A stretch of 63,454 nucleotides of DNA, filler included, from Octopus bimaculoides (Eukaryota), in assembly GCF_001194135.2 (NCBI RefSeq). It is 6 parts of 5 records of this genome, joined end to end, with 100 filler letters (N's around TTAATTAATTAA, not from the genome) between each part and the next. Parts side by side here need not be neighbours in the genome. Positions count along the whole stretch, not along the records: positions 11,403 to 26,313 come from NC_068985.1; positions 26,414 to 54,058 come from NC_068984.1; positions 54,159 to 57,116 come from NC_068983.1; positions 57,217 to 61,756 come from NC_068991.1; positions 61,857 to 63,454 come from NC_068987.1; 1 more part is not named here. One strand, 5' to 3'. The notes under the pieces were generated by a model, which made no database searches, was not told where the DNA came from, and was given only the letters and a program-made list of their open reading frames with translations. The position numbers and the translations under genes were made by a program. How positions within the stretch are numbered: position 1 is the first letter of the stretch; the number at the start of each line of letters is the position of its first letter. This document shows positions 1 to 63,454 of this stretch, piece after piece.

Positions 1-265
1 TATATATATATATATATGCACATAATATGTTCATGCATGTATGTATGTATGTATGTATGCGTGAATAATGTACATCTGTATGCGCACCTATATACGTATA
101 CGCAATCATGGCTGTAATCTCATGAATAGTTAAGTGTATCTTGACCTACCATGTATTCAAGTATACGCATGGGTAAACGTGTATTTTATACGCTCTACAT
201 CAGACGGATATAGATATTTTCACGCGGTGTTTAAAACTCCGTGGATTCAATGTCGAGATATACAG

Positions 266-450
266 ATCACTTGACAACCGATGGTGGTATGTTTACGTCC
301 CCATAACTTAGCGGTTCGACAAGAGAGTCCGATAGAATAAGTACTAGGCTTACAAAGAATAGATCCTGGGGTCGATTTGTTCGACTGAAGGCAGTGCTCC
401 AGCATGGCCACAGTGAAATGACTGAAACAACTAAAAGAGTAAAAGAGTAA
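266..450 (+). mobile_element. SINE 3' half (abundant tRNA-derived SINE family)
   Basis: Matches the module found in reverse at 21023-21150 and in part at 32190-32290, 54745-54900 and 62400-62480 (ttgacaaccgatg...gtttacgtcccc...gaataagtactagg); ends in a (gagtaaaa) repeat tail. Confidence 0.8.
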
Positions 451-1084
451 TTCGCGAAATTATCCCCAAAGAAAGAACATGCCACTAAACAGGAACACAA
501 AATGCCTAATCATTATACGAAGAAACCTACGTATGATTTCCAATATTTAATACAAACATTTTCTTTAGATTTCAAATCTCAATATTAACTAGGAGAACTT
601 TGTGCACGTTCAGCATTAAATATAGTTCTTTGCTGCTTTTTCCTGTGGAGTTGTAACGGGAAAAAATGCTTTTGTTATACTTGAGTATATATTGTAATCA
701 ACAATACTGTTGTTTGCTAGGAAAGTTGTATGCGTGTTATCCAAAAACAACTGAATTGTGGGTATGATAAAGAACATTTTCAATAAAACACATAAGAATG
801 TTAAAAATGTTGCTCTCGTTTTTGTTGAGAAAGTAAAGGGTAATCATAAGCATGTTATCGTCTTCGTTGATGTTGTTGTGACAATAATAAAATTCTATTC
901 GTCGTACAGCAATACCAAACCTACCGAGATAATAATCCAAATAAATTACAAAGATTGCATATCGGAAGATACGGATCTGATGAATCGGTCATATTTCTAC
1001 ATGCCATTAATTTGATCTAAACACACTTATCACAGTATAAATAAACACACAAACATACACACATACACACACGCGCACACACAG

Positions 1085-1106
1085 ACAGAGTGACAGAGAG
1101 AAAGAC

Positions 1107-1155
<49 letters not shown>
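1085..1155. repeat. (AG)n microsatellite
   Basis: Direct reading. Confidence 0.95.
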
Positions 1156-1158
<3 letters not shown>

Positions 1159-2073
1159 GATTACACATAAACGCATACATAAATACAAGTATACTTTTCT
1201 ATTCACAATCGTACACCTACAACACACATATTTATATTTAGATTTGTGTGTGTGTGTGGCGTTTTTAATTTATCTTACCTCGATGATTGTGTATTAGGTA
1301 TATACCCATGAACTCTCTAGATTTCGTAAAACAAAACAAATTTAGAACACACCATTGATAAGTAAACAAAATACCTCGAAAGTCACCTCCTAGCAGTCGT
1401 GTGTATAATTCAATATCAGCAGGAAAAAAAAAAGAAAGGACCACTCAACAATAAAGATTTCCTATAAGAGAAATCAAACACGAAGACAGTATGCATAGCA
1501 TATAATGAATATTCACGAAATTTGGAAGGGTGATATAGAAATTAAGTATTCTGTATACAATATCAGCTACAGCATGTATAAAATAGAGAAATACTGTAAA
1601 CAAATACAGATATAAATGAAAAACGAAGCGGGTTTCTATTGTAAAGAAGACTAAACTTCTGAACAAATAACAACTCTGTTGAGAAATTAGAAAAATTGGA
1701 GGGAGATGTAAAATAATAATTCAGAGCAAACTTTCCAGATGCAATCACTGAAATCAAGTTCTTGCCAAATGAACTTAGAAAAGCAAAGTTATCTTTACCC
1801 ACGGCAATTCTAGATGCTTGGGATTTTAAGAAAAAGTAGTGGAAAAAGTGACGTAACACGTTTATGTGTATTATATTTGTTTTCAATGCGAATTCGGTAC
1901 ATATTCTATAAGAAGCAAAATAATAATTATTTATGGATAAGTTCAACGAGATTTTTGTAGTTATCAGTACAATGTTCATATTTTCATATTTTTAAAATTT
2001 TAGTGATGATTACAGCATGTGTGCAACCAAATATGTATATACATATACATATATATGCGCGTGTGTGTATGTA

Positions 2074-2113
<40 letters not shown>

Positions 2114-2126
2114 TAATTATATGTAT

Positions 2127-2127
2127 G

Positions 2128-2181
<54 letters not shown>
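2127..2181. repeat. (TAA)n microsatellite abutting the 5'-truncated end of a Dong/R4 LINE
   Basis: Direct reading; explains the poly-N/poly-I ORFs in the track. Confidence 0.95.
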
Positions 2182-2183
<2 letters not shown>

Positions 2184-3120
2184 CAGAGGATCATGGCAAA
2201 ACGCCAGAAGATCAGATTTGTGAAGAGAAATAAGCAGTTCGAGAACAGGTTGTTCAAAAATAACCCGAAGCAATTCTTCCGAACGTTAGAAGGAGACAAT
2301 GGGGAAAATGTTACTCTTGATGCAAATCAAGCCGATGAGTTCTGGAGTTATGGAGAAACAATGTGGTGCGTGAAAGAGATGCAATGTGGAGAGGAACTAT
2401 CAAGACAGAATTTGGAAAGAAACAAAATCATATTGTCATAAGCATGGATGATGTGAAAGAACAAGAGGGTAAAGCACCTAACTGGAATGCACCCAGATGG
2501 GACTAATAGCTTTTGGCTGAAGAGATGACACGCACGCCGTGCATGAAAGACAAGCAGCCCAATTGAAAGAGTGTGTCCAGAAAGCTACAGTCCCCAAGCG
2601 GATGGTGACTGGAAGGGAACACTTGTAATGAAAGATAGATAAAAGGGGAATATATTGGGAAACTACCGTCCCATAGCGTGCCTAAATATAATCTGGAAGA
2701 TACTTACTGGAATATGAGCGGCAAAGACATACACATTCCTGGCACAGGAAGAAATACTACCAGGGTAACAAAAACGATATAGGAAGAGATCTCAGGTTAC
2801 CAAAGATCACCTGGTCATCGATACAACAGCTTTGAGGCACTGTAAAAAACATCATACAAACATGTCTATGGCTTTGATTGACTTTAAGACGGTATATGAT
2901 ATGATGCATCATTCTTGGATCGTTGAATACCTGCAGATGTTTGGTGTTGCTGACATCACCACAAATTTTCTGATGCATAGCATGAAAGAGACAAAAACCA
3001 AATTGTACTCAAGTAATTTATTCCTTCGAGAAGTTGATATTAAAAGGGGAATTTTCCAAGGTGACTCGTTTTCACCGTTACTTTATATAATTGTACTATT
3101 TAAAACACATAACTATGACA
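2182..3120 (+). mobile_element. Degenerate R4/Dong-clade non-LTR retrotransposon, pre-RT and RT region
   Basis: Frameshifted peptides KQRIMAKRQKIRF..NRLFKNNPKQFF, YRPIACLNIIWKILTG, ALIDFKTVYDMMHHSW and KRGIFQGDSFSPLL (RT motif blocks of RLE-type LINEs). Confidence 0.8.
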
Positions 3121-3124
3121 CTTA

Positions 3125-3824
3125 GGAAAGTTAAGCCAGCTCCGTCGGATCAAGAGGTATTGCACCGTGGTGCAGCTTTGTTTTGCAGTGTTTCTCCACT
3201 TATCGCCGATACTTGCAATGACTGAAACGAAGAAAGAGCGTGCTTCCATCAAATTCTATTTCCTCCTGCAGCAAACAGCGTCCGAAAGAGCTTTCGTGCT
3301 CGAAACAGCATACAAGGACGCTACCATTAGCAAAACGCAAGTTTACCAGTGGTGTTTACGCTTTAGGAATTGTCTCTTGTCGTTTGAAGACCAACCTCGT
3401 TCAGACTCACCGTTGACATCCCAAATGAATGAAAGCATCCCAAAAATTGAGGAACTGATCTTGAAAGAACGTCAGCAGGCAATTGATGAACATGTTGATA
3501 TGACTTGGTGCACCCTGGAGCTCCTCGAATTTTGAGCGAGGAATTCCGAACGAAAAAATACTCGTAGCAAAACTTGTGCATCACTTGCTCATTAACGATT
3601 AAAATCAGTTACGACTGAATGCATGTTGTGGATTGAAAGAACATTTGGATTTGATATTGCCCCCAGTGACATTTTGGATGAGCTTCGAACATTGGAAAAC
3701 GCATCTGAACTGATTCATTGTTTCAAATGGAGAAAAGGATAAAGCGATAAAAGAGAATGCATGCGAAATTAAGTAAATAAAATAATATTGCAAAATTACG
3801 GTTTCTTTTGGGTAACCTCTCGTA
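3125..3824 (+). mobile_element. Internally deleted mariner element (N-terminal HTH region plus right TIR)
   Basis: ERASIKFYFLL..TAYKD..SKTQVYQW..RFRN..SFEDQPRS, then KLVHHLL; right end ...tttcttttgggtaacctctcg-TA resembles a mariner TIR. Confidence 0.75.
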
Positions 3825-5319
3825 TTTCTGTACCAACATAATTCAATATATGTGATACATCATATTGCTGTCTGTCTTAGTTCGACTAATTTCACTGTTT
3901 GACTTCAAATGTTTCAAATTTTACATCTTACACATCTTAAAGACTTCAGTTTTGTTCTCAGTTCTATCCGTTATATTCGAACAGCATCTATCCAAAGTAT
4001 TTCGAGATATATAGTATTGAATTTGTCTTTCCAATCTATTGCATTTGGCACCTTAGAAAAAGATGTGTGATTTGTCATATCCTTTGATTGTCGAGAAATG
4101 TTTGTATCTTGCTGCGACTACAGCTGTCACCCATTGAATACTATTTCAGTCGGTATCCATGGGGCGACAGAAGCATTTGAGATGTCTGGCTACTTCATTC
4201 TCTCCTTTATGTTACGTTTCTCAATTTTTCTACATGCTGCTAACTTCTCGTTTGAAAAGCATATAAGATATTGAAAATTCAATGAGAAAAAATGTAAAAT
4301 AGTACTACATCATTGTCTTTTTGTTAGTAAAAACACTATTTATTTCCAATCCATTCAATTCTTAACAGTTGTCATATTTCTCAGTCCCACTCTCTGCCTA
4401 CTTCTCTCTCTCTCTCCCCTCTCTCCTCTCTCTCACTCTCCTCTCTCTCCTCTCTCTCACTCTCTCTCTTTCTTTTTATGTCTCCTTTTGTAAATATATA
4501 TATATAAACACATAGAGAAAGGTGTGACGGCGATATTGGATTGCACTAATAGCCTTACTAAGATGAATTTAACAAAATAATGTCAAAGAGGTGAACTGCG
4601 TATACAATCACTAGAAAATTCAATTCTACTCAAACCAAATTTCGGTTCGAGGTGGGAAACGTTTTTAAATATCAGTTGGGTGCGGAATATAACTGATAAT
4701 TTACACCTCGTTCCAAGATATCTCTGTAAGATACCAATAATATCCTCGAGTGTTGAAATTGTGTAGACTCCGCTGTATTAAAAGGCAAATGAACCTCTAG
4801 AAAGATCTCACAGTATTCGTTTGACACATCGTAAATGTAAATACTTCAATAAAATGAATAACTCTCCTGTTATTTCGGTTTCACTCATTATTTCTGAATC
4901 TCGATTACTTATTTGTGTAGAGGTGGCCATGAGAATATTAATTTGGAAAATAAAATCATTATAATTCCATACAATATATAAGACGAATTTGCTATAAATG
5001 TCCTTTTTTGTCCGCGCCATCTCTGTCAAAATACGATGTGTTTAGAGTTTTTCAGTTCCAGTTATGATCGAGGAAATTTGTTTCAATCCCTCGTGTGGTG
5101 TTGTCTTCGTGATTTCAGAAAACTTGACATCATATTGTAAGAATATGATTTACAAACCAGACCATGATATTACCAAGACTGAAATCCAGTCTCTGCACTG
5201 GAGACACGTTGTTACAACAGTTACAACAGCTTGTGTCTTATAAAACAGAGAACTTGAAATGCATATGAGCTCTCTCAGTCGGAATTATGGTTGAATAATG
5301 TGCGTGAATGTGTGCGAGT

Positions 5320-5900
5320 TATTAACTCCCAACTATCCAGCTTTCTCCTATGTTGACTAATGCCAACATAGCGTATTTTTCTTCTGACTGTTTTACTCGT
5401 ATGGATAGTGTAGTTTGTACCACCCCATCAACAAAGTTTACATTACGCGAGAAGTCGATACAATGCTGATTCCTTGATAATATTTCAAACAGATTCGTAG
5501 ACATTTGTTGAAACTGTGTATTCGTAATTTATTGTTCAAGAACAAGCATGAGTGATTGTTCTAGTGTGGCACATTTTCACAGCTTGTCTTTTTTGCTGTA
5601 ACTATAGACCTGGTATCTGGAAACCATAATCCAATCACGTGTTATACTTGTTGGACTATGTGATTTTGCTTTCTAATATCGGTGATGAGTGACTCCCTTA
5701 TACGCCGATATCTTTCATGTTCTTCAGGATATAATGGATAAAGAAAAGAGTGTCCTCTCTATAACTTTACGTCAAACATTGGTGTGGCAACACATCCAGA
5801 TATAATCCAAGTCCATGAAGGTTACCCCTTCATCGTTCATTTAGAAGGAAGAGGCAGTTTGGTATTTGTATGACAACTCTTTGGATTTGATAGTATTCTA
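5320..5900 (-). mobile_element. Possible highly decayed Gypsy integrase remnant
   Basis: Weak resemblance of FQQMSTNLFEI..CIDFS and the upstream WFP..CENV peptides to Gypsy zinc-finger/integrase start; many stops. Confidence 0.3.
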
Positions 5901-7899
5901 TTCGCAAAATAGAATGTACAGAGGAATTCTTTTCTTTCTATCCACGTTTTCATCAACATATAAGCTTTCTAGCAGGATATTTGATAAAAGTCGTCATTAG
6001 TATTGTTGCGAAGAAATTCGTTGAACATTTGATCATCGTTAACCTTTTATTTTAGTGATAAGTGAAGTGCGAGACCAATGTAGTTTTCAGTTATGTCTCA
6101 AGCTACTGTTATCTAGCACCTTCGGATGATCTCTACTCAACCGCTACACAACTGCTACTCAACTGCTACTAAACACTCTACCATGGCCAGACTACCTCTA
6201 TTTATATGCCTTGGAAGATCCTACTTCTTCGCCTGGGGGCGTTGACACATTTTCTTATCCATGATAGGTGACAGTTACCCCTTTTGAGACGTAATTAATA
6301 GATAATTACTGCTAGTTTGTCGTATGCATCAGCCTCATATTACTCGTTGTTTATCCGCAACAAAGTAGCTTTCACTCTGTTCAAAAGGATCCTTTCGAAA
6401 TATATATGCAGTTTACAACAAAATGTCATTAGGTTGTTATTTGCGATAATTTAAATTCCAGTACAGCCAAGAACACCTTTCCCCTCTTTCTAACATGCGA
6501 AAGGTAAGTACCTACAAAATACTAAGCCGATTATATGCTCGACTATTAATATATCTAATACTAGAGGTGTTCAGTTTATGACAGATGAAAAAAATTGGGT
6601 TGTCGAGCTCAGATAATATTACCAGTCGAAACGATACAATAAATACCAATTAAGTATTGGTGTCTATTTAATAGTCTGTCACTTCTCCCAAAATGTCTGT
6701 CCTTATAACAAACTGGGACATTTATAATACTTTATTAACGACTTCCGTAGTTATTAATGCTATCATATAAATCCTCAGTGCATTAAAAGTTTTCTAATGA
6801 TTTACTTTACACTAACGGCAAAAAATAAAACAAAACATAAACAAAGTGAATGATTAATCTATAAAACATTACGGACATTCTGTTTACGCATCTCTAATGG
6901 ATATGAAAAAATAATACTGAGTTGGCATTCCATTTTTGAAATGTTACATCCCGATTTTAATATATTGATTCATACATTTCCAGTTTCTTGGTTATTATGT
7001 GTGAGGATTTTTATTTATTTATTAATTTATGTTACATTAATGTTGGCAAACTTTCCTTTCCACTGTTATTCCACCAGATTAAAATTTGTGTCGGTGTTGA
7101 AGGAAGTTATGAATATGAATGATTTATGGATGCCTTTTGAGTTGTTACCATTACTGACCAAGATGGTAATGGATGAAATATCGCTAAGTGGATTTTTGAA
7201 TTATTACAGAAAAAAATATTTTGTTTTTGAAAAAAAAAAAGTGGCATTATAACAAATAAACCTAAAGGAGGTGTGTAATGGAGGCATATATTTTCAGTTA
7301 GAAAAACATTTTACTTAAGAGGGATCGCCGTATACACAATTAAATTCTATTTGCTTACAAAGGATTTTGCTCTTCGAGATTTAGGTAATGCTTCTGAATA
7401 ATGAAAATCAATAAATACACATATATGCGTATTCATTTACACAAACACACATATCCGTATCCATGTACACATACACACGTATATATATGTATATATATAT
7501 ATATATATATATNNNNNNNNNNNNNNNNNNNNNNNNNNNNNNNNNNNNNNNNNNNNNNNNNNNNNNNNNNNNNNNNNNNNNNNNNNNNNNNNNNNNNNNN
7601 NNNNNNNNNNNNNNNNNNTATATAAATATATGTATAGACACACATACACACAAATACACACACACACACACACACACACATTCAAACAATTGCTCGAGGT
7701 TATGAATAAATATACAAACTTGAGTATCGTAGTATATGTTCAATAATCATACATTTACTCCTCTGAAGGAAGAGCACGTGGATAAAAAAGAAGTTACGGA
7801 TTCCCGAAAATTTGGAAACGAAATTTCGCCTAAAGGGCACACTTAATTCCATTCCAGATTAAGCATCATAAAAGAATCTTGAATAACTGATGTGATCGA

Positions 7900-8090
7900 T
7901 AACATCCAGGTTCTAGCGGAATATCCACTGCTTTTGCAACTGCCTACTTGAAAGAACGTAAGCTGAGTCAATTGTGTGAAGAGAAAGCAACTCAAATGTT
8001 ATTCTTCGATAGACAACTTCTAAACAAGCAAAATGAGATAATTATGAATTGCAACCAAAAGGTTCTTCGAACACTTAGACTACAATGTCA
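7900..8090 (+). mobile_element. Penelope-like element C-terminal fragment (end of the GIY-YIG endonuclease region)
   Basis: ATAYLKERKLSQLCEEKATQMLFFDRQLLNKQNEIIMNCNQK resembles the PLE C-terminal pattern A..Y......C.LC..E......LLNKR.E....C.H. Confidence 0.5.
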
Positions 8091-8172
8091 TCAGGAATGG
8101 TCATCTACTGTAACACATAACGATATTTAATCTTAGGTTTTATCCTTAGGAACACCAACGATGCGCAAAGTT

Positions 8173-8505
8173 GCATAACTCAGTTGTTAAAGTGCTAGGA
8201 TCACAATCATGAGGTAGGTAGTTCGATTCTCGGACCACATTGCGTGTTGTGTACTTCAGCAAGATACTTTATTTCACGTTGCTCCGGTTCACTCAGCTGT
8301 AGAAATGACAAGTGACGTCTCTGGTGCCAAATTGTATCGGACTTTGCCCTTCCCTTGGGTAATATTGTTGGTTTGAAGAGAGAGGCTGGTATGCTTGGGT
8401 GGCTGCTGACTCCATTAAACACTCTGCCCGAACTTGTGCCTCGGAGGGTAACTTTCTAGATGCAATCCCATGGCCATTCATGACCGAATGGGGTATTTAC
8501 ATTTA
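8173..8505 (+). mobile_element. tRNA-derived SINE
   Basis: A-box-like taactcagttgttaa and B-box gttcgattc followed by a ~270 bp non-tRNA body; a related head lies in reverse at 16760-16948. Confidence 0.75.
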
Positions 8506-8800
8506 GGATCACTGACTCTGGAAAATACATTAATTTTTATTATCGTTTTCAAGCTCCATGTCATCATCCTACACATCATGATCCTCATCACCTACTTCAT
8601 TTATATTAAATGCCATCAGAAGTTTATTGGTTCTAAAGTAATTTATATATTAGATATATCTCAAAACGCACGTACATGAATATAGGATTTTCTCTTTCAT
8701 AATTTTCAATATGTATTTGCTACAACTGCATAACTACTGATCTAACTAACATACCTTCATCTCTATATAGCTCGCTTTAACGCTCTTTTTCCCCGCTCTC

Positions 8801-8847
<47 letters not shown>

Positions 8848-10690
8848 CATGTATGTGTGCGTGTTTCTCTGTGTGTGTGTATACATACGAACGCAATGAC
8901 CTGATAACCACACATCTAGAAACAAGCAAGAGAACGCACGGGAACACACATACAACAAATACATGCACATATATAGCATATCCGAAGAAATTGATTAATA
9001 AATTTTCACATGTTCGAAAGATTACGCAAGGTTAAGCTTACGTGGTATTTTTCTTTATAGATTAATTCGTCAGAAAAATGAGGAGTAGTGCAACTTCATG
9101 TAATATCACTGTATATCAAAGGAATGAATTGGTGATTTATGAAGTCTGGCTAATACATACTGAGTGGGTATCGAAATAAAATGCAGACGAGCTATAATAG
9201 GCATTACTATTGTGTTTATACAAAAATTAGTGCACAGAATTTACATGTTGTAATGAGTATGTAAATGTACAGTTCTTTTGAACGATCGAAGACTCCTTTG
9301 GATGATATTGCATACTATGTAGTCAGGTGCAATAGTGGGGAATTATCAAAATTATTCTGTTGTGTGCATTAAAGACAAGTATGCATCTACTATTACATGT
9401 TGTGATAGATCCGCGTATTAAAGTTACGGTATTCTCTTGAGATTATGAAGGGCAAACGTATGTTACTCAATAATGTTTATAAACAGATATTCAATTTGAA
9501 AATTAGGTAGAGCAAAAGGTAATGAAAAGGGGATTTTGTAGTAGGTTATAAAGAGTGGTTGCTAGGCTGAATAGACAGAAGCCACAAAAAGTGGATATAT
9601 AAGAAACGCAAGAAGAAGTATATATTGGAGTTCAGGTACAAAGGAGGTGTTCAAGGGTTAAGGTAGAGGCTGCAAAGAGATAGGCAAAGATCTTCGTTGG
9701 AAGTGGGAGATGCGGGCAACGTGTGGCGGATAAAAGTGAGCAGGTCAGTGGAAATCGTGTTCAATCGGTAGAAGAGTTTTAAAGTGATTATATAAGTGAA
9801 TGATAAAAGATACAGATGGAGAACCAGTTCCATCCAGCTATCATAATTACATCAGGCATAGAATTCTGAGAAATGGAACAGAAACATGGGAAAATATAGA
9901 AACAGGCATTGAGCAGTGTGAAAGCCGTGTCATTATAAGTATCACATGCTGGGAAGGAAGAATTTAATATTGGCCAATTTGGAGAAACTACTAAGTAGTA
10001 ACAGAAGACGACAGGACGTGTAGAACTGTGGAGTGGAGAAAACCCCTTTTAAGAAAGAGTGTAGCATGAAACAAAGAGATGGCACCGCATTGACGAAAAT
10101 ATGCATAGTTTCTTTCTTTCTTTCTATCCGACTATGATCTTCGCTGTGTGGTTACGTCACTTTGGTAGCCTGCTGACCGTCCCCAGAACACCGTTTCACA
10201 TTACACACAATAAAATTATTAACTTGCTGTGGTATGCATCATAGTCTTATTAAAGAATTATTCTGTAAACCGCATGGGAAGTCAGTAGTAAATTGGAAAC
10301 AAGATTTATTAGTCCTTAATTTTTAAAGGTTGAACTTAAAAAAGAAAACGTGACTGCTTGACTGGGTGGAGTGAGCATCGAAATGAAGTTAAATGCATCG
10401 TAACTACATAAGTTCCTAAGTCTCATGATTGTAAGGAATACGGGATCCAAACCAATTCACGAGCCAGTGACAATTATTTCTTTTTTTGTTCGTTAGGATA
10501 TGTGGTTTGTGCCTGATGAATATGTTTGATGTATTTCGCAACACGTGAAACTATTAGCAGTAAATAAAAACATGTATTTGATATATTAAAAAATAGTGGT
10601 ATGTCACCAGATATACTACAGTACGTTATATGTGTGTGTATATATATATAAATATATACTCTAACACACGCGCACACACACACACACACA

Positions 10691-10728
<38 letters not shown>

Positions 10729-11243
10729 ATATATGCGTATGTATACAAACATACCTACATGCATGAACACATACATGCATACATACATACCTATAATGAC
10801 GTTCGTCATATACATCCGATTAAAACTAATAGAGTGCACCACGCATTGACTAGCAGTTTTCGAAATGTCACTAGACAAGAGAAAATACACAAGCCATCAC
10901 AGTGACGTACATCTTTACCCAAAGCGATATCGGTCAGCTGATACACATTTTAACGTTGGAGTGAGTAATGTGAAATGATATTCGATATCATACAGTAGTT
11001 AAAAATAGGAAGGACCCGGCAATGATTTCACCATTGATAAAAGCATCACTACATAACAATATATAAAGTGCAAATGGCAATATTGAATTTGAAATTGATA
11101 CTCTGAAAACGTTTATCGAACATAGATGTTAGCAGAAAGTGATGAAAACATTATTGTAAGGATCAAACGCATGTACAAAGAACTACACATTCATATATAT
11201 ATGACAATGTTACGCGGTATCTGTAAGTTTGTCTCTCTTTCTT

Positions 11244-11302
<59 letters not shown>

Positions 11303-12459
11303 NNNNNNNNNNNNNNNNNNNNNNNNNNNNNNNNNNNNNNNNNNNNTTAATTAATTAANNNNNNNNNNNNNNNNNNNNNNNNNNNNNNNNNNNNNNNNNN
11401 NNAATCTAAGAAACAATAAGAGAAAATCTGGATAGTAAAGTAAGATACATCTAAGCTATTTAGACGGGTTGGAGAAGGGTGGTGAGGAAAAATCTAAATG
11501 TAGAAGAAGATAAAAAGATAAATAGATATAGATACAGAGATCTTAAAGGTCGTAAGGGATAGATATATATGAGCTGTGTTTGCCTATATCAGTGGTGGGT
11601 CGTAAATAAGTAGCGTCAGGCTAGAGTAAACTTGAAATATGATATTCTTGTGGTGAGTGGTCAACCTAGGCGAATTACAACTTAAGTATACGAACTTATC
11701 TATTATATTGGTACAAACACTTATCAAGATGATGAAGGGTGAAGGAAGTGGAAAGGGAAATTAGAACATATAAGACCTTAAAGAATGAATAATTAGAAAA
11801 TGTCAACAAGAAAAGGGAAATAAAGTATATGGGAGAGGGAGGGTTGGACGTTAAAATTCAAAATACAGAGTATTGGGGGCATTTCAACCGTAGTAATATA
11901 GTATAATAGTGATAGGAAATAATAGCACCCACATTAATAATGCAAAAAATAAGAAATCAAAATAAGAAATAAAAAATAAAAAATAAGAGATAAAAAAAAA
12001 AGATAAAAAAATAAAAAATAAAGAAATTAAAAAATTAAAACATAAAAAATAAAGAATATACATATATATATATACACACACATATATATGTGAGTGTGCG
12101 TGTATCTTTTGGTATGTATATATACAATTCTTGAAAGACTTCATGCAAAATTTGAACTCAGAATGTAAAGGACATAACTAAGTGTTCACCGGGTATTTCA
12201 TGTGTTGCTCAACCAATTTTGCTACTCAAATAAAAAGATCTAATGTTGGAACAAATTCACCCATTCTATGTTGGAGAGATGTAATCAACTTATTCAACTC
12301 CAGTACTTAACTGGTATTTGTTTTATTGGCTCTGATCTGATAGAAAATCAAGACAACTATTGTGACATTTAAAATCAGAATGCAAAGAAATGAACTACTT
12401 TACAAGACTAAAAATAATATGCTAACATGTATAATGCACACCTCAGTTGTTGGGCCTGG

Positions 12460-12742
12460 GTCTGGGTACATGGAGTAAATAAAATCATAACGTAAACAGT
12501 TAAATATAAGAAATAATAATTTCTTAAAGTATGTGTTAATCCCCATGTGAATACATGGAGTAAATAAAATCAGAACATAAACAATTAAATATAAAAAATA
12601 ATAATTTCTTAAAGTATGTGTAAATCCCCATGTGGGTACATGGAGTAAATAAAATCATAACATAAACAGTTAAATATGAGAAATAATAATTTCTTAAAGT
12701 ATGTGTTAATCTCATGTACCCAGACTTTGTGGACACCCTGTA
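12460..12742. mobile_element. Tc1/mariner-type MITE with an internal 85-bp unit repeated three times
   Basis: Units start at 12464, 12549 and 12634. Right TIR catgtacccagactttgtggacaccctg-TA; the left end keeps only gtctgggtacatg, its reverse complement. Confidence 0.8.
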
Positions 12743-12827
12743 TAACATGGCTACAAGGGTAGATTTTTTACTATATTCCAATATGTTAATTCTTAATGTC
12801 TCATTTCAGAAAAAATAGATTTATATA

Positions 12828-13040
12828 TAATAAACAATAATCTCATGTCCATTGTCTGGAAATCTTTCATCACACGTTTGTGACCTCTTCAGCAACACTT
12901 TCCATCCTCATGTATGCTCCTGCTCTGCTTAGTACATTCTGTTCTATAGAAAGTGTCACTGAAGCAGTCACAGATGTGTGACGAAAGATTTCCGGACAAT
13001 GGACATGAGTTAAAATAAGAACAGTAATAAACAATAATCT
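12828..13040. mobile_element. Fold-back mini-element with 43-bp inverted arms, 16-bp flanking direct repeat and hammerhead-like cores
   Basis: Arms 12842-12884 and 12967-13009; direct repeat TAATAAACAATAATCT at 12828-12843 and 13025-13040. Confidence 0.75.
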
Positions 13041-13439
13041 ATTTTATCTATTAAATCATCTTTAGCTAATTATATGTAAATAATGATAGATCATGCCTGC
13101 ATGGAACATGGACATTAAATTATGATGATGATAACAATGAAGACAGCGATGGCAGCGGTGGTGGCAATGACAATGATGACAATGACGATGACGATGTTGA
13201 TGATGATGATGGTGATAGTAAGGATGATGATGGTGATGATGATGATGATGATGATAATTTTTTTAATGGCCAATCTATCTGGTAGAGTTGGATAAAGTCT
13301 AGTCATTCATATAGTCAATCAGGTTGTTCAGGCAGGTGTAATCCCTAGTGACTGGTGTAGAAGCATCTCAGTCAGCTGCTACTAGGGAAAGAGAAATGCT
13401 TTAGATAGGAGTAATTATAAAGGCATCAAATTGCCTCTA

Positions 13440-13866
13440 TAATTAAGGTAAGTTGTGGGAGGAGGAGACCCAAGAAGACATATGGAACAAAAAAACTAGA
13501 GGCTGATCTCAAAACACTGAATCATATGGAGAAGATGACAGAGGAGTGAGTTGTGTTGTGCATTGCTGTACTCCAGAAGACCTGCCCACCACAGCAGAAT
13601 TGAGATCCTAAGAGTGAGGTGCCACATAAAAAGCATTGGTGTGGGTGCTGGTGCCATGTAAAAAGCACTGGTGCTGGTGCCACGTAAAAAGCACTTAGTA
13701 CATTCTGTAAAGTGGTTGGCATTAGGAAGGGCATCCAGCCATAGAAACCAAACCAAAACAGACTGTGGAACTTGGTGTGGCTCCTCATCTTGCCAGTTCT
13801 TGTCAAGCCAGCCAACTCATGTCAGCATGAAAAATGAATGTTAAATGTTGTTGATGATGATGATAA
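13440..13866 (+). mobile_element. RTE LINE 3' end with tandem ~24-bp 3'UTR units and (GAT)n tail
   Basis: gtgctggtgccacgtaaaaagcac units, tgtaaagtggttggcattaggaagggcatccagc core and ...gttaaatg(atg)n tail, shared with 13890-14220, 14235-14846 and 16180-16490. Confidence 0.7.
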
Positions 13867-13889
13867 TATATATCACCCCCCTCCCCACA

Positions 13890-14220
13890 AGATTTTTGTC
13901 TTGTAAGTTACTTGGTGACTCTGTCAGTGCAGGTATCACTTAAAAAGCATCCAGTCCACATTGTAAAGTGGTTGGCATTTGGAAGGGTGTCCAGCTGTAA
14001 AAACCTTGCCAAAACTGACCTTGCCTGTGGTTGTGCCACATAAAAATCACTAAGTCCACTCTGCTGGGTTGTTAGTGTTAGGAAGGGCATTCAGCTGTAA
14101 AAATCCTGCCAAAACAGTCACAGAAATCTGGTGCAGGCTTCTGATTGGCTGGCTTCTATCAAATCACCACCGCTCATGCCAGCATGGAAGGCAGATGTTA
14201 AATGATGATGATGATGATAA
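13890..14220 (+). mobile_element. RTE-type 3'UTR copy (rearranged, core duplicated)
   Basis: Same core and (GAT)n tail as its neighbours. Confidence 0.7.
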
Positions 14221-14234
14221 TACATATATATATC

Positions 14235-14846
14235 TGCTGTGTGCAAGAGAGAAGACTACACTGGTTTGGTTATATGATGTGGATGGATGCTCCATAAAGA
14301 AGTGCCGATCTCTCAAAGTAGATGGAGCACATGGCAGTGGAAAACCCAGGAAGACATGGGATGAAGTGCTGAAGAACGACCTCAGAACACTGAACCTTGC
14401 AGGTGAGATGTCAAAGATTGAGATGCCGGGTGCCTTGTAATTAAGAAAAAGTGTACTCTGCAGCAGAAGTCTCTCTGGTGGTGTAAAGCACTCATGATGG
14501 TGTCACATAAAGTGCCTGTTCAGTGCCATGTAAAAGCGCCTGTATGGCGACACATTAAGGTGCCCATGTAGTGTCATATAAAAACATCCATGTAGTTCCA
14601 CATAAAAACACCTGTGCAGTGCCATGTAAAAGCACCTGTATGGTGCCATGTTAAAGCATCTGTGTGATACCGCATAAAAGCACCCAGCACAATCTGTAAA
14701 GTGGTTGGCATTAGGTAGGGCATCTGGCTGTAGGAACCATGCCAAATCAGACTGAAGTCTGGTGCAGCTTGCCAGATCTGGGCAAAGTATCCAACCCATG
14801 CCAGCATGAACAATAGACATTAAATGATGACAATGATGATGATGAT
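14235..14846 (+). mobile_element. 5'-truncated RTE LINE (ORF C-terminus plus 3'UTR)
   Basis: Peptide ..DGCSIKKCRSLKVDGAHGSGKPRKTWDEVLKNDLRTLNL is typical of an RTE C-terminus; ~22-bp tandem units at 14505-14690; (GAT)n tail. Confidence 0.8.
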
Positions 14847-14966
14847 CTTAAGCACAGCACTTAGAACTGTATCTGATTACACAGGGAAAGTATAGGATAT
14901 AAATAAAACTACTGAAACAATAAAAATAATATTATAAAATTCAGTTAAAATGTATGAAGTTCTCAC

Positions 14967-15101
14967 CTGGCAAATCCAAGTTGTTTACAGGCTACATTGG
15001 CATCCTTCATATCCCAGTTGTCATCACAGACATAACCCCAGCTGTTGTTACGGTAAATACTTATCAGACCAGCATTGTAGAAAGAGGTGTTACCAACGAG
15101 C
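14967..15101 (-). CDS. Coding exon 3 of a secreted SRCR-domain protein (first half of the SRCR domain)
   Basis: Acceptor tttgttttgcag, donor AG|gtgaga, 135 nt; translates (R)LVGNTSFYNAGLISIYRNNSWGYVCDDNWDMKDANVACKQLGFA(R), a canonical SRCR pattern (WG.VCDD.W...DA.V.C.QLGF). Confidence 0.92.
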
Positions 15102-15448
15102 CTGCAAAACAAATGTAGTTTGATTTACATTAATATCAACTGTTTTTATTTGTTGTATGTAACTCATTGTACGAATATAACAATGAACCAGGGAGGAAGG
15201 GCACAAGATAGTAGAGTACTGGTTAAGTTGGTAGGATACTAAGACCAAGTTGATAGGGTGCTATCCAAGTTTGTTGGGTAATGACTAAACTGGCAGGTTG
15301 TGGACCTTGTCTGTAGTTCCTGTCAATAACATGGACCTGGTCCCATGGTCAATATACATAGCTCTCAATGTCCCAGTCTGTTTTGCAGTTCCCTGCATTG
15401 TAAATTGGCATTGCAACATCAGTTGCCTTGAAATAATAACAATATATA

Positions 15449-15625
15449 GGCCACAGGCATAACTGTGTGGTTAAGATGTATGCATTGTAACCATGTAGCT
15501 TTGGGTTCAATACCATTACACAGCACTTTGGGCAAGTGTGTTCTGTTAATGCCCCAAGTCAACCAATGTCTTGAGCTAACTTGGTTGGCAGAAACTGAGT
15601 GGAAGTCAATTGTATATATATGTAC
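15449..15625 (+). mobile_element. tRNA-derived SINE 5' half
   Basis: Diverged copy of the head and body found in reverse at 21230-21380; B-box gggttcaatacc; runs into (TA)n and a gap. Confidence 0.7.
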
Positions 15626-15655
15626 ATATATATGCTTGTGTGTGTGTGTGAGTGT

Positions 15656-15702
<47 letters not shown>

Positions 15703-16125
15703 NNNNNNNNNNNNNNNNNNNNNNNNNNNNNNNNNNNNNNNNNNNNNNNNNNNNNNNNNNNNNNNNNNNNNNNNNNNNNNNNNNNNNNNNNNNNNNNNNN
15801 NNNNNNNNNNNNNNNNNNNNNNNNNNNNNNNNNNNNNNNNNNNNNNNNNNNNNNNNNNNNNNNNNNNNNNNNNNNNNNNNNNNNNNNNNNNNNNNNNNNN
15901 NNNNNNNNNNNNNNNNNNNNNNNNNNNNNNNNNNNNNNNNNNNNNNNNNNNNNNNNNNNNNNNNNNNNNNNNNNNNNNNNNNNNNNNNNNNNNNNNNNNN
16001 NNNNNNNNNNNNNNNNNNNNNNNNNNNNNNNNNNNNNNNNNNNNNNNNNNNNNNNNNNNNNNNNNNNNNNNNNNNNNNNNNNNNNNNNNNNNNNNNNNNN
16101 NNNNNNNNNNNNNNNNNNNNNNNNN

Positions 16126-16173
<48 letters not shown>

Positions 16174-16179
16174 CATTAC

Positions 16180-16490
16180 CAGCGTTGCCTTACTGGCATG
16201 TGAAAAACAACAGTCGAGCGAGGTCGTTGCCAGTGCCGCTGGACTGGCTCCTGTGCAGGTGGCACATAAAAAACATCATTCAAGTGTGGCCGCTGCCAGT
16301 ACCGCCTGACTGGCCCTCGTGCCAGTGGCATGTAAAAGCACCCACTACATTCTTGGAAGGGCATCCAGCTGTAGAAACTCTGCCAGATCAGATTGGAGAC
16401 TGGTGTAGCTATCTGACTTGCCAGTCCTCAGTCAAACCGTCCAACTCATGCCAGCATGGAAAGCGGACGTTAAACGATGATGATGATAAT
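16180..16490 (+). mobile_element. RTE-type 3'UTR copy
   Basis: Tandem gccagtgcc units, gggcatccagctgtagaaac core, gccagcatggaaagcggacgttaaacgatgatgatg tail. Confidence 0.75.
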
Positions 16491-16759
16491 GAAGATATTT
16501 ATATGTTTGTGTGCATCATTGTATTCATACTTGTCCCCTAACATTGCTTGACAACCAGTGTTAGTTTGTTTACACTGCCATAACTTAGTGGTTTGGCAAA
16601 AGAAACTGAATATATATTTTATTATTTCTTTTAACATCTAAAATAGTTGTTGGCTGGTTTGACTAGTTTTTGGAAATTCTTGATATGTAAATCATAATTG
16701 TTTTTATATCTGATTTGCGAGATTCTTTATGTGAATCTGTGTGTTGAAAAAACTTTTGT

Positions 16760-16948
16760 GTGTCGGAAGAGTCATTGTGCCAGTATTATCGACAAACTCA
16801 AGGTGACGAGCAGGTAGGAATGTTAACTCAATGGAGCAACATGAAATAAAGTGATTTGCTCAAGAACACAATGAATTGCTTGGTCCAGGGATCGAAACCA
16901 CAATCTTATGTCATGAATCCAACACCCTAACCACTAAGCCACATGCCT
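16760..16948 (-). mobile_element. tRNA-derived SINE
   Basis: Reverse complement gives ggcatgtggcttagtggttagggtgttgg...gtggtttcgatccct (A and B boxes). Confidence 0.7.
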
Positions 16949-17006
16949 GATGATTTAGGGAACTTAGAAAAATTGTAAAATGTTGAGAATGTTTTGTCAA
17001 TCTTAC

Positions 17007-17068
17007 CGGATATAGTTATGGCCAAGGGGCTCATAAATGATAGCTTTACGTTCAGATTCATGTGGAAG
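17007..17068 (-). CDS. Coding exon 2 of the SRCR-domain protein
   Basis: Acceptor ttttcattttgttctag, donor CG|gtaaga, 62 nt, phase 0 to 2; LPHESERKAIIYEPLGHNYI(R) joins exon 3 to give the canonical SRCR start YIRLVG. Confidence 0.85.
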
Positions 17069-18789
17069 CTAGAACAAAATGAAAATTTTATATTAATTTA
17101 TTTTACACACTCATACACACACACACATACATATACACACACATGCACATGCACACACACATGCATACAAAGGTGCACACATGCACACATTTCAATATTT
17201 CACTTTAGCATAGTGGTAGTAATAACCAGCTTTTAGAACTCAATACACGCATTAACTATAAAGTCAGCATTTTTAACCCTGAAAAAAAGAAAAACTATAG
17301 TTCCTGGCTTCTAAAGTCCTCAAGAACCTCCCCCCCCCACCCAAGCTGCTTTTATAGTTTTGACACTTTTTAACCCTTTAGTGTTTAAACCGGCCTAAAC
17401 CCGTTGTATCTAATTCCTCAACGAAATCTTTTAAAAAATAAACAAATTACGTTAGTGAATTCTTGTAGCTTTGAGATAATGTGAGGCTTTTTCTTCCAGA
17501 AAGCACAGAACTGGGANNNNNNNNNNNNNNNNNNNNNNNNNNNNNNNNNNNNNNNNNNNNNNNNNNNNNNNNNNNNNNNNNNNNNNNNNNNNNNNNNNNN
17601 NNNNNNNNNNNNNNNNNNNNNNNNNNNNNNNNNNNNNNNNNNNNNNNNNNNNNNNNNNNNNNNNNNNNNNNNNNNNNNNNNNNNNNNNNNNNNNNNNNNN
17701 NNNNNNNNNNNNNNNNNNNNNNNNNNNNNNNNNNNNNNNNNNNNNNNNNGAAAGCATGCAAAATAACCTGGAAAAGAAAAAAAAGACCCGTGAAACAAAA
17801 CTCCCTTTGTAGGAAACTTCGAGGTCCCCATCACCCTTCCCACCTTGCTTTTCTGGAAAAAAGTGGCTTGCAGAGGGTTTGGAGGTTAGATACGTTGAAT
17901 ACACGGGAAAAAAACCGTGGAAAAAAAATTATTTCACACCGAGGTATGAAATGTTTACCGAAAGAATAAAATTTTGTACCAATTATACCTGTATTTTAAT
18001 TAATTCAAATTAATGTACCTCATCTTGAAAAGTAGCAAAGTTTTTGTCGGTTGCCATCTGGGATAATTTTAGTAACAAATCAAACAAGCAAGATGCATTA
18101 AGAATTTCAATTTTAATGTTTATCCGTAATATTATAGCTTTTACACCTATTAATTAAATTTACCTGGCCATAAAAGTCAAATTTACTCAGAAAGATCAGC
18201 TAAAACTACATAACAATAAACCAGTGGTATATAAAGCACCCACTGACAAAGTTTCAAATCTGTACGTAAAAATGTTACAAAGTTACAAGCAAATATTGTG
18301 GACACCCCTCTTGAACCTGAATGATTCAAAATAACGTGAACAAATAAGCATTATATTTGGCAGATTAATATGAACACTAAAACTGTTTTTAGGCGTCTTT
18401 TTTTCTTGCACACACACATAACATCATCATTCCATAAAATTTGTTTATGGGGAGAAAAATAATTAAAAACATCAATAGATGTGTGAGTGAGAAAGAAACG
18501 AGGAGGGAGGTTTAGAGATGTGGCAGAAATAACAGCCAGATCTCCCTTAAATCACACATCTTTCCTCTGAAAATTTTTTAAAACTGAAAAATGTTTCTCT
18601 CACAGGTTTTAAGTATGTAGTGAAAAAAAAAATGGCCAAAATCGTTTCGTACTGGCGTGGTGATAGGGGTTCCTATAAGGTTGTTATCCACCCCTGATTG
18701 GAAATCTCCCGTATGACATGTATGCATGCTCAGTGACTTGCTTTAACTTCCGCAGACTAACGACTCACATACTGTACTGACCGGTTAAT

Positions 18790-19056
18790 ATGTCTCCGAA
18801 GAAATCACGCAAATACTGCTGTATATGCAGCCACTATAGAGGAAAGAATGTAGACACCAAAGTTATTTCACTACATAGATATCCTGCAAACGTAGCTATT
18901 CGTCGTATTTGGCTTCAGAGATCGCGACTTGTGAGGAAAGACTTTGTTTACACTGCAAATAGCCAAATGTGTTCCCAGCATTTCGTCAATTTTAATGGAC
19001 CATCGAAAGATCACCCCTTGCCATCCGTTTTTCCAAACAAAGTATTTAAAATATCA
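18790..19056 (+). CDS. THAP zinc-finger domain exon (transposase N-terminus of a DNA transposon)
   Basis: MSPKKSRKYCCICSHY..LHRYP..W..CSQHF..P.VF fits the C2CH THAP signature; ends at donor TCA|gtaagt (phase 0); downstream sequence lost in a gap. Confidence 0.8.
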
Positions 19057-19716
19057 GTAAGTGCATGATCATATACGCAGTTAGTAGATGAGTGAAATGT
19101 CTCTTTGATTTATCTCCTCATTAACAAATTAGAACATGTTAAAATTCAAGAGGGAAACAAATTCGAGTGGTGTACGTTGGGCTAAACACGAATGTTTAAT
19201 CTAATAATTGTTNNNNNNNNNNNNNNNNNNNNNNNNNNNNNNNNNNNNNNNNNNNNNNNNNNNNNNNNNNNNNNNNNNNNNNNNNNNNNNNNNNNNNNNN
19301 NNNNNNNNNNNNNNNNNNNNNNNNNNNNNNNNNNNNNNNNNNNNNNNNNNNNNNNNNNNNNNNNNNNNNNNNNNNNNNNNNNNNNNNNNNNNNNNNNNNN
19401 NNNNNNNNNNNNNNNNNNNNNNNNNNNNNNNNNNNNNNNNNNNNNNNNNNNNNNNNNNNNNNNNNNNNNNNNNNNNNNNNNNNNNNNNNNNNNNNNNNNN
19501 NNNNNNNNNNNNNNNNNNNNNNNNNNNNNNNNNNNNNNNNNNNNNNNNNNNNNNNNNNNNNNNNNNNNNNNNNNNNNNNNNNNNNNNNNNNNNNNNNNNN
19601 NNNNNNNNNNNNNNNNNNNNNNNNNNNNNNNNNNNNNNNNNNNNNNNNNNNNNNNNNNNNNNNNTATAGTGTGACTGTCCCTACCTCTTCTACACCTCAT
19701 CATGCTCATGGCCAAA

Positions 19717-20004
19717 TCAGTGAATGGTTGCTGAAAGCAGATTGGGATCAGGCAATACTTCACCGAGAGGAGATATAAGCTTCTGCTTATTCCTGTCTGA
19801 AGTATCGTCCGATACTTCAGACTTATCGTCCGATGAATTTACTTTGTTGACATTCTTCATCGACAGAATTTTTATACCTTTCAACCTTTCAGTCGAGTCC
19901 GCCTTTCTTCCAGTAATATACTGTCCATATAATCTTAAATATTTCTTTAACTCAGGCACAGTAAGTACTTCGATAGCTGAATCATCGAGCTGCTTTATAT
20001 CCAT
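19717..20004 (-). pseudogene. SAP-domain protein N-terminus (second gene of the same transposon relic, ISL2EU/Harbinger-like or similar)
   Basis: LTVPELKKYLRLYGQYITGRKAD..ERL fits a SAP motif, followed by LPDP; premature stop then gap. Convergent with the THAP exon. Confidence 0.6.
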
Positions 20005-20269
20005 GATAAGACGTAAAACAATAACAATAGCGTGCATAGTCTGCGGAAGTTTAATTGTCTACATGGAGCGCCGCCTAATCAAAGGAGATAACCTACTTAT
20101 AGGAAAGCCCTATAGGGTGGCGGAAGTGAAAAAATACTTTTCAAACTTTTTTCTTTTTTTTTTTCGTGAAAAGATGCCTCCACTCATTCTGAAGACTTTG
20201 ATGAAAAACATTGGAAAAATGCCCGTCAAAACGAGGAAATCCCAACCTACGTGGTCCGTCTGATCCGAA

Positions 20270-20610
20270 ACTTCGTTTCCCAGAAACTCCCCACCACCCT
20301 TGTCAAAGATTTTGCCAACAAATTTCTTTTGTAATCGTAATCTATACCATTTGAAAGGTATCTGTATGAAATTTCATTAAAAAATACCTTTTTTCCAGAA
20401 AGTTATGAGGGGGAAATGTCGAGTCCTGTGAATTTTCCGAAACTCCTCTCCCCAACCCCTCGAAAAAATTTTTGCAACAAATCTTTACATCCCCTCAATC
20501 TACAGTATACAAACGATTGTTTGGTGAAAGTTTCGTTAAAAAGTATACATTTTTCTGGAAGTTATGAGGCGACAAAGTCGGTGGGGTATTAAACTGTAGT
20601 TATGCCCTTT
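20270..20610. repeat. Two diverged ~160-bp tandem subterminal repeats
   Basis: aaactcccc...tttgc.aacaaat...tgaaa.tttc.ttaaaaa...tttt.c.gaa.gttatgagg occurs twice; ends ggtggggtattaaactgtagttatgccc. Confidence 0.6.
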
Positions 20611-20616
20611 TCAATA

Positions 20617-20757
20617 AAAGTTAACGTTAACGGATTAACGTTAACTTCCGTTACATTTGCAAAGAATTAACGGATTAACGATTAACGTAGTTAACTTTTT
20701 GATTAATGGATTAATGATTAACGAAGTTAGCTTTTCAATTAACGTTGCCCACTTCTG
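20617..20757 (-). mobile_element. One end of a hAT-like DNA transposon with dense TTAACG subterminal motifs
   Basis: Terminal reverse complement CAGAAGTGGGCAACGTTAA resembles hAT TIRs (CAG.GGTGGGCAA); many TTAACG/GTTAAC copies. Confidence 0.5.
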
Positions 20758-21022
20758 TATATATGTATATATGTATGTGTGTGTGTGTGTATATATATNN
20801 NNNNNNNNNNNNNNNNNNNNNNNNNNNNNNNNNNNNNNNNNNNNNNNNNNNNNNNNNNNNNNNNNNNNNNNNNNNNNNNNNNNNNNNNNNNNNNNNNNNN
20901 NNNNNNNNNNNNNNNNNNNNNNNNNNNNNNNNNNNNNNNNNNNNNNNNNNNNNNNNNNNNNNNNNNNNNNNNNNNNNNNNNNNNNNNNNNNNNNNNNNNN
21001 NNNNNNNNNNNNNNNNNNNNNN

Positions 21023-21179
21023 GCACCGCCTTTAGTCGAGCAAATCGACCCCAGGACTTATTCTTTGGATGCCTAGTACTTATTCTATCGGTCTCTTTTG
21101 CCGAACCGCTAAGTTACGGGGACATAAACACACCAGCATCGGTTGTCAAGCGATGTTGGGGGGACAAATACAGACATAC

Positions 21180-21210
<31 letters not shown>

Positions 21211-21380
21211 CATATATACGACGGGCTTCTTTCAGTTTCCGTCTACCAAATCCACTCACAAGGCTTTGGTCGGCCCGAGGCTATAGTAGAAGACATTTGC
21301 CCAAGGTGCCACGCAGTGGGAATGAACCCAGAACCATGTGGTTGGTAAGCAAGCTACTTACCACACAGCCACTCCTGCCC
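21023..21380 (-). mobile_element. Near full-length tRNA-derived SINE with an internal (TA/CA) microsatellite
   Basis: Head ggcaggagtggctgtgtggtaag..ggttctgggttcattccc, central domain, microsatellite, 3' module as at 266-450. Confidence 0.85.
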
Positions 21381-21650
21381 TGCATATGTATGTATGCCTA
21401 TGTATGTATGCATATATATATATATATATATATATATGTTTGTGTCATGTGTGAATGTGTGTGTGTATGTACATGTTTCATATATTTTATTGTCATTTTA
21501 TTTCCCCAAATGTTGTATAAAGAGAAAACATAAACAAAATGGAATGGAAAGGATGATAAAATACAATAGAATAAATAGTGGAAGAGAAATTAATTTTGAA
21601 GAAGTTAGGAATTCAAAGACATCTCATTTGACTAAAGACATTTACCAATC

Positions 21651-21686
<36 letters not shown>

Positions 21687-21734
21687 CATCTAATAATATT
21701 TTTACTTCCAGTACACATTCTTCCAATCACTTAC

Positions 21735-21809
21735 CTGCTTCATGGCTTCTATTTTATTCACGAACAATGCAAGAACAAGAATTACACGAACAAAAATTGA
21801 TAACTTCAT
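21735..21809 (-). CDS. Coding exon 1 of the SRCR-domain protein (signal peptide)
   Basis: ATG at 21809; MKLSIFVRVILVLALFVNKIEAMKQ (hydrophobic core, AxA-like cleavage); donor CAG|gtaagt, phase 0, matching exon 2. Confidence 0.85.
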
Positions 21810-21980
21810 CCTGTTCCCTATCTCACTTAAAGCTCAAGTCTCTCTGCTAACAGTTGTCAAGCGAGCCACTTTTCTCCTCCAGTTTACTTCTACACTGCTA
21901 CTGTCACCATCACCAACAAACTATCAACTTCTTTTTCTTTCTTAACTGGTAACTTCATTTTCTTCTGCTGTTTTTAAAAT
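21810..21980 (-). other. 5'UTR part of the same exon
   Basis: Acceptor ctgtcctcattttag at 21981; no in-frame upstream ATG; implies a further upstream non-coding exon. Confidence 0.55.
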
Positions 21981-22454
21981 CTAAAATGAGGACAGTATTG
22001 CTACTCTCATTTGGAAAGATATCAACACCAGCAATTTGATACAAACTTTGTTTTTATGTCATGCACAAAAAAAAAAAAAAAATGCATTGGGCATACTACA
22101 TGGGGCATATATGAGCTTGAGTGTGTTTATGCATGCGCATGCGTGTGTGTATTTATCTCTTTCAGTATCTCTCTCTCTCTCTCTCTCTCTGAGGTTATTG
22201 AGAAGACTCACCCACTCTGGTGAAACTGAATTCTAGAAAAGCTGTGTGTTCTAACTATATGTAGCAATAAGACTTTTGGTACACTCTACCCCAGCAAACC
22301 AAACTACATCTCTTCTCTTCCACACATTTCTTCTTTTATAGTTATGCTTATCTCTTGCTCCCCAATACTGTCCTCACTACTCTGCTCCCTGTATCATTGC
22401 CAGCATGGAAAATGGACATTGAATGATGATGATGATCATTATCATCATATATAT

Positions 22455-22690
22455 CATCATCATCATCATCATTTAACATCCATTTTCAATGCTGGCATGG
22501 GTTGGATGGTTTGACTAGAGCTAGCAAGCTGGAAAACTGCACAGGGCTCCAACCTGATTTAGTATGGCTTCTACAGCTGGATGCCCTTCCTATCACAAAC
22601 CACTTACAGAATGTGCTGAGTGCTTTTACATGACACTGCATGAATACTTATACATGGCACAGGCACATGTGCTTTTTACGTGGTACCATA
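22455..22690 (-). mobile_element. RTE-type 3'UTR copy, tail-to-tail with a plus-strand tail fragment at 22385-22440
   Basis: Reverse complement of the shared core and (GAT)n tail. Confidence 0.7.
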
Positions 22691-22770
<80 letters not shown>

Positions 22771-24149
22771 CATATATATTTAATTATTTATACACATACG
22801 CACACTCGCACGCTCACATGTATGTATCCATATATATATGTATGTGTATGCATGTATGTATGTATGTATGTATGTATGTATGTATGTCACTAAGCATTTT
22901 GTCTGATGTGCTTGAAACAACAATATTCATAATTCAATACAATCAAAATCATCTACCCTTTTGATCATCGGAAATAGACACAAATAGTTGTGTAATGCAT
23001 TAGCTTGTTTCTTTGCCACATTCACAATTAAAAAATTGGTATATGTCCCATAATTCTCTTCTCCAATCAACAGAAGAAATATCAATTTACGCATTGACTA
23101 GAACTACTTCCAGACGTTCCCTTGAGAGCATAAAGAAACCGTGGTAATGCAGAGATACATGTCCTTTTTCCTCTCTCACTTATAGTTGAAGAACTAAGAG
23201 CCACTTTTATTGGTCACATTATTCTATTGAACCATTTTTTCTAGTCAAATGGTTCCTGTTTAGAACCTGTTTGTCGTGGCACCATTTATGAACCCTGCCC
23301 TCCCCCCAAAAAACTGATACTTCTTCACTATTCTTCCTTTCCGTTTTTGTTTCATTGGGCAACAAATGTCCATGAGTTTATGTGTACATGTGTATAAAGT
23401 AGAGAGCTGGCAGAGTTGTTACTACACTGGACAAAATACTCAGTAGTGTTTCTCCCAGTTTTTTACACCCTGAGTTCAAAGGTTGTCAAGGTTGACTTTG
23501 CTTTTCATTGATAAAATAAAATACTAGTTGAGCACTGGGGTCAATGTAATTGACTTTCCCTGCTCCTCAATATTGCTGGCCTTGTAGCAAAATTAGAAAG
23601 AATTATTTGTATTTATGTCACTAACGACTGTTTTCATTTTTCATGTTGGATTATGCTGTCATATAATTGAATTTCTTTTCATTTTATTTTCCCTGTTGTT
23701 GCATTCAAACTGTTTCTTTCTTTTGGGGGCTGGGAGGAGTTTTCTTTTTCTTTGCAGGAAACCGACTTAAGTTAGATGTAAACTAAGTATGTTTATACAT
23801 CTAACAAATGTCAAGGTCAGGCCTTATCAAACAATAAGTGTGAGAGTAGACGTCCAGTCCATTCTAGAATGTTCCCTATCAAATATGATCAAACAGGAAC
23901 ACTTTTCCTCAGCTATACTCAGTAAATAAATATATATATATACATTCACATAGTTTTGCAACTTAGAAACAGAAAACTATAGCAGCAGCAACAGCAGCAG
24001 TAACTGTAGCAGCAGCAACAGCAACAGTAGTAGTTATTCATACTTTTATCTTGCTTTCAAGATCAATTAATACACAAAGCAACCAACAAAAAGTAAGCTG
24101 TGTGTACATAAACCGCGAAGATAGACATAATACATGCAAAACAAATAAA

Positions 24150-25130
24150 TAGCAGAACAAAACAAGCAAACAGTTGAAAGGCCACAGAATACTGACCAAG
24201 AAACGCAGAACATGAACAGCACAAACAAAAATATAAATGGAAAGGGGTTATAAGGAAGATTTAAATGTAGGAAATATTATAGATGAAAATCATGAAAAAG
24301 ACAACGAAAAGGTGGAAATAATTTTGAAATTAAAAACAATAGAACTTTTCTATAAGAAGATCCCCGTGGACCGACTAATGCACATCACTAAATTGAAACA
24401 ATGACGAAATGACAACAGTAAAATACACAAACTTGACCATCGCAGATTTAATAAAATCCGATATGAGCATCAATATGACCGTATTAACCGAAATAGTATA
24501 TACAGTAGCCACTCTAACAAAAGAAAGTGAGTTTTCCTTCAGATCTACTTCTATAGCAATATCAAAATTCAAGCAAAACAAAATGAAAAACAAATATACA
24601 GAAAAGACAGAAAAAGATTTTTAAAGATCTCTCAGTCCTTAATGAAATCAATAATATGACAACTAAAAGATAAACGTATAGAAATATAAAAAAGAAGAAA
24701 AAGAGAGTATCTGAAATCAAAGAACGCCTGAAACAAGAGATCTGGAAAAAGATTCAAAAATCCGACGGCAGACAAGCGACAGCGAAACTTGGAACAAAAA
24801 CAGTTTGAGTCCAACCCCAAATGATGTCAGTAACAGTTAAGTAAAAATAAAATAGAAACAAATACAACACCGACTGCAAAAGGTGTAGCATTTACAGATG
24901 ATTATAGTCATTGAAAGAATTACTACGAGCAAGATTGTTCTAGACGAACAGTTTTAAAGAAAAATAGAAGAAACAAAAAAGTATACACATATAAAAAGAC
25001 TCAACTGTAAGTACAGAATGCCATGATAAAACGATCGGAAGAGCCTTTACATGGCAACAACCTAACCACTTGACCAGCACCTTCACACACACACGTCATT
25101 AGTCACAAGGCTATGAAAATGCTTCTATGG
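24150..25130 (+). mobile_element. Decayed R4/Dong-like LINE fragment with the RT region deleted
   Basis: Peptides SEIKERLKQEI..IQKIRR..KRQR..KQFESNPK (same region as 2182-2280), then EEPLHG, a post-RT motif of R4-clade proteins. Confidence 0.5.
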
Positions 25131-25687
25131 TTATACAATGAGGACGGTAAAAAAAACAATCTCTTACACTGAACTGACGAAACAAACTTCAGTAAAGATG
25201 AAACTTCTCTGCACTCTGACTAGGAAAAACTTGTGCGAATCTGTACGCCTTCACTATACTACTTTTTACTAGAATCTACAAATCTTCAAGAACTCGCCGT
25301 ACACATCCGATCGTGTTGGATGCCCGTCGTAGAAAAGCGGCCGGTCAAAAGATTTGAATTTTACATGACGTCTCTTCTCCCTCATGTCCAGTGTCCTGGT
25401 GTCTCATTTCAATGCCGATTTAACTATCCTACACGCCCCCGATCGAAAGATCACTTCACTATCCTTTCATTCTATTTCAAAGTCGTCCATCTACCCGGGT
25501 GGACGTTACTCTCTTTGTGATCTCCGCAAGGTTGTGAGGCTGGCCTCTCCCTCTCCTTTCCCCATTTCACGCCTTTCAACACAGCGTCCACTTCAGCTAC
25601 ATTGATGGACATGCTCAACTGGTTAAGGTCAAGCAACTGAGAAGCAAATCTGTGGTATTGCGCAGAATATTTGCTGTAACTCATCTT

Positions 25688-25907
25688 TTTAAGGCGGCGA
25701 GCTGGCAGAATCGTTAGCACACCGGGTGTTTCGTATGTCGCTACATTCTGAGTTCAAATTCCGCCGAGGTCGACTTTGCCTTTCATCCTTTCGGGGTCGA
25801 TTAAATAAGTACCAGTTACGCATTGGGGCCAATGTAATTGATTTAATCCCTTCTCCTAAATTTCAGGGCTTGTACCTACAATAGAGAGGACTATTATTAT
25901 TATTATT
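25688..25907 (+). mobile_element. SINE of a second family (aaggcggcgagctggcagaatcgttagc head) with (TTA)n tail
   Basis: Same family at 28060-28245, 28760-28935(-), 32790-33071, 36980-37730, 46560-46680(-) and 53610-53713. Confidence 0.8.
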
Positions 25908-26313
25908 GTTCAGTAGTTTTATTTTTATAACGTGCTTTCACTTCACTACCGAGCGCAGCTCTGTGTGCCTTGGGTATGTGCTGTGGTTTGCTGTGATGCT
26001 CTTATGGTTACTGTATTGAAAGTGTTTTGCGTAGGATGTGTGCAGTGCCCAGTAGTGCAATTTTCTGTATGTTAAGTCCTGGTGTTTTTGTTATGTATTT
26101 GTCTGAATATTTTTTATTATACCTAATGCACCTACTATGATACGAATCGTTTCTGTTTTTAGATTCATATTCGAGTTACCTCTATTTCCAGGTCTTTGTA
26201 TTTTGAAAGTTTTTCCATTTCTTTTAGGGAAACGTTGTCATCTGCTGGTATTGATACATCAATTAGAAAGCATTTTTTTCTTCATGATCTTTGACAACTA
26301 TATCTGGTCTATT
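25908..26313 (-). mobile_element. Dong/R4 LINE 3' end (restriction-like endonuclease domain) ending in (TAA)n
   Basis: NRPDIVVKDHEEK..FLIDVSIPADDNVSLKEMEKLSKYKDLEIE..IIVGALG..IQKIALLGTAHILRKTLSIQ* (PD-(D/E)xK RLE). Confidence 0.88.
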
Positions 26314-26413
26314 NNNNNNNNNNNNNNNNNNNNNNNNNNNNNNNNNNNNNNNNNNNNTTAATTAATTAANNNNNNNNNNNNNNNNNNNNNNNNNNNNNNN
26401 NNNNNNNNNNNNN

Positions 26414-27780
26414 TCCCACATTATTAGGCAAATCCAGCTTCTCTCAATAAATAAATGTATATTCGTTCAAAAACAGTTGTTTTCCCACTGACTGTTGGCA
26501 ACATCTATCTGCGCACATTCTGTTAAATAAATCAGATCTGTGCAGACGCCAACAAATGGCAGCCATTTTGTGATTGGGCAACATTTTCACCGTCACAAAT
26601 TATTAGGCAAGTATAATAAAAATAATAATTGTATCAGAACAAACATGTATTTAATTCAACAGTAAAGGTTTAACAAAAAATTATTCATAAAGGACTTAAT
26701 GGTAAAAATAATAATACGTTCGAATCAAAATGATCATGGGATTATGATGTCATACAGCTCCTAATGTTTGATGTATGATCCTCCACATGCAACAATCTTC
26801 CTTACGCGCTGATCCATTGAATTTGTCAAGGTGATGATATCTTCTTCTGTCCTGCTTTGAGCAATATCTACAATAACATCCCAGAGGGTAACTTTACTTG
26901 AAAACTGTCATCCATCTTGATAAACGCGATTCTTCAAGACACTCCACAGATTCTCGATGGGGCTTAAGTCAGGAGAATAAGGTAGCCACTCCATCAAACG
27001 ACCTTCAGAGAAGCCTATTTGCTGCAGGTATTCCATAGAATCCTTCGCTGCGTGAGACGGGGCATTATCTTGCATAAAGACCAGCTTTTTCTTGAATGAA
27101 AGTTTTTGATTTTTGAACCACGATTGGAAATTTAAGAAAGTAACATGTTTTCGATGTCATCGTAATGCCATCTGGGACTTTCCATGACCCGACCATCATA
27201 CCACCAACGACGCCAGCCCAAAACTTGACCCCACCTCCCACCTGTTGGCGTCTCAAATAAGAACAGTTCCCGCTGATTGATACCCAACCTTTACTCCAGC
27301 CATCTAGTCCGTCAAGGGTAGCACAGCATTCATCAGTGAACAGAACAGTTGAAAAATCTATCTTCATGTCTTCTTCTGCTCATTTAAGTCTCTTCTACTT
27401 ATGAACAGCTTTCAGAGGGGTCCTTGTAACAGGTTTAATATTCCTGGCTACCTGCTTCAAGAGGCGACATCTGATAGTTTTCGATACCTCTTCCCTGCTA
27501 CAATGTTTGAAGACGTCTCTACTTGTCAGACATGGGTTCCGCACAACTTCCCTTTTCACACGTGACAAAGTACGATTCGAAGCAACCCTCGAGTTGCCCT
27601 TGTCTGCCCTCGACCGGACAGAAATAGTGATCTCTTCCCAGTGTTTTGGATATTTCTATGGATGTTTTTCCTTTTCCAAGCTCTGACACAATGGTAGACT
27701 TCTCATTCGAGATTATTTGTTGGCCAGCATGATGTCTATAAGTAAGTAATAAGATTTGCATATGAGGTTACACTAATCGG
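26414..27780 (-). mobile_element. Tc1-like transposon with DD37E catalytic spacing (TRT-like), disrupted transposase 26761-27730
   Basis: HTH IVSELGKGKTSIEISKTLGRDH; VLFTDEC.ATLDG.DGW; QDNAPSH..SPDLSPIENLW with 37 residues between D and E; repeated ttattaggcaa motif at 26421 and 26601; frameshifts and stops. Confidence 0.85.
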
Positions 27781-28059
27781 CTGCTAAACTCGGCAGAAGT
27801 TTCATTTCTTCAATATTATTCTTTAAGATAAAGCCGATTCTAATGAAAATTAGTTGTTAAATGGTTACTCAATCCCGAAGATGTCAGTTCTGGGAGCTCC
27901 ATTTCTATTAAGATGATCAATCACATACCCCTAATAGCAAGTTTAAATGCGAGCATGATGGAATATTTGTGGGGATGTTTCTTCATACTTGAGCACAGAA
28001 AGCAATATTCAGCTGAATTTTTATAAAGTCTTCATTGCACTTTTAATATGCGACCGTGG

Positions 28060-28245
28060 TATGGCGGTGAGCTGGCAGAATCGTTGGCGCGTCGTGCAAA
28101 ATGCTTAATGACAGTTTGTCCGACTTTACGTTCTGAGCTCAAATTCCGCCGAGGTCGACTTTGCCTTTCATCCTTTCAGGGTCGATAAATTAAGTACCCG
28201 TGATGCAAAACTTCAGGCCTTATGCCTATAGTAGAAAGGAATATG
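28060..28245 (+). mobile_element. SINE (second family)
   Basis: Similar to 25688-25907. Confidence 0.75.
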
Positions 28246-28759
28246 CGACCGTGATGCTTGTTGCAAAGGAACAGCTAAAATTCACACACACACACACACA
28301 GATACTCACACATGTATGTATGTATGTTTGTATGTATATGTATGTGCGTGGGGAGAGAGAGAGAGAGAAAGAGAGAGAGTGTGTGAAAGAGGGATAGAGT
28401 ATCGTAAAGCATATACTTATGTAATACAGATTGTTAACATTAATTGATATAGAAGTCTATACTATACTTGAAGTAGAGTGGAAAGATATGTTTATTATAT
28501 CAAAAGTAACAATTTACTCGAATTTCGCTTCACGAATGATCACGAGGTGAAACCTAAGTAAACTATCACTCTTTGATAAAACAAGCTTGAATACTTACGT
28601 ACGCACATACTTAAATGTATATATACGTACACACACACTTACATATACGTATGCATACATAAATACATACATACACACACACACATCATTTTTCTTTCTT
28701 TATAAATCCACTCAGTTAATATTGATTCCTGATGTTGATTTCAAATTTTGGCACAAATC

Positions 28760-29070
28760 CAGTAAATTCGTGGATGGAGTGAGTCGAATACATCAACCTC
28801 AGTGCTGAACTAATACTTATATTATCGACCCCGAAAGGTTGAAAGGCAAAGTCGGCCTCAGAACGTAATGACGAATAAAGTGCCGCTAAGCATTTTGCGC
28901 ACCGTGCTAACGAGTCTGCCAACTCACCGCCTTATTGATTCCTGATATTGGTTTCAAACTTTGACTCCAGGCCAGCAATTTTGGGGAGGGGCAAAGTCGA
29001 TTACGTCGACCCGGTACTCAACTGGTGAGCATTTTACCCGGCCTGCTAACGATTCTGCCAGTTCGTTGCC
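28760..29070 (-). mobile_element. Two partial SINE copies (second family)
   Basis: Reverse complement of the head and body. Confidence 0.7.
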
Positions 29071-30243
29071 TATATTGATTACTAATGTTGATACTAGAAT
29101 ATGGATGTAGCTGTTTTAATGAATCACAGTATTTGTCTTATGCTTATTTTCAAAGTATTTGAACTCACATCTTGAAAGAATTGTAGCTAAATCCTTGTTC
29201 GAATAACCTGCCTCCAAATATTAACATCACTATTGCTGCACCAATTCCAGATAGACTAAATAGGAGACTGGATCTTACTGACTTAGAGAATCATTTAGCT
29301 TTCTGAAACTAGAACTTGTTAGAAATATTAATCTACGTTAATATAGGTAACAATCCAAAAGTCTTGATACGGTACACTAATCTAAAACTCCTGATATTTT
29401 ACACTAATCTGCGATTTCTTACTAAATCCTTTCAATTACGTAGTTGTGCTAAACTAAAAAAAATCTAACCTAAAATGCATGTTGTCTTAAACCTTTAATT
29501 CTATAAGCTGTTAAAATAAGTACAAATCTTAAATTAGAGTGAATTTAACCGAAAATATATTTCCTCCCCGTGTGTTACTTTTGTAATGCGATTTTGTAAG
29601 AAATCACTATTTCAACATACTTTTGTTACAAATTATGATATATTTTTCTTTGGATTATTATCTTCCAAAAGACCAAATCCAATGCAAAACATTGATTATA
29701 AGTATGATTGTTTTATATCACATACATGTTTTTATATTTGTACACAAGATTTTATTAAATTTGAGCTAAAAAAAAAAAAAAATTAAATTCTCAATGATCT
29801 GAAACAAAATAAAATGAGATTTATTGAATGATGTAAAAAAATTTAAAAAATATATTTCAGTAGGTTTTTAAATTTTTGCAGTTGAATAAAATATCAATTT
29901 AGTGTAATGTCAGCAAAAAAATACGTAAGTAAAATTCATCTAAAGAAAGAAAAGAAGAAAGAAAGATGAAAAGCAGTTGTTTTCAGTCTTAACGTCATAC
30001 TAAAAACTAACGTAAACAATTTATGCAAACATCTGTTTGTTCCAACATCACCCCACCCAGACATGTTGCAGTCATGACAACAAAACATGAATGAAAAACT
30101 GTCAGAAAGTAAAGCATAGCTGGAATCGCACAAATATATATGATACGTGCCTCGGGTACTTGAACCAAACAAGCATAAAAATAAATAAAATACTGACAAA
30201 ACCCAATAGCGGTCATGTAACATTTCGTATTGCGATGCGTCGG

Positions 30244-30383
30244 ATTGGAGGTCGAAGGGCGGGGAGAAATATGTGAACGCTACAATTTCGGTGCGTCCTC
30301 CCACACGTTTGCAAGATATTTTGTTTCCTTTATACCACCCATTTAAAGAGTGATTAGCAACAGCATGAAGTTGTCTATATAAA
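30244..30383 (+). promoter_or_regulatory. Candidate core promoter of the vWA gene
   Basis: ATTGG (reverse CCAAT) at 30244, GGGCGGGG at 30257, TATATAAA at 30376-30383, 113 bp upstream of the ATG. Confidence 0.45.
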
Positions 30384-30495
30384 TGCTGCTTTCGTAGCTT
30401 ATACACCATTATATACCGGCATTCAGAAGCATTAAAGACGTGAACGTTCAGGAAAAATGCTTACGACATCTTTTCGTGCAAACTCCGGCAATAAC

Positions 30496-30555
30496 ATGAG
30501 CTTCATAGGACGACATCGAATAGTATTTCAACTAACCGTCCTCACTTTACTCTTT
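30496..30555 (+). CDS. vWA/mucin-like secreted protein, exon 1 (signal peptide)
   Basis: MSFIGRHRIVFQLTVLTLLF; donor TTT|gtaagt, phase 0. Confidence 0.75.
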
Positions 30556-30568
30556 GTAAGTAATTAAT

Positions 30569-30685
30569 TCTTCTTCTTCTTCTTCTTCTTCTTCTTCTTC
30601 TTCTTCTTCTTCTTCTTCTTCTTCTTCTTCTTCTTCTTCTTCTTCTTCTTCTTCTTCTTCTTCTTCTTCTTCTTCTTCTTCTTCT
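30569..30685. repeat. (CTT)n microsatellite at the start of intron 1
   Basis: Direct reading. Confidence 0.95.
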
Positions 30686-31099
30686 CAGTACTCATATTTT
30701 TATTACCGATTTTTACTGCACTACCAGAGTGCAGTTTTGTGCGCTTTAGGTACTATGAGTGCTTTCATTTTTTTTGTTTTGAATTTTGCGTTTTCTATCG
30801 TATTAACAATTCTTTACGTAAAATGTATGCATTACTCAGTAGCGCTGCTTTTTGTATGGTGTGCATATTTGTAAGTGCTGGGGTTTGGGTTAGTCATCTG
30901 TCTGAATTTGTTTTTAAGTATCCCCAAGGTACTTGTTGATGTTGTGTTTGTCTTCATCATCCAGATGTCTTTTTTGTTGTTTTTTTTAGTTTCCCACTCT
31001 CGTTATCTCTGTTTTCAGATCTTAATATCTGGACAATTTTTCCATTGCCATTTATTTCTTTTATGTATGTCGCTTGACCGAGAGATAAATGAAGATGCC

Positions 31100-32000
31100 T
31101 AGGCCAGACTTAAATCAAATTTAGGCCAGTGTGATTTAGAAATGGACTTTAAAAAATCTATCTCAGTGAGGTTGGGTACTTTTTCCCAGAAAATATGACC
31201 AGAACGGATTGAATGCGTTTCTGCTTCTTGAGAACAAGACATATTGTGCAGTGCATATGACCCATATGCTGCCAATGACAAGACCAAGGGGACGCTGTGG
31301 CTAAAATGTGTAAGCGCACATATGTAGAGATTCTTGGAATGTGAGAACGGTGAACAGATGTGGTCGACGATCGTGCAATACGACTTTCTACAGATTATCT
31401 CTTATCCTGCTGTGGTATTGGATGAAGTGCAGTCGGAGGTGGGCTTTCCGCATCCTGGATGTTACCAGACATTCACTACACTCAACCAATCAACTGAACA
31501 ATATAGGCAAAAGATATCTAACCCTTGAATTTTATAGGAGGTTAGTGGAAGGTCTGAGTTATAATTCAGGACATGGACGAGGACAATCTCAGTAGTCATT
31601 TTTGGAGCACTTTCAAGTTGGATATTATGGAAAATTTCCAGAAATTTTAAGCCTGACAGTGCTACGGAAGGTTTTTGGTCCTTCGCAATAATCATAACAG
31701 ACACGGTCGCATTCGAGCCATCAGCAACTAATCATGTCCAAGACACTGGTAGAATGATGAAACTATCCAAAATACACTGGTCTAGATATACCGGGCACCG
31801 TTGATATGTAGGCTTATATCAAACAACTATTATCACGCAAAGGATGGACCCAGCTATCAGGCTCGTCTGTCATGAAGATCGGACCTCTTCCTTCCTGGCA
31901 GAATCAGTTGAAAGTTTTGAGTACAGAGCTTTTCTCAATACATCAATTCTTACCAATTTCTTCAAGTACCACTTAAATAGGAAGGTTAGTCTAGAGAAGA
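31100..32000 (-). mobile_element. Highly decayed LINE, probably CR1-like
   Basis: Weak RT-region peptides (KALYSKL; RKAHLRLHF); relatively GC-rich; no intact ORF. Confidence 0.35.
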
Positions 32001-32159
32001 GCCAGGGTAGCAAAACTGGCATAGGTAAATGACCCACTCTAAGTGTGCGGCTACAGGTTTGCTGGAAGGATTGAGAAAAGCATTTGTCTTTAAGACATTA
32101 AGGTAGTCAATGGTCGCATTTATCTTTTTTCTTTGCTCGTTTCATTCAAGGAACTGTAG

Positions 32160-32580
32160 CCATGCTGGAGCACCACCTTGAAGTGTTTCATCAAACAAAT
32201 CAACTCCGCTACTTAGTTTTTAATCCTGGTACTTATTTTATTAGTCTTTTTCTGCCGGGACATAAACAGACCAACATCAGTTGTCAAGCGGAGGTGGAGA
32301 ACAAACACATGTGCAAAAATACACACACACACACACACACAAGCATACACGCATACACGCACACTCACACACATACATACACATTCAGACACAAACACAG
32401 TCACAGACACAAACAGACACACACACAAACACACATATGACGGGCATCTTTCTGTTTTCGTCTACTACATTCACTCACAAGGCTTTGGTCGATCGAAGGC
32501 TATAGTAGAAAACACTTGCCTAAGGTGCCCAGCTGTGGGACTGAACCCAAAACTACATAGTTGGGAAGCAAACTTGTTAT
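32160..32580 (-). mobile_element. tRNA-derived SINE with internal (CA)n
   Basis: Same architecture as 21023-21380. Confidence 0.8.
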
Positions 32581-32789
32581 CAGACAACGACACTTGACAT
32601 AACTCACTAAGTGTAGCTGTTTTCTTTCTTCTTGGAATAGTTTTATTCTCTATTGTAATTGCTATTCATTATCTATCTGTTAATATGCCTTTATTTTTAT
32701 AGTCGGCCTGCTCCTTTACTCGATGTAAATTGCAGCAGTTCTTTTTTTTTTTTTGTACTGTCCCCATTGTGGCGAGCTAAAGGAATAAC

Positions 32790-32995
32790 ATGCTGGCAGA
32801 ATCATTAGCACGCCGGGCAAAATGCTTAGCGGCATTTCGCTCATTGTTACCCTCTGAGTTCAAATTCCGCCGAGGCCGACTTTGCCTTTCATCTTTTCGG
32901 GGTCGATAAATTAAGTACCAGTTAAGTACTGAGGTCGATATAATCAACTAGTCCCCTCCCCCAAAATTTCAGGCCTTGTGCCTTTAGTAGAAAGG

Positions 32996-33071
<76 letters not shown>
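32790..33071 (+). mobile_element. SINE (second family) with a long (TTA)n tail
   Basis: Head, body and ggccttgtgcctttagtagaaagg-(tta)n tail. Confidence 0.8.
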
Positions 33072-33074
<3 letters not shown>

Positions 33075-33350
33075 TACTTTGTTGCAAGTTTCTATTATAC
33101 CAACTGGTGCACGTTTCTGTTCCAGAAATGTGTGCAGAATTGCATTTCGGAATGTAGAATTCTGTTTGTACTCTAAATTAGCTTTGTACTCTAAATTAGC
33201 TTTGTACTCTAAATTAGTTTCTTGTTACTGGTGCTAAGTTTTGTATGTTGTGTAGAGTATATGTAATCTAAGTTGTGTTATTTTCCCCTGTAATCATTAT
33301 GCTGCGTATGTGATATGTGACTGGTGTTATGTGTTTTAATGTGTTTTGAT
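33072..33350 (-). mobile_element. 3' end of an unclassified retroelement related to 52990-53400
   Basis: Shared aaaca.aattctaca..aaatg...gtgcacc.g.tg...aataga block; terminus ACTGAA-(TAA)n; internal 19-bp triplication. Confidence 0.45.
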
Positions 33351-33655
33351 GGCAGGCGGTAGTGAAGGCGCGTGCCTTGGTGCTTATGATATTCGGCTCA
33401 CGATCGTAAGGTCGTGAGTTCGATTCCTAGCGGCGCGTTGTGTCTTTGAGGAAGACACTTTGTTGCTCTAGGTCACTCAGCTAGCAAAAATTTGTAGTAG
33501 CTGTAGCTCAAAGGGCCAGCCTCGTCCCATTCTGTGTCACGCTAAGTCTCCCTGAGAACTATGTTAAGAGTGCGAGTGTCTGTGGAGTGCTCAGCCACTT
33601 GCACGTTAATTTCACGTTGATCAGCTCAACTGGAGCCTGTAATCGACGTGGTGCT
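33350..33655 (+). mobile_element. tRNA-derived SINE (third family)
   Basis: B-box gagttcgattcc; body gtctgtggagtgctcagccacttgcacgttaatttcac shared with 54160-54498(-). Confidence 0.75.
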
Positions 33656-33692
33656 ACATACACATGCATGCATATGTATGTATGTATGTATA

Positions 33693-34350
33693 TCATTAAT
33701 CAGTTTATTTCAAGATTTCTTGCCAATAGAGAAAAAAACCCGGTTCCTAACCTAGATCCAAGGCTCCTTCATTGGGATTTCAATATCAACAACAGCGTAT
33801 TTTTGTATGTATGCATGCATGTATGTATGTATTATGCGTGTATGTATGTATGTGTGTGTGTATGTATGTATGTATGTATGTATGTATGTGTGTGTATGTA
33901 TGTATGTATGTATTTATGTATTTATGTATATGCAGATTTGTATATTTTATGTATGCATTCTCATGCACATAGTTGCATATCTAGACATACTCATATATGT
34001 TTAAGTGATAAATTTCTGGAAAGTTTTACAGATTTTTAGTTCCAGTGATAGATCGGATCAGTAGTCTTCGAATTAGCTTCCTGCTTTCTGGTTTTGAGAA
34101 GCCTAGTTTCTCAAGATTGGTATTTAGACAGTGTGTTACATATCCCAGGGCTCCAATAATTACATGTATAAACCTGAACTTGTAATCTGGATAGAGTAAC
34201 TGCAGATTTCTCAACAGTTCAGCATAGGTGTTCTCTTTTTCACTGATCTTCAGCTTTATGCTAACATCCGCCGAGCAGCTAATTTCCACAACTGCGCAGT
34301 TTCTCTTCTCTATCCCAAATCATTATATCAGGTCTGTTTTGCTTACATTT
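33693..34350 (-). mobile_element. 5'-truncated RLE non-LTR retrotransposon (R4-like) embedded in (TATG)n
   Basis: RPDIMIWDREEKL..VVEISCSADVSIKLKISEKENTYAELLRNLQLLYPDYKFRFIHVIIGALG; both ends abut (TATG)n. Confidence 0.8.
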
Positions 34351-34393
34351 TATGTATGTATGTATGTATGTATGTATGTATGTAGTATGTATG

Positions 34394-34515
34394 TCATTAT
34401 TCAGTTTTATTTCAAGATTTCTTGCCAATAGAGAAAGGGCCGGTTTCTAACCTATATCCAAGGCTCCTTCATTGCAATTTCAACTACATCAACAAGGTAT
34501 TTTATATGTATATGT
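34394..34515 (-). mobile_element. Second, very short 3'-end copy of the same RLE element
   Basis: Near-identical to 33693-33805; preceded by (TATG)n. Confidence 0.8.
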
Positions 34516-34554
34516 GCAGAAATGATTGATTACCTCTCTCTCTCTCTCTCTCTG

Positions 34555-34609
<55 letters not shown>

Positions 34610-34739
34610 GAATATATTTGTATATATATCTGTGTGTGTGTGTGCGTGAGTGTGTATGCATAAATGTATATATAGGAATGCATGTGTACGAGCATATATA
34701 TGTAGTATGTAAATGTATGTGTACGTATATATGTATATG

Positions 34740-34797
<58 letters not shown>

Positions 34798-34801
<4 letters not shown>

Positions 34802-35657
34802 GGGCTGGCCAAAATTAGTGCCCCAACTTGAGTTTTTGAAAAATAATACATGAAATGTAACGAAAATGAAAACAATGAACATGTAATACACCTACAAATT
34901 TTACACGAAACACGAAGAGAACATGAATTTGACAATCTAAAACATACTCTCCTTCATTTTTTACAATGCGCTTCCATCTATCTGGTAGACTTGTAAAGTT
35001 CCTCTTCCAAAATTCACTTGTCCGTGACGAAAAATACCCCTCCAGTACCGTTCTGACCTCGCCTACAGAACTCATCTATTTTCTGTCCAAATGATTTTGA
35101 AGACTGCTGAATAAATGATAATGTGATAAGGCAATGTGGGTGAAAATGGCGGGCGAGGCATCGTTTTCCATTCAAACTGCTCCAGCCTTTACAATGCCTT
35201 CCTCGCTGTATGTGGCCGAGCATTATCCTGATGGAAGGACACCTTTCGTCTTGAAACCAAAGATGGCTGTTTTTCTTCTGGCGCTGACTTAAGACGCTCA
35301 AGCTCCTCGCAGTAGATCTCCTTTCTTATCGCTTGGCTTGGACTTAAAAGTTCAAAGTGGAATAAACCTTTCATATCCCATCAAACAGATAACGACACCT
35401 TACAGAGATGAAGACCTTCTTTAGCCTGGGATACCGGTGTTTCTCCTTTCCCAACCCACTTGTTACTTCCATTATAGCTTTGAAAAAATAACTGTTAAAA
35501 TCAAACTGCACTCTTCAAAACTTGCACTAAGAATAAGTTTCAGATAAAGTTACTACCTGCTTTTATAGCAAGTTCATGCAGGTAGTTTATTCCGTTCCCC
35601 TCCGACTTTTAGTTCATGCAATTCAAAAAACTGCATTATTTATGAGATAACCTAATA
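34798..35657 (-). mobile_element. Internally deleted mariner with non-matching termini
   Basis: ATG GAA GTA AC fused to WVGKGETP; WDMKG..FHQDNARPH..PPFSP..LPDRWKRIV. Ends TA-CAGGGCTGGCCAAAA versus GCATTATTTATGAGATAACCTAA-TA. Confidence 0.8.
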
Positions 35658-35723
35658 TATATATATATACATACAAACATACATACATACATACATACAT
35701 ACATACATACATACATACATACT

Positions 35724-35755
<32 letters not shown>

Positions 35756-36979
35756 TAAATACATACACACATATGCATATATAAGCATGTAAACACACAC
35801 ATATACATAAGCATATATAGACACATGCACATAGATATCGCATATATAGCGAAACCAATTTTTTGGTGTAATGAATATGAATTGATGATTCGAGAAATAA
35901 TAATGAAATGTAAAGATGACTAAACAGAAAGGGCATTAGAAGATATATATATGAATATATATATTGACGACCGTATATACATCTGTTAATGTATATCTTG
36001 CTAATCCGGAGTCGGGTTTCTAGCAATCGCAGCAGGAAGCAGCCTTATTTGAAGCTGCTACTTATATAGGAAAGTCGATGAAATATTTAACTTATATATT
36101 AATTCATAAACTAACACCTAACAGTAATGGGAGGAGCCGAAATTATCAAGTAATCTTAAACGATATGTATGATTATATATAGATAAAAAATAAATCTTTA
36201 AAACAATACCTGTAATAAACGGAGTTGAGATTAAAAAACAATTTACAATTAACCAGCAGAAATGATTTTCGTGATAACAGAAATCAAATATCTTGCAAAT
36301 ATGACAAAATTATGTGTGAGTGTTTGTGCGTGTGTGTGTGTATGTATATGTGTGTGTCTAAAGCATCTCAGCAAAGAGCTCCCTTGAGAATTTTCACCAT
36401 GCACTTTTTTTTTTCACTTATTATGGCGGTTTATAAGCAGAGAGGGTAGAGCGACTGTACCTTTCGCACATGTATGATCCTAAGGAAGTTTTAATAGTCC
36501 TTATTACTAAGGATGATAAGGCAGTTAGATGAAAAAAGCAACAAAATACCTTGCGTGATTTTGTTAAGTTCTTTCCGTTCTAAGTTTGAGTTCCTTTAAT
36601 GTGTCCTTTGCCTTTATCTTTTTGGAGCGATAACAAAAACATTAGACAGCTACTGAGGTCCATATGACAACTGCTCCCATGTAGATCAAGTTAAAATTCT
36701 TAAGTTCGGTGATCAATTTAATCGCCTATATCCCACAAATCTGTAGCATGTTTTAGACATTATTTTTACAATTACTACAAGTTTAGATCACAGGATCACT
36801 GGTAAAAGAAGTTAAATTGCATTGCAGTAATTAGTTACGTTCCTCACCGTTGTGTCCACATCTCACCAGAGTTGATTTCCTTTCACCTTGTTGAGTCTTG
36901 ATAAAAATGTTGCAGTCAATACACTGTGTTACCCTCCAAAATATGTGACCAAAGATCTGTATTAAAGATGAGAACTGTG

Positions 36980-37730
36980 GGTGGCAGAATCGGTTGAGCG
37001 TCGGAAAAATTACCTTGATGTATTTATTCAAAGTTTTAACGTTCTTTGTTCCAACCCCACCAAAGTTAAATTTGCCTTTCATATTTCTAAAGTCGACAAA
37101 AAAGTACTTGTCAAATACTGGAGTCAGCATAATCGAATCTTACCCTCCATCCGAATTTGTGCTCATACTGGAATTCATTGTTATCATTATATTACAAGGC
37201 GGTGAACTGACAAAACCGTTAGCAATCGGGCAAAATTCTTGGCGGCATTTCTTCCGGCTTTACAATCTGAGTTCAAATTCTCTGAGATCGACTTTGCTTT
37301 TCACTCTTTTGGTGACGATGAAATAAGTACCAGCAAAGTGCAGTTATCGATGTAATCGACAATTTTAGGCTTTGTGACAATAAAAAAGAGGATAAAACTC
37401 CTTCCCGAGTCTTTTAGACTCATAAGGCTGTTTTCCCAGTTTCTGTGGCATATATCTTTCCCCCACTGGTCTGGACGCCGGTCCGCCGCAGCATTCTTGT
37501 AACTTTAGTAGAAAGGTTTATTGAAGGCAGTGAGTTGGCAGAATCGTTAGTGCGTCGGGCAAAATGCTTAGAGGCATTTTGTCCGTCTTTACGTTCTGAG
37601 TTTAAATTCTGCTGAAGCCGACTTTGCCTTTCATCCTTTCGGAGTCGATAACATAAATACTAGTTGAATACTGGGGTCAATGTACTCGACTTAACCTCTC
37701 TTCCCCAAAATTGCTGTCCTTATCCCATAA
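36980..37730 (+). mobile_element. Cluster of three tandemly oriented SINE copies (second family)
   Basis: ggcagaatc..tagc heads near 36982, 37198 and 37537. Confidence 0.7.
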
Positions 37731-38205
37731 TTTGAAGTTGCGTATTATTATTGCATATTGGAGTGCTCAGTGTTTCCGAAATAGTTACGGGAAAATTTGG
37801 AATTTACCACAACAAAGGGGACACGGGATTGCAAAACACACCTCTTTCAGATCGATATAAATACATTTTAATTTTGCTGAGAAATTTCTTAGCGTAAGAA
37901 AAAGAAATCACTGAGTTCAATTGTATATCATTGGTCACTACATCTAAATAAAAATGGTTAAGAAAGATAATCGAATTCGGTGGATAACAGTAAATATTTA
38001 AATGCTGTGTGAGAGGGATTAGCATAGAAAAACTATTCTCAAGGCATTTCAAGAAAAACCAACCAAATTAGAAGAGATTATAATTGATTTTATGGCCATA
38101 AATTTACATGAATATTATATGCAAAATGTGTGTTCATTAATAAATTTCCAATTCAAATTAAGTTCACAAAATACTAGTGTTATTTTTTTTTTTTTTTATT
38201 GGCAG

Positions 38206-38233
38206 ATTACAGCTTACAGTTATCCAACAAGAC
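38206..38233 (+). CDS. vWA/mucin-like protein, exon 2 (28-nt micro-exon)
   Basis: Long T tract plus ggcag acceptor, donor C|gtaagt; ITAYSYPTR, phase 0 to 1, bridges exons 1 and 3 in frame. Confidence 0.78.
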
Positions 38234-39879
38234 GTAAGTATTAAAAGTTTTCAAAACTAAAATATTTATTAATGTTACTCCCATGGTACAGGCTACATTC
38301 CCAGATGACTTCTCATATTCGATAACATGAATCTTTTTTTAGAGAAATTGAACGCATTTTTAATATTCTAAATAATATCACTGTGAGAAGGCAACGTTAT
38401 TAAGCAAAATATTATTGCAAAGGACTTATAAGTGGTGATAAATGTTAGAATTGACACATAGGTATTTTGTTTCATAATTAATATTGGGTCAGTGGTTGTA
38501 AGAATTAATAGTTCTAATTCCTTGCCCAGCCTCGGCGAAATAAATTTAATTTCATCTCACCGAAAGGAAGAGAATGTTTCAGTCGTTTTTGTTTTAAAAT
38601 AACACTTCACATGCGGTGCTTAAGCAGGGCCTTGACTGTCTTAAACAAAATTTTAAATGTTTGAATATTCGTGAAGTACGATGAGCCAGGAAGCAGGAAT
38701 TCTTGTGAAATATTAAATGTGGGTGAATATTTTTTCGGTATCATTTAAGCTTCGGACAAAAAAACCTTGCGGTATTTCTTTCAGATCTTTGCGTTTCCGA
38801 GTTTAGCTTTTGCTTTTCATTCTCCTGGGGTTGAAAACATAAATTACCAACCAAGCACTAGAGTTGATGGTATCAACTAAACACCTTCCCTCAAAATTGA
38901 TGACTTTCTACCTAAATTAGAATCAGGACCATTGTTGTTGTTGGTTGTGCCGAGTTTGCATTTTGCATACAGCGACAACTCCATACGTAAGATTAGCTTC
39001 TGTTGCAGATCTTAATCATTAAGAAATTTCCCTAAGTTCTGAGAGATGTATTGTTGTTTGGAACAAACACTTTGATTTAGAAGTACTGTTTTTCCTTGTA
39101 TTCTGTCACTGCCTTATCTGATCCATTAATCTTGATCTCTCTGTCTCCATCGATTGACATATTTCAAAGTATGTCATTATTTGACATACCATTTTTGTTT
39201 AATTTTTAGTCTTTTCACGATTTCTGTTGTTTCCACTTTCTCCTTACAATTCTGTTATTTCAGCTTCTGTTTTTGTTATTGTTGGCGTCCTTGGAGAAAA
39301 CAGCGTTTTGCTTTGTTCATACAAGTAGCATTTTGTATTATTTTCCTGTTATTCATTTCTAGTCATTTTCATAGCCTTACGGCGCATATTTTGTAGCTTC
39401 ATAGTTATGCAAAAACTTTTTCAGTTCACGGAAAAAATAATCTTTGTTAGATTTTTGGAGGTTCTTTCTATATGAGGTCATTCGCTCTCATTCTTTTTCT
39501 GTCATATGTTACTAATCATTTACAATATTACAATTATAGCTGATTATTACGATGGCTTGAGTATTGTAGCCTGTTACTGAAATTTTTACATTTTGCTCTG
39601 TTTTAAGCATTAATCTAATTCGTTTGTCATATATCTCTTTAGCATTTTCTTTCATTGATGTGGCACTTGGATGTCATTGTTCTTTTATTTCTGTTTAACA
39701 AGTTTAATAAGAATAAATAATGTGCTAGCGTCGATTCAATCGACAATACATCTCCTCTAGAAATGTTTAATTCTGTGATAAAAATTAGATGGTATCGACA
39801 AACTAATTAATGTTACTATTGTTATTATTATTAGCTTTAGTAAAACATAAGTATTCAAAGGAGAATCTTTCTTTTGCAG

Positions 39880-40443
39880 GTTGTATTGGAAAAGCAGCAA
39901 ATATAATGCTGTTGATGGATTCATCTAGCAGTATTTGGATTGTGGATTACAAAAAGCAATTAGATTTTGCACAAAACCTAGTTGACAACTTCGATATTGG
40001 TACATCTGACACACAAGTTAGAATGGGAGCGATCACATTTAGTAATAGAGCTCATTTAGAATTCTCTATAGACAAATATACTGACAGCAGGAATCTAAAG
40101 AGAGCTCTTGGCAACATTCCTTACAGATCCGGACAAACGAACACAGCTGAAGCTTTACAATTGTTGAAAAAAGAAATACAGCCCAAGCTAAGTATATATA
40201 AATCACCTTTCATGGCAATCGTCATTACAGACGGCAGGTCACGTGATACGATGGCAACATCACTGGCAGCCAAGAAATTGCACGAATTGGGTGTTCATGT
40301 TTATGCGATTGGCGTCGGAAGCAACTGTGATATCAACGAATTAAGATCAATAGTGAATGACCGGAATAAGAATGTACGTCTCGTAGACAGTTATTCAGCG
40401 TTACAAGGAATTGCAATATCATTTGGGGTAAAAACATGTCGAG
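39880..40443 (+). CDS. vWA/mucin-like protein, exon 3 (von Willebrand factor A domain, intact MIDAS)
   Basis: Acceptor cttttgcag, donor G|gtgaga, 564 nt; DSSSS (DxSxS), GQTNT, ITDGRS; flanking Cys residues (CIGK..KTC). Confidence 0.93.
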
Positions 40444-40563
40444 GTGAGAGTCAATTTATTTTACTTTATTTTTATTTTACAACCTTTGTAATGCTATTGA
40501 GAACATCAGAATATAAGGAAAATATAATGTTCTTATTAATATTATTGGAGGTCGTGACACAAA

Positions 40564-41461
40564 TACGAGGTCTGATCAATAATTATCCGCAATGTTGCCA
40601 TAATAACGAAGCTGAAACACGCTGAGTGAAGCTGCTTGCACAGATTGACCTTGAACTCTGTTGTGTATGAGTTCTAAGTTTTAACGTTCGAGCTCACTTG
40701 CGCTGTTTTCAACAGCGCTTGGAACGAAGGTATGTAGCGTACGATCGTCGCATTGACCATGACAGAAAGTTGTTATGGCGATACCTGCTCAGAGGCCTAC
40801 GCAAAGTTGCAGAATGTGTATGGAGAGGTGTGCATGAGCTGCACATAAATGTACGAGTGGTTCAGACGCTTCCAAGATGGTCGAAAAAATGTCGATATTG
40901 ATGAACGTTCTGGGAGACCCGCAACCAGCAGAACTGAGAAAAACATCGCAGATATTGGTGCAGCTGTGAGGGGAAATCGTCGAATCACCATCCGTTAGTT
41001 CTCAGAGGATGTGAAGATTAGTTACGGTTCAGTTCAGTCCATTATCACTGAAGATTTGGGTATGAGATGCGTGTCTGCCAAGTTTGTGTGAAAACTGCTT
41101 TTAGCTGACCAAAAAGACACTCGGGTTTCAGTTGCACAAGATCTCCTTGATTGTGTCGAGAACGGTGAAAACTTTTTGAAAACTTTGCGTAGACCTCTGA
41201 GGAGGTATCGCCAAGCTTTTGGCAAAATTTGATGCAAATTCTCTGCTCAACTTTCTCTGTAATGGTCAATGCGATGATCACACGTAACACAACTTCTATC
41301 AAAGCTCTGTTGTAGATAGCGGAAGTGAGCCAGAACATTAAACTTAGTGCACATGCACAGCAGCAGAGTTAAAGGTCAATCTGTGTCAAGCAGCTTTACA
41401 CTGCGTGCTTTAGATTCGTTACTATAGCAATAGTCGGGATACATTTTGATCAGACTACGTA
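40564..41461. mobile_element. TA-flanked mariner derivative built from two inverted 5' ends
   Basis: TA-CGAGGTCTGATCAA...TTGATCAGACTACG-TA; both arms encode the transposase N-terminus in opposite directions. Confidence 0.85.
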
Positions 41462-42106
41462 GATAAAATATAAACATGCATGAAATTATCAAATTATCAT
41501 AAAATTATCAAAACTTGATGTACTAAAAATGCAATTCTTGCCAAAGATTTATTTTTAATAATTTACAGTGCCATGTTTTATATTTGATAATTTTCAGTAA
41601 AACAGAAATAGAAATAAGCACATTGTAGGGATCTTAAATACACACTTGTTCACTAATCAATGCATTCAAATAAAGCATTTCATTAGAAAATTTGAGTTGC
41701 TGATTAGATTTTGAGCGAACTATCACTTACACAAACTTGACAGAGACTGAAGTGTTTTACACTAAAAACTGCGATATCTCCATAGTTTAATGTTTAACAC
41801 GTTTTTATACAATTAAGAAATATGGTTAACTTGCTGTCAAAGAGAGATCACTCAATTTTCCTTTCAAATTTCATGTATCAGTTTGAATATTAGATCGCAA
41901 CTAAATGTATATAATGTGTATTTAAGATTCTTACATTTCATATATCTGTATGAAATTAACTTATAATCTTTGAAAATATCAAAACATACACTAATCATAG
42001 AATGATTCTTAATTGCTGAGCAGTTTTTGATATTCCTATATTAAGAATTTTCTTTCACATGGCTTTATATGAAACAGAATTAACAAATGAATGATTTATT
42101 TTACAG

Positions 42107-42673
42107 ATATCACCACAACTTCATCACAATCACCATCAACAACAGTAAAAACATCTTCGACAACTTCTATACCAACAACGACGAATGTGGTAGCTACAAG
42201 CACGAAAATTAGAACTTCCAATGGTCCAGCTATAAGCACTCAACCTGGAACCACTACAGAACTTGAAATAACAATGAATGCAGAAAAAGCTAAAAAGCTT
42301 AAAAGTGTTACTGAGCATGAGACAATTTTAGTCACAAGCACGGGGACTGGCGTAATTATAGAACCCGAAAAAACAATGAAAACAGTACCTGATACAGCTA
42401 GCACAGTTCTTAAGACAACAAACGAGGAAGAAACGACCATGGGACTTGAGACAACAATGGAAATAAATAGGACCACAAACTCTGAAACAGCTCCTTTTTC
42501 TGAGAATACAATTGCAGAAAGTGAAAGTACAATGGAAGCCAGGAAAATAACTATAGCGCCTATAAAAGCAGAACATTCAATGGCTACTGACTTACTAACC
42601 ACTTCCTCAATGACAACTACGACACTGAAATCCGGTTCTGAAAATTCTGCTGAAATTCAAAAAGACGAATCTA
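42107..42673 (+). CDS. vWA/mucin-like protein, exon 4 (Thr/Ser/Glu-rich mucin-like linker)
   Basis: Acceptor ttttacag, donor A|gtgagt, 567 nt, phase 1 to 1, open; DITTTSSQSPSTTVKT... Confidence 0.88.
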
Positions 42674-42814
42674 GTGAGTAGTGAAAATTATGCATCTTCT
42701 TGTAAGTGTAGAAGTCTGTTTAGTAGAGTTAATTATGTTTACGCCTGAAAATAAAGTGTTTCACGTGTAAAACAATAAAATAAAACGATTAAGTAAAAAC
42801 TGCTAAATGCGGGC

Positions 42815-43075
42815 CTGGGATCTGGGATTCGATGCAGCAAGTATGATTACAGGTGAAGAGACGAGTGTGTCGGGGGTGCCTAGATGAAAGAAATGTGAAA
42901 CCAGCCAACTTCAATGAACAGAGGCCATGATAGTAGCGATATAAAAGACGGATAGAGAAGTCAACATGCTTGTGGCCAGAGGCTGAATTTCATCCAGATC
43001 ATATGTGTGCATTGCAGTAGCACCACCCTACAAGTGGGAGCAGTACTCCAAAGTCAGCCTTACTTGAGCCTTGTA
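42815..43075 (-). mobile_element. CR1-like LINE C-terminal fragment
   Basis: EYCSHL*GGATA..LQPLA..SLSVFYRYYHGLCS..LAG..RHPRHTR is typical of CR1/Zenon C-termini. Confidence 0.7.
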
Positions 43076-43970
43076 AATTGAGCAAAACAATTAAAAATGT
43101 TCATAGATTTATGCTCCTTTTAATATATTTTGATCACATTTCTACAAGGTTGTAAATTGTATCTTTTGATTTCTCATTATTTATTAATGCAACTCTACTG
43201 GGACTATGACTGTGACTAGGTCGCAGATATGTGACGAAAATGTTTGGCATCTCATGAAATATATCTAAAATTTAAGATGAATTTAAAAGCTTTGTTCGTT
43301 ATTAATTAGCTGAAATGGCTCATCCACGATGTACTTCCTTCGGGTTCAACATCCGACCTCAAATTGCATCTCTTGCAAAACCAATACAATTCCAATTTTA
43401 ATATTTTTAAAATAAAAATGCATTCAGATATTGAAATGCAAAATTATCATCCAATTTAGTATTGATATATATGTACTTAACATATATTCTGAAATACTAT
43501 CTTAAAATTACTTTAATATACGATATAAACTGTAATAATATAGGATAGTATAGAACAATATCTGGGAAATTTGATGTTTTGCATAACCACAGTATTTCAA
43601 ATTTATAGGAGAGAAAAATTAGATTAGAGTTAATGTATTTTCATGAGCGGTAAAAGCATTCCTGAAGTGAAATGGTCCTCAGTTCTTTGGAACAACTTTA
43701 CAATATTGAAAACTATAAATCATTCAACAGTCATAATTGATGTTAAATCTCTGATAGATTTTCACATTTGGTTGATTGCTTCTAATTCGACAAAACGCGC
43801 TGTAACTGGCATTTTTGTCTTCATATTAAATGCGTTTTAAACGATGCAAAAATTCAAAATTGAACGCATTCATTGAATGTTTAGTTAGAAATCCCAAATA
43901 TGAATTTTGCTGTGATTATTTAAATATTATTCGTGATTTAATGCAATTTAATTTTATCTTCTTTTTACAG

Positions 43971-44530
43971 GTTCAATTGTCTTCGGATATGACCTCTTAT
44001 CAATGGGTGCATACCGAGCAAATATGATTACTCAATTTATTAATGCTGTTATAGCGTATACTGGATACGACAATTTTGCTGTTTTATCTTTTACACATTG
44101 TCCAGAATCCTTTAACGTACCAGCTACAGCAGTTAAATCTTCACAAGGAAGTGCTTTTAACCAAAATGTAAAAGTAACTGTGCCAAATTTATCTGATTTG
44201 ATTCGAGAAATAAGAGAAAAATATCAACACGAGCAATCAAATAAAGTCGGACCTCAGACAGCTGTTCTGTTTCTAGACCCGTCTGTAACTGTACTTACAC
44301 CAGATGTTGTGGACGAAACGCAAAAGCTAAAGGATGTAGGATTTACAGTGTACATTGTGACTGTTGGCTGGAAAGAATGGCCGATACCTGAAGTAATCTA
44401 TATGATGAGCAGTAAACCTTACAAAGCTCACCTTTTCAAGGCGCCTACGTATAGCAGATTATTGTACAAGGCCCGATATATGCCTTTTCAATTCAAGAAA
44501 TTACGTAACAAAAAGCGAAAGCATCAATAA
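43971..44530 (+). CDS. vWA/mucin-like protein, exon 5 (degenerate vWA-like domain, stop)
   Basis: Acceptor ctttttacag, phase 1; IVFGYDLLSM..TAVLFLD..KLKDVGFTVYIVTVG..MSSKP retains vWA strand/helix patterns but lacks DxSxS; ends KKRKHQ*. Confidence 0.85.
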
Positions 44531-44603
44531 TGTAATGAACAACACAATCCACTATCAGATACGCGCACACACACACACATATGCACAAACACACACACAT
44601 GCA

Positions 44604-44650
<47 letters not shown>

Positions 44651-44804
44651 TCGCAACCACAGGCATTCGCACACATGCACACCAAAACAGTGCTCAATAC
44701 AAATCTATTGAGGATAGCGTGTTAAGGTTTTATATCAGTTTATGCGAAATATGGCTAGCATCAAAACCTTAATAGCTTACATGTGTTAATATGCNNNNNN
44801 NNNN

Positions 44805-44845
<41 letters not shown>

Positions 44846-47105
44846 TCATATATAAAACACAAAAAACAACTCGGTATTTTAAACATGATATAACTAATTT
44901 ATTTTGGTTAAATATGTAATTAATTTGATTCTATCCACACATACATTTACAAATAAATACGTAAATCTAAATATTATTTAAATAACAGCGTACTTAAGAA
45001 GTTTACTTCACAACTTCGGGGTCACTTAGGCCTGTACTTGATTAACTTAGGGCAGGTCACCTGATCATAATGTATGTTGTGATGAGATTCGAACCATCAA
45101 CTGAACCTAAAATGAACACTGACGATATGTCCAAGTATTGCATAAGTAAATGTTTAACTAATATATATANNNNNNNNNNNNNNNNNNNNNNNNNNNNNNN
45201 NNNNNNNNNNNNNNNNNNNNNNNNNNNNNNNNNNNNNNNNNNNNNNNNNNNNNNNNNNNNNNNNNNNNNNNNNNNNNNNNNNNNNNNNNNNNNNNNNNNN
45301 NNNNNNNNNNNNNNNNNNNNNNNNNNNNNNNNNNNNNNNNNNNNNNNNNNNNNNNNNNNNNNNNNNNNNNNNNNNNNNNNNNNNNNNNNNNNNNNNNNNN
45401 NNNNNNNNNNNNNNNNNNNNNNNNNNNNNNNNNNNNNNNNNNNNNNNNNNNNNNNNNNNNNNNNNNNNNNNNNNNNNNNNNNNNNNNNNNNNNNNNNNNN
45501 NNNNNNNNNNNNNNNNNNNNNNNNNNNNNNNNNNNNNNNNNNNNNNNNNNNNNNNNNNNNNNNNNNNNNNNNNNNNNNNNNNNNNNNNNNNNNNNNNNNN
45601 NNNNNNNNNNNNNNNNNNNNNNNNNNNNNNNNNNNNNNNNNNNNNNNNNNNNNNNNNNNNNNNNNNNNNNNNNNNNNNNNNNNNNNNNNNNNNNNNNNNN
45701 NNNNNNNNNNNNNNNNNNNNNNNNNNNNNNNNNNNNNNNNNNNNNNNNNNNNNNNNNNNNNNNNNNNNNNNNNNNNNNNNNNNNNNNNNNNNNNNNNNNN
45801 NNNNNNNNNNNNNNNNNNNNNNNNNNNNNNNNNNNNNNNNNNNNNNNNNNNNNNNNNNNNNNNNNNNNNNNNNNNNNNNNNNNNNNNNNNNNNNNNNNNN
45901 NNNNNNNNNTATATATATATATATACACTTAAGTGGCAATATACTACACTTTATCGTGCAGTTACTGTTAATACTTCATTTAGAGAATTAACATTGCTTA
46001 TATATATATATATATATATATATATACAAACACATTTATGTATAGTATAAATAAAACGATAAAATATATCAAATATATTATAATATAGCAATTAAAACCT
46101 AAAGGCAAATAAACAAGGGTGCAAAAATAGTATCAGCATTATCAGCGATGCTGGTTTATTAATTTTATGTTGTGTGTGCTTGCTTGTGTTTGTCTACCAC
46201 TACATGACAACCGGTGTACCTTTGTTTACATTCTGTAACTTGAGGATTCAGACTAACAGTGTAAATATTAGATTTGAAATAATTCCTAGAATCGATTAGA
46301 TCGAGAAAAAGTAGATAGATTCATAGATGGATAAATACTCTGCTATTTTGTATATATATATATACACATATATATGTATGTATGTATTATGCATGTATGT
46401 ATAATATATATGTGTATATGTGTATGTATGTTTGTATGTACGTGTGTGTTTATGTGTGTGTATGTTTGTGTGTGTGTTTATGTGTGTATGTGTGTGTGTA
46501 TGTGTATGTGTGCGTGTATTCATTGCCACTAATTGCACGTTTGATATTGTCTCGATTCGATGATATCGGATCCACTACTTAATTAGTACTTTATTTTATC
46601 AAGGCCAGAAGGATGAAAGGCAAAGTTTACCCGAGCAATATTTGAACTCAGAAAGTAAAGGTACAGAACTAAATACAAATAATATTCATAAAAATAACGA
46701 TAAATGCAGCCATGTGAATATATAAATATAATCGCATATAGAAGCATTCACTCACGAACATATCAATGTAGATATTCTGCGATGTTTTATATATTTGACA
46801 TTTACTTCGCTTAGCTCATATAATTCATGTTAACCACAAATGAGAAAATAGTAATGTTTGTACGTTTCTCAAAATCGTTCTGTTTTATATGATTCCATTC
46901 TAATTATCTTTTATATTTTTGCAAAACACCCTGATATATTTTTCTAAAAAAAATAAAATTAAAATAGCATGTTTGTGCTTACTGTGTCTTTATACATGCT
47001 CTCTGTCTATTTTATACCCACAGAAATACTTATTACATACTACTTACCACTTGCACATGTACATATACATACATGCATACATGTATATATATATATATAT
47101 TACAA

Positions 47106-47180
47106 AGTGACTGAAGGTCTGAGAGTTTCGTGCGTCTTGATAGAGGCCAACGCACGAAACTCTCGGGGCCTTTAGTCACT
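47106..47180. repeat. Palindromic hairpin element (~30-bp arms, 14-nt loop) beside (TA)n
   Basis: agtgactgaaggtctgagagtttcgtgcgt ... acgcacgaaactctcggggcctttagtcact. Confidence 0.85.
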
Positions 47181-47220
47181 GTTCTGCTAAATATTTGAAT
47201 ATGTATTTGTGTATCTATGT

Positions 47221-47277
<57 letters not shown>

Positions 47278-47664
47278 TTGTACACATACATTTACTTGAA
47301 TAAATACATGGACACACATGGATATATGCATTCACACACTTATAATTCTTGTGTAGATAAACATCGTACTTACACACTTGCATAGTCCTTGCATGTGTCT
47401 GAGTATACATTCTTTCTCGTGTCAAAAGTGTCATCATCCATAAATGTAGTTAACACTTGTCACGTTTTAGTCTGTAACATTCCATTCATCATACTGTAAG
47501 ATCTTTTAGAAGATTTCATTTACATAAAATCAGATAATAAAATAATATTTATCAAAATCAGCAAATCACTTAGGTTAATTACTCTGAGAGGTCATCCACA
47601 TAAATTGTTATAGTTAATTATATTTAATATAGGGAACATTATCTATATAATTACACATTATCAT

Positions 47665-48195
47665 TCGAGAAGGAAAAGACATCTTTAGCTCAATGGCTAA
47701 CATGAATTCAATCCATTCGGTAAATACGGTAAATAACTCTGGACTCCGGACATGTTTTAATCTTTTCGGACGTTTTCAGAGTAGCGTATACTTCACCGTA
47801 TTAGTTGAAGTACAAATGAGTAAACAATTAAGTAAATGTACCACGCCGACGAGGGATATGCGTGAGAATTTAGATAAAACAGTAGACCTAATCATTGCGG
47901 TGAAAAATACGTTAACTCTAACATAACTAATGTCTTTTTTTTTTTCAAGTGGATGATATTTCTGAGGAATGAACCGCCGGAATTTTTCTTTAAATATACT
48001 GACATTTTGTTAAAAAAAATTTCCTGTTCAATGTTGTTCGTCTATTTAGTCATCACTACTTTGGCAAATAATAAGATATGCGTTCTTCACTGAAGAATAA
48101 TGGTACCGAAACGTGCATGAACTGTTAATCATGTCTACCGGAACGATTAAAATAAATGTGATTAATGTTTGAGCTAATGATGTCTTTTTCTCATC
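47665..48195. mobile_element. Old fold-back element with degenerate hammerhead-like core
   Basis: Terminal inverted match aaagacatc.ttagctcaa (about 47675 and 48170); right arm holds TTCA-CTGAAGA..GAAACGT..TGAA; a decayed mirror lies near 47770. Confidence 0.45.
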
Positions 48196-48728
48196 GCATA
48201 TTTATTTCTTAACAAGAATTTTTGTATGCTCAATGTATTAAACATATTATCACTAACTTAATATTTATATAGTCAGATAATACTGACTCAAAATTTTACT
48301 TGAATAAAGACTTTAAATATTTTTATTATTCCTTTACCAATGTTGTTTTATTTTCTATCAACCTTTATCATCTGACAATGGCATATATTTATTTCTCTTT
48401 ACTGTAATCTTAGAATTAATAGAATCAAAAAAAGCAACTGCAAAGTATTTTCGCATCCGTGCGTTGTATACAAATCTGCAAAACAATTAATCGTTTACAT
48501 ATAGGCGCAGGTATTGCTGAAGTTTGCTTTCCAACCACATAGTTCCGGGTTCAGTCCCACTACGCGGTTAAGCAGAGGAAGTATAGTTGACGTGAGAAGC
48601 AAAACGGCAAAGAGGAGGGACAGAGAGAGGAGATTCAGATCGCTGACAGGTAAGACAAATATAACGCGTTAAACGCAAGAGGATGGGTGACAGGTAAGGA
48701 GACATAGAGCAGGGAGAGGGGATGGAGG

Positions 48729-48767
<39 letters not shown>

Positions 48768-48899
48768 TTACAGGGATAGATTGAGTGAAGGAAGGCAGTG
48801 AAAGACAATGAAACCGTTCTCATATAGTCATAGAAAAAACGTTGGAAAAATATATGATAAAGCAGTTGAAAATATGGAAATTGCAAAAAGAAATGTTGC

Positions 48900-48957
<58 letters not shown>

Positions 48958-48989
48958 GTCTGTNNNNNNNNNNCAAAAAGAAATGTTGC

Positions 48990-49047
<58 letters not shown>

Positions 49048-49820
49048 GTCTGTCTGTCTGTCTGTCTATCTATATATCTATCTACCTCAAACAACACTCA
49101 AGTTGATTAGCAGTACAGGAAAACTCACGGAAGGAGTGGCACTCACTGATTACAGGTCGTACCAGTTAAAAACAAAAGGCATCAATGGTCAAACCTCTTG
49201 GACTACAGGTGATACCAGTTAAAAAGAAAACCCTCAACGCTCACACCTCCTGGGGATGTGGAAGTGAGCATTGTGCAGTGTGCTTGTATATGAACTGTCG
49301 AATTTTAAAAATATCAAATTATATTGTCTAAAAACTTATGATTATTAGTAGTACAACACAAAAATGACAAAAATTATTCTATATTTAAATATGGTCACTA
49401 TTTAATATGCTTACATTTAATATTTTACGTATGCTTACATATGGTCACTATTTAATATGCTTACGTTTTATATTTTGTACAATTTCCCAGGGTCCTGCTT
49501 AGATATAATTATTCTATATTTATTAAATGAAGTCACTATTTACAGATGCTTACATTTTTTTATATTTTCCGTGAAGTTTTAACGAGTCCAGCTAGTTTTT
49601 GAATAATTTGAATAATTTGAAACGTAAGGTAGATATTTTATTTAATACATTTTGTATACACATACCTCACTGTGAAAAGTAAACGAAATGGTTCCACCTC
49701 AAGTCTCATCTCTTCATTGGCAGGAATAGGATTCAGACTCATTACTTGTCTTGTTAAACCTTCACTAGTGAAAAATATCACATTTTCCTGAATTTAACAT
49801 TCGAGAGGGAGAGAGAGAGA

Positions 49821-49899
<79 letters not shown>

Positions 49900-51914
49900 G
49901 CTATGCACCACGGTTTTATTCCGAAATCTCGCAATAGTTCTTCACCTTCACTATGCACTTTGCGAAGTTGTTAGATTTTATACAGTAGTGTTTGGGTAGA
50001 TTTTATTAAAAAAACATCGTTTTCGACTTAGACGAAACCCTAACCTTAGCCCTAACCAATATTTCTTATATTAACATTTAGCATTATTAATGATCTTTTT
50101 GTATGTAAGTAGGAAAATGTAAATGTCTAAGATCTTGTAAAGATTAAATGTTACAAGTTTCTAGCTAAATAAGAAAATCAAAATCCACAGGGAATATTTA
50201 ACGTCAAAACATTTCCAATAACCAAAAAGTTACCAGATTAAAATTGCAACCACAGCATATCCTATTCAGAATAGGTCCATTTTCGAGAAAGCCTGATCTG
50301 AAATATTTGCCAGCATTTACAGAAATTTTAACAACTCTTAACATGGTTGAGTTTTCATCCATAAAGTGTGTTTTCATGCTATCTAAAACATTCCACGAAA
50401 ACTTTAATCGCCGTTATTTGCAAATTTGGCATCGGCGACATTAGTGTTACCAACTGTATTTATGGAGAAACCAGAGAACCGATGGAACAAAATGAAATTA
50501 AATTTAACAAAATGCTTGTCCCATCTCCAAATATTCCCCAGTCAAATAAAAATAAACACTTTACCTATAATTTTGCAGTTTCATCAGATTTTGAAAAGCC
50601 ATTACAAGGAAATGGGTTATAATCAAATTAGAACTCCATAAATTTAATTATAACTGTAGAAAAACGAAAAAGAATCTTCTAGAAGTGTCAGTTTAATTTA
50701 ACGGTCGGTGAAACATGGCTCTGAGAAGAGTTTTCTTTACATTAATTACATGTGATGACATAGGAAAATCAAGATTTCAGTTTCAGAGGAATTATTTCTT
50801 GAAACGATCCTGAAAGTCATATGCTTTTTTTGTTTTAAACATTTCCGTGAATAATGACGTGCACTGAGTTACGCAGAAACTTAATAAATACAGACGGCCA
50901 TACACATAACTTCACATACATTAGTATTTCGAAATAAACTATGCCTGTATTTTATTTTCATTTCTTATTTTCATATTTCATCTTTTATATTTTATCGTTT
51001 ATTTTATTCATAATATGTGTGTGCTTACGCTTATGTTTACAAATGAAAAAGTACTAGAAAGATTATATAACGTCTAAGGATTGGTTGATTCACCCCGTTA
51101 CTACTTAGAATTTTACGAGAGTAGCACATGCACGATCGACCAGGCAATATTTGTTAAGTGAATGAAACTATATCATTGCAAGCCACTAGTTACATCGATT
51201 CTCATTGGTCAAAGCGAGTCAGAATATCGAATATGTGATAAGATATTCATGCTAACCGTAGTCCCTCTATGTAAAGAGAAATAAACTTATCCTTATCGTC
51301 AAGGAGCAGAGACACGGCAACAGTTGAATCTGTTAACGGTTTGAATCATTGGATCGTGTATTTTTGGAGCCATGGAAACAGTGCAAGAGATCTTCAGCAT
51401 CCTTTGAGCACCTTTGTAGTGTCAGTATCCTTTGAGCACCTTCCCAACCATGTTCTCTGAGTTTACGGACAAACTGAGACCAGGATGTAGAGTTTTGCTG
51501 CGTCCTTGACTTGAATCAGTGTAGATGCAGGTAATAAGGAATTTTAAATGCATTTGTGGTGATTCCCGTTTATTTGATTTAAAACCATTTGAGGCTGTAA
51601 CTGATGTTTATATATTGCTGTTTTTGAAAGGAAAGATCCTGTAAGTAGGAAATTAGGGGAACAGAATTTGTGCAGCTACAAGCTCGTTATTTGGGTGGAG
51701 GCTGTTTAGGTATGTGACCCAAAACGTGGTATTATCCAAAGAGGGATACCTAACCTTAAAGTTATTGCTATTGAACAGTTCAGTTTATTCAAATGTCGAT
51801 GGTGTTAGTTTTGTGAAGAAAATTTCTAAACTAAAGCATGTTGCATTTTTTCTTCGTAGTTTTCTTTAGCCCGCGATCAGCTCTAAATAAGCCGACCAGT
51901 GATCAAGTCTAACA

Positions 51915-51935
51915 CCTCCTCCTCCTCCTCCTTCT

Positions 51936-51967
<32 letters not shown>

Positions 51968-52117
51968 TTCTTCTTCTTCTTCTTCTTCTTCTTCTTCTTC
52001 TTCTTCTTCTTCTTCTTCTTCTTCTTCTTCTTCTTCTTCTTCTTCGTCGTCGTCGTCGTCGCCGCCAGCAGCAGCAACAGCAGCAGCACCACCACCACCA
52101 TCACCACCACCACCATC

Positions 52118-52196
<79 letters not shown>
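51915..52196. repeat. Compound trinucleotide microsatellite (CCT)(CTT)(CGT)(CAG)(CAC)(CAT)
   Basis: Direct reading. Confidence 0.95.
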
Positions 52197-52198
<2 letters not shown>

Positions 52199-52754
52199 CA
52201 TTACCTTTATCCTGATGGAATACTACCTTTAACTACCTTGATAGCGAGAAAGTTTCGCGAACTTTCAAGATTCAAGTACTATATTTTCTTTATTTAAACG
52301 AGTCTATTTGATTGATGAGCGAAGCAGCAGCATACATACACTCAGTATACCCACTACATTATGGAGAACACTTAGAACAACTTAAATGTGGAATTAAAAA
52401 AGAAAATCTGTTTATTTTCATATCTAGGCATTCTTCGGTAATTTCACAAAAATAGTGTCGATAGCAATATTCAATATCAATTCCCAAGACGTCTCACATT
52501 TACAACTTGTACGTTTCTCTGTGGCCTACAATCTAACGAAATTGTATTCTTCTCAAGTTCTATCAGCTTGGGTTTTTATTTTTCATTTTAATTTTATTTG
52601 AAACTGTTTTCTTAATCTACATAGTTAATGTTGTCTGTACATATACTACTACCAACACCACCACTATCTTCATCATTATAGCCCAAAATCGGCACCACCA
52701 ACACCACTCATCACCACCATAGTCATAATCATAGGCGTCATCATAAAAGAAACA

Positions 52755-52787
<33 letters not shown>

Positions 52788-52989
52788 CCGCAACAGCAAC
52801 AACAACGATCCAATACCAACACCATCATTTCCCTCACCATCACCGATACTATTACCACAGTCATGAGCACTACTCTCCTACTTCTACCCACCCTTTACCA
52901 ATATCATCATTACGATCATAATGATGACGACGACAATGGCACACCACCACCATCACCATCATCATCATCATCATCATCATCATCACGAC

Positions 52990-53400
52990 TATCCTCATTT
53001 TAGTTATTGTCTTTAACAGTTTCTCGTAACACTCTATTTCACAACCAGGTGCACCTCGGAGTTTCTCAGGTATGCGAAGGGCTGTCATTTGTGTGTAGAA
53101 TTATGTTTCTATGTTACATGTATTTATTTTACTCTAGTGGTTTCTTCTGTTCATTATTCAGAATTTGTGTTACGTCAAGTATTATTTTATTGGTTGGTGA
53201 TTATGTCTTTTATTTTTCTTTGTTTTGTGCGAGTTGTTAGTGGCACGGGTAATATTTGTATCGTGATGTATTATTAAGGAGTTTTGTGTAGATCGTATGC
53301 TGTGTGCATTGTGCTACTGAAAGGGATAGTGATTGCTCAGAAAATAAATTCTGTATAAAGTGTAATGTACGAAATGTGTCTAAAGTAAGACGCAAACAGG
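52990..53400 (-). mobile_element. 3' part of an unclassified retroelement abutting (CAT)n
   Basis: Nucleotide similarity to 33072-33350; A-rich on the minus strand. Confidence 0.45.
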
Positions 53401-53677
53401 GCACAGCAGAGACATTTCTTCAACTATGTGTGTTTGTTAGTCCTCCTGTTATGCTTTTTGTAATTGTTTAGGTTTTTCTTCATTTTTTTTTTCTTATTGG
53501 TAATGTTTTACTTTCCAAAGCTGACATTTTCCTTATTTTCATATCAACATCGTCATATTTTGATAGATTTTTCGACTTTTTTCCTGGCAGTGTCTATTAT
53601 TATTGGTCCGATGAAATAAGAACCAGTTGAGTACTGGGATCCCCTTAAATTTCAGGTCTTGTGCCTATGGAAGAAAA

Positions 53678-53713
<36 letters not shown>

Positions 53714-54058
53714 TATGTTTGACTTTTGCTTTGCATTTGTACAAGTTGGATCCAAGTCTCACCCAGAGACCTCAAGAGACAACAAGTTAGAAGTTCATGT
53801 AGGTGTTATGCCTAGGGTACCATATATTTGAATTTGTACAGTGTTGTTCTAGAGAATGTTTTAAAATTTGAGATCACATAGACAATATTTTACGTAGGAT
53901 ATGGGCAGTTCCCATGAGCACTATCTTTTGAACTTCAGCCATTTTGGGGTTTCCTGGTATCTGAGCTAGGTAGTAATCAGCCCGTTTCGCTGTCATTCCC
54001 AGGACACCTATGACAATAGGTATTGTTTTAGTATTCAGGTTCCACATTTTGCTAATTT
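53714..54058 (-). mobile_element. Dong/R4 LINE 3' end (second subfamily) ending in (TAA)n
   Basis: ISKMWNLNTKTIPIVIGVLGM..VQKIVLMGTAHILRKILSM*. Confidence 0.85.
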
Positions 54059-54159
54059 NNNNNNNNNNNNNNNNNNNNNNNNNNNNNNNNNNNNNNNNNN
54101 NNTTAATTAATTAANNNNNNNNNNNNNNNNNNNNNNNNNNNNNNNNNNNNNNNNNNNNG

Positions 54160-54498
54160 TTCCAGTTGATCCAATCAACGGAACAGCCTGCTCCTGAAAT
54201 TAACGTGCAAGTGGCTGAGCACTCCACAGACACGTGTACCCTTGGGGATATTCAGCGTGACACAGAGTGTGACAAGGCTGACCCTTTGAATTACAGGAAC
54301 AACAGAAACAGGAAGTAAGAAGGAGAGAAAGTTGTGGTGGAAGAGTACAGCAGGGTTTGCCACCATCCCCTGCCGGAGTCTCGTGGAGCTTTAGGTGTTT
54401 TCGCTCAATAAACACTCACAACGCCCGGTCTGGGAATCGAAACCGCGATCCTATGACCGCGAGTCTGCTGGCCTAACCACTGGGCCATTGCGCCTCCA
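54160..54498 (-). mobile_element. tRNA-derived SINE (third family variant)
   Basis: Reverse complement gtggaggcgcaatggcccagtggttagg..ggtttcgattcccag plus the shared body. Confidence 0.75.
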
Positions 54499-55242
54499 CC
54501 AATCAACACATCAAATATATATCAATTATATATCAATTGGAACAAAATTTGAAGAAATTGAAAAGTGGCAGCCAAACAGGAAAGATCAAGAAGCTTACTT
54601 CTCCATAACATGACCGACCAAAACCATGTGAGTGGATTTTGTAGACGAGAACTGAAGAAGCCCGTTGTGTGCGCGTGCGTGAATGTGTATGTGTGTGTGT
54701 GTGTGTGTCTGTCTGTCTGTCTGTTTCCCCCACCACCACTACTTGACCACCGGCATTGTTGCGTTTACGTCCCCATAGCTTAGCGATTTCGGCAAAAGAA
54801 ATCTTAAAAATAAATATGCACAGAAGTCGATTCATTCGACAAAAAAGCTTCTTCAAGGCAGTGGCCCATCATGGTCGCAGTCTAATGCCTAAAACAAGTA
54901 GAAGATAAAAGATAAATAATATATCTATTTATATATGCGCATACATACACTTCTTATATACGTACTTAATATTTCTAAAGACGGAAGTAAAAGAAAGCAA
55001 ATTAAAGAATAAAAAATACATGCATATATCTATTTGTATATGCACTTATGTGCACTTCTTGCATGCAATCAAATTGTTTATGAAAAACAGAAATAGATAA
55101 AAAAAAAATTATGATACAGTTAAATAGAATAAAACATATATAAAATACAATATAATCACAAATAACTATTTATATACGGATACATGTACTAACAAACACT
55201 CTTAGTCTATGTCTAACCCACATATATATATGGGGGGGGGGG

Positions 55243-55460
55243 TAGCTGTGTGGTAAGAAGTTTGCTTCCCTCTTTGTAATGCCTTTATGGCAAATATTTA
55301 TGAAATAAAGAAGTTTGCTTCCCAAACACATGATTCCAGGTTCAGTCCCACTGCGTGGCACCTTGGAGAACTGTCTTTTACTATAGCCTTGGGTCGACCA
55401 AAGCCTTGTGAGTGGATTTTGTAGACTGAAACTGGAAAAAAAAACCTTGTCGTGTGTATA
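55243..55460 (+). mobile_element. tRNA-derived SINE 5' half (head interrupted or duplicated)
   Basis: gtagctgtgtggtaagaagtttgcttccc appears twice in part; ggttcagtcccactgcgtggcacc; runs into (TA)n and a gap. Confidence 0.75.
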
Positions 55461-56162
55461 TATATATATATATATATATANNNNNNNNNNNNNNNNNNNN
55501 NNNNNNNNNNNNNNNNNNNNNNNNNNNNNNNNNNNNNNNNNNNNNNNNNNNNNNNNNNNNNNNNNNNNNNNNNNNNNNNNNNNNNNNNNNNNNNNNNNNN
55601 NNNNNNNNNNNNNNNNNNNNNNNNNNNNNNNNNNNNNNNNNNNNNNNNNNNNNNNNNNNNNNNNNNNNNNNNNNNNNNNNNNNNNNNNNNNNNNNNNNNN
55701 NNNNNNNNNNNNNNNNNNNNNNNNNNNNNNNNNNNNNNNNNNNNNNNNNNNNNNNNNNNNNNNNNNNNNNNNNNNNNNNNNNNNNNNNNNNNNNNNNNNN
55801 NNNNNNNNNNNNNNNNNNNNNNNNNNNNNNNNNNNNNNNNNNNNNNNNNNNNNNNNNNNNNNNNNNNNNNNNNNNNNNNNNNNNNNNNNNNNNNNNNNNN
55901 NNNNNNNNNNNNNNNNNNNNNNNNNNNNNNNNNNNNNNNNNNNNNNNNNNNNNNNNNNNNNNNNNNNNNNNNNNNNNNNNNNNNNNNNNNNNNNNNNNNN
56001 NNNNNNNNNNNNNNNNNNNNNNNNNNNNNNNNNNNNNNNNNNNNNNNNNNNNNNNNNNNNNNNNNNNNNNNNNNNNNNNNNNNNNNNNNNNNNNNNNNNN
56101 NNNNNNNNNNNNNNNNNNNNNNNNNNNNNNNNNNNNNNNNNNNNNNNNNNNNNNNNNNNNNN

Positions 56163-56196
<34 letters not shown>

Positions 56197-56957
56197 TCTT
56201 CTGACATACATTTAGCTATTTTTAAAAACCCGAGACAAATACATACAATATGACTGAGAAAGATTGAAGCAGGTAAAATGGATAGAGTTTCAAACGTTAA
56301 TTGTTTTCACAAAACTGGCAAAATGAGCATTTTAGCCAGTGGTTGCATCATATAATTTTTTCAGAGTGTTCACCAGTTTATCTCCATTCATCAAAATGCA
56401 TAGGGCTTCCCCGGAACAGATTTCAAGATCTTGAAAGCGTGTTATATATGGATAAGCGCTTTTTATTACTGTCCATGTGATGTTGTATTCCACTCTACTT
56501 TGGGTAGAGTGCGATGCAACAGTTTGTGAAGTATTTTAAGCTTCAACAGAATACTATTTTACTCTGCCAGTGGTAGTCTAGTACTGTTATCTCCACCTTT
56601 TATTTTAGTGGGGTTATTAAAAAATAATAAAAGAGACAGAAGTAGTATTAATACCAAAAGGCAATATTTATCCCCATTTAAAAGTGGATGTTCTGTTGGA
56701 ACACAGAATATTGCGATAGTCACCATGAGAGAACCTCTCATATGGATTTTGTGGTATATTACGCCTTGGTATGAATACTGCTCCTGTCGCTTTGATTAAT
56801 TTTTAATAAGCCGGCTGGCTATTTGCGATACCTAATCAGGCTCTGATTTGGCAGTGATTCTATGTATATCGGTAGCAGAGCGGTTGTTGCTGCTTCCAGT
56901 AGTCAGGCGTTTACCGTTGATACGGCTAATGAAGGCCGAACTCATCCTGACATCTAT

Positions 56958-57002
<45 letters not shown>

Positions 57003-60000
57003 GAGGAAATTGCAGTTGGTGATTGGGAGAGGGAGACACAGGACCTGGATGGATGGAAGGAAGACAGTGCATAGTGGTTGTTTGGGGTTTGAGAGGGTGG
57101 GAGTTAAGTATGAGAGNNNNNNNNNNNNNNNNNNNNNNNNNNNNNNNNNNNNNNNNNNNNTTAATTAATTAANNNNNNNNNNNNNNNNNNNNNNNNNNNN
57201 NNNNNNNNNNNNNNNNCCAATACGCTACTCTTTATTAGAGTTCGGCTAGTCCATTCATTCAGTCCTCCAGGGGTGTCAATGACTCCCGCCACAACATTTC
57301 CCCTTTTGAGATTGAGTTCCGGTGGAACTTGATATTATTATTTTTGTTTATTTTCTTTCATCACATCTCCCCGTTTGAGATTTTCCTCCTAGGGAAGTTT
57401 AATATTTCTTCCGTTTAGGCATTACTTCGAACTGTCATGTTTGTTTCCTCTTTCTTGTGCTGCTACGACTAGGTTCGATTTCTTGTCGCGTTGGCGCATC
57501 AAAAGTGTCGTATAACACTTCCATGGGCATCTCTTTTCTTTTTTTCTGTTTAGGTTTGGTGTTATCCTATAAACCCTCAAGAATTGTGTCATCGATTAGC
57601 TCGTTTCTTGATTTCTTTAATGTTCTTTTAAATGTATCCATGAACTTTTCCGCTTGTCCGTTTGATCTTCATATGTTCAATTGAGTACATCGTGCAAAAA
57701 TTCTTAAATTCATTTGGCGTGAATTGTATACTGTTATCGGAGACTATGATATCCGGGACACTATACCTAACAAAAAGTTCGTGTAGAAATTTCACTCTTA
57801 CCGTGGATGTCGGTTTTTGTAGTTTGGCCCATGGACTATCGGTTTTGGGCCAAGGTTGAAACTTTATAGGTGGTGATTTCGCTGTAAGAGCACAAGCTCT
57901 GCAGGATTTTACCAACTTCTCAATATCTAGATCCACTTTGGACAGTAAATTTAACTCTTCATAAGCGACTTCATCATAGAAATTCCTGGATGTCCAGTGT
58001 GAAATTCCTTTAAAATTCGATCTTGTAGTGAAGTAGGCATTACGACCCTCTGTGTTTACATAAGCACATTATCACATATTGAATACAAATTCGAAACTGA
58101 GTTACATTCAGCCACACATATTTTTTATTTGTTTCTTCTGATCTCTATTTTTTTTCATCCGTCTCTGCCTTAATTTTTATTTCCTCCAATGTCACAGGAA
58201 ATTCAGGCACAACATTGTGCAATTTATTTTTTATTTCATTTCCGGATTTTAGTGCCGCTATCACTGTGTCTTCTAGTGGTTCACTGTATTCTGGTATTCA
58301 CCTCGACAAACCATCTGCATGTCCCAATTTTTTCGATGGCAAATACTCCATTTTGAATTCGTAATTCAGTAGGATTGTTCCCCAGTGCTGCAATCTGTTG
58401 GCTGTATGTGTGGGGATACCCTTTTTGGATCCATAGATCGACAATAATAGTCGGTCTGCAGACGGAACCTTCTTCCATATATAAATTTATGGAATTTTTT
58501 ACCGCAGATATGGCTAATGCTTCTTTTTCTATTTGACAGTAACTTTTCTCAACCGGCAATAATGAATGCAAAGCAAGAGCTACTGCTTTCAGGCTACCAT
58601 TTTCATATTTGTGTAGAAACACAGCTCCAATACTACTTTCACTAGCATCTGCTGCCACTACTATTTCTAAATTCGGGTCAAAATGTGATAACGACAATTC
58701 CATCGTTAAGACGTTTTTAATTTCTTCAAAAGTTTTCTGGCATTTGTCCGAACAGTTCCACTTAACGTTTTTTTTTCAACAAGTCATTCAGGGCTGCTCT
58801 TAAATCGTGCATATTCGGTATATATCGCTGATAGTAATTTGCGAGCCCCCAAAATGCTTGTAACGTTTTAATGTTTGTCGGGGACGGCATATTTTCTATT
58901 GCACTCGCCCTAGACGGGTCTGGTCTGCATCAATTTTCATCAATAATCTGCTCTAGATATTTTATTTTTGGCATAAAAAATTCACACTTTTCCTCGCTGA
59001 GCCTAAATCCATAATCTTTTATTATTTCGAAGACCTTTTTAACATGCTCATCATGCTGACCCTGAGATTCACTTTTTATGAGTGTGCTGCCAAGGTAAGC
59101 TACAGCGAAATCCGAACTTGCGAGCATAATGTCCATAATTTGTTGGAAAAAGCCAGGTCCTCCCTTTATACCAAACGGAAGTCGATTAAATTTATACAGC
59201 CCTTTATGTGTATTTATTGTCAATAATTTTGAACATTCCTCATCGACTTTTACCTGAAAATATGCTTCAGATAGGTCCAATTTTGAAAAACATTTCCTCC
59301 ATTCAACTTCGCGAAAATTTCGTCCGGACTTGGTAACGGGTAACTTATATGGCATCAGACATTCGTTTAATCCCATAAAAAAAATCAGCGCATACTCGGA
59401 TTTTATTTATTTTTTCTTGACATAAACTTCTGGGGACTCTCATTTTGTGTAATTAATTTTTTCAATAACGCCAAGCTTTACAAGTCTATCCAATTCTTCG
59501 TTGACTTGTTTCAACGCTGCGAAAGGTACCGTTTATTTTTGTTTAAGTACCGGTATAGCGTTTTCTTTCACTTGAAACTTCGCATCTGTTTTGGTACAAA
59601 GACTCAATTCATCAGAAAAAACTACAGGAAATTTGTTTTAAAATTCCTTTTTAAAACCCTCTGACGCCTTATTTGTACTGGCGGAAGAATCATTCACATT
59701 TTTACAAAAAATATTTATGGGGAGATCCCATAAGTTAAATAGTTCCATCCAGTCTGTTCCAAATAAATTTGTCGTGTTTTTCAACACAAGAACTTTAGCT
59801 TTCAAGCTTTTTCGCCCATAAAATGCAATATTTTCCTGAAACACCCCGTGCAGTTTTCGAAGTTTTCTTTAATGTATCTCTATTAATTATCGTGATATCA
59901 CTGCCCGTATCCAATTGTAACTTGATATTCACATTATTCATTTTTATGGACACAAATTTCTTTTTCTGAGCCTCACTTAGAATTTTTGTTAACAATACAT

Positions 60001-60382
60001 TCTTTGTAGTATCTATTAAGTTTGATCCTTTTTTTTTGTTTCGTTATACAATGTGATCTTTTATGTCCGATTTTTCCACAATCAAAACATTTAAGATTTT
60101 TAAAAGGACAATTACGTCTAAAATGTAAACCTCCGCACTCATAGCATGAATTTGGTGTTGACGACGTTCGTTTTTCGTTTTTCTTGTCCGTTTCAAATCG
60201 ACACGCCTGTATCTGAGAGCAATCTTTTTCTTCAATTTTGTCGGCGCCATGTCTTAAATTTATAATCCTCTGGTATTCTTCAGCCATTGCCTGTAGAGTT
60301 AATTTTTGGCCCTGTTCTAAATTTGTTAATATACGGAAACGTATAACTTTTCTTGTAGTTAACAAAAATTAGTCATTTGAAC

Positions 60383-60800
60383 AAATCCGGGTTTAGTAGT
60401 TGTATGCTGTCAACTTGATTTGACAGTCCCCTTAAGGGAATAATACTACTGTTGGTTAGACATAGGAAGCTGCACCACTTACTGTCGGCCTTGACATATT
60501 TCCTGTGTCCTTATGTTTACAAGGAGGAGACAAGCACCTCCAACCAGCTAAGCCTCCATCCAGAGACATGTTTCTGAGTCTTTTCTCGTCATCAGTCTGG
60601 AATAGCATGAACTGCTCGTCGAAGATGCCTGTCAAGGCCGACAGGAAGCGGTGCAGCTTCCTAGGTCTAACCAACAGTAGTATTATTCCCTTCAGGGGAC
60701 TGTCACATTAAGTTGACAGCATACAACTACTTCATCGTATCACTACTGCATAAATCCCTCTGAGAGATTTAGAAATGTATTATTTCTAAATCCGGGTTTA
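60383..60800 (-). mobile_element. 392-bp fold-back insertion in gag with 13-bp TSD, 101-bp inverted arms and a hammerhead in the loop (Penelope-like non-autonomous element)
   Basis: TSD AAATCCGGGTTTA at 60383-60395 and 60788-60800; arms 60396-60496 and 60630-60730 (6 mismatches); 57-bp tail; removing it restores gag colinearity (KFKLN*LNPDLFK). Confidence 0.85.
60559..60601 (-). ncRNA. Minimal type I hammerhead ribozyme motif
   Basis: TCCAGA-CTGATGA-CGAG-AAAAGA-CTCA-GAA-ACATGT-C-TCTGGA: 6-bp stem I, intact core, stem II with one terminal mismatch, palindromic stem III, GUC cleavage triplet. Confidence 0.8.
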
Positions 60801-62339
60801 ACTAATTTAATTTGAATTTTTCACACTCTCAGTTAACGATCCCAGCATAGGTGACAAAATCTTCACCAGCCAACAAATATTGAACAGGGAGCTTCTTTCA
60901 CTGAAAATTCTCGATAATAAATTAATTGTTTCATCGAAATAAATCTCGCCTAGTTTCTTCGGCACAATATAATTACAGTATTTTTCGTGTTCGGCAGGGG
61001 ATAACTTTCTTAAAACTAGTCGCAACTTCTCGTCATTCCAGTTTTTACATTCTTCTTTGGAGATTTCTTGGGTACCTTCTAAATTATGCAGAAAAAGTAA
61101 TACCTACCGTGTTATAAATAAATTATCCAATTGAGTTTGCTACGCCGTCAAACGAGGACGAACCTGAAGTATATTCAGACTTCTTCAACATTACTTCCAG
61201 TAACTTTTGGTATTGCCGTTGTAACTACTGTTGTTATTGCTGTTGCAACTGTACCACGCAAGCCAATAAGTCTTCCATTTTAATAATTTTTTCTTTGATT
61301 TCATACAAACAAAAAAAAAAATTTTACGTCCGACGCCAGCTTCGAATTTCTCGTCGCCACTTTTATATCCTTGACATCTCCTGGCCAGATCTTGTAACGT
61401 AATTGTTGCCTGACTCATAAGTAGTATTGTTTGTTGCACACAGCACTCTTGTTTTTCAGTTGTACTAAGTGCTTTTGTTAGCACTCTTGTTTTTCGTTCG
61501 AATGGACTTTAGTGCGACTTTTTTTTTTATCCCAAAAGACATTTCCTCTAGCTAGTTAACATTGCACAGCTGTATCTGATATATTGTGAGCAGGGGAATC
61601 GAAGCCCTACCGCATTCTAGCGACGGGACCAACACACAGTAATTCGAACAACTATTACGGGTTCGGTGCGAATTCTGTTCACACTAATACACCGGGTTCG
61701 GTGCGAGTTCAACGTAGAACTAACACACCGCTCTCACCGACTTCTACCGACTTCTANNNNNNNNNNNNNNNNNNNNNNNNNNNNNNNNNNNNNNNNNNNN
61801 TTAATTAATTAANNNNNNNNNNNNNNNNNNNNNNNNNNNNNNNNNNNNNNNNNNNNGGGAGAATTTGATTAATTTACCATGGTTTTGTTCTATATTTTTT
61901 TCCCTTTTTTCTCAGTGGGGTGTTGAATTTCCTTATTTAAATGTGTTAGCAATGGTTAAGTTTGGGTTTGTATTTTTGAATGAAAAAGGTTTCCTTATTT
62001 AATCTAATCTATATTTTCTTACCCAGGTTGATACAATACTCCACTTATATAACATAAGAATTTCCAAAAGTTTTTCAGGATATATCTTTGTGATCCTAAG
62101 ACTGTTCTTAATCTGTTACTGCATTATATATTTCACTTATTTTACCAATTTTTTTTTAAATTTTGGCTTTTTTAATTTAGGTTTTTAGTGGAATGACAAA
62201 TTGTATAGAGACAGCATAATTCGACAGAAACTGTCAGTGTTGGATCGTTTTATTTGTTTTGTCTTCATTATCGGTTTGTCTCTCCGTCTATCAGTTAATA
62301 TATTTTTTATATCTTACTTGTTTCAATCATTAAATTGCG

Positions 62340-62640
62340 GCCAATGCTGGGGCATCACATTGATGAATTCTTAGAGGAATGAATGGATGCCACTACCTTA
62401 GACCTTGTATTTTTTTATAGTTATTTTTGCTGAACCGCTATACTACAGGGATGTAAACACAGTAACACTGGGTGTCAAGCGGTTTTTCCCGGACAAACAC
62501 AGGCAAAAGCACACACACATACACACACACACATACGCGCGCACACACACTTGCGCATGCACACGTACGCACACGCACACACATACATACACACTCGAAC
62601 ACACACATACACACACACATATATATAGTTGAAATTTACA
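62340..62640 (-). mobile_element. SINE 3' half with expanded (CA)n; its 5' half resumes at 62800-62885
   Basis: Same family as 21023-21380, interrupted by the element at 62645-62790. Confidence 0.65.
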
Positions 62641-62716
62641 GAAAAACTAAAAACGAAGACAGGTCTTTAAACAGCAAGCAGGTGTATTACTTTGACGCTA
62701 GGGAAGGTGAAAACGT

Positions 62717-62752
62717 CTTTTACGTTTCGAGCCTTCGCTCTTCAACAGAAAG
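62717..62752 (-). ncRNA. Variant minimal hammerhead motif in a Penelope-type terminal-repeat fragment (about 62645-62790)
   Basis: CTTT-CTGTTGA-A-GAGC-GAAG-GCTC-GAA-ACGT-A-AAAG: all three stems pair; core has A6 to U and an extra A after A9. Confidence 0.6.
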
Positions 62753-63412
62753 GAACATGAGGAAATAAACAGAGAGAGAATAAAAAAAACTTTTGGAGTT
62801 AGCAGCCAGGATTCTTTCAGTTTCCGTCTCCCAAATCCACTCACAAACTTGATCAACCCGAGGTTATCGTAGAAGACAGTTGCCTGTATATATGTGTGAG
62901 TGTGTTTGTATGTGTGTGTTTGGGTGTGTGTGTGAGAGCGTGTGTATTTGCGTAGAGAGAGAGAGAGAGTAATTCGCCGACTATCGCTGGTGTTATATTC
63001 CAAAACCTCCGGCGATAGGTGAAAATCCGCGAAGTAATGTATTTTTTTCATTTGTATATATATTTTTTATCATAAATGCAAAACAACTCGTAAGCTTAAA
63101 TAATAAACCACGATATGTGAGCCTCGATATAGCGACAGATTACTATATATTTGTTATTATTCCTTGCAGCCGAGAGCTGCGGCCATGCTGGGGCACCGGC
63201 ATTAGCTTTCCTGCACATTCACTAAACATTATACCACCTTTGATATATGCCACTTTGTGACTAAGGGAGTTTGATGACGCTGTCCTCATCTGCGTTTCTT
63301 GCCTGGATCCAGGTCCACCTGGAACTTGTGACAGGCGGATACACAATTTTGTTTGGAAGTCACCTACATCCATAGATATATATGTATGTGTGTGTGTCTG
63401 TGTGTGCGTACG

Positions 63413-63454
<42 letters not shown>

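What the first reader, a model, noticed from the sequence alone, without database searches (positions are those of the whole stretch)
12828..62790. Recurrent theme: several unrelated short elements converge on fold-back structure plus minimal hammerhead
In one 63-kb window there are hammerhead-like motifs at about 12850-13000, 48085-48122, 60559-60601, 62717-62752 and possibly 10510-10559, three of them inside inverted-repeat elements. A Penelope endonuclease-end fragment at 7900-8090 could belong to an autonomous partner family. This suggests a large, diverse population of ribozyme-bearing non-autonomous PLE derivatives in this genome, which would also be a rich source of dsRNA for ADAR editing (inference).
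Basis: inference. Interest (0 to 1): 0.72.

Follow-up and report, generated by a model that had tools for sequence, protein, structure and literature searches.

The report
Penelope retroelement ends carrying hammerheads
Four of the five flagged spots are worn end-pieces of four different Penelope-type jumping-gene families, each carrying an already described motif predicted to be a small self-cutting RNA; only two fold back on themselves, and only one family has no protein gene, so this is a known arrangement rather than a new system.

Summary
Four of five sites are real members of multi-copy families with minimal type I hammerhead motifs (A 12.9 kb, B 60.6 kb, C 62.7 kb, E 10.5 kb); D (48.1 kb) is single-copy and breaks the consensus. 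Strict motifs exceed shuffles (9 vs mean 2.0 in 512 kb sampled). But this is shared ancestry, not convergence. Longer relatives of A, C and E continue upstream into PLE endonuclease-type frames, so they are 5'-truncated ends of coding Penelope-like elements. Only A and B fold back, in the published layout: inverted 5'-truncated arm, one-sided ~55-nt tail, 11-16-bp TSD. Only B is non-autonomous: a 351-nt ORF-less head-to-tail unit of retrozyme size with PLE insertion scars. Paired arms join one tailed and one tailless end (B 17 of 20), which likely reflects priming on both nicked strands. No genomic or RNA pile-up at the predicted cut; B reads are sparse passengers with a weak A-to-G signal. 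The 7.9-kb fragment is a likely endonuclease relic, not shown to be B's partner. The scan already reported this layout in this genome and the twin-priming reading in other genomes.

The parts
7903..8127 (+). Open frame, likely the decayed C-terminal end of a Hydra/Penelope-type GIY-YIG endonuclease; no hammerhead seen behind it
   Evidence: 5 relatives at 71-78%; relative L094 reads as an endonuclease-like frame by eye; BLASTP to family E frame 29% over 41 aa, E 3e-4; Pfam no relevant hit
10481..10612 (+). Site E: truncated, decayed 3' end of a Hydra-type PLE family; motif C3 at 10513, H17 at 10559, U16.1 changed to C; not a fold-back
   Evidence: 4 of 19 relatives carry the endonuclease end upstream
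12828..12843 (+). Site A: left 16-bp target-site duplication
   Evidence: read directly
12840..12948 (-). Site A arm 1 with intact minimal hammerhead motif (C3 at 12892, stem II 6 bp, stem III AGAUUU, triplet UUC)
12949..13032 (+). Site A arm 2, head-to-head with arm 1; motif at 12959-12992 with A9 changed to C
13025..13040 (+). Site A: right copy of the 16-bp duplication; its first 8 bases also match the element
48086..48122 (+). Site D: both core boxes but C at 16.1 and no sound stem II; single copy; chance match or very old relic
60383..60395 (+). Site B: left 13-bp target-site duplication
   Evidence: related empty site in L011
60396..60636 (-). Site B tailless arm (unit positions 53-294) with hammerhead motif at 60560-60600 (C3 at 60595, C.A at the base of stem II, stem III ACAUGU, triplet GUC)
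60632..60787 (+). Site B tailed arm (unit positions 195-351), tail at about 60732-60787
60788..60800 (+). Site B: right 13-bp target-site duplication
62619..62803 (-). Site C: 5'-truncated 3' end of a likely Neptune-type PLE ending in a TA/CA microsatellite; motif at 62717-62752 with U at position 6; not a fold-back
   Evidence: 2 of 24 relatives carry an endonuclease-like frame upstream

Best explanation
Sites A, B, C and E are copies of the hammerhead-bearing 3' ends of four separate repeat families that were likely all inserted by Penelope-like retroelement enzymes; longer relatives of A, C and E run upstream into endonuclease-type reading frames, while B is a 351-base unit without a reading frame that likely borrows those enzymes. 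Likely mechanism: the PLE protein binds the RNA 3' region, nicks both target strands about 11-16 bp apart (the TSD), and reverse transcription starts at one of two RNA sites about 55 nt apart (the tail). Copying usually stops early, so short ends pile up. When both nicked ends prime, two truncated copies are joined head to head, giving the fold-back with one tailed and one tailless arm. The motif is predicted to fold only as a dimer through its palindromic stem III, and the templates that were copied appear to have been uncut. Shown: families, motifs, upstream frames, arms, tails, TSDs, tandem junction of B. Inferred: enzymes, priming, dimer folding, any cleavage.
For: A: L187, L189, L190 (3 of 29 non-self loci) match RT plus GIY-YIG proteins upstream by tblastn, E down to 1e-46; of 12 such proteins scanned, 2 hit RVT_1 and 2 hit GIY-YIG, all below the curated cut-offs. 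C: 2 of 24 relatives carry a GIY-YIG-like frame (Atlas score 0.90 with GIY-YIG on 13% of members, a lead only). E: 4 of 19 relatives; its stem III 'ACTA T TAGT A' equals that listed for Penelope-1_HM of the Hydra clade. B: unit 351 nt, longest stop-free stretch 50 codons; the tail precedes the head in at least 29 of 30 junction-query loci (read by eye) and in all 8 head-reaching copies printed from the less biased set. 22 of 27 distinct B insertions have an inverted arm, and 17 of the 20 with full arms join an end at 292-298 with one at 338-351; in A, 17 of 33 distinct inverted insertions had both ends at a defined site and all 17 were mixed (counted by eye). TSD of 11-16 bp in 19 of 30 B rows against 6 of 300 random pairs. 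Stem III stays palindromic in a B subfamily: ACATGT 58, ACTAGT 11 of 78 contexts. Literature describes the layout and two RT start sites with both strands extended.
Against: No full-length element of any family was retrieved; Pfam gave no relevant hit on 9 fragments and two word-based searches found nothing. No coding partner of B was found (best non-family match E 5e-4). Clade labels rest partly on recalled motifs. Majority motifs depart from the canonical core in C (U6 in 28 of 33) and B (A at 11.1 in 57 of 57). 3 of 20 full-arm B insertions do not show the two defined ends. Family sets are top-scoring or exact-match copies, not random ones. Arkhipova et al. favoured self-priming for inverted structures.
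Confidence: 0.85

Rival explanations
1. One reading: unrelated non-autonomous elements converged on a fold-back plus hammerhead design and form one population of PLE parasites.
For: Families share no sequence beyond the core; two sites are fold-backs; B is ORF-less; motifs exceed shuffles.
Against: A, C, E have coding upstream parts; arm lengths and junctions differ from copy to copy, so the fold-back is made at each insertion and is not an inherited design; C and E are rarely inverted.
Confidence: 0.07
2. Family B is an active retrozyme that is cut by its hammerhead and propagates through abundant 351-nt circular RNA.
For: Unit size within the 350-390 bp given for mussel retrozymes; head-to-tail junctions; conserved palindromic stem III; circles would explain more-than-unit copies.
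Against: 0 of 30 arms end at the predicted cut; 410-552 reads per about 12 million records, 78-81% running on into unlike flanks, no start or end pile-up at the cut; no long arrays seen. The libraries are unstranded cDNA and could miss small circles.
Confidence: 0.15
3. The fold-backs arise by self-priming or template switching of a single cDNA and not by priming on both target strands.
For: Proposed for PLE inverted repeats in PMC3846280 (passage); the B tail ends in a 9-bp hairpin.
Against: Both outer ends fall on two fixed RNA positions next to the TSD while the inner junction varies; a single fold-back does not by itself predict one tailed and one tailless outer end.
Confidence: 0.25
4. 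The motifs are chance matches in AT-rich, repeat-rich DNA.
For: Shuffles give about 2 strict hits per 512 kb; site D is single-copy and fails two positions.
Against: A, B, C, E keep the motif as family majority at a fixed place near the 3' end; Poisson P about 2e-4 for 9 against 2.0.
Confidence: 0.02

Closest known systems
Minimal type I hammerheads of metazoan PLEs (Cervera and de la Pena 2014, PMC4209133; parts 1-2 of 4 read)
   Same: Short stem I, extra base before stem II, palindromic stem III, thousands of dispersed copies in many families, pairs 100-700 bp apart on opposite strands, read as truncated PLEs.
   Different: Octopus is not named in the parts read; family C has U at position 6, a change I did not see in the passages read (A6C is reported with low activity in PMC3088659, passage).
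EN+ PLE insertion units with inverted 5'-truncated pLTR, one-sided tail and TSD (PMC8557442 passages; PMC3846280 passages; PMC11167929 parts 1-2 of 4)
   Same: Inverted arm, tail at one end only, TSD, microsatellite targets for C and E, two end points.
   Different: Tail about 55 nt against 30-40 nt; TSD 11-16 bp against 8-10 bp in Adineta; near-strict pairing of tailed with tailless arm is counted here.
Hydra-clade PLEs (PMC8557442 File S1/S2, part 2 of 59 read)
   Same: Family E: odd 9-nt palindromic stem III identical to Penelope-1_HM, TA-repeat target, endonuclease end upstream.
   Different: Its motif differs from the listed Hydra-1_Obim motif, so it is another family.
Metazoan non-LTR retrozymes (PMC7229834 passages; bioRxiv 10.64898/2026.07.22.740005 part 1 of 5 and passages) and non-autonomous Chlamys such as MRC1 (PMC8557442 passage)
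   Same: Family B: ORF-less 351-nt unit, type I motif, head-to-tail junctions, long TSD.
   Different: Minimal, not canonical, motif; dispersed partial tandems and inverted pairs, not long arrays; no circular RNA shown; carries full PLE insertion scars.

Membership tests
Minimal type I hammerhead | Core CUGANGA / GAAA / UH | tested here: met
   Family majorities of A, B, E; window copies A arm 1 and B intact
Minimal type I hammerhead | Core intact in family C and at site D | tested here: not met
   C has U6 in 28 of 33; D has C at 16.1
Minimal type I hammerhead | Stem II closed by a 10.1-11.1 pair, usually after one extra base | tested here: inconclusive
   Met in A, C (G-C) and E (A-U); B has C.A, as does PLE-X1_cBra in File S2
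Minimal type I hammerhead | Palindromic stem III allowing dimers | tested here: met
   AGAUUU, ACAUGU/ACUAGU, ACGU, ACUA-U-UAGU
Minimal type I hammerhead | Self-cleavage | not testable with these tools
   No pile-up of ends at the site in genome copies or reads; not a test of chemistry
EN+ Penelope-like elements (A, C, E) | GIY-YIG endonuclease C-terminal to RT, upstream of the motif on the same strand | tested here: met
   A by tblastn; C and E by translation and motif only, weaker
EN+ Penelope-like elements (A, C, E) | RT phylogeny within a named PLE clade | not tested
   No tree was built; clade labels are by motif, partly recalled
EN+ Penelope-like elements (A, B) | Inverted 5'-truncated copy, one-sided tail, TSD | tested here: met
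Non-LTR retrozymes (B) | ORF-less unit of a few hundred nt with type I motif in head-to-tail repeats | tested here: met
Non-LTR retrozymes (B) | Canonical motif with loop 1-loop 2 contacts | tested here: inconclusive
   3-bp stem II and C.A closure look minimal; loop contacts were not modelled
Non-LTR retrozymes (B) | Abundant circular or linear monomer RNA | tested here: inconclusive
   Low, flank-linked reads in three cDNA libraries, which may miss small circles

The most novel reading that the evidence does not exclude
Family B is a retrozyme-sized RNA unit mobilised directly by Penelope-type enzymes, and its insertions record an obligatory two-site, two-strand priming reaction: one RNP starts reverse transcription at both RNA start points, one on each nicked target strand, from uncut multimeric RNA. 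B would then be a 351-nt natural minimal substrate for PLE insertion and structural evidence that animal retrozymes use PLE machinery.
Probability: 0.5. Interest if true: 0.45.

Novelty: new member of a known kind. Interest (0 to 1): 0.27.

Why it matters
The general picture is known, so the finding mainly adds four annotated families and an estimate of some tens of thousands of intact motifs in this genome (extrapolated). Two points have some value. Family B ties a retrozyme-type unit to PLE insertion scars, complementing a 2026 preprint that argued the link from co-occurrence and trees. The near-strict pairing of tailed and tailless arms makes the unresolved PLE insertion mechanism testable with a short template. 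Fold-backs inside host transcripts may feed A-to-I editing, but that is only hinted at here.

Tried and rejected
Rfam scan: no hammerhead among 117 matches. The repeat finder was swamped by N runs and microsatellites and replaced by masked self-BLAST. Site D as a family member: no relatives of the motif; one relative of the downstream block (L087) has a decayed core-like string at a similar distance by eye, too weak to count. Core-like string on the minus strand at 8096: antisense to the frame and not kept in relatives, rejected. Pile-up of 5' ends at B's cut site: 0 of 30; one copy (L236) begins at unit position 126. Partner of B among fetched loci: none. Pfam on 9 fragments, none relevant; homologue searches, nothing. 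Run search: no RNA holder listed. Editing at an 8% threshold on L236: no excess (X21: A>G 22, T>C 20, G>A 27, C>T 17). At 4% on L271 the whole-type counts, RNA against DNA, were not significant (Fisher p 0.37). Sequence look-up of B in earlier findings: nothing. Two recalled papers (the 2015 octopus genome paper and Lunse et al. 2017 on dimeric PLE hammerheads) were not held, so an earlier description of these families or of the U6 variant there cannot be excluded. Searches 'octopus'+'hammerhead' (20 of 51 listed), 'Penelope'+'twin priming' and searches showed no paper describing these families; subscription papers, Repbase and the bioRxiv supplements were not seen.
Full report
Setting. The window is six stretches joined by spacers from a 2.34-Gb genome, likely an octopus (inferred; earlier scan notes say the same). 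The five sites lie on five contigs, so their meeting in one window says nothing about linkage.

Observation. A strict type I descriptor finds A (minus, 12892) and B (minus, 60595) in 60,134 non-N bases, against a mean of 0.1 in 20 dinucleotide shuffles; freeing position 6 adds C. In 60 stretches of 10 kb taken at round coordinates on the 28 largest contigs (511,742 non-N bases) there are 9 strict hits against 3, 0, 1, 3, 3 in five shuffles (Poisson P 2e-4). The excess of about 14 per Mb would give some tens of thousands of intact motifs genome-wide (extrapolation). Fold-backs exist at A and B only. Rfam gave no hammerhead match.

Site A. Two head-to-head arms lie between 16-bp direct repeats. 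One arm keeps an intact motif, the other has A9 changed. The family is abundant (4 loci in the 512-kb sample, 2 of them inverted). Its majority motif over 71 arms is a textbook minimal hammerhead with a 6-bp stem II and a self-complementary AGAUUU. Searching with the 63 nt upstream of the core gave 29 other loci; I translated 6 of them, and tblastn over all loci showed 3 (L187, L189, L190) matching long proteins upstream on the same strand. These proteins came from a phmmer search with the L189 frame (630 hits at E up to 0.001); of 12 scanned, 2 hit RVT_1 and 2 GIY-YIG below the curated cut-offs and 8 hit nothing. A Cys-rich linker before the endonuclease fits the Neptune/Nematis type (PMC8557442 passage). 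A is thus the truncated end of a coding PLE. Inverted arms occur in 8 of 25 mapped copies of this set (4 more gave no match). Arms end at two points about 53 nt apart. The window copy is unusual in stopping short of both.

Site B. Two head-to-head arms lie between 13-bp repeats inside a Gypsy-type element; L011 holds the related empty site. The unit is 351 nt with no stop-free stretch above 50 codons. Upstream of its first base lies its own tail, in at least 29 of 30 loci found with a junction query (biased, as the query held 7 tail bases) and in all 8 head-reaching copies printed from an exact-pattern set. That pattern has 453 exact matches. Its first 30 matches are 27 insertions: 22 have an inverted arm, 20 of them full, and 17 of these 20 join an end at 292-298 with one at 338-351; the other 3 have one end elsewhere. 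In A, 17 of 33 distinct inverted insertions had both ends at a defined point and all 17 were mixed (by eye). TSDs of 11-16 bp were found in 19 of 30 rows, against 6 of 300 random pairs. Stem III is ACATGT in 58 and ACTAGT in 11 of 78 contexts, both palindromes. Stem II closes with C.A, which also occurs in a listed PLE motif. No arm of 30 ends at the predicted cut, in line with the report that uncut RNA is the main template.

Site C. A 185-nt piece without arms, ending in a TA/CA repeat; 5 loci in the sample, none inverted, 1 of 24 in the family set. Two of 24 relatives run upstream into a GIY-YIG-like frame; the Atlas lead is weak; the Neptune label is from recalled motifs. The majority has U at position 6 (28 of 33); changes there lower activity (PMC3088659 passage).

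Site E. A decayed copy; the majority motif of 19 copies is intact and of the Hydra type. Four of 19 relatives carry the endonuclease end upstream; 1 of 19 is inverted.

Site D. Both core boxes are present but 16.1 is C and stem II does not form. The motif has no relative. It may be chance or a very old relic.

The 7.9-kb fragment. An open frame with five decayed relatives, weakly similar to E's endonuclease end, without Pfam or homologue support. It is likely a PLE relic, but it shares nothing with B and no intact partner was found.

RNA. Three raw RNA runs of one study gave 410-552 reads on a B dimer per about 12 million records; about 80% ran on into unlike flanks, with no pile-up at the cut and no A-to-G excess at 8%. 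On the arms of a transcribed copy (L271, found) at 4%, the RNA runs showed A>G plus T>C at 39, 37 and 30 places against C>T plus G>A at 17, 14 and 10, and the DNA contigs 9 against 6 (Fisher p 0.37). Among the 40 rows shown of 95, all 7 differences nearly absent from DNA were A>G or T>C (18 of 40 rows are of these types; P 0.002). Reads pool many copies and come from other animals than the DNA, so this is a hint. Heavy editing of Penelope repeats is reported in lizard (PMC5625713 passage).

Mechanism. The likely route is nicking of both target strands, reverse transcription from two RNA start points, early termination, and head-to-head joining when both ends prime. Both-strand extension and two start sites were shown in vitro for a lizard PLE; self-priming has been proposed instead. 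I reached the two-strand reading before one search showed that the scan had noted it in 36 findings in at least 14 genomes; those notes are not independent evidence.

What is known. Opposite-strand pairs of minimal hammerheads from truncated PLEs (PMC4209133, parts 1-2 of 4), the inverted arm and one-sided tail (PMC8557442, PMC3846280, PMC8969392, passages), retrozymes of 350-390 bp (PMC7229834, passages) and their PLE origin (bioRxiv 10.64898/2026.07.22.740005, part 1 of 5 and passages) are in print. My paper searches showed no description of these particular families; two recalled papers were not held, and the preprint's supplements were not seen.

Verdict. Real, abundant and diverse, but explained by known PLE biology. 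Three of four families are truncated coding elements and one is a new non-autonomous member. Interest 0.27.

Noticed in passing
Not in the window.
   Followed up: partly
window 57217-61756 and L011: Gypsy-type LTR element (gag-pol frames on minus); two independent family-B insertions sit in this family about 190 bp apart, each locus holding the other's empty site.
   Followed up: partly
L271:1360-1730: A family-B insertion without the hammerhead (two arms, 13-bp TSD) lies in a spliced, well-expressed transcript; read depth falls about tenfold beyond it.
   Followed up: partly
window 40564-41461: Internally deleted mariner-like element with about 210-bp inverted ends; another mariner-like frame at 3119-3532.
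   Followed up: no
window 39807-44527 (+): Frames resembling von Willebrand A domains (39807-40622, 43952-44527) around a Thr-rich frame (42091-42678), likely exons of a host gene; label from recall.
   Followed up: no
families A and B, just before the first end point: Both read ATACAAC a few bases upstream of the tailless end and both have tails of about 55 nt; could be a shared start signal or chance.
   Followed up: no
window 12467-12711: Three tandem copies of an 85-bp unit just left of site A.
   Followed up: no
window 56611-56812: Short 47-bp inverted repeat without a hammerhead core.
   Followed up: no
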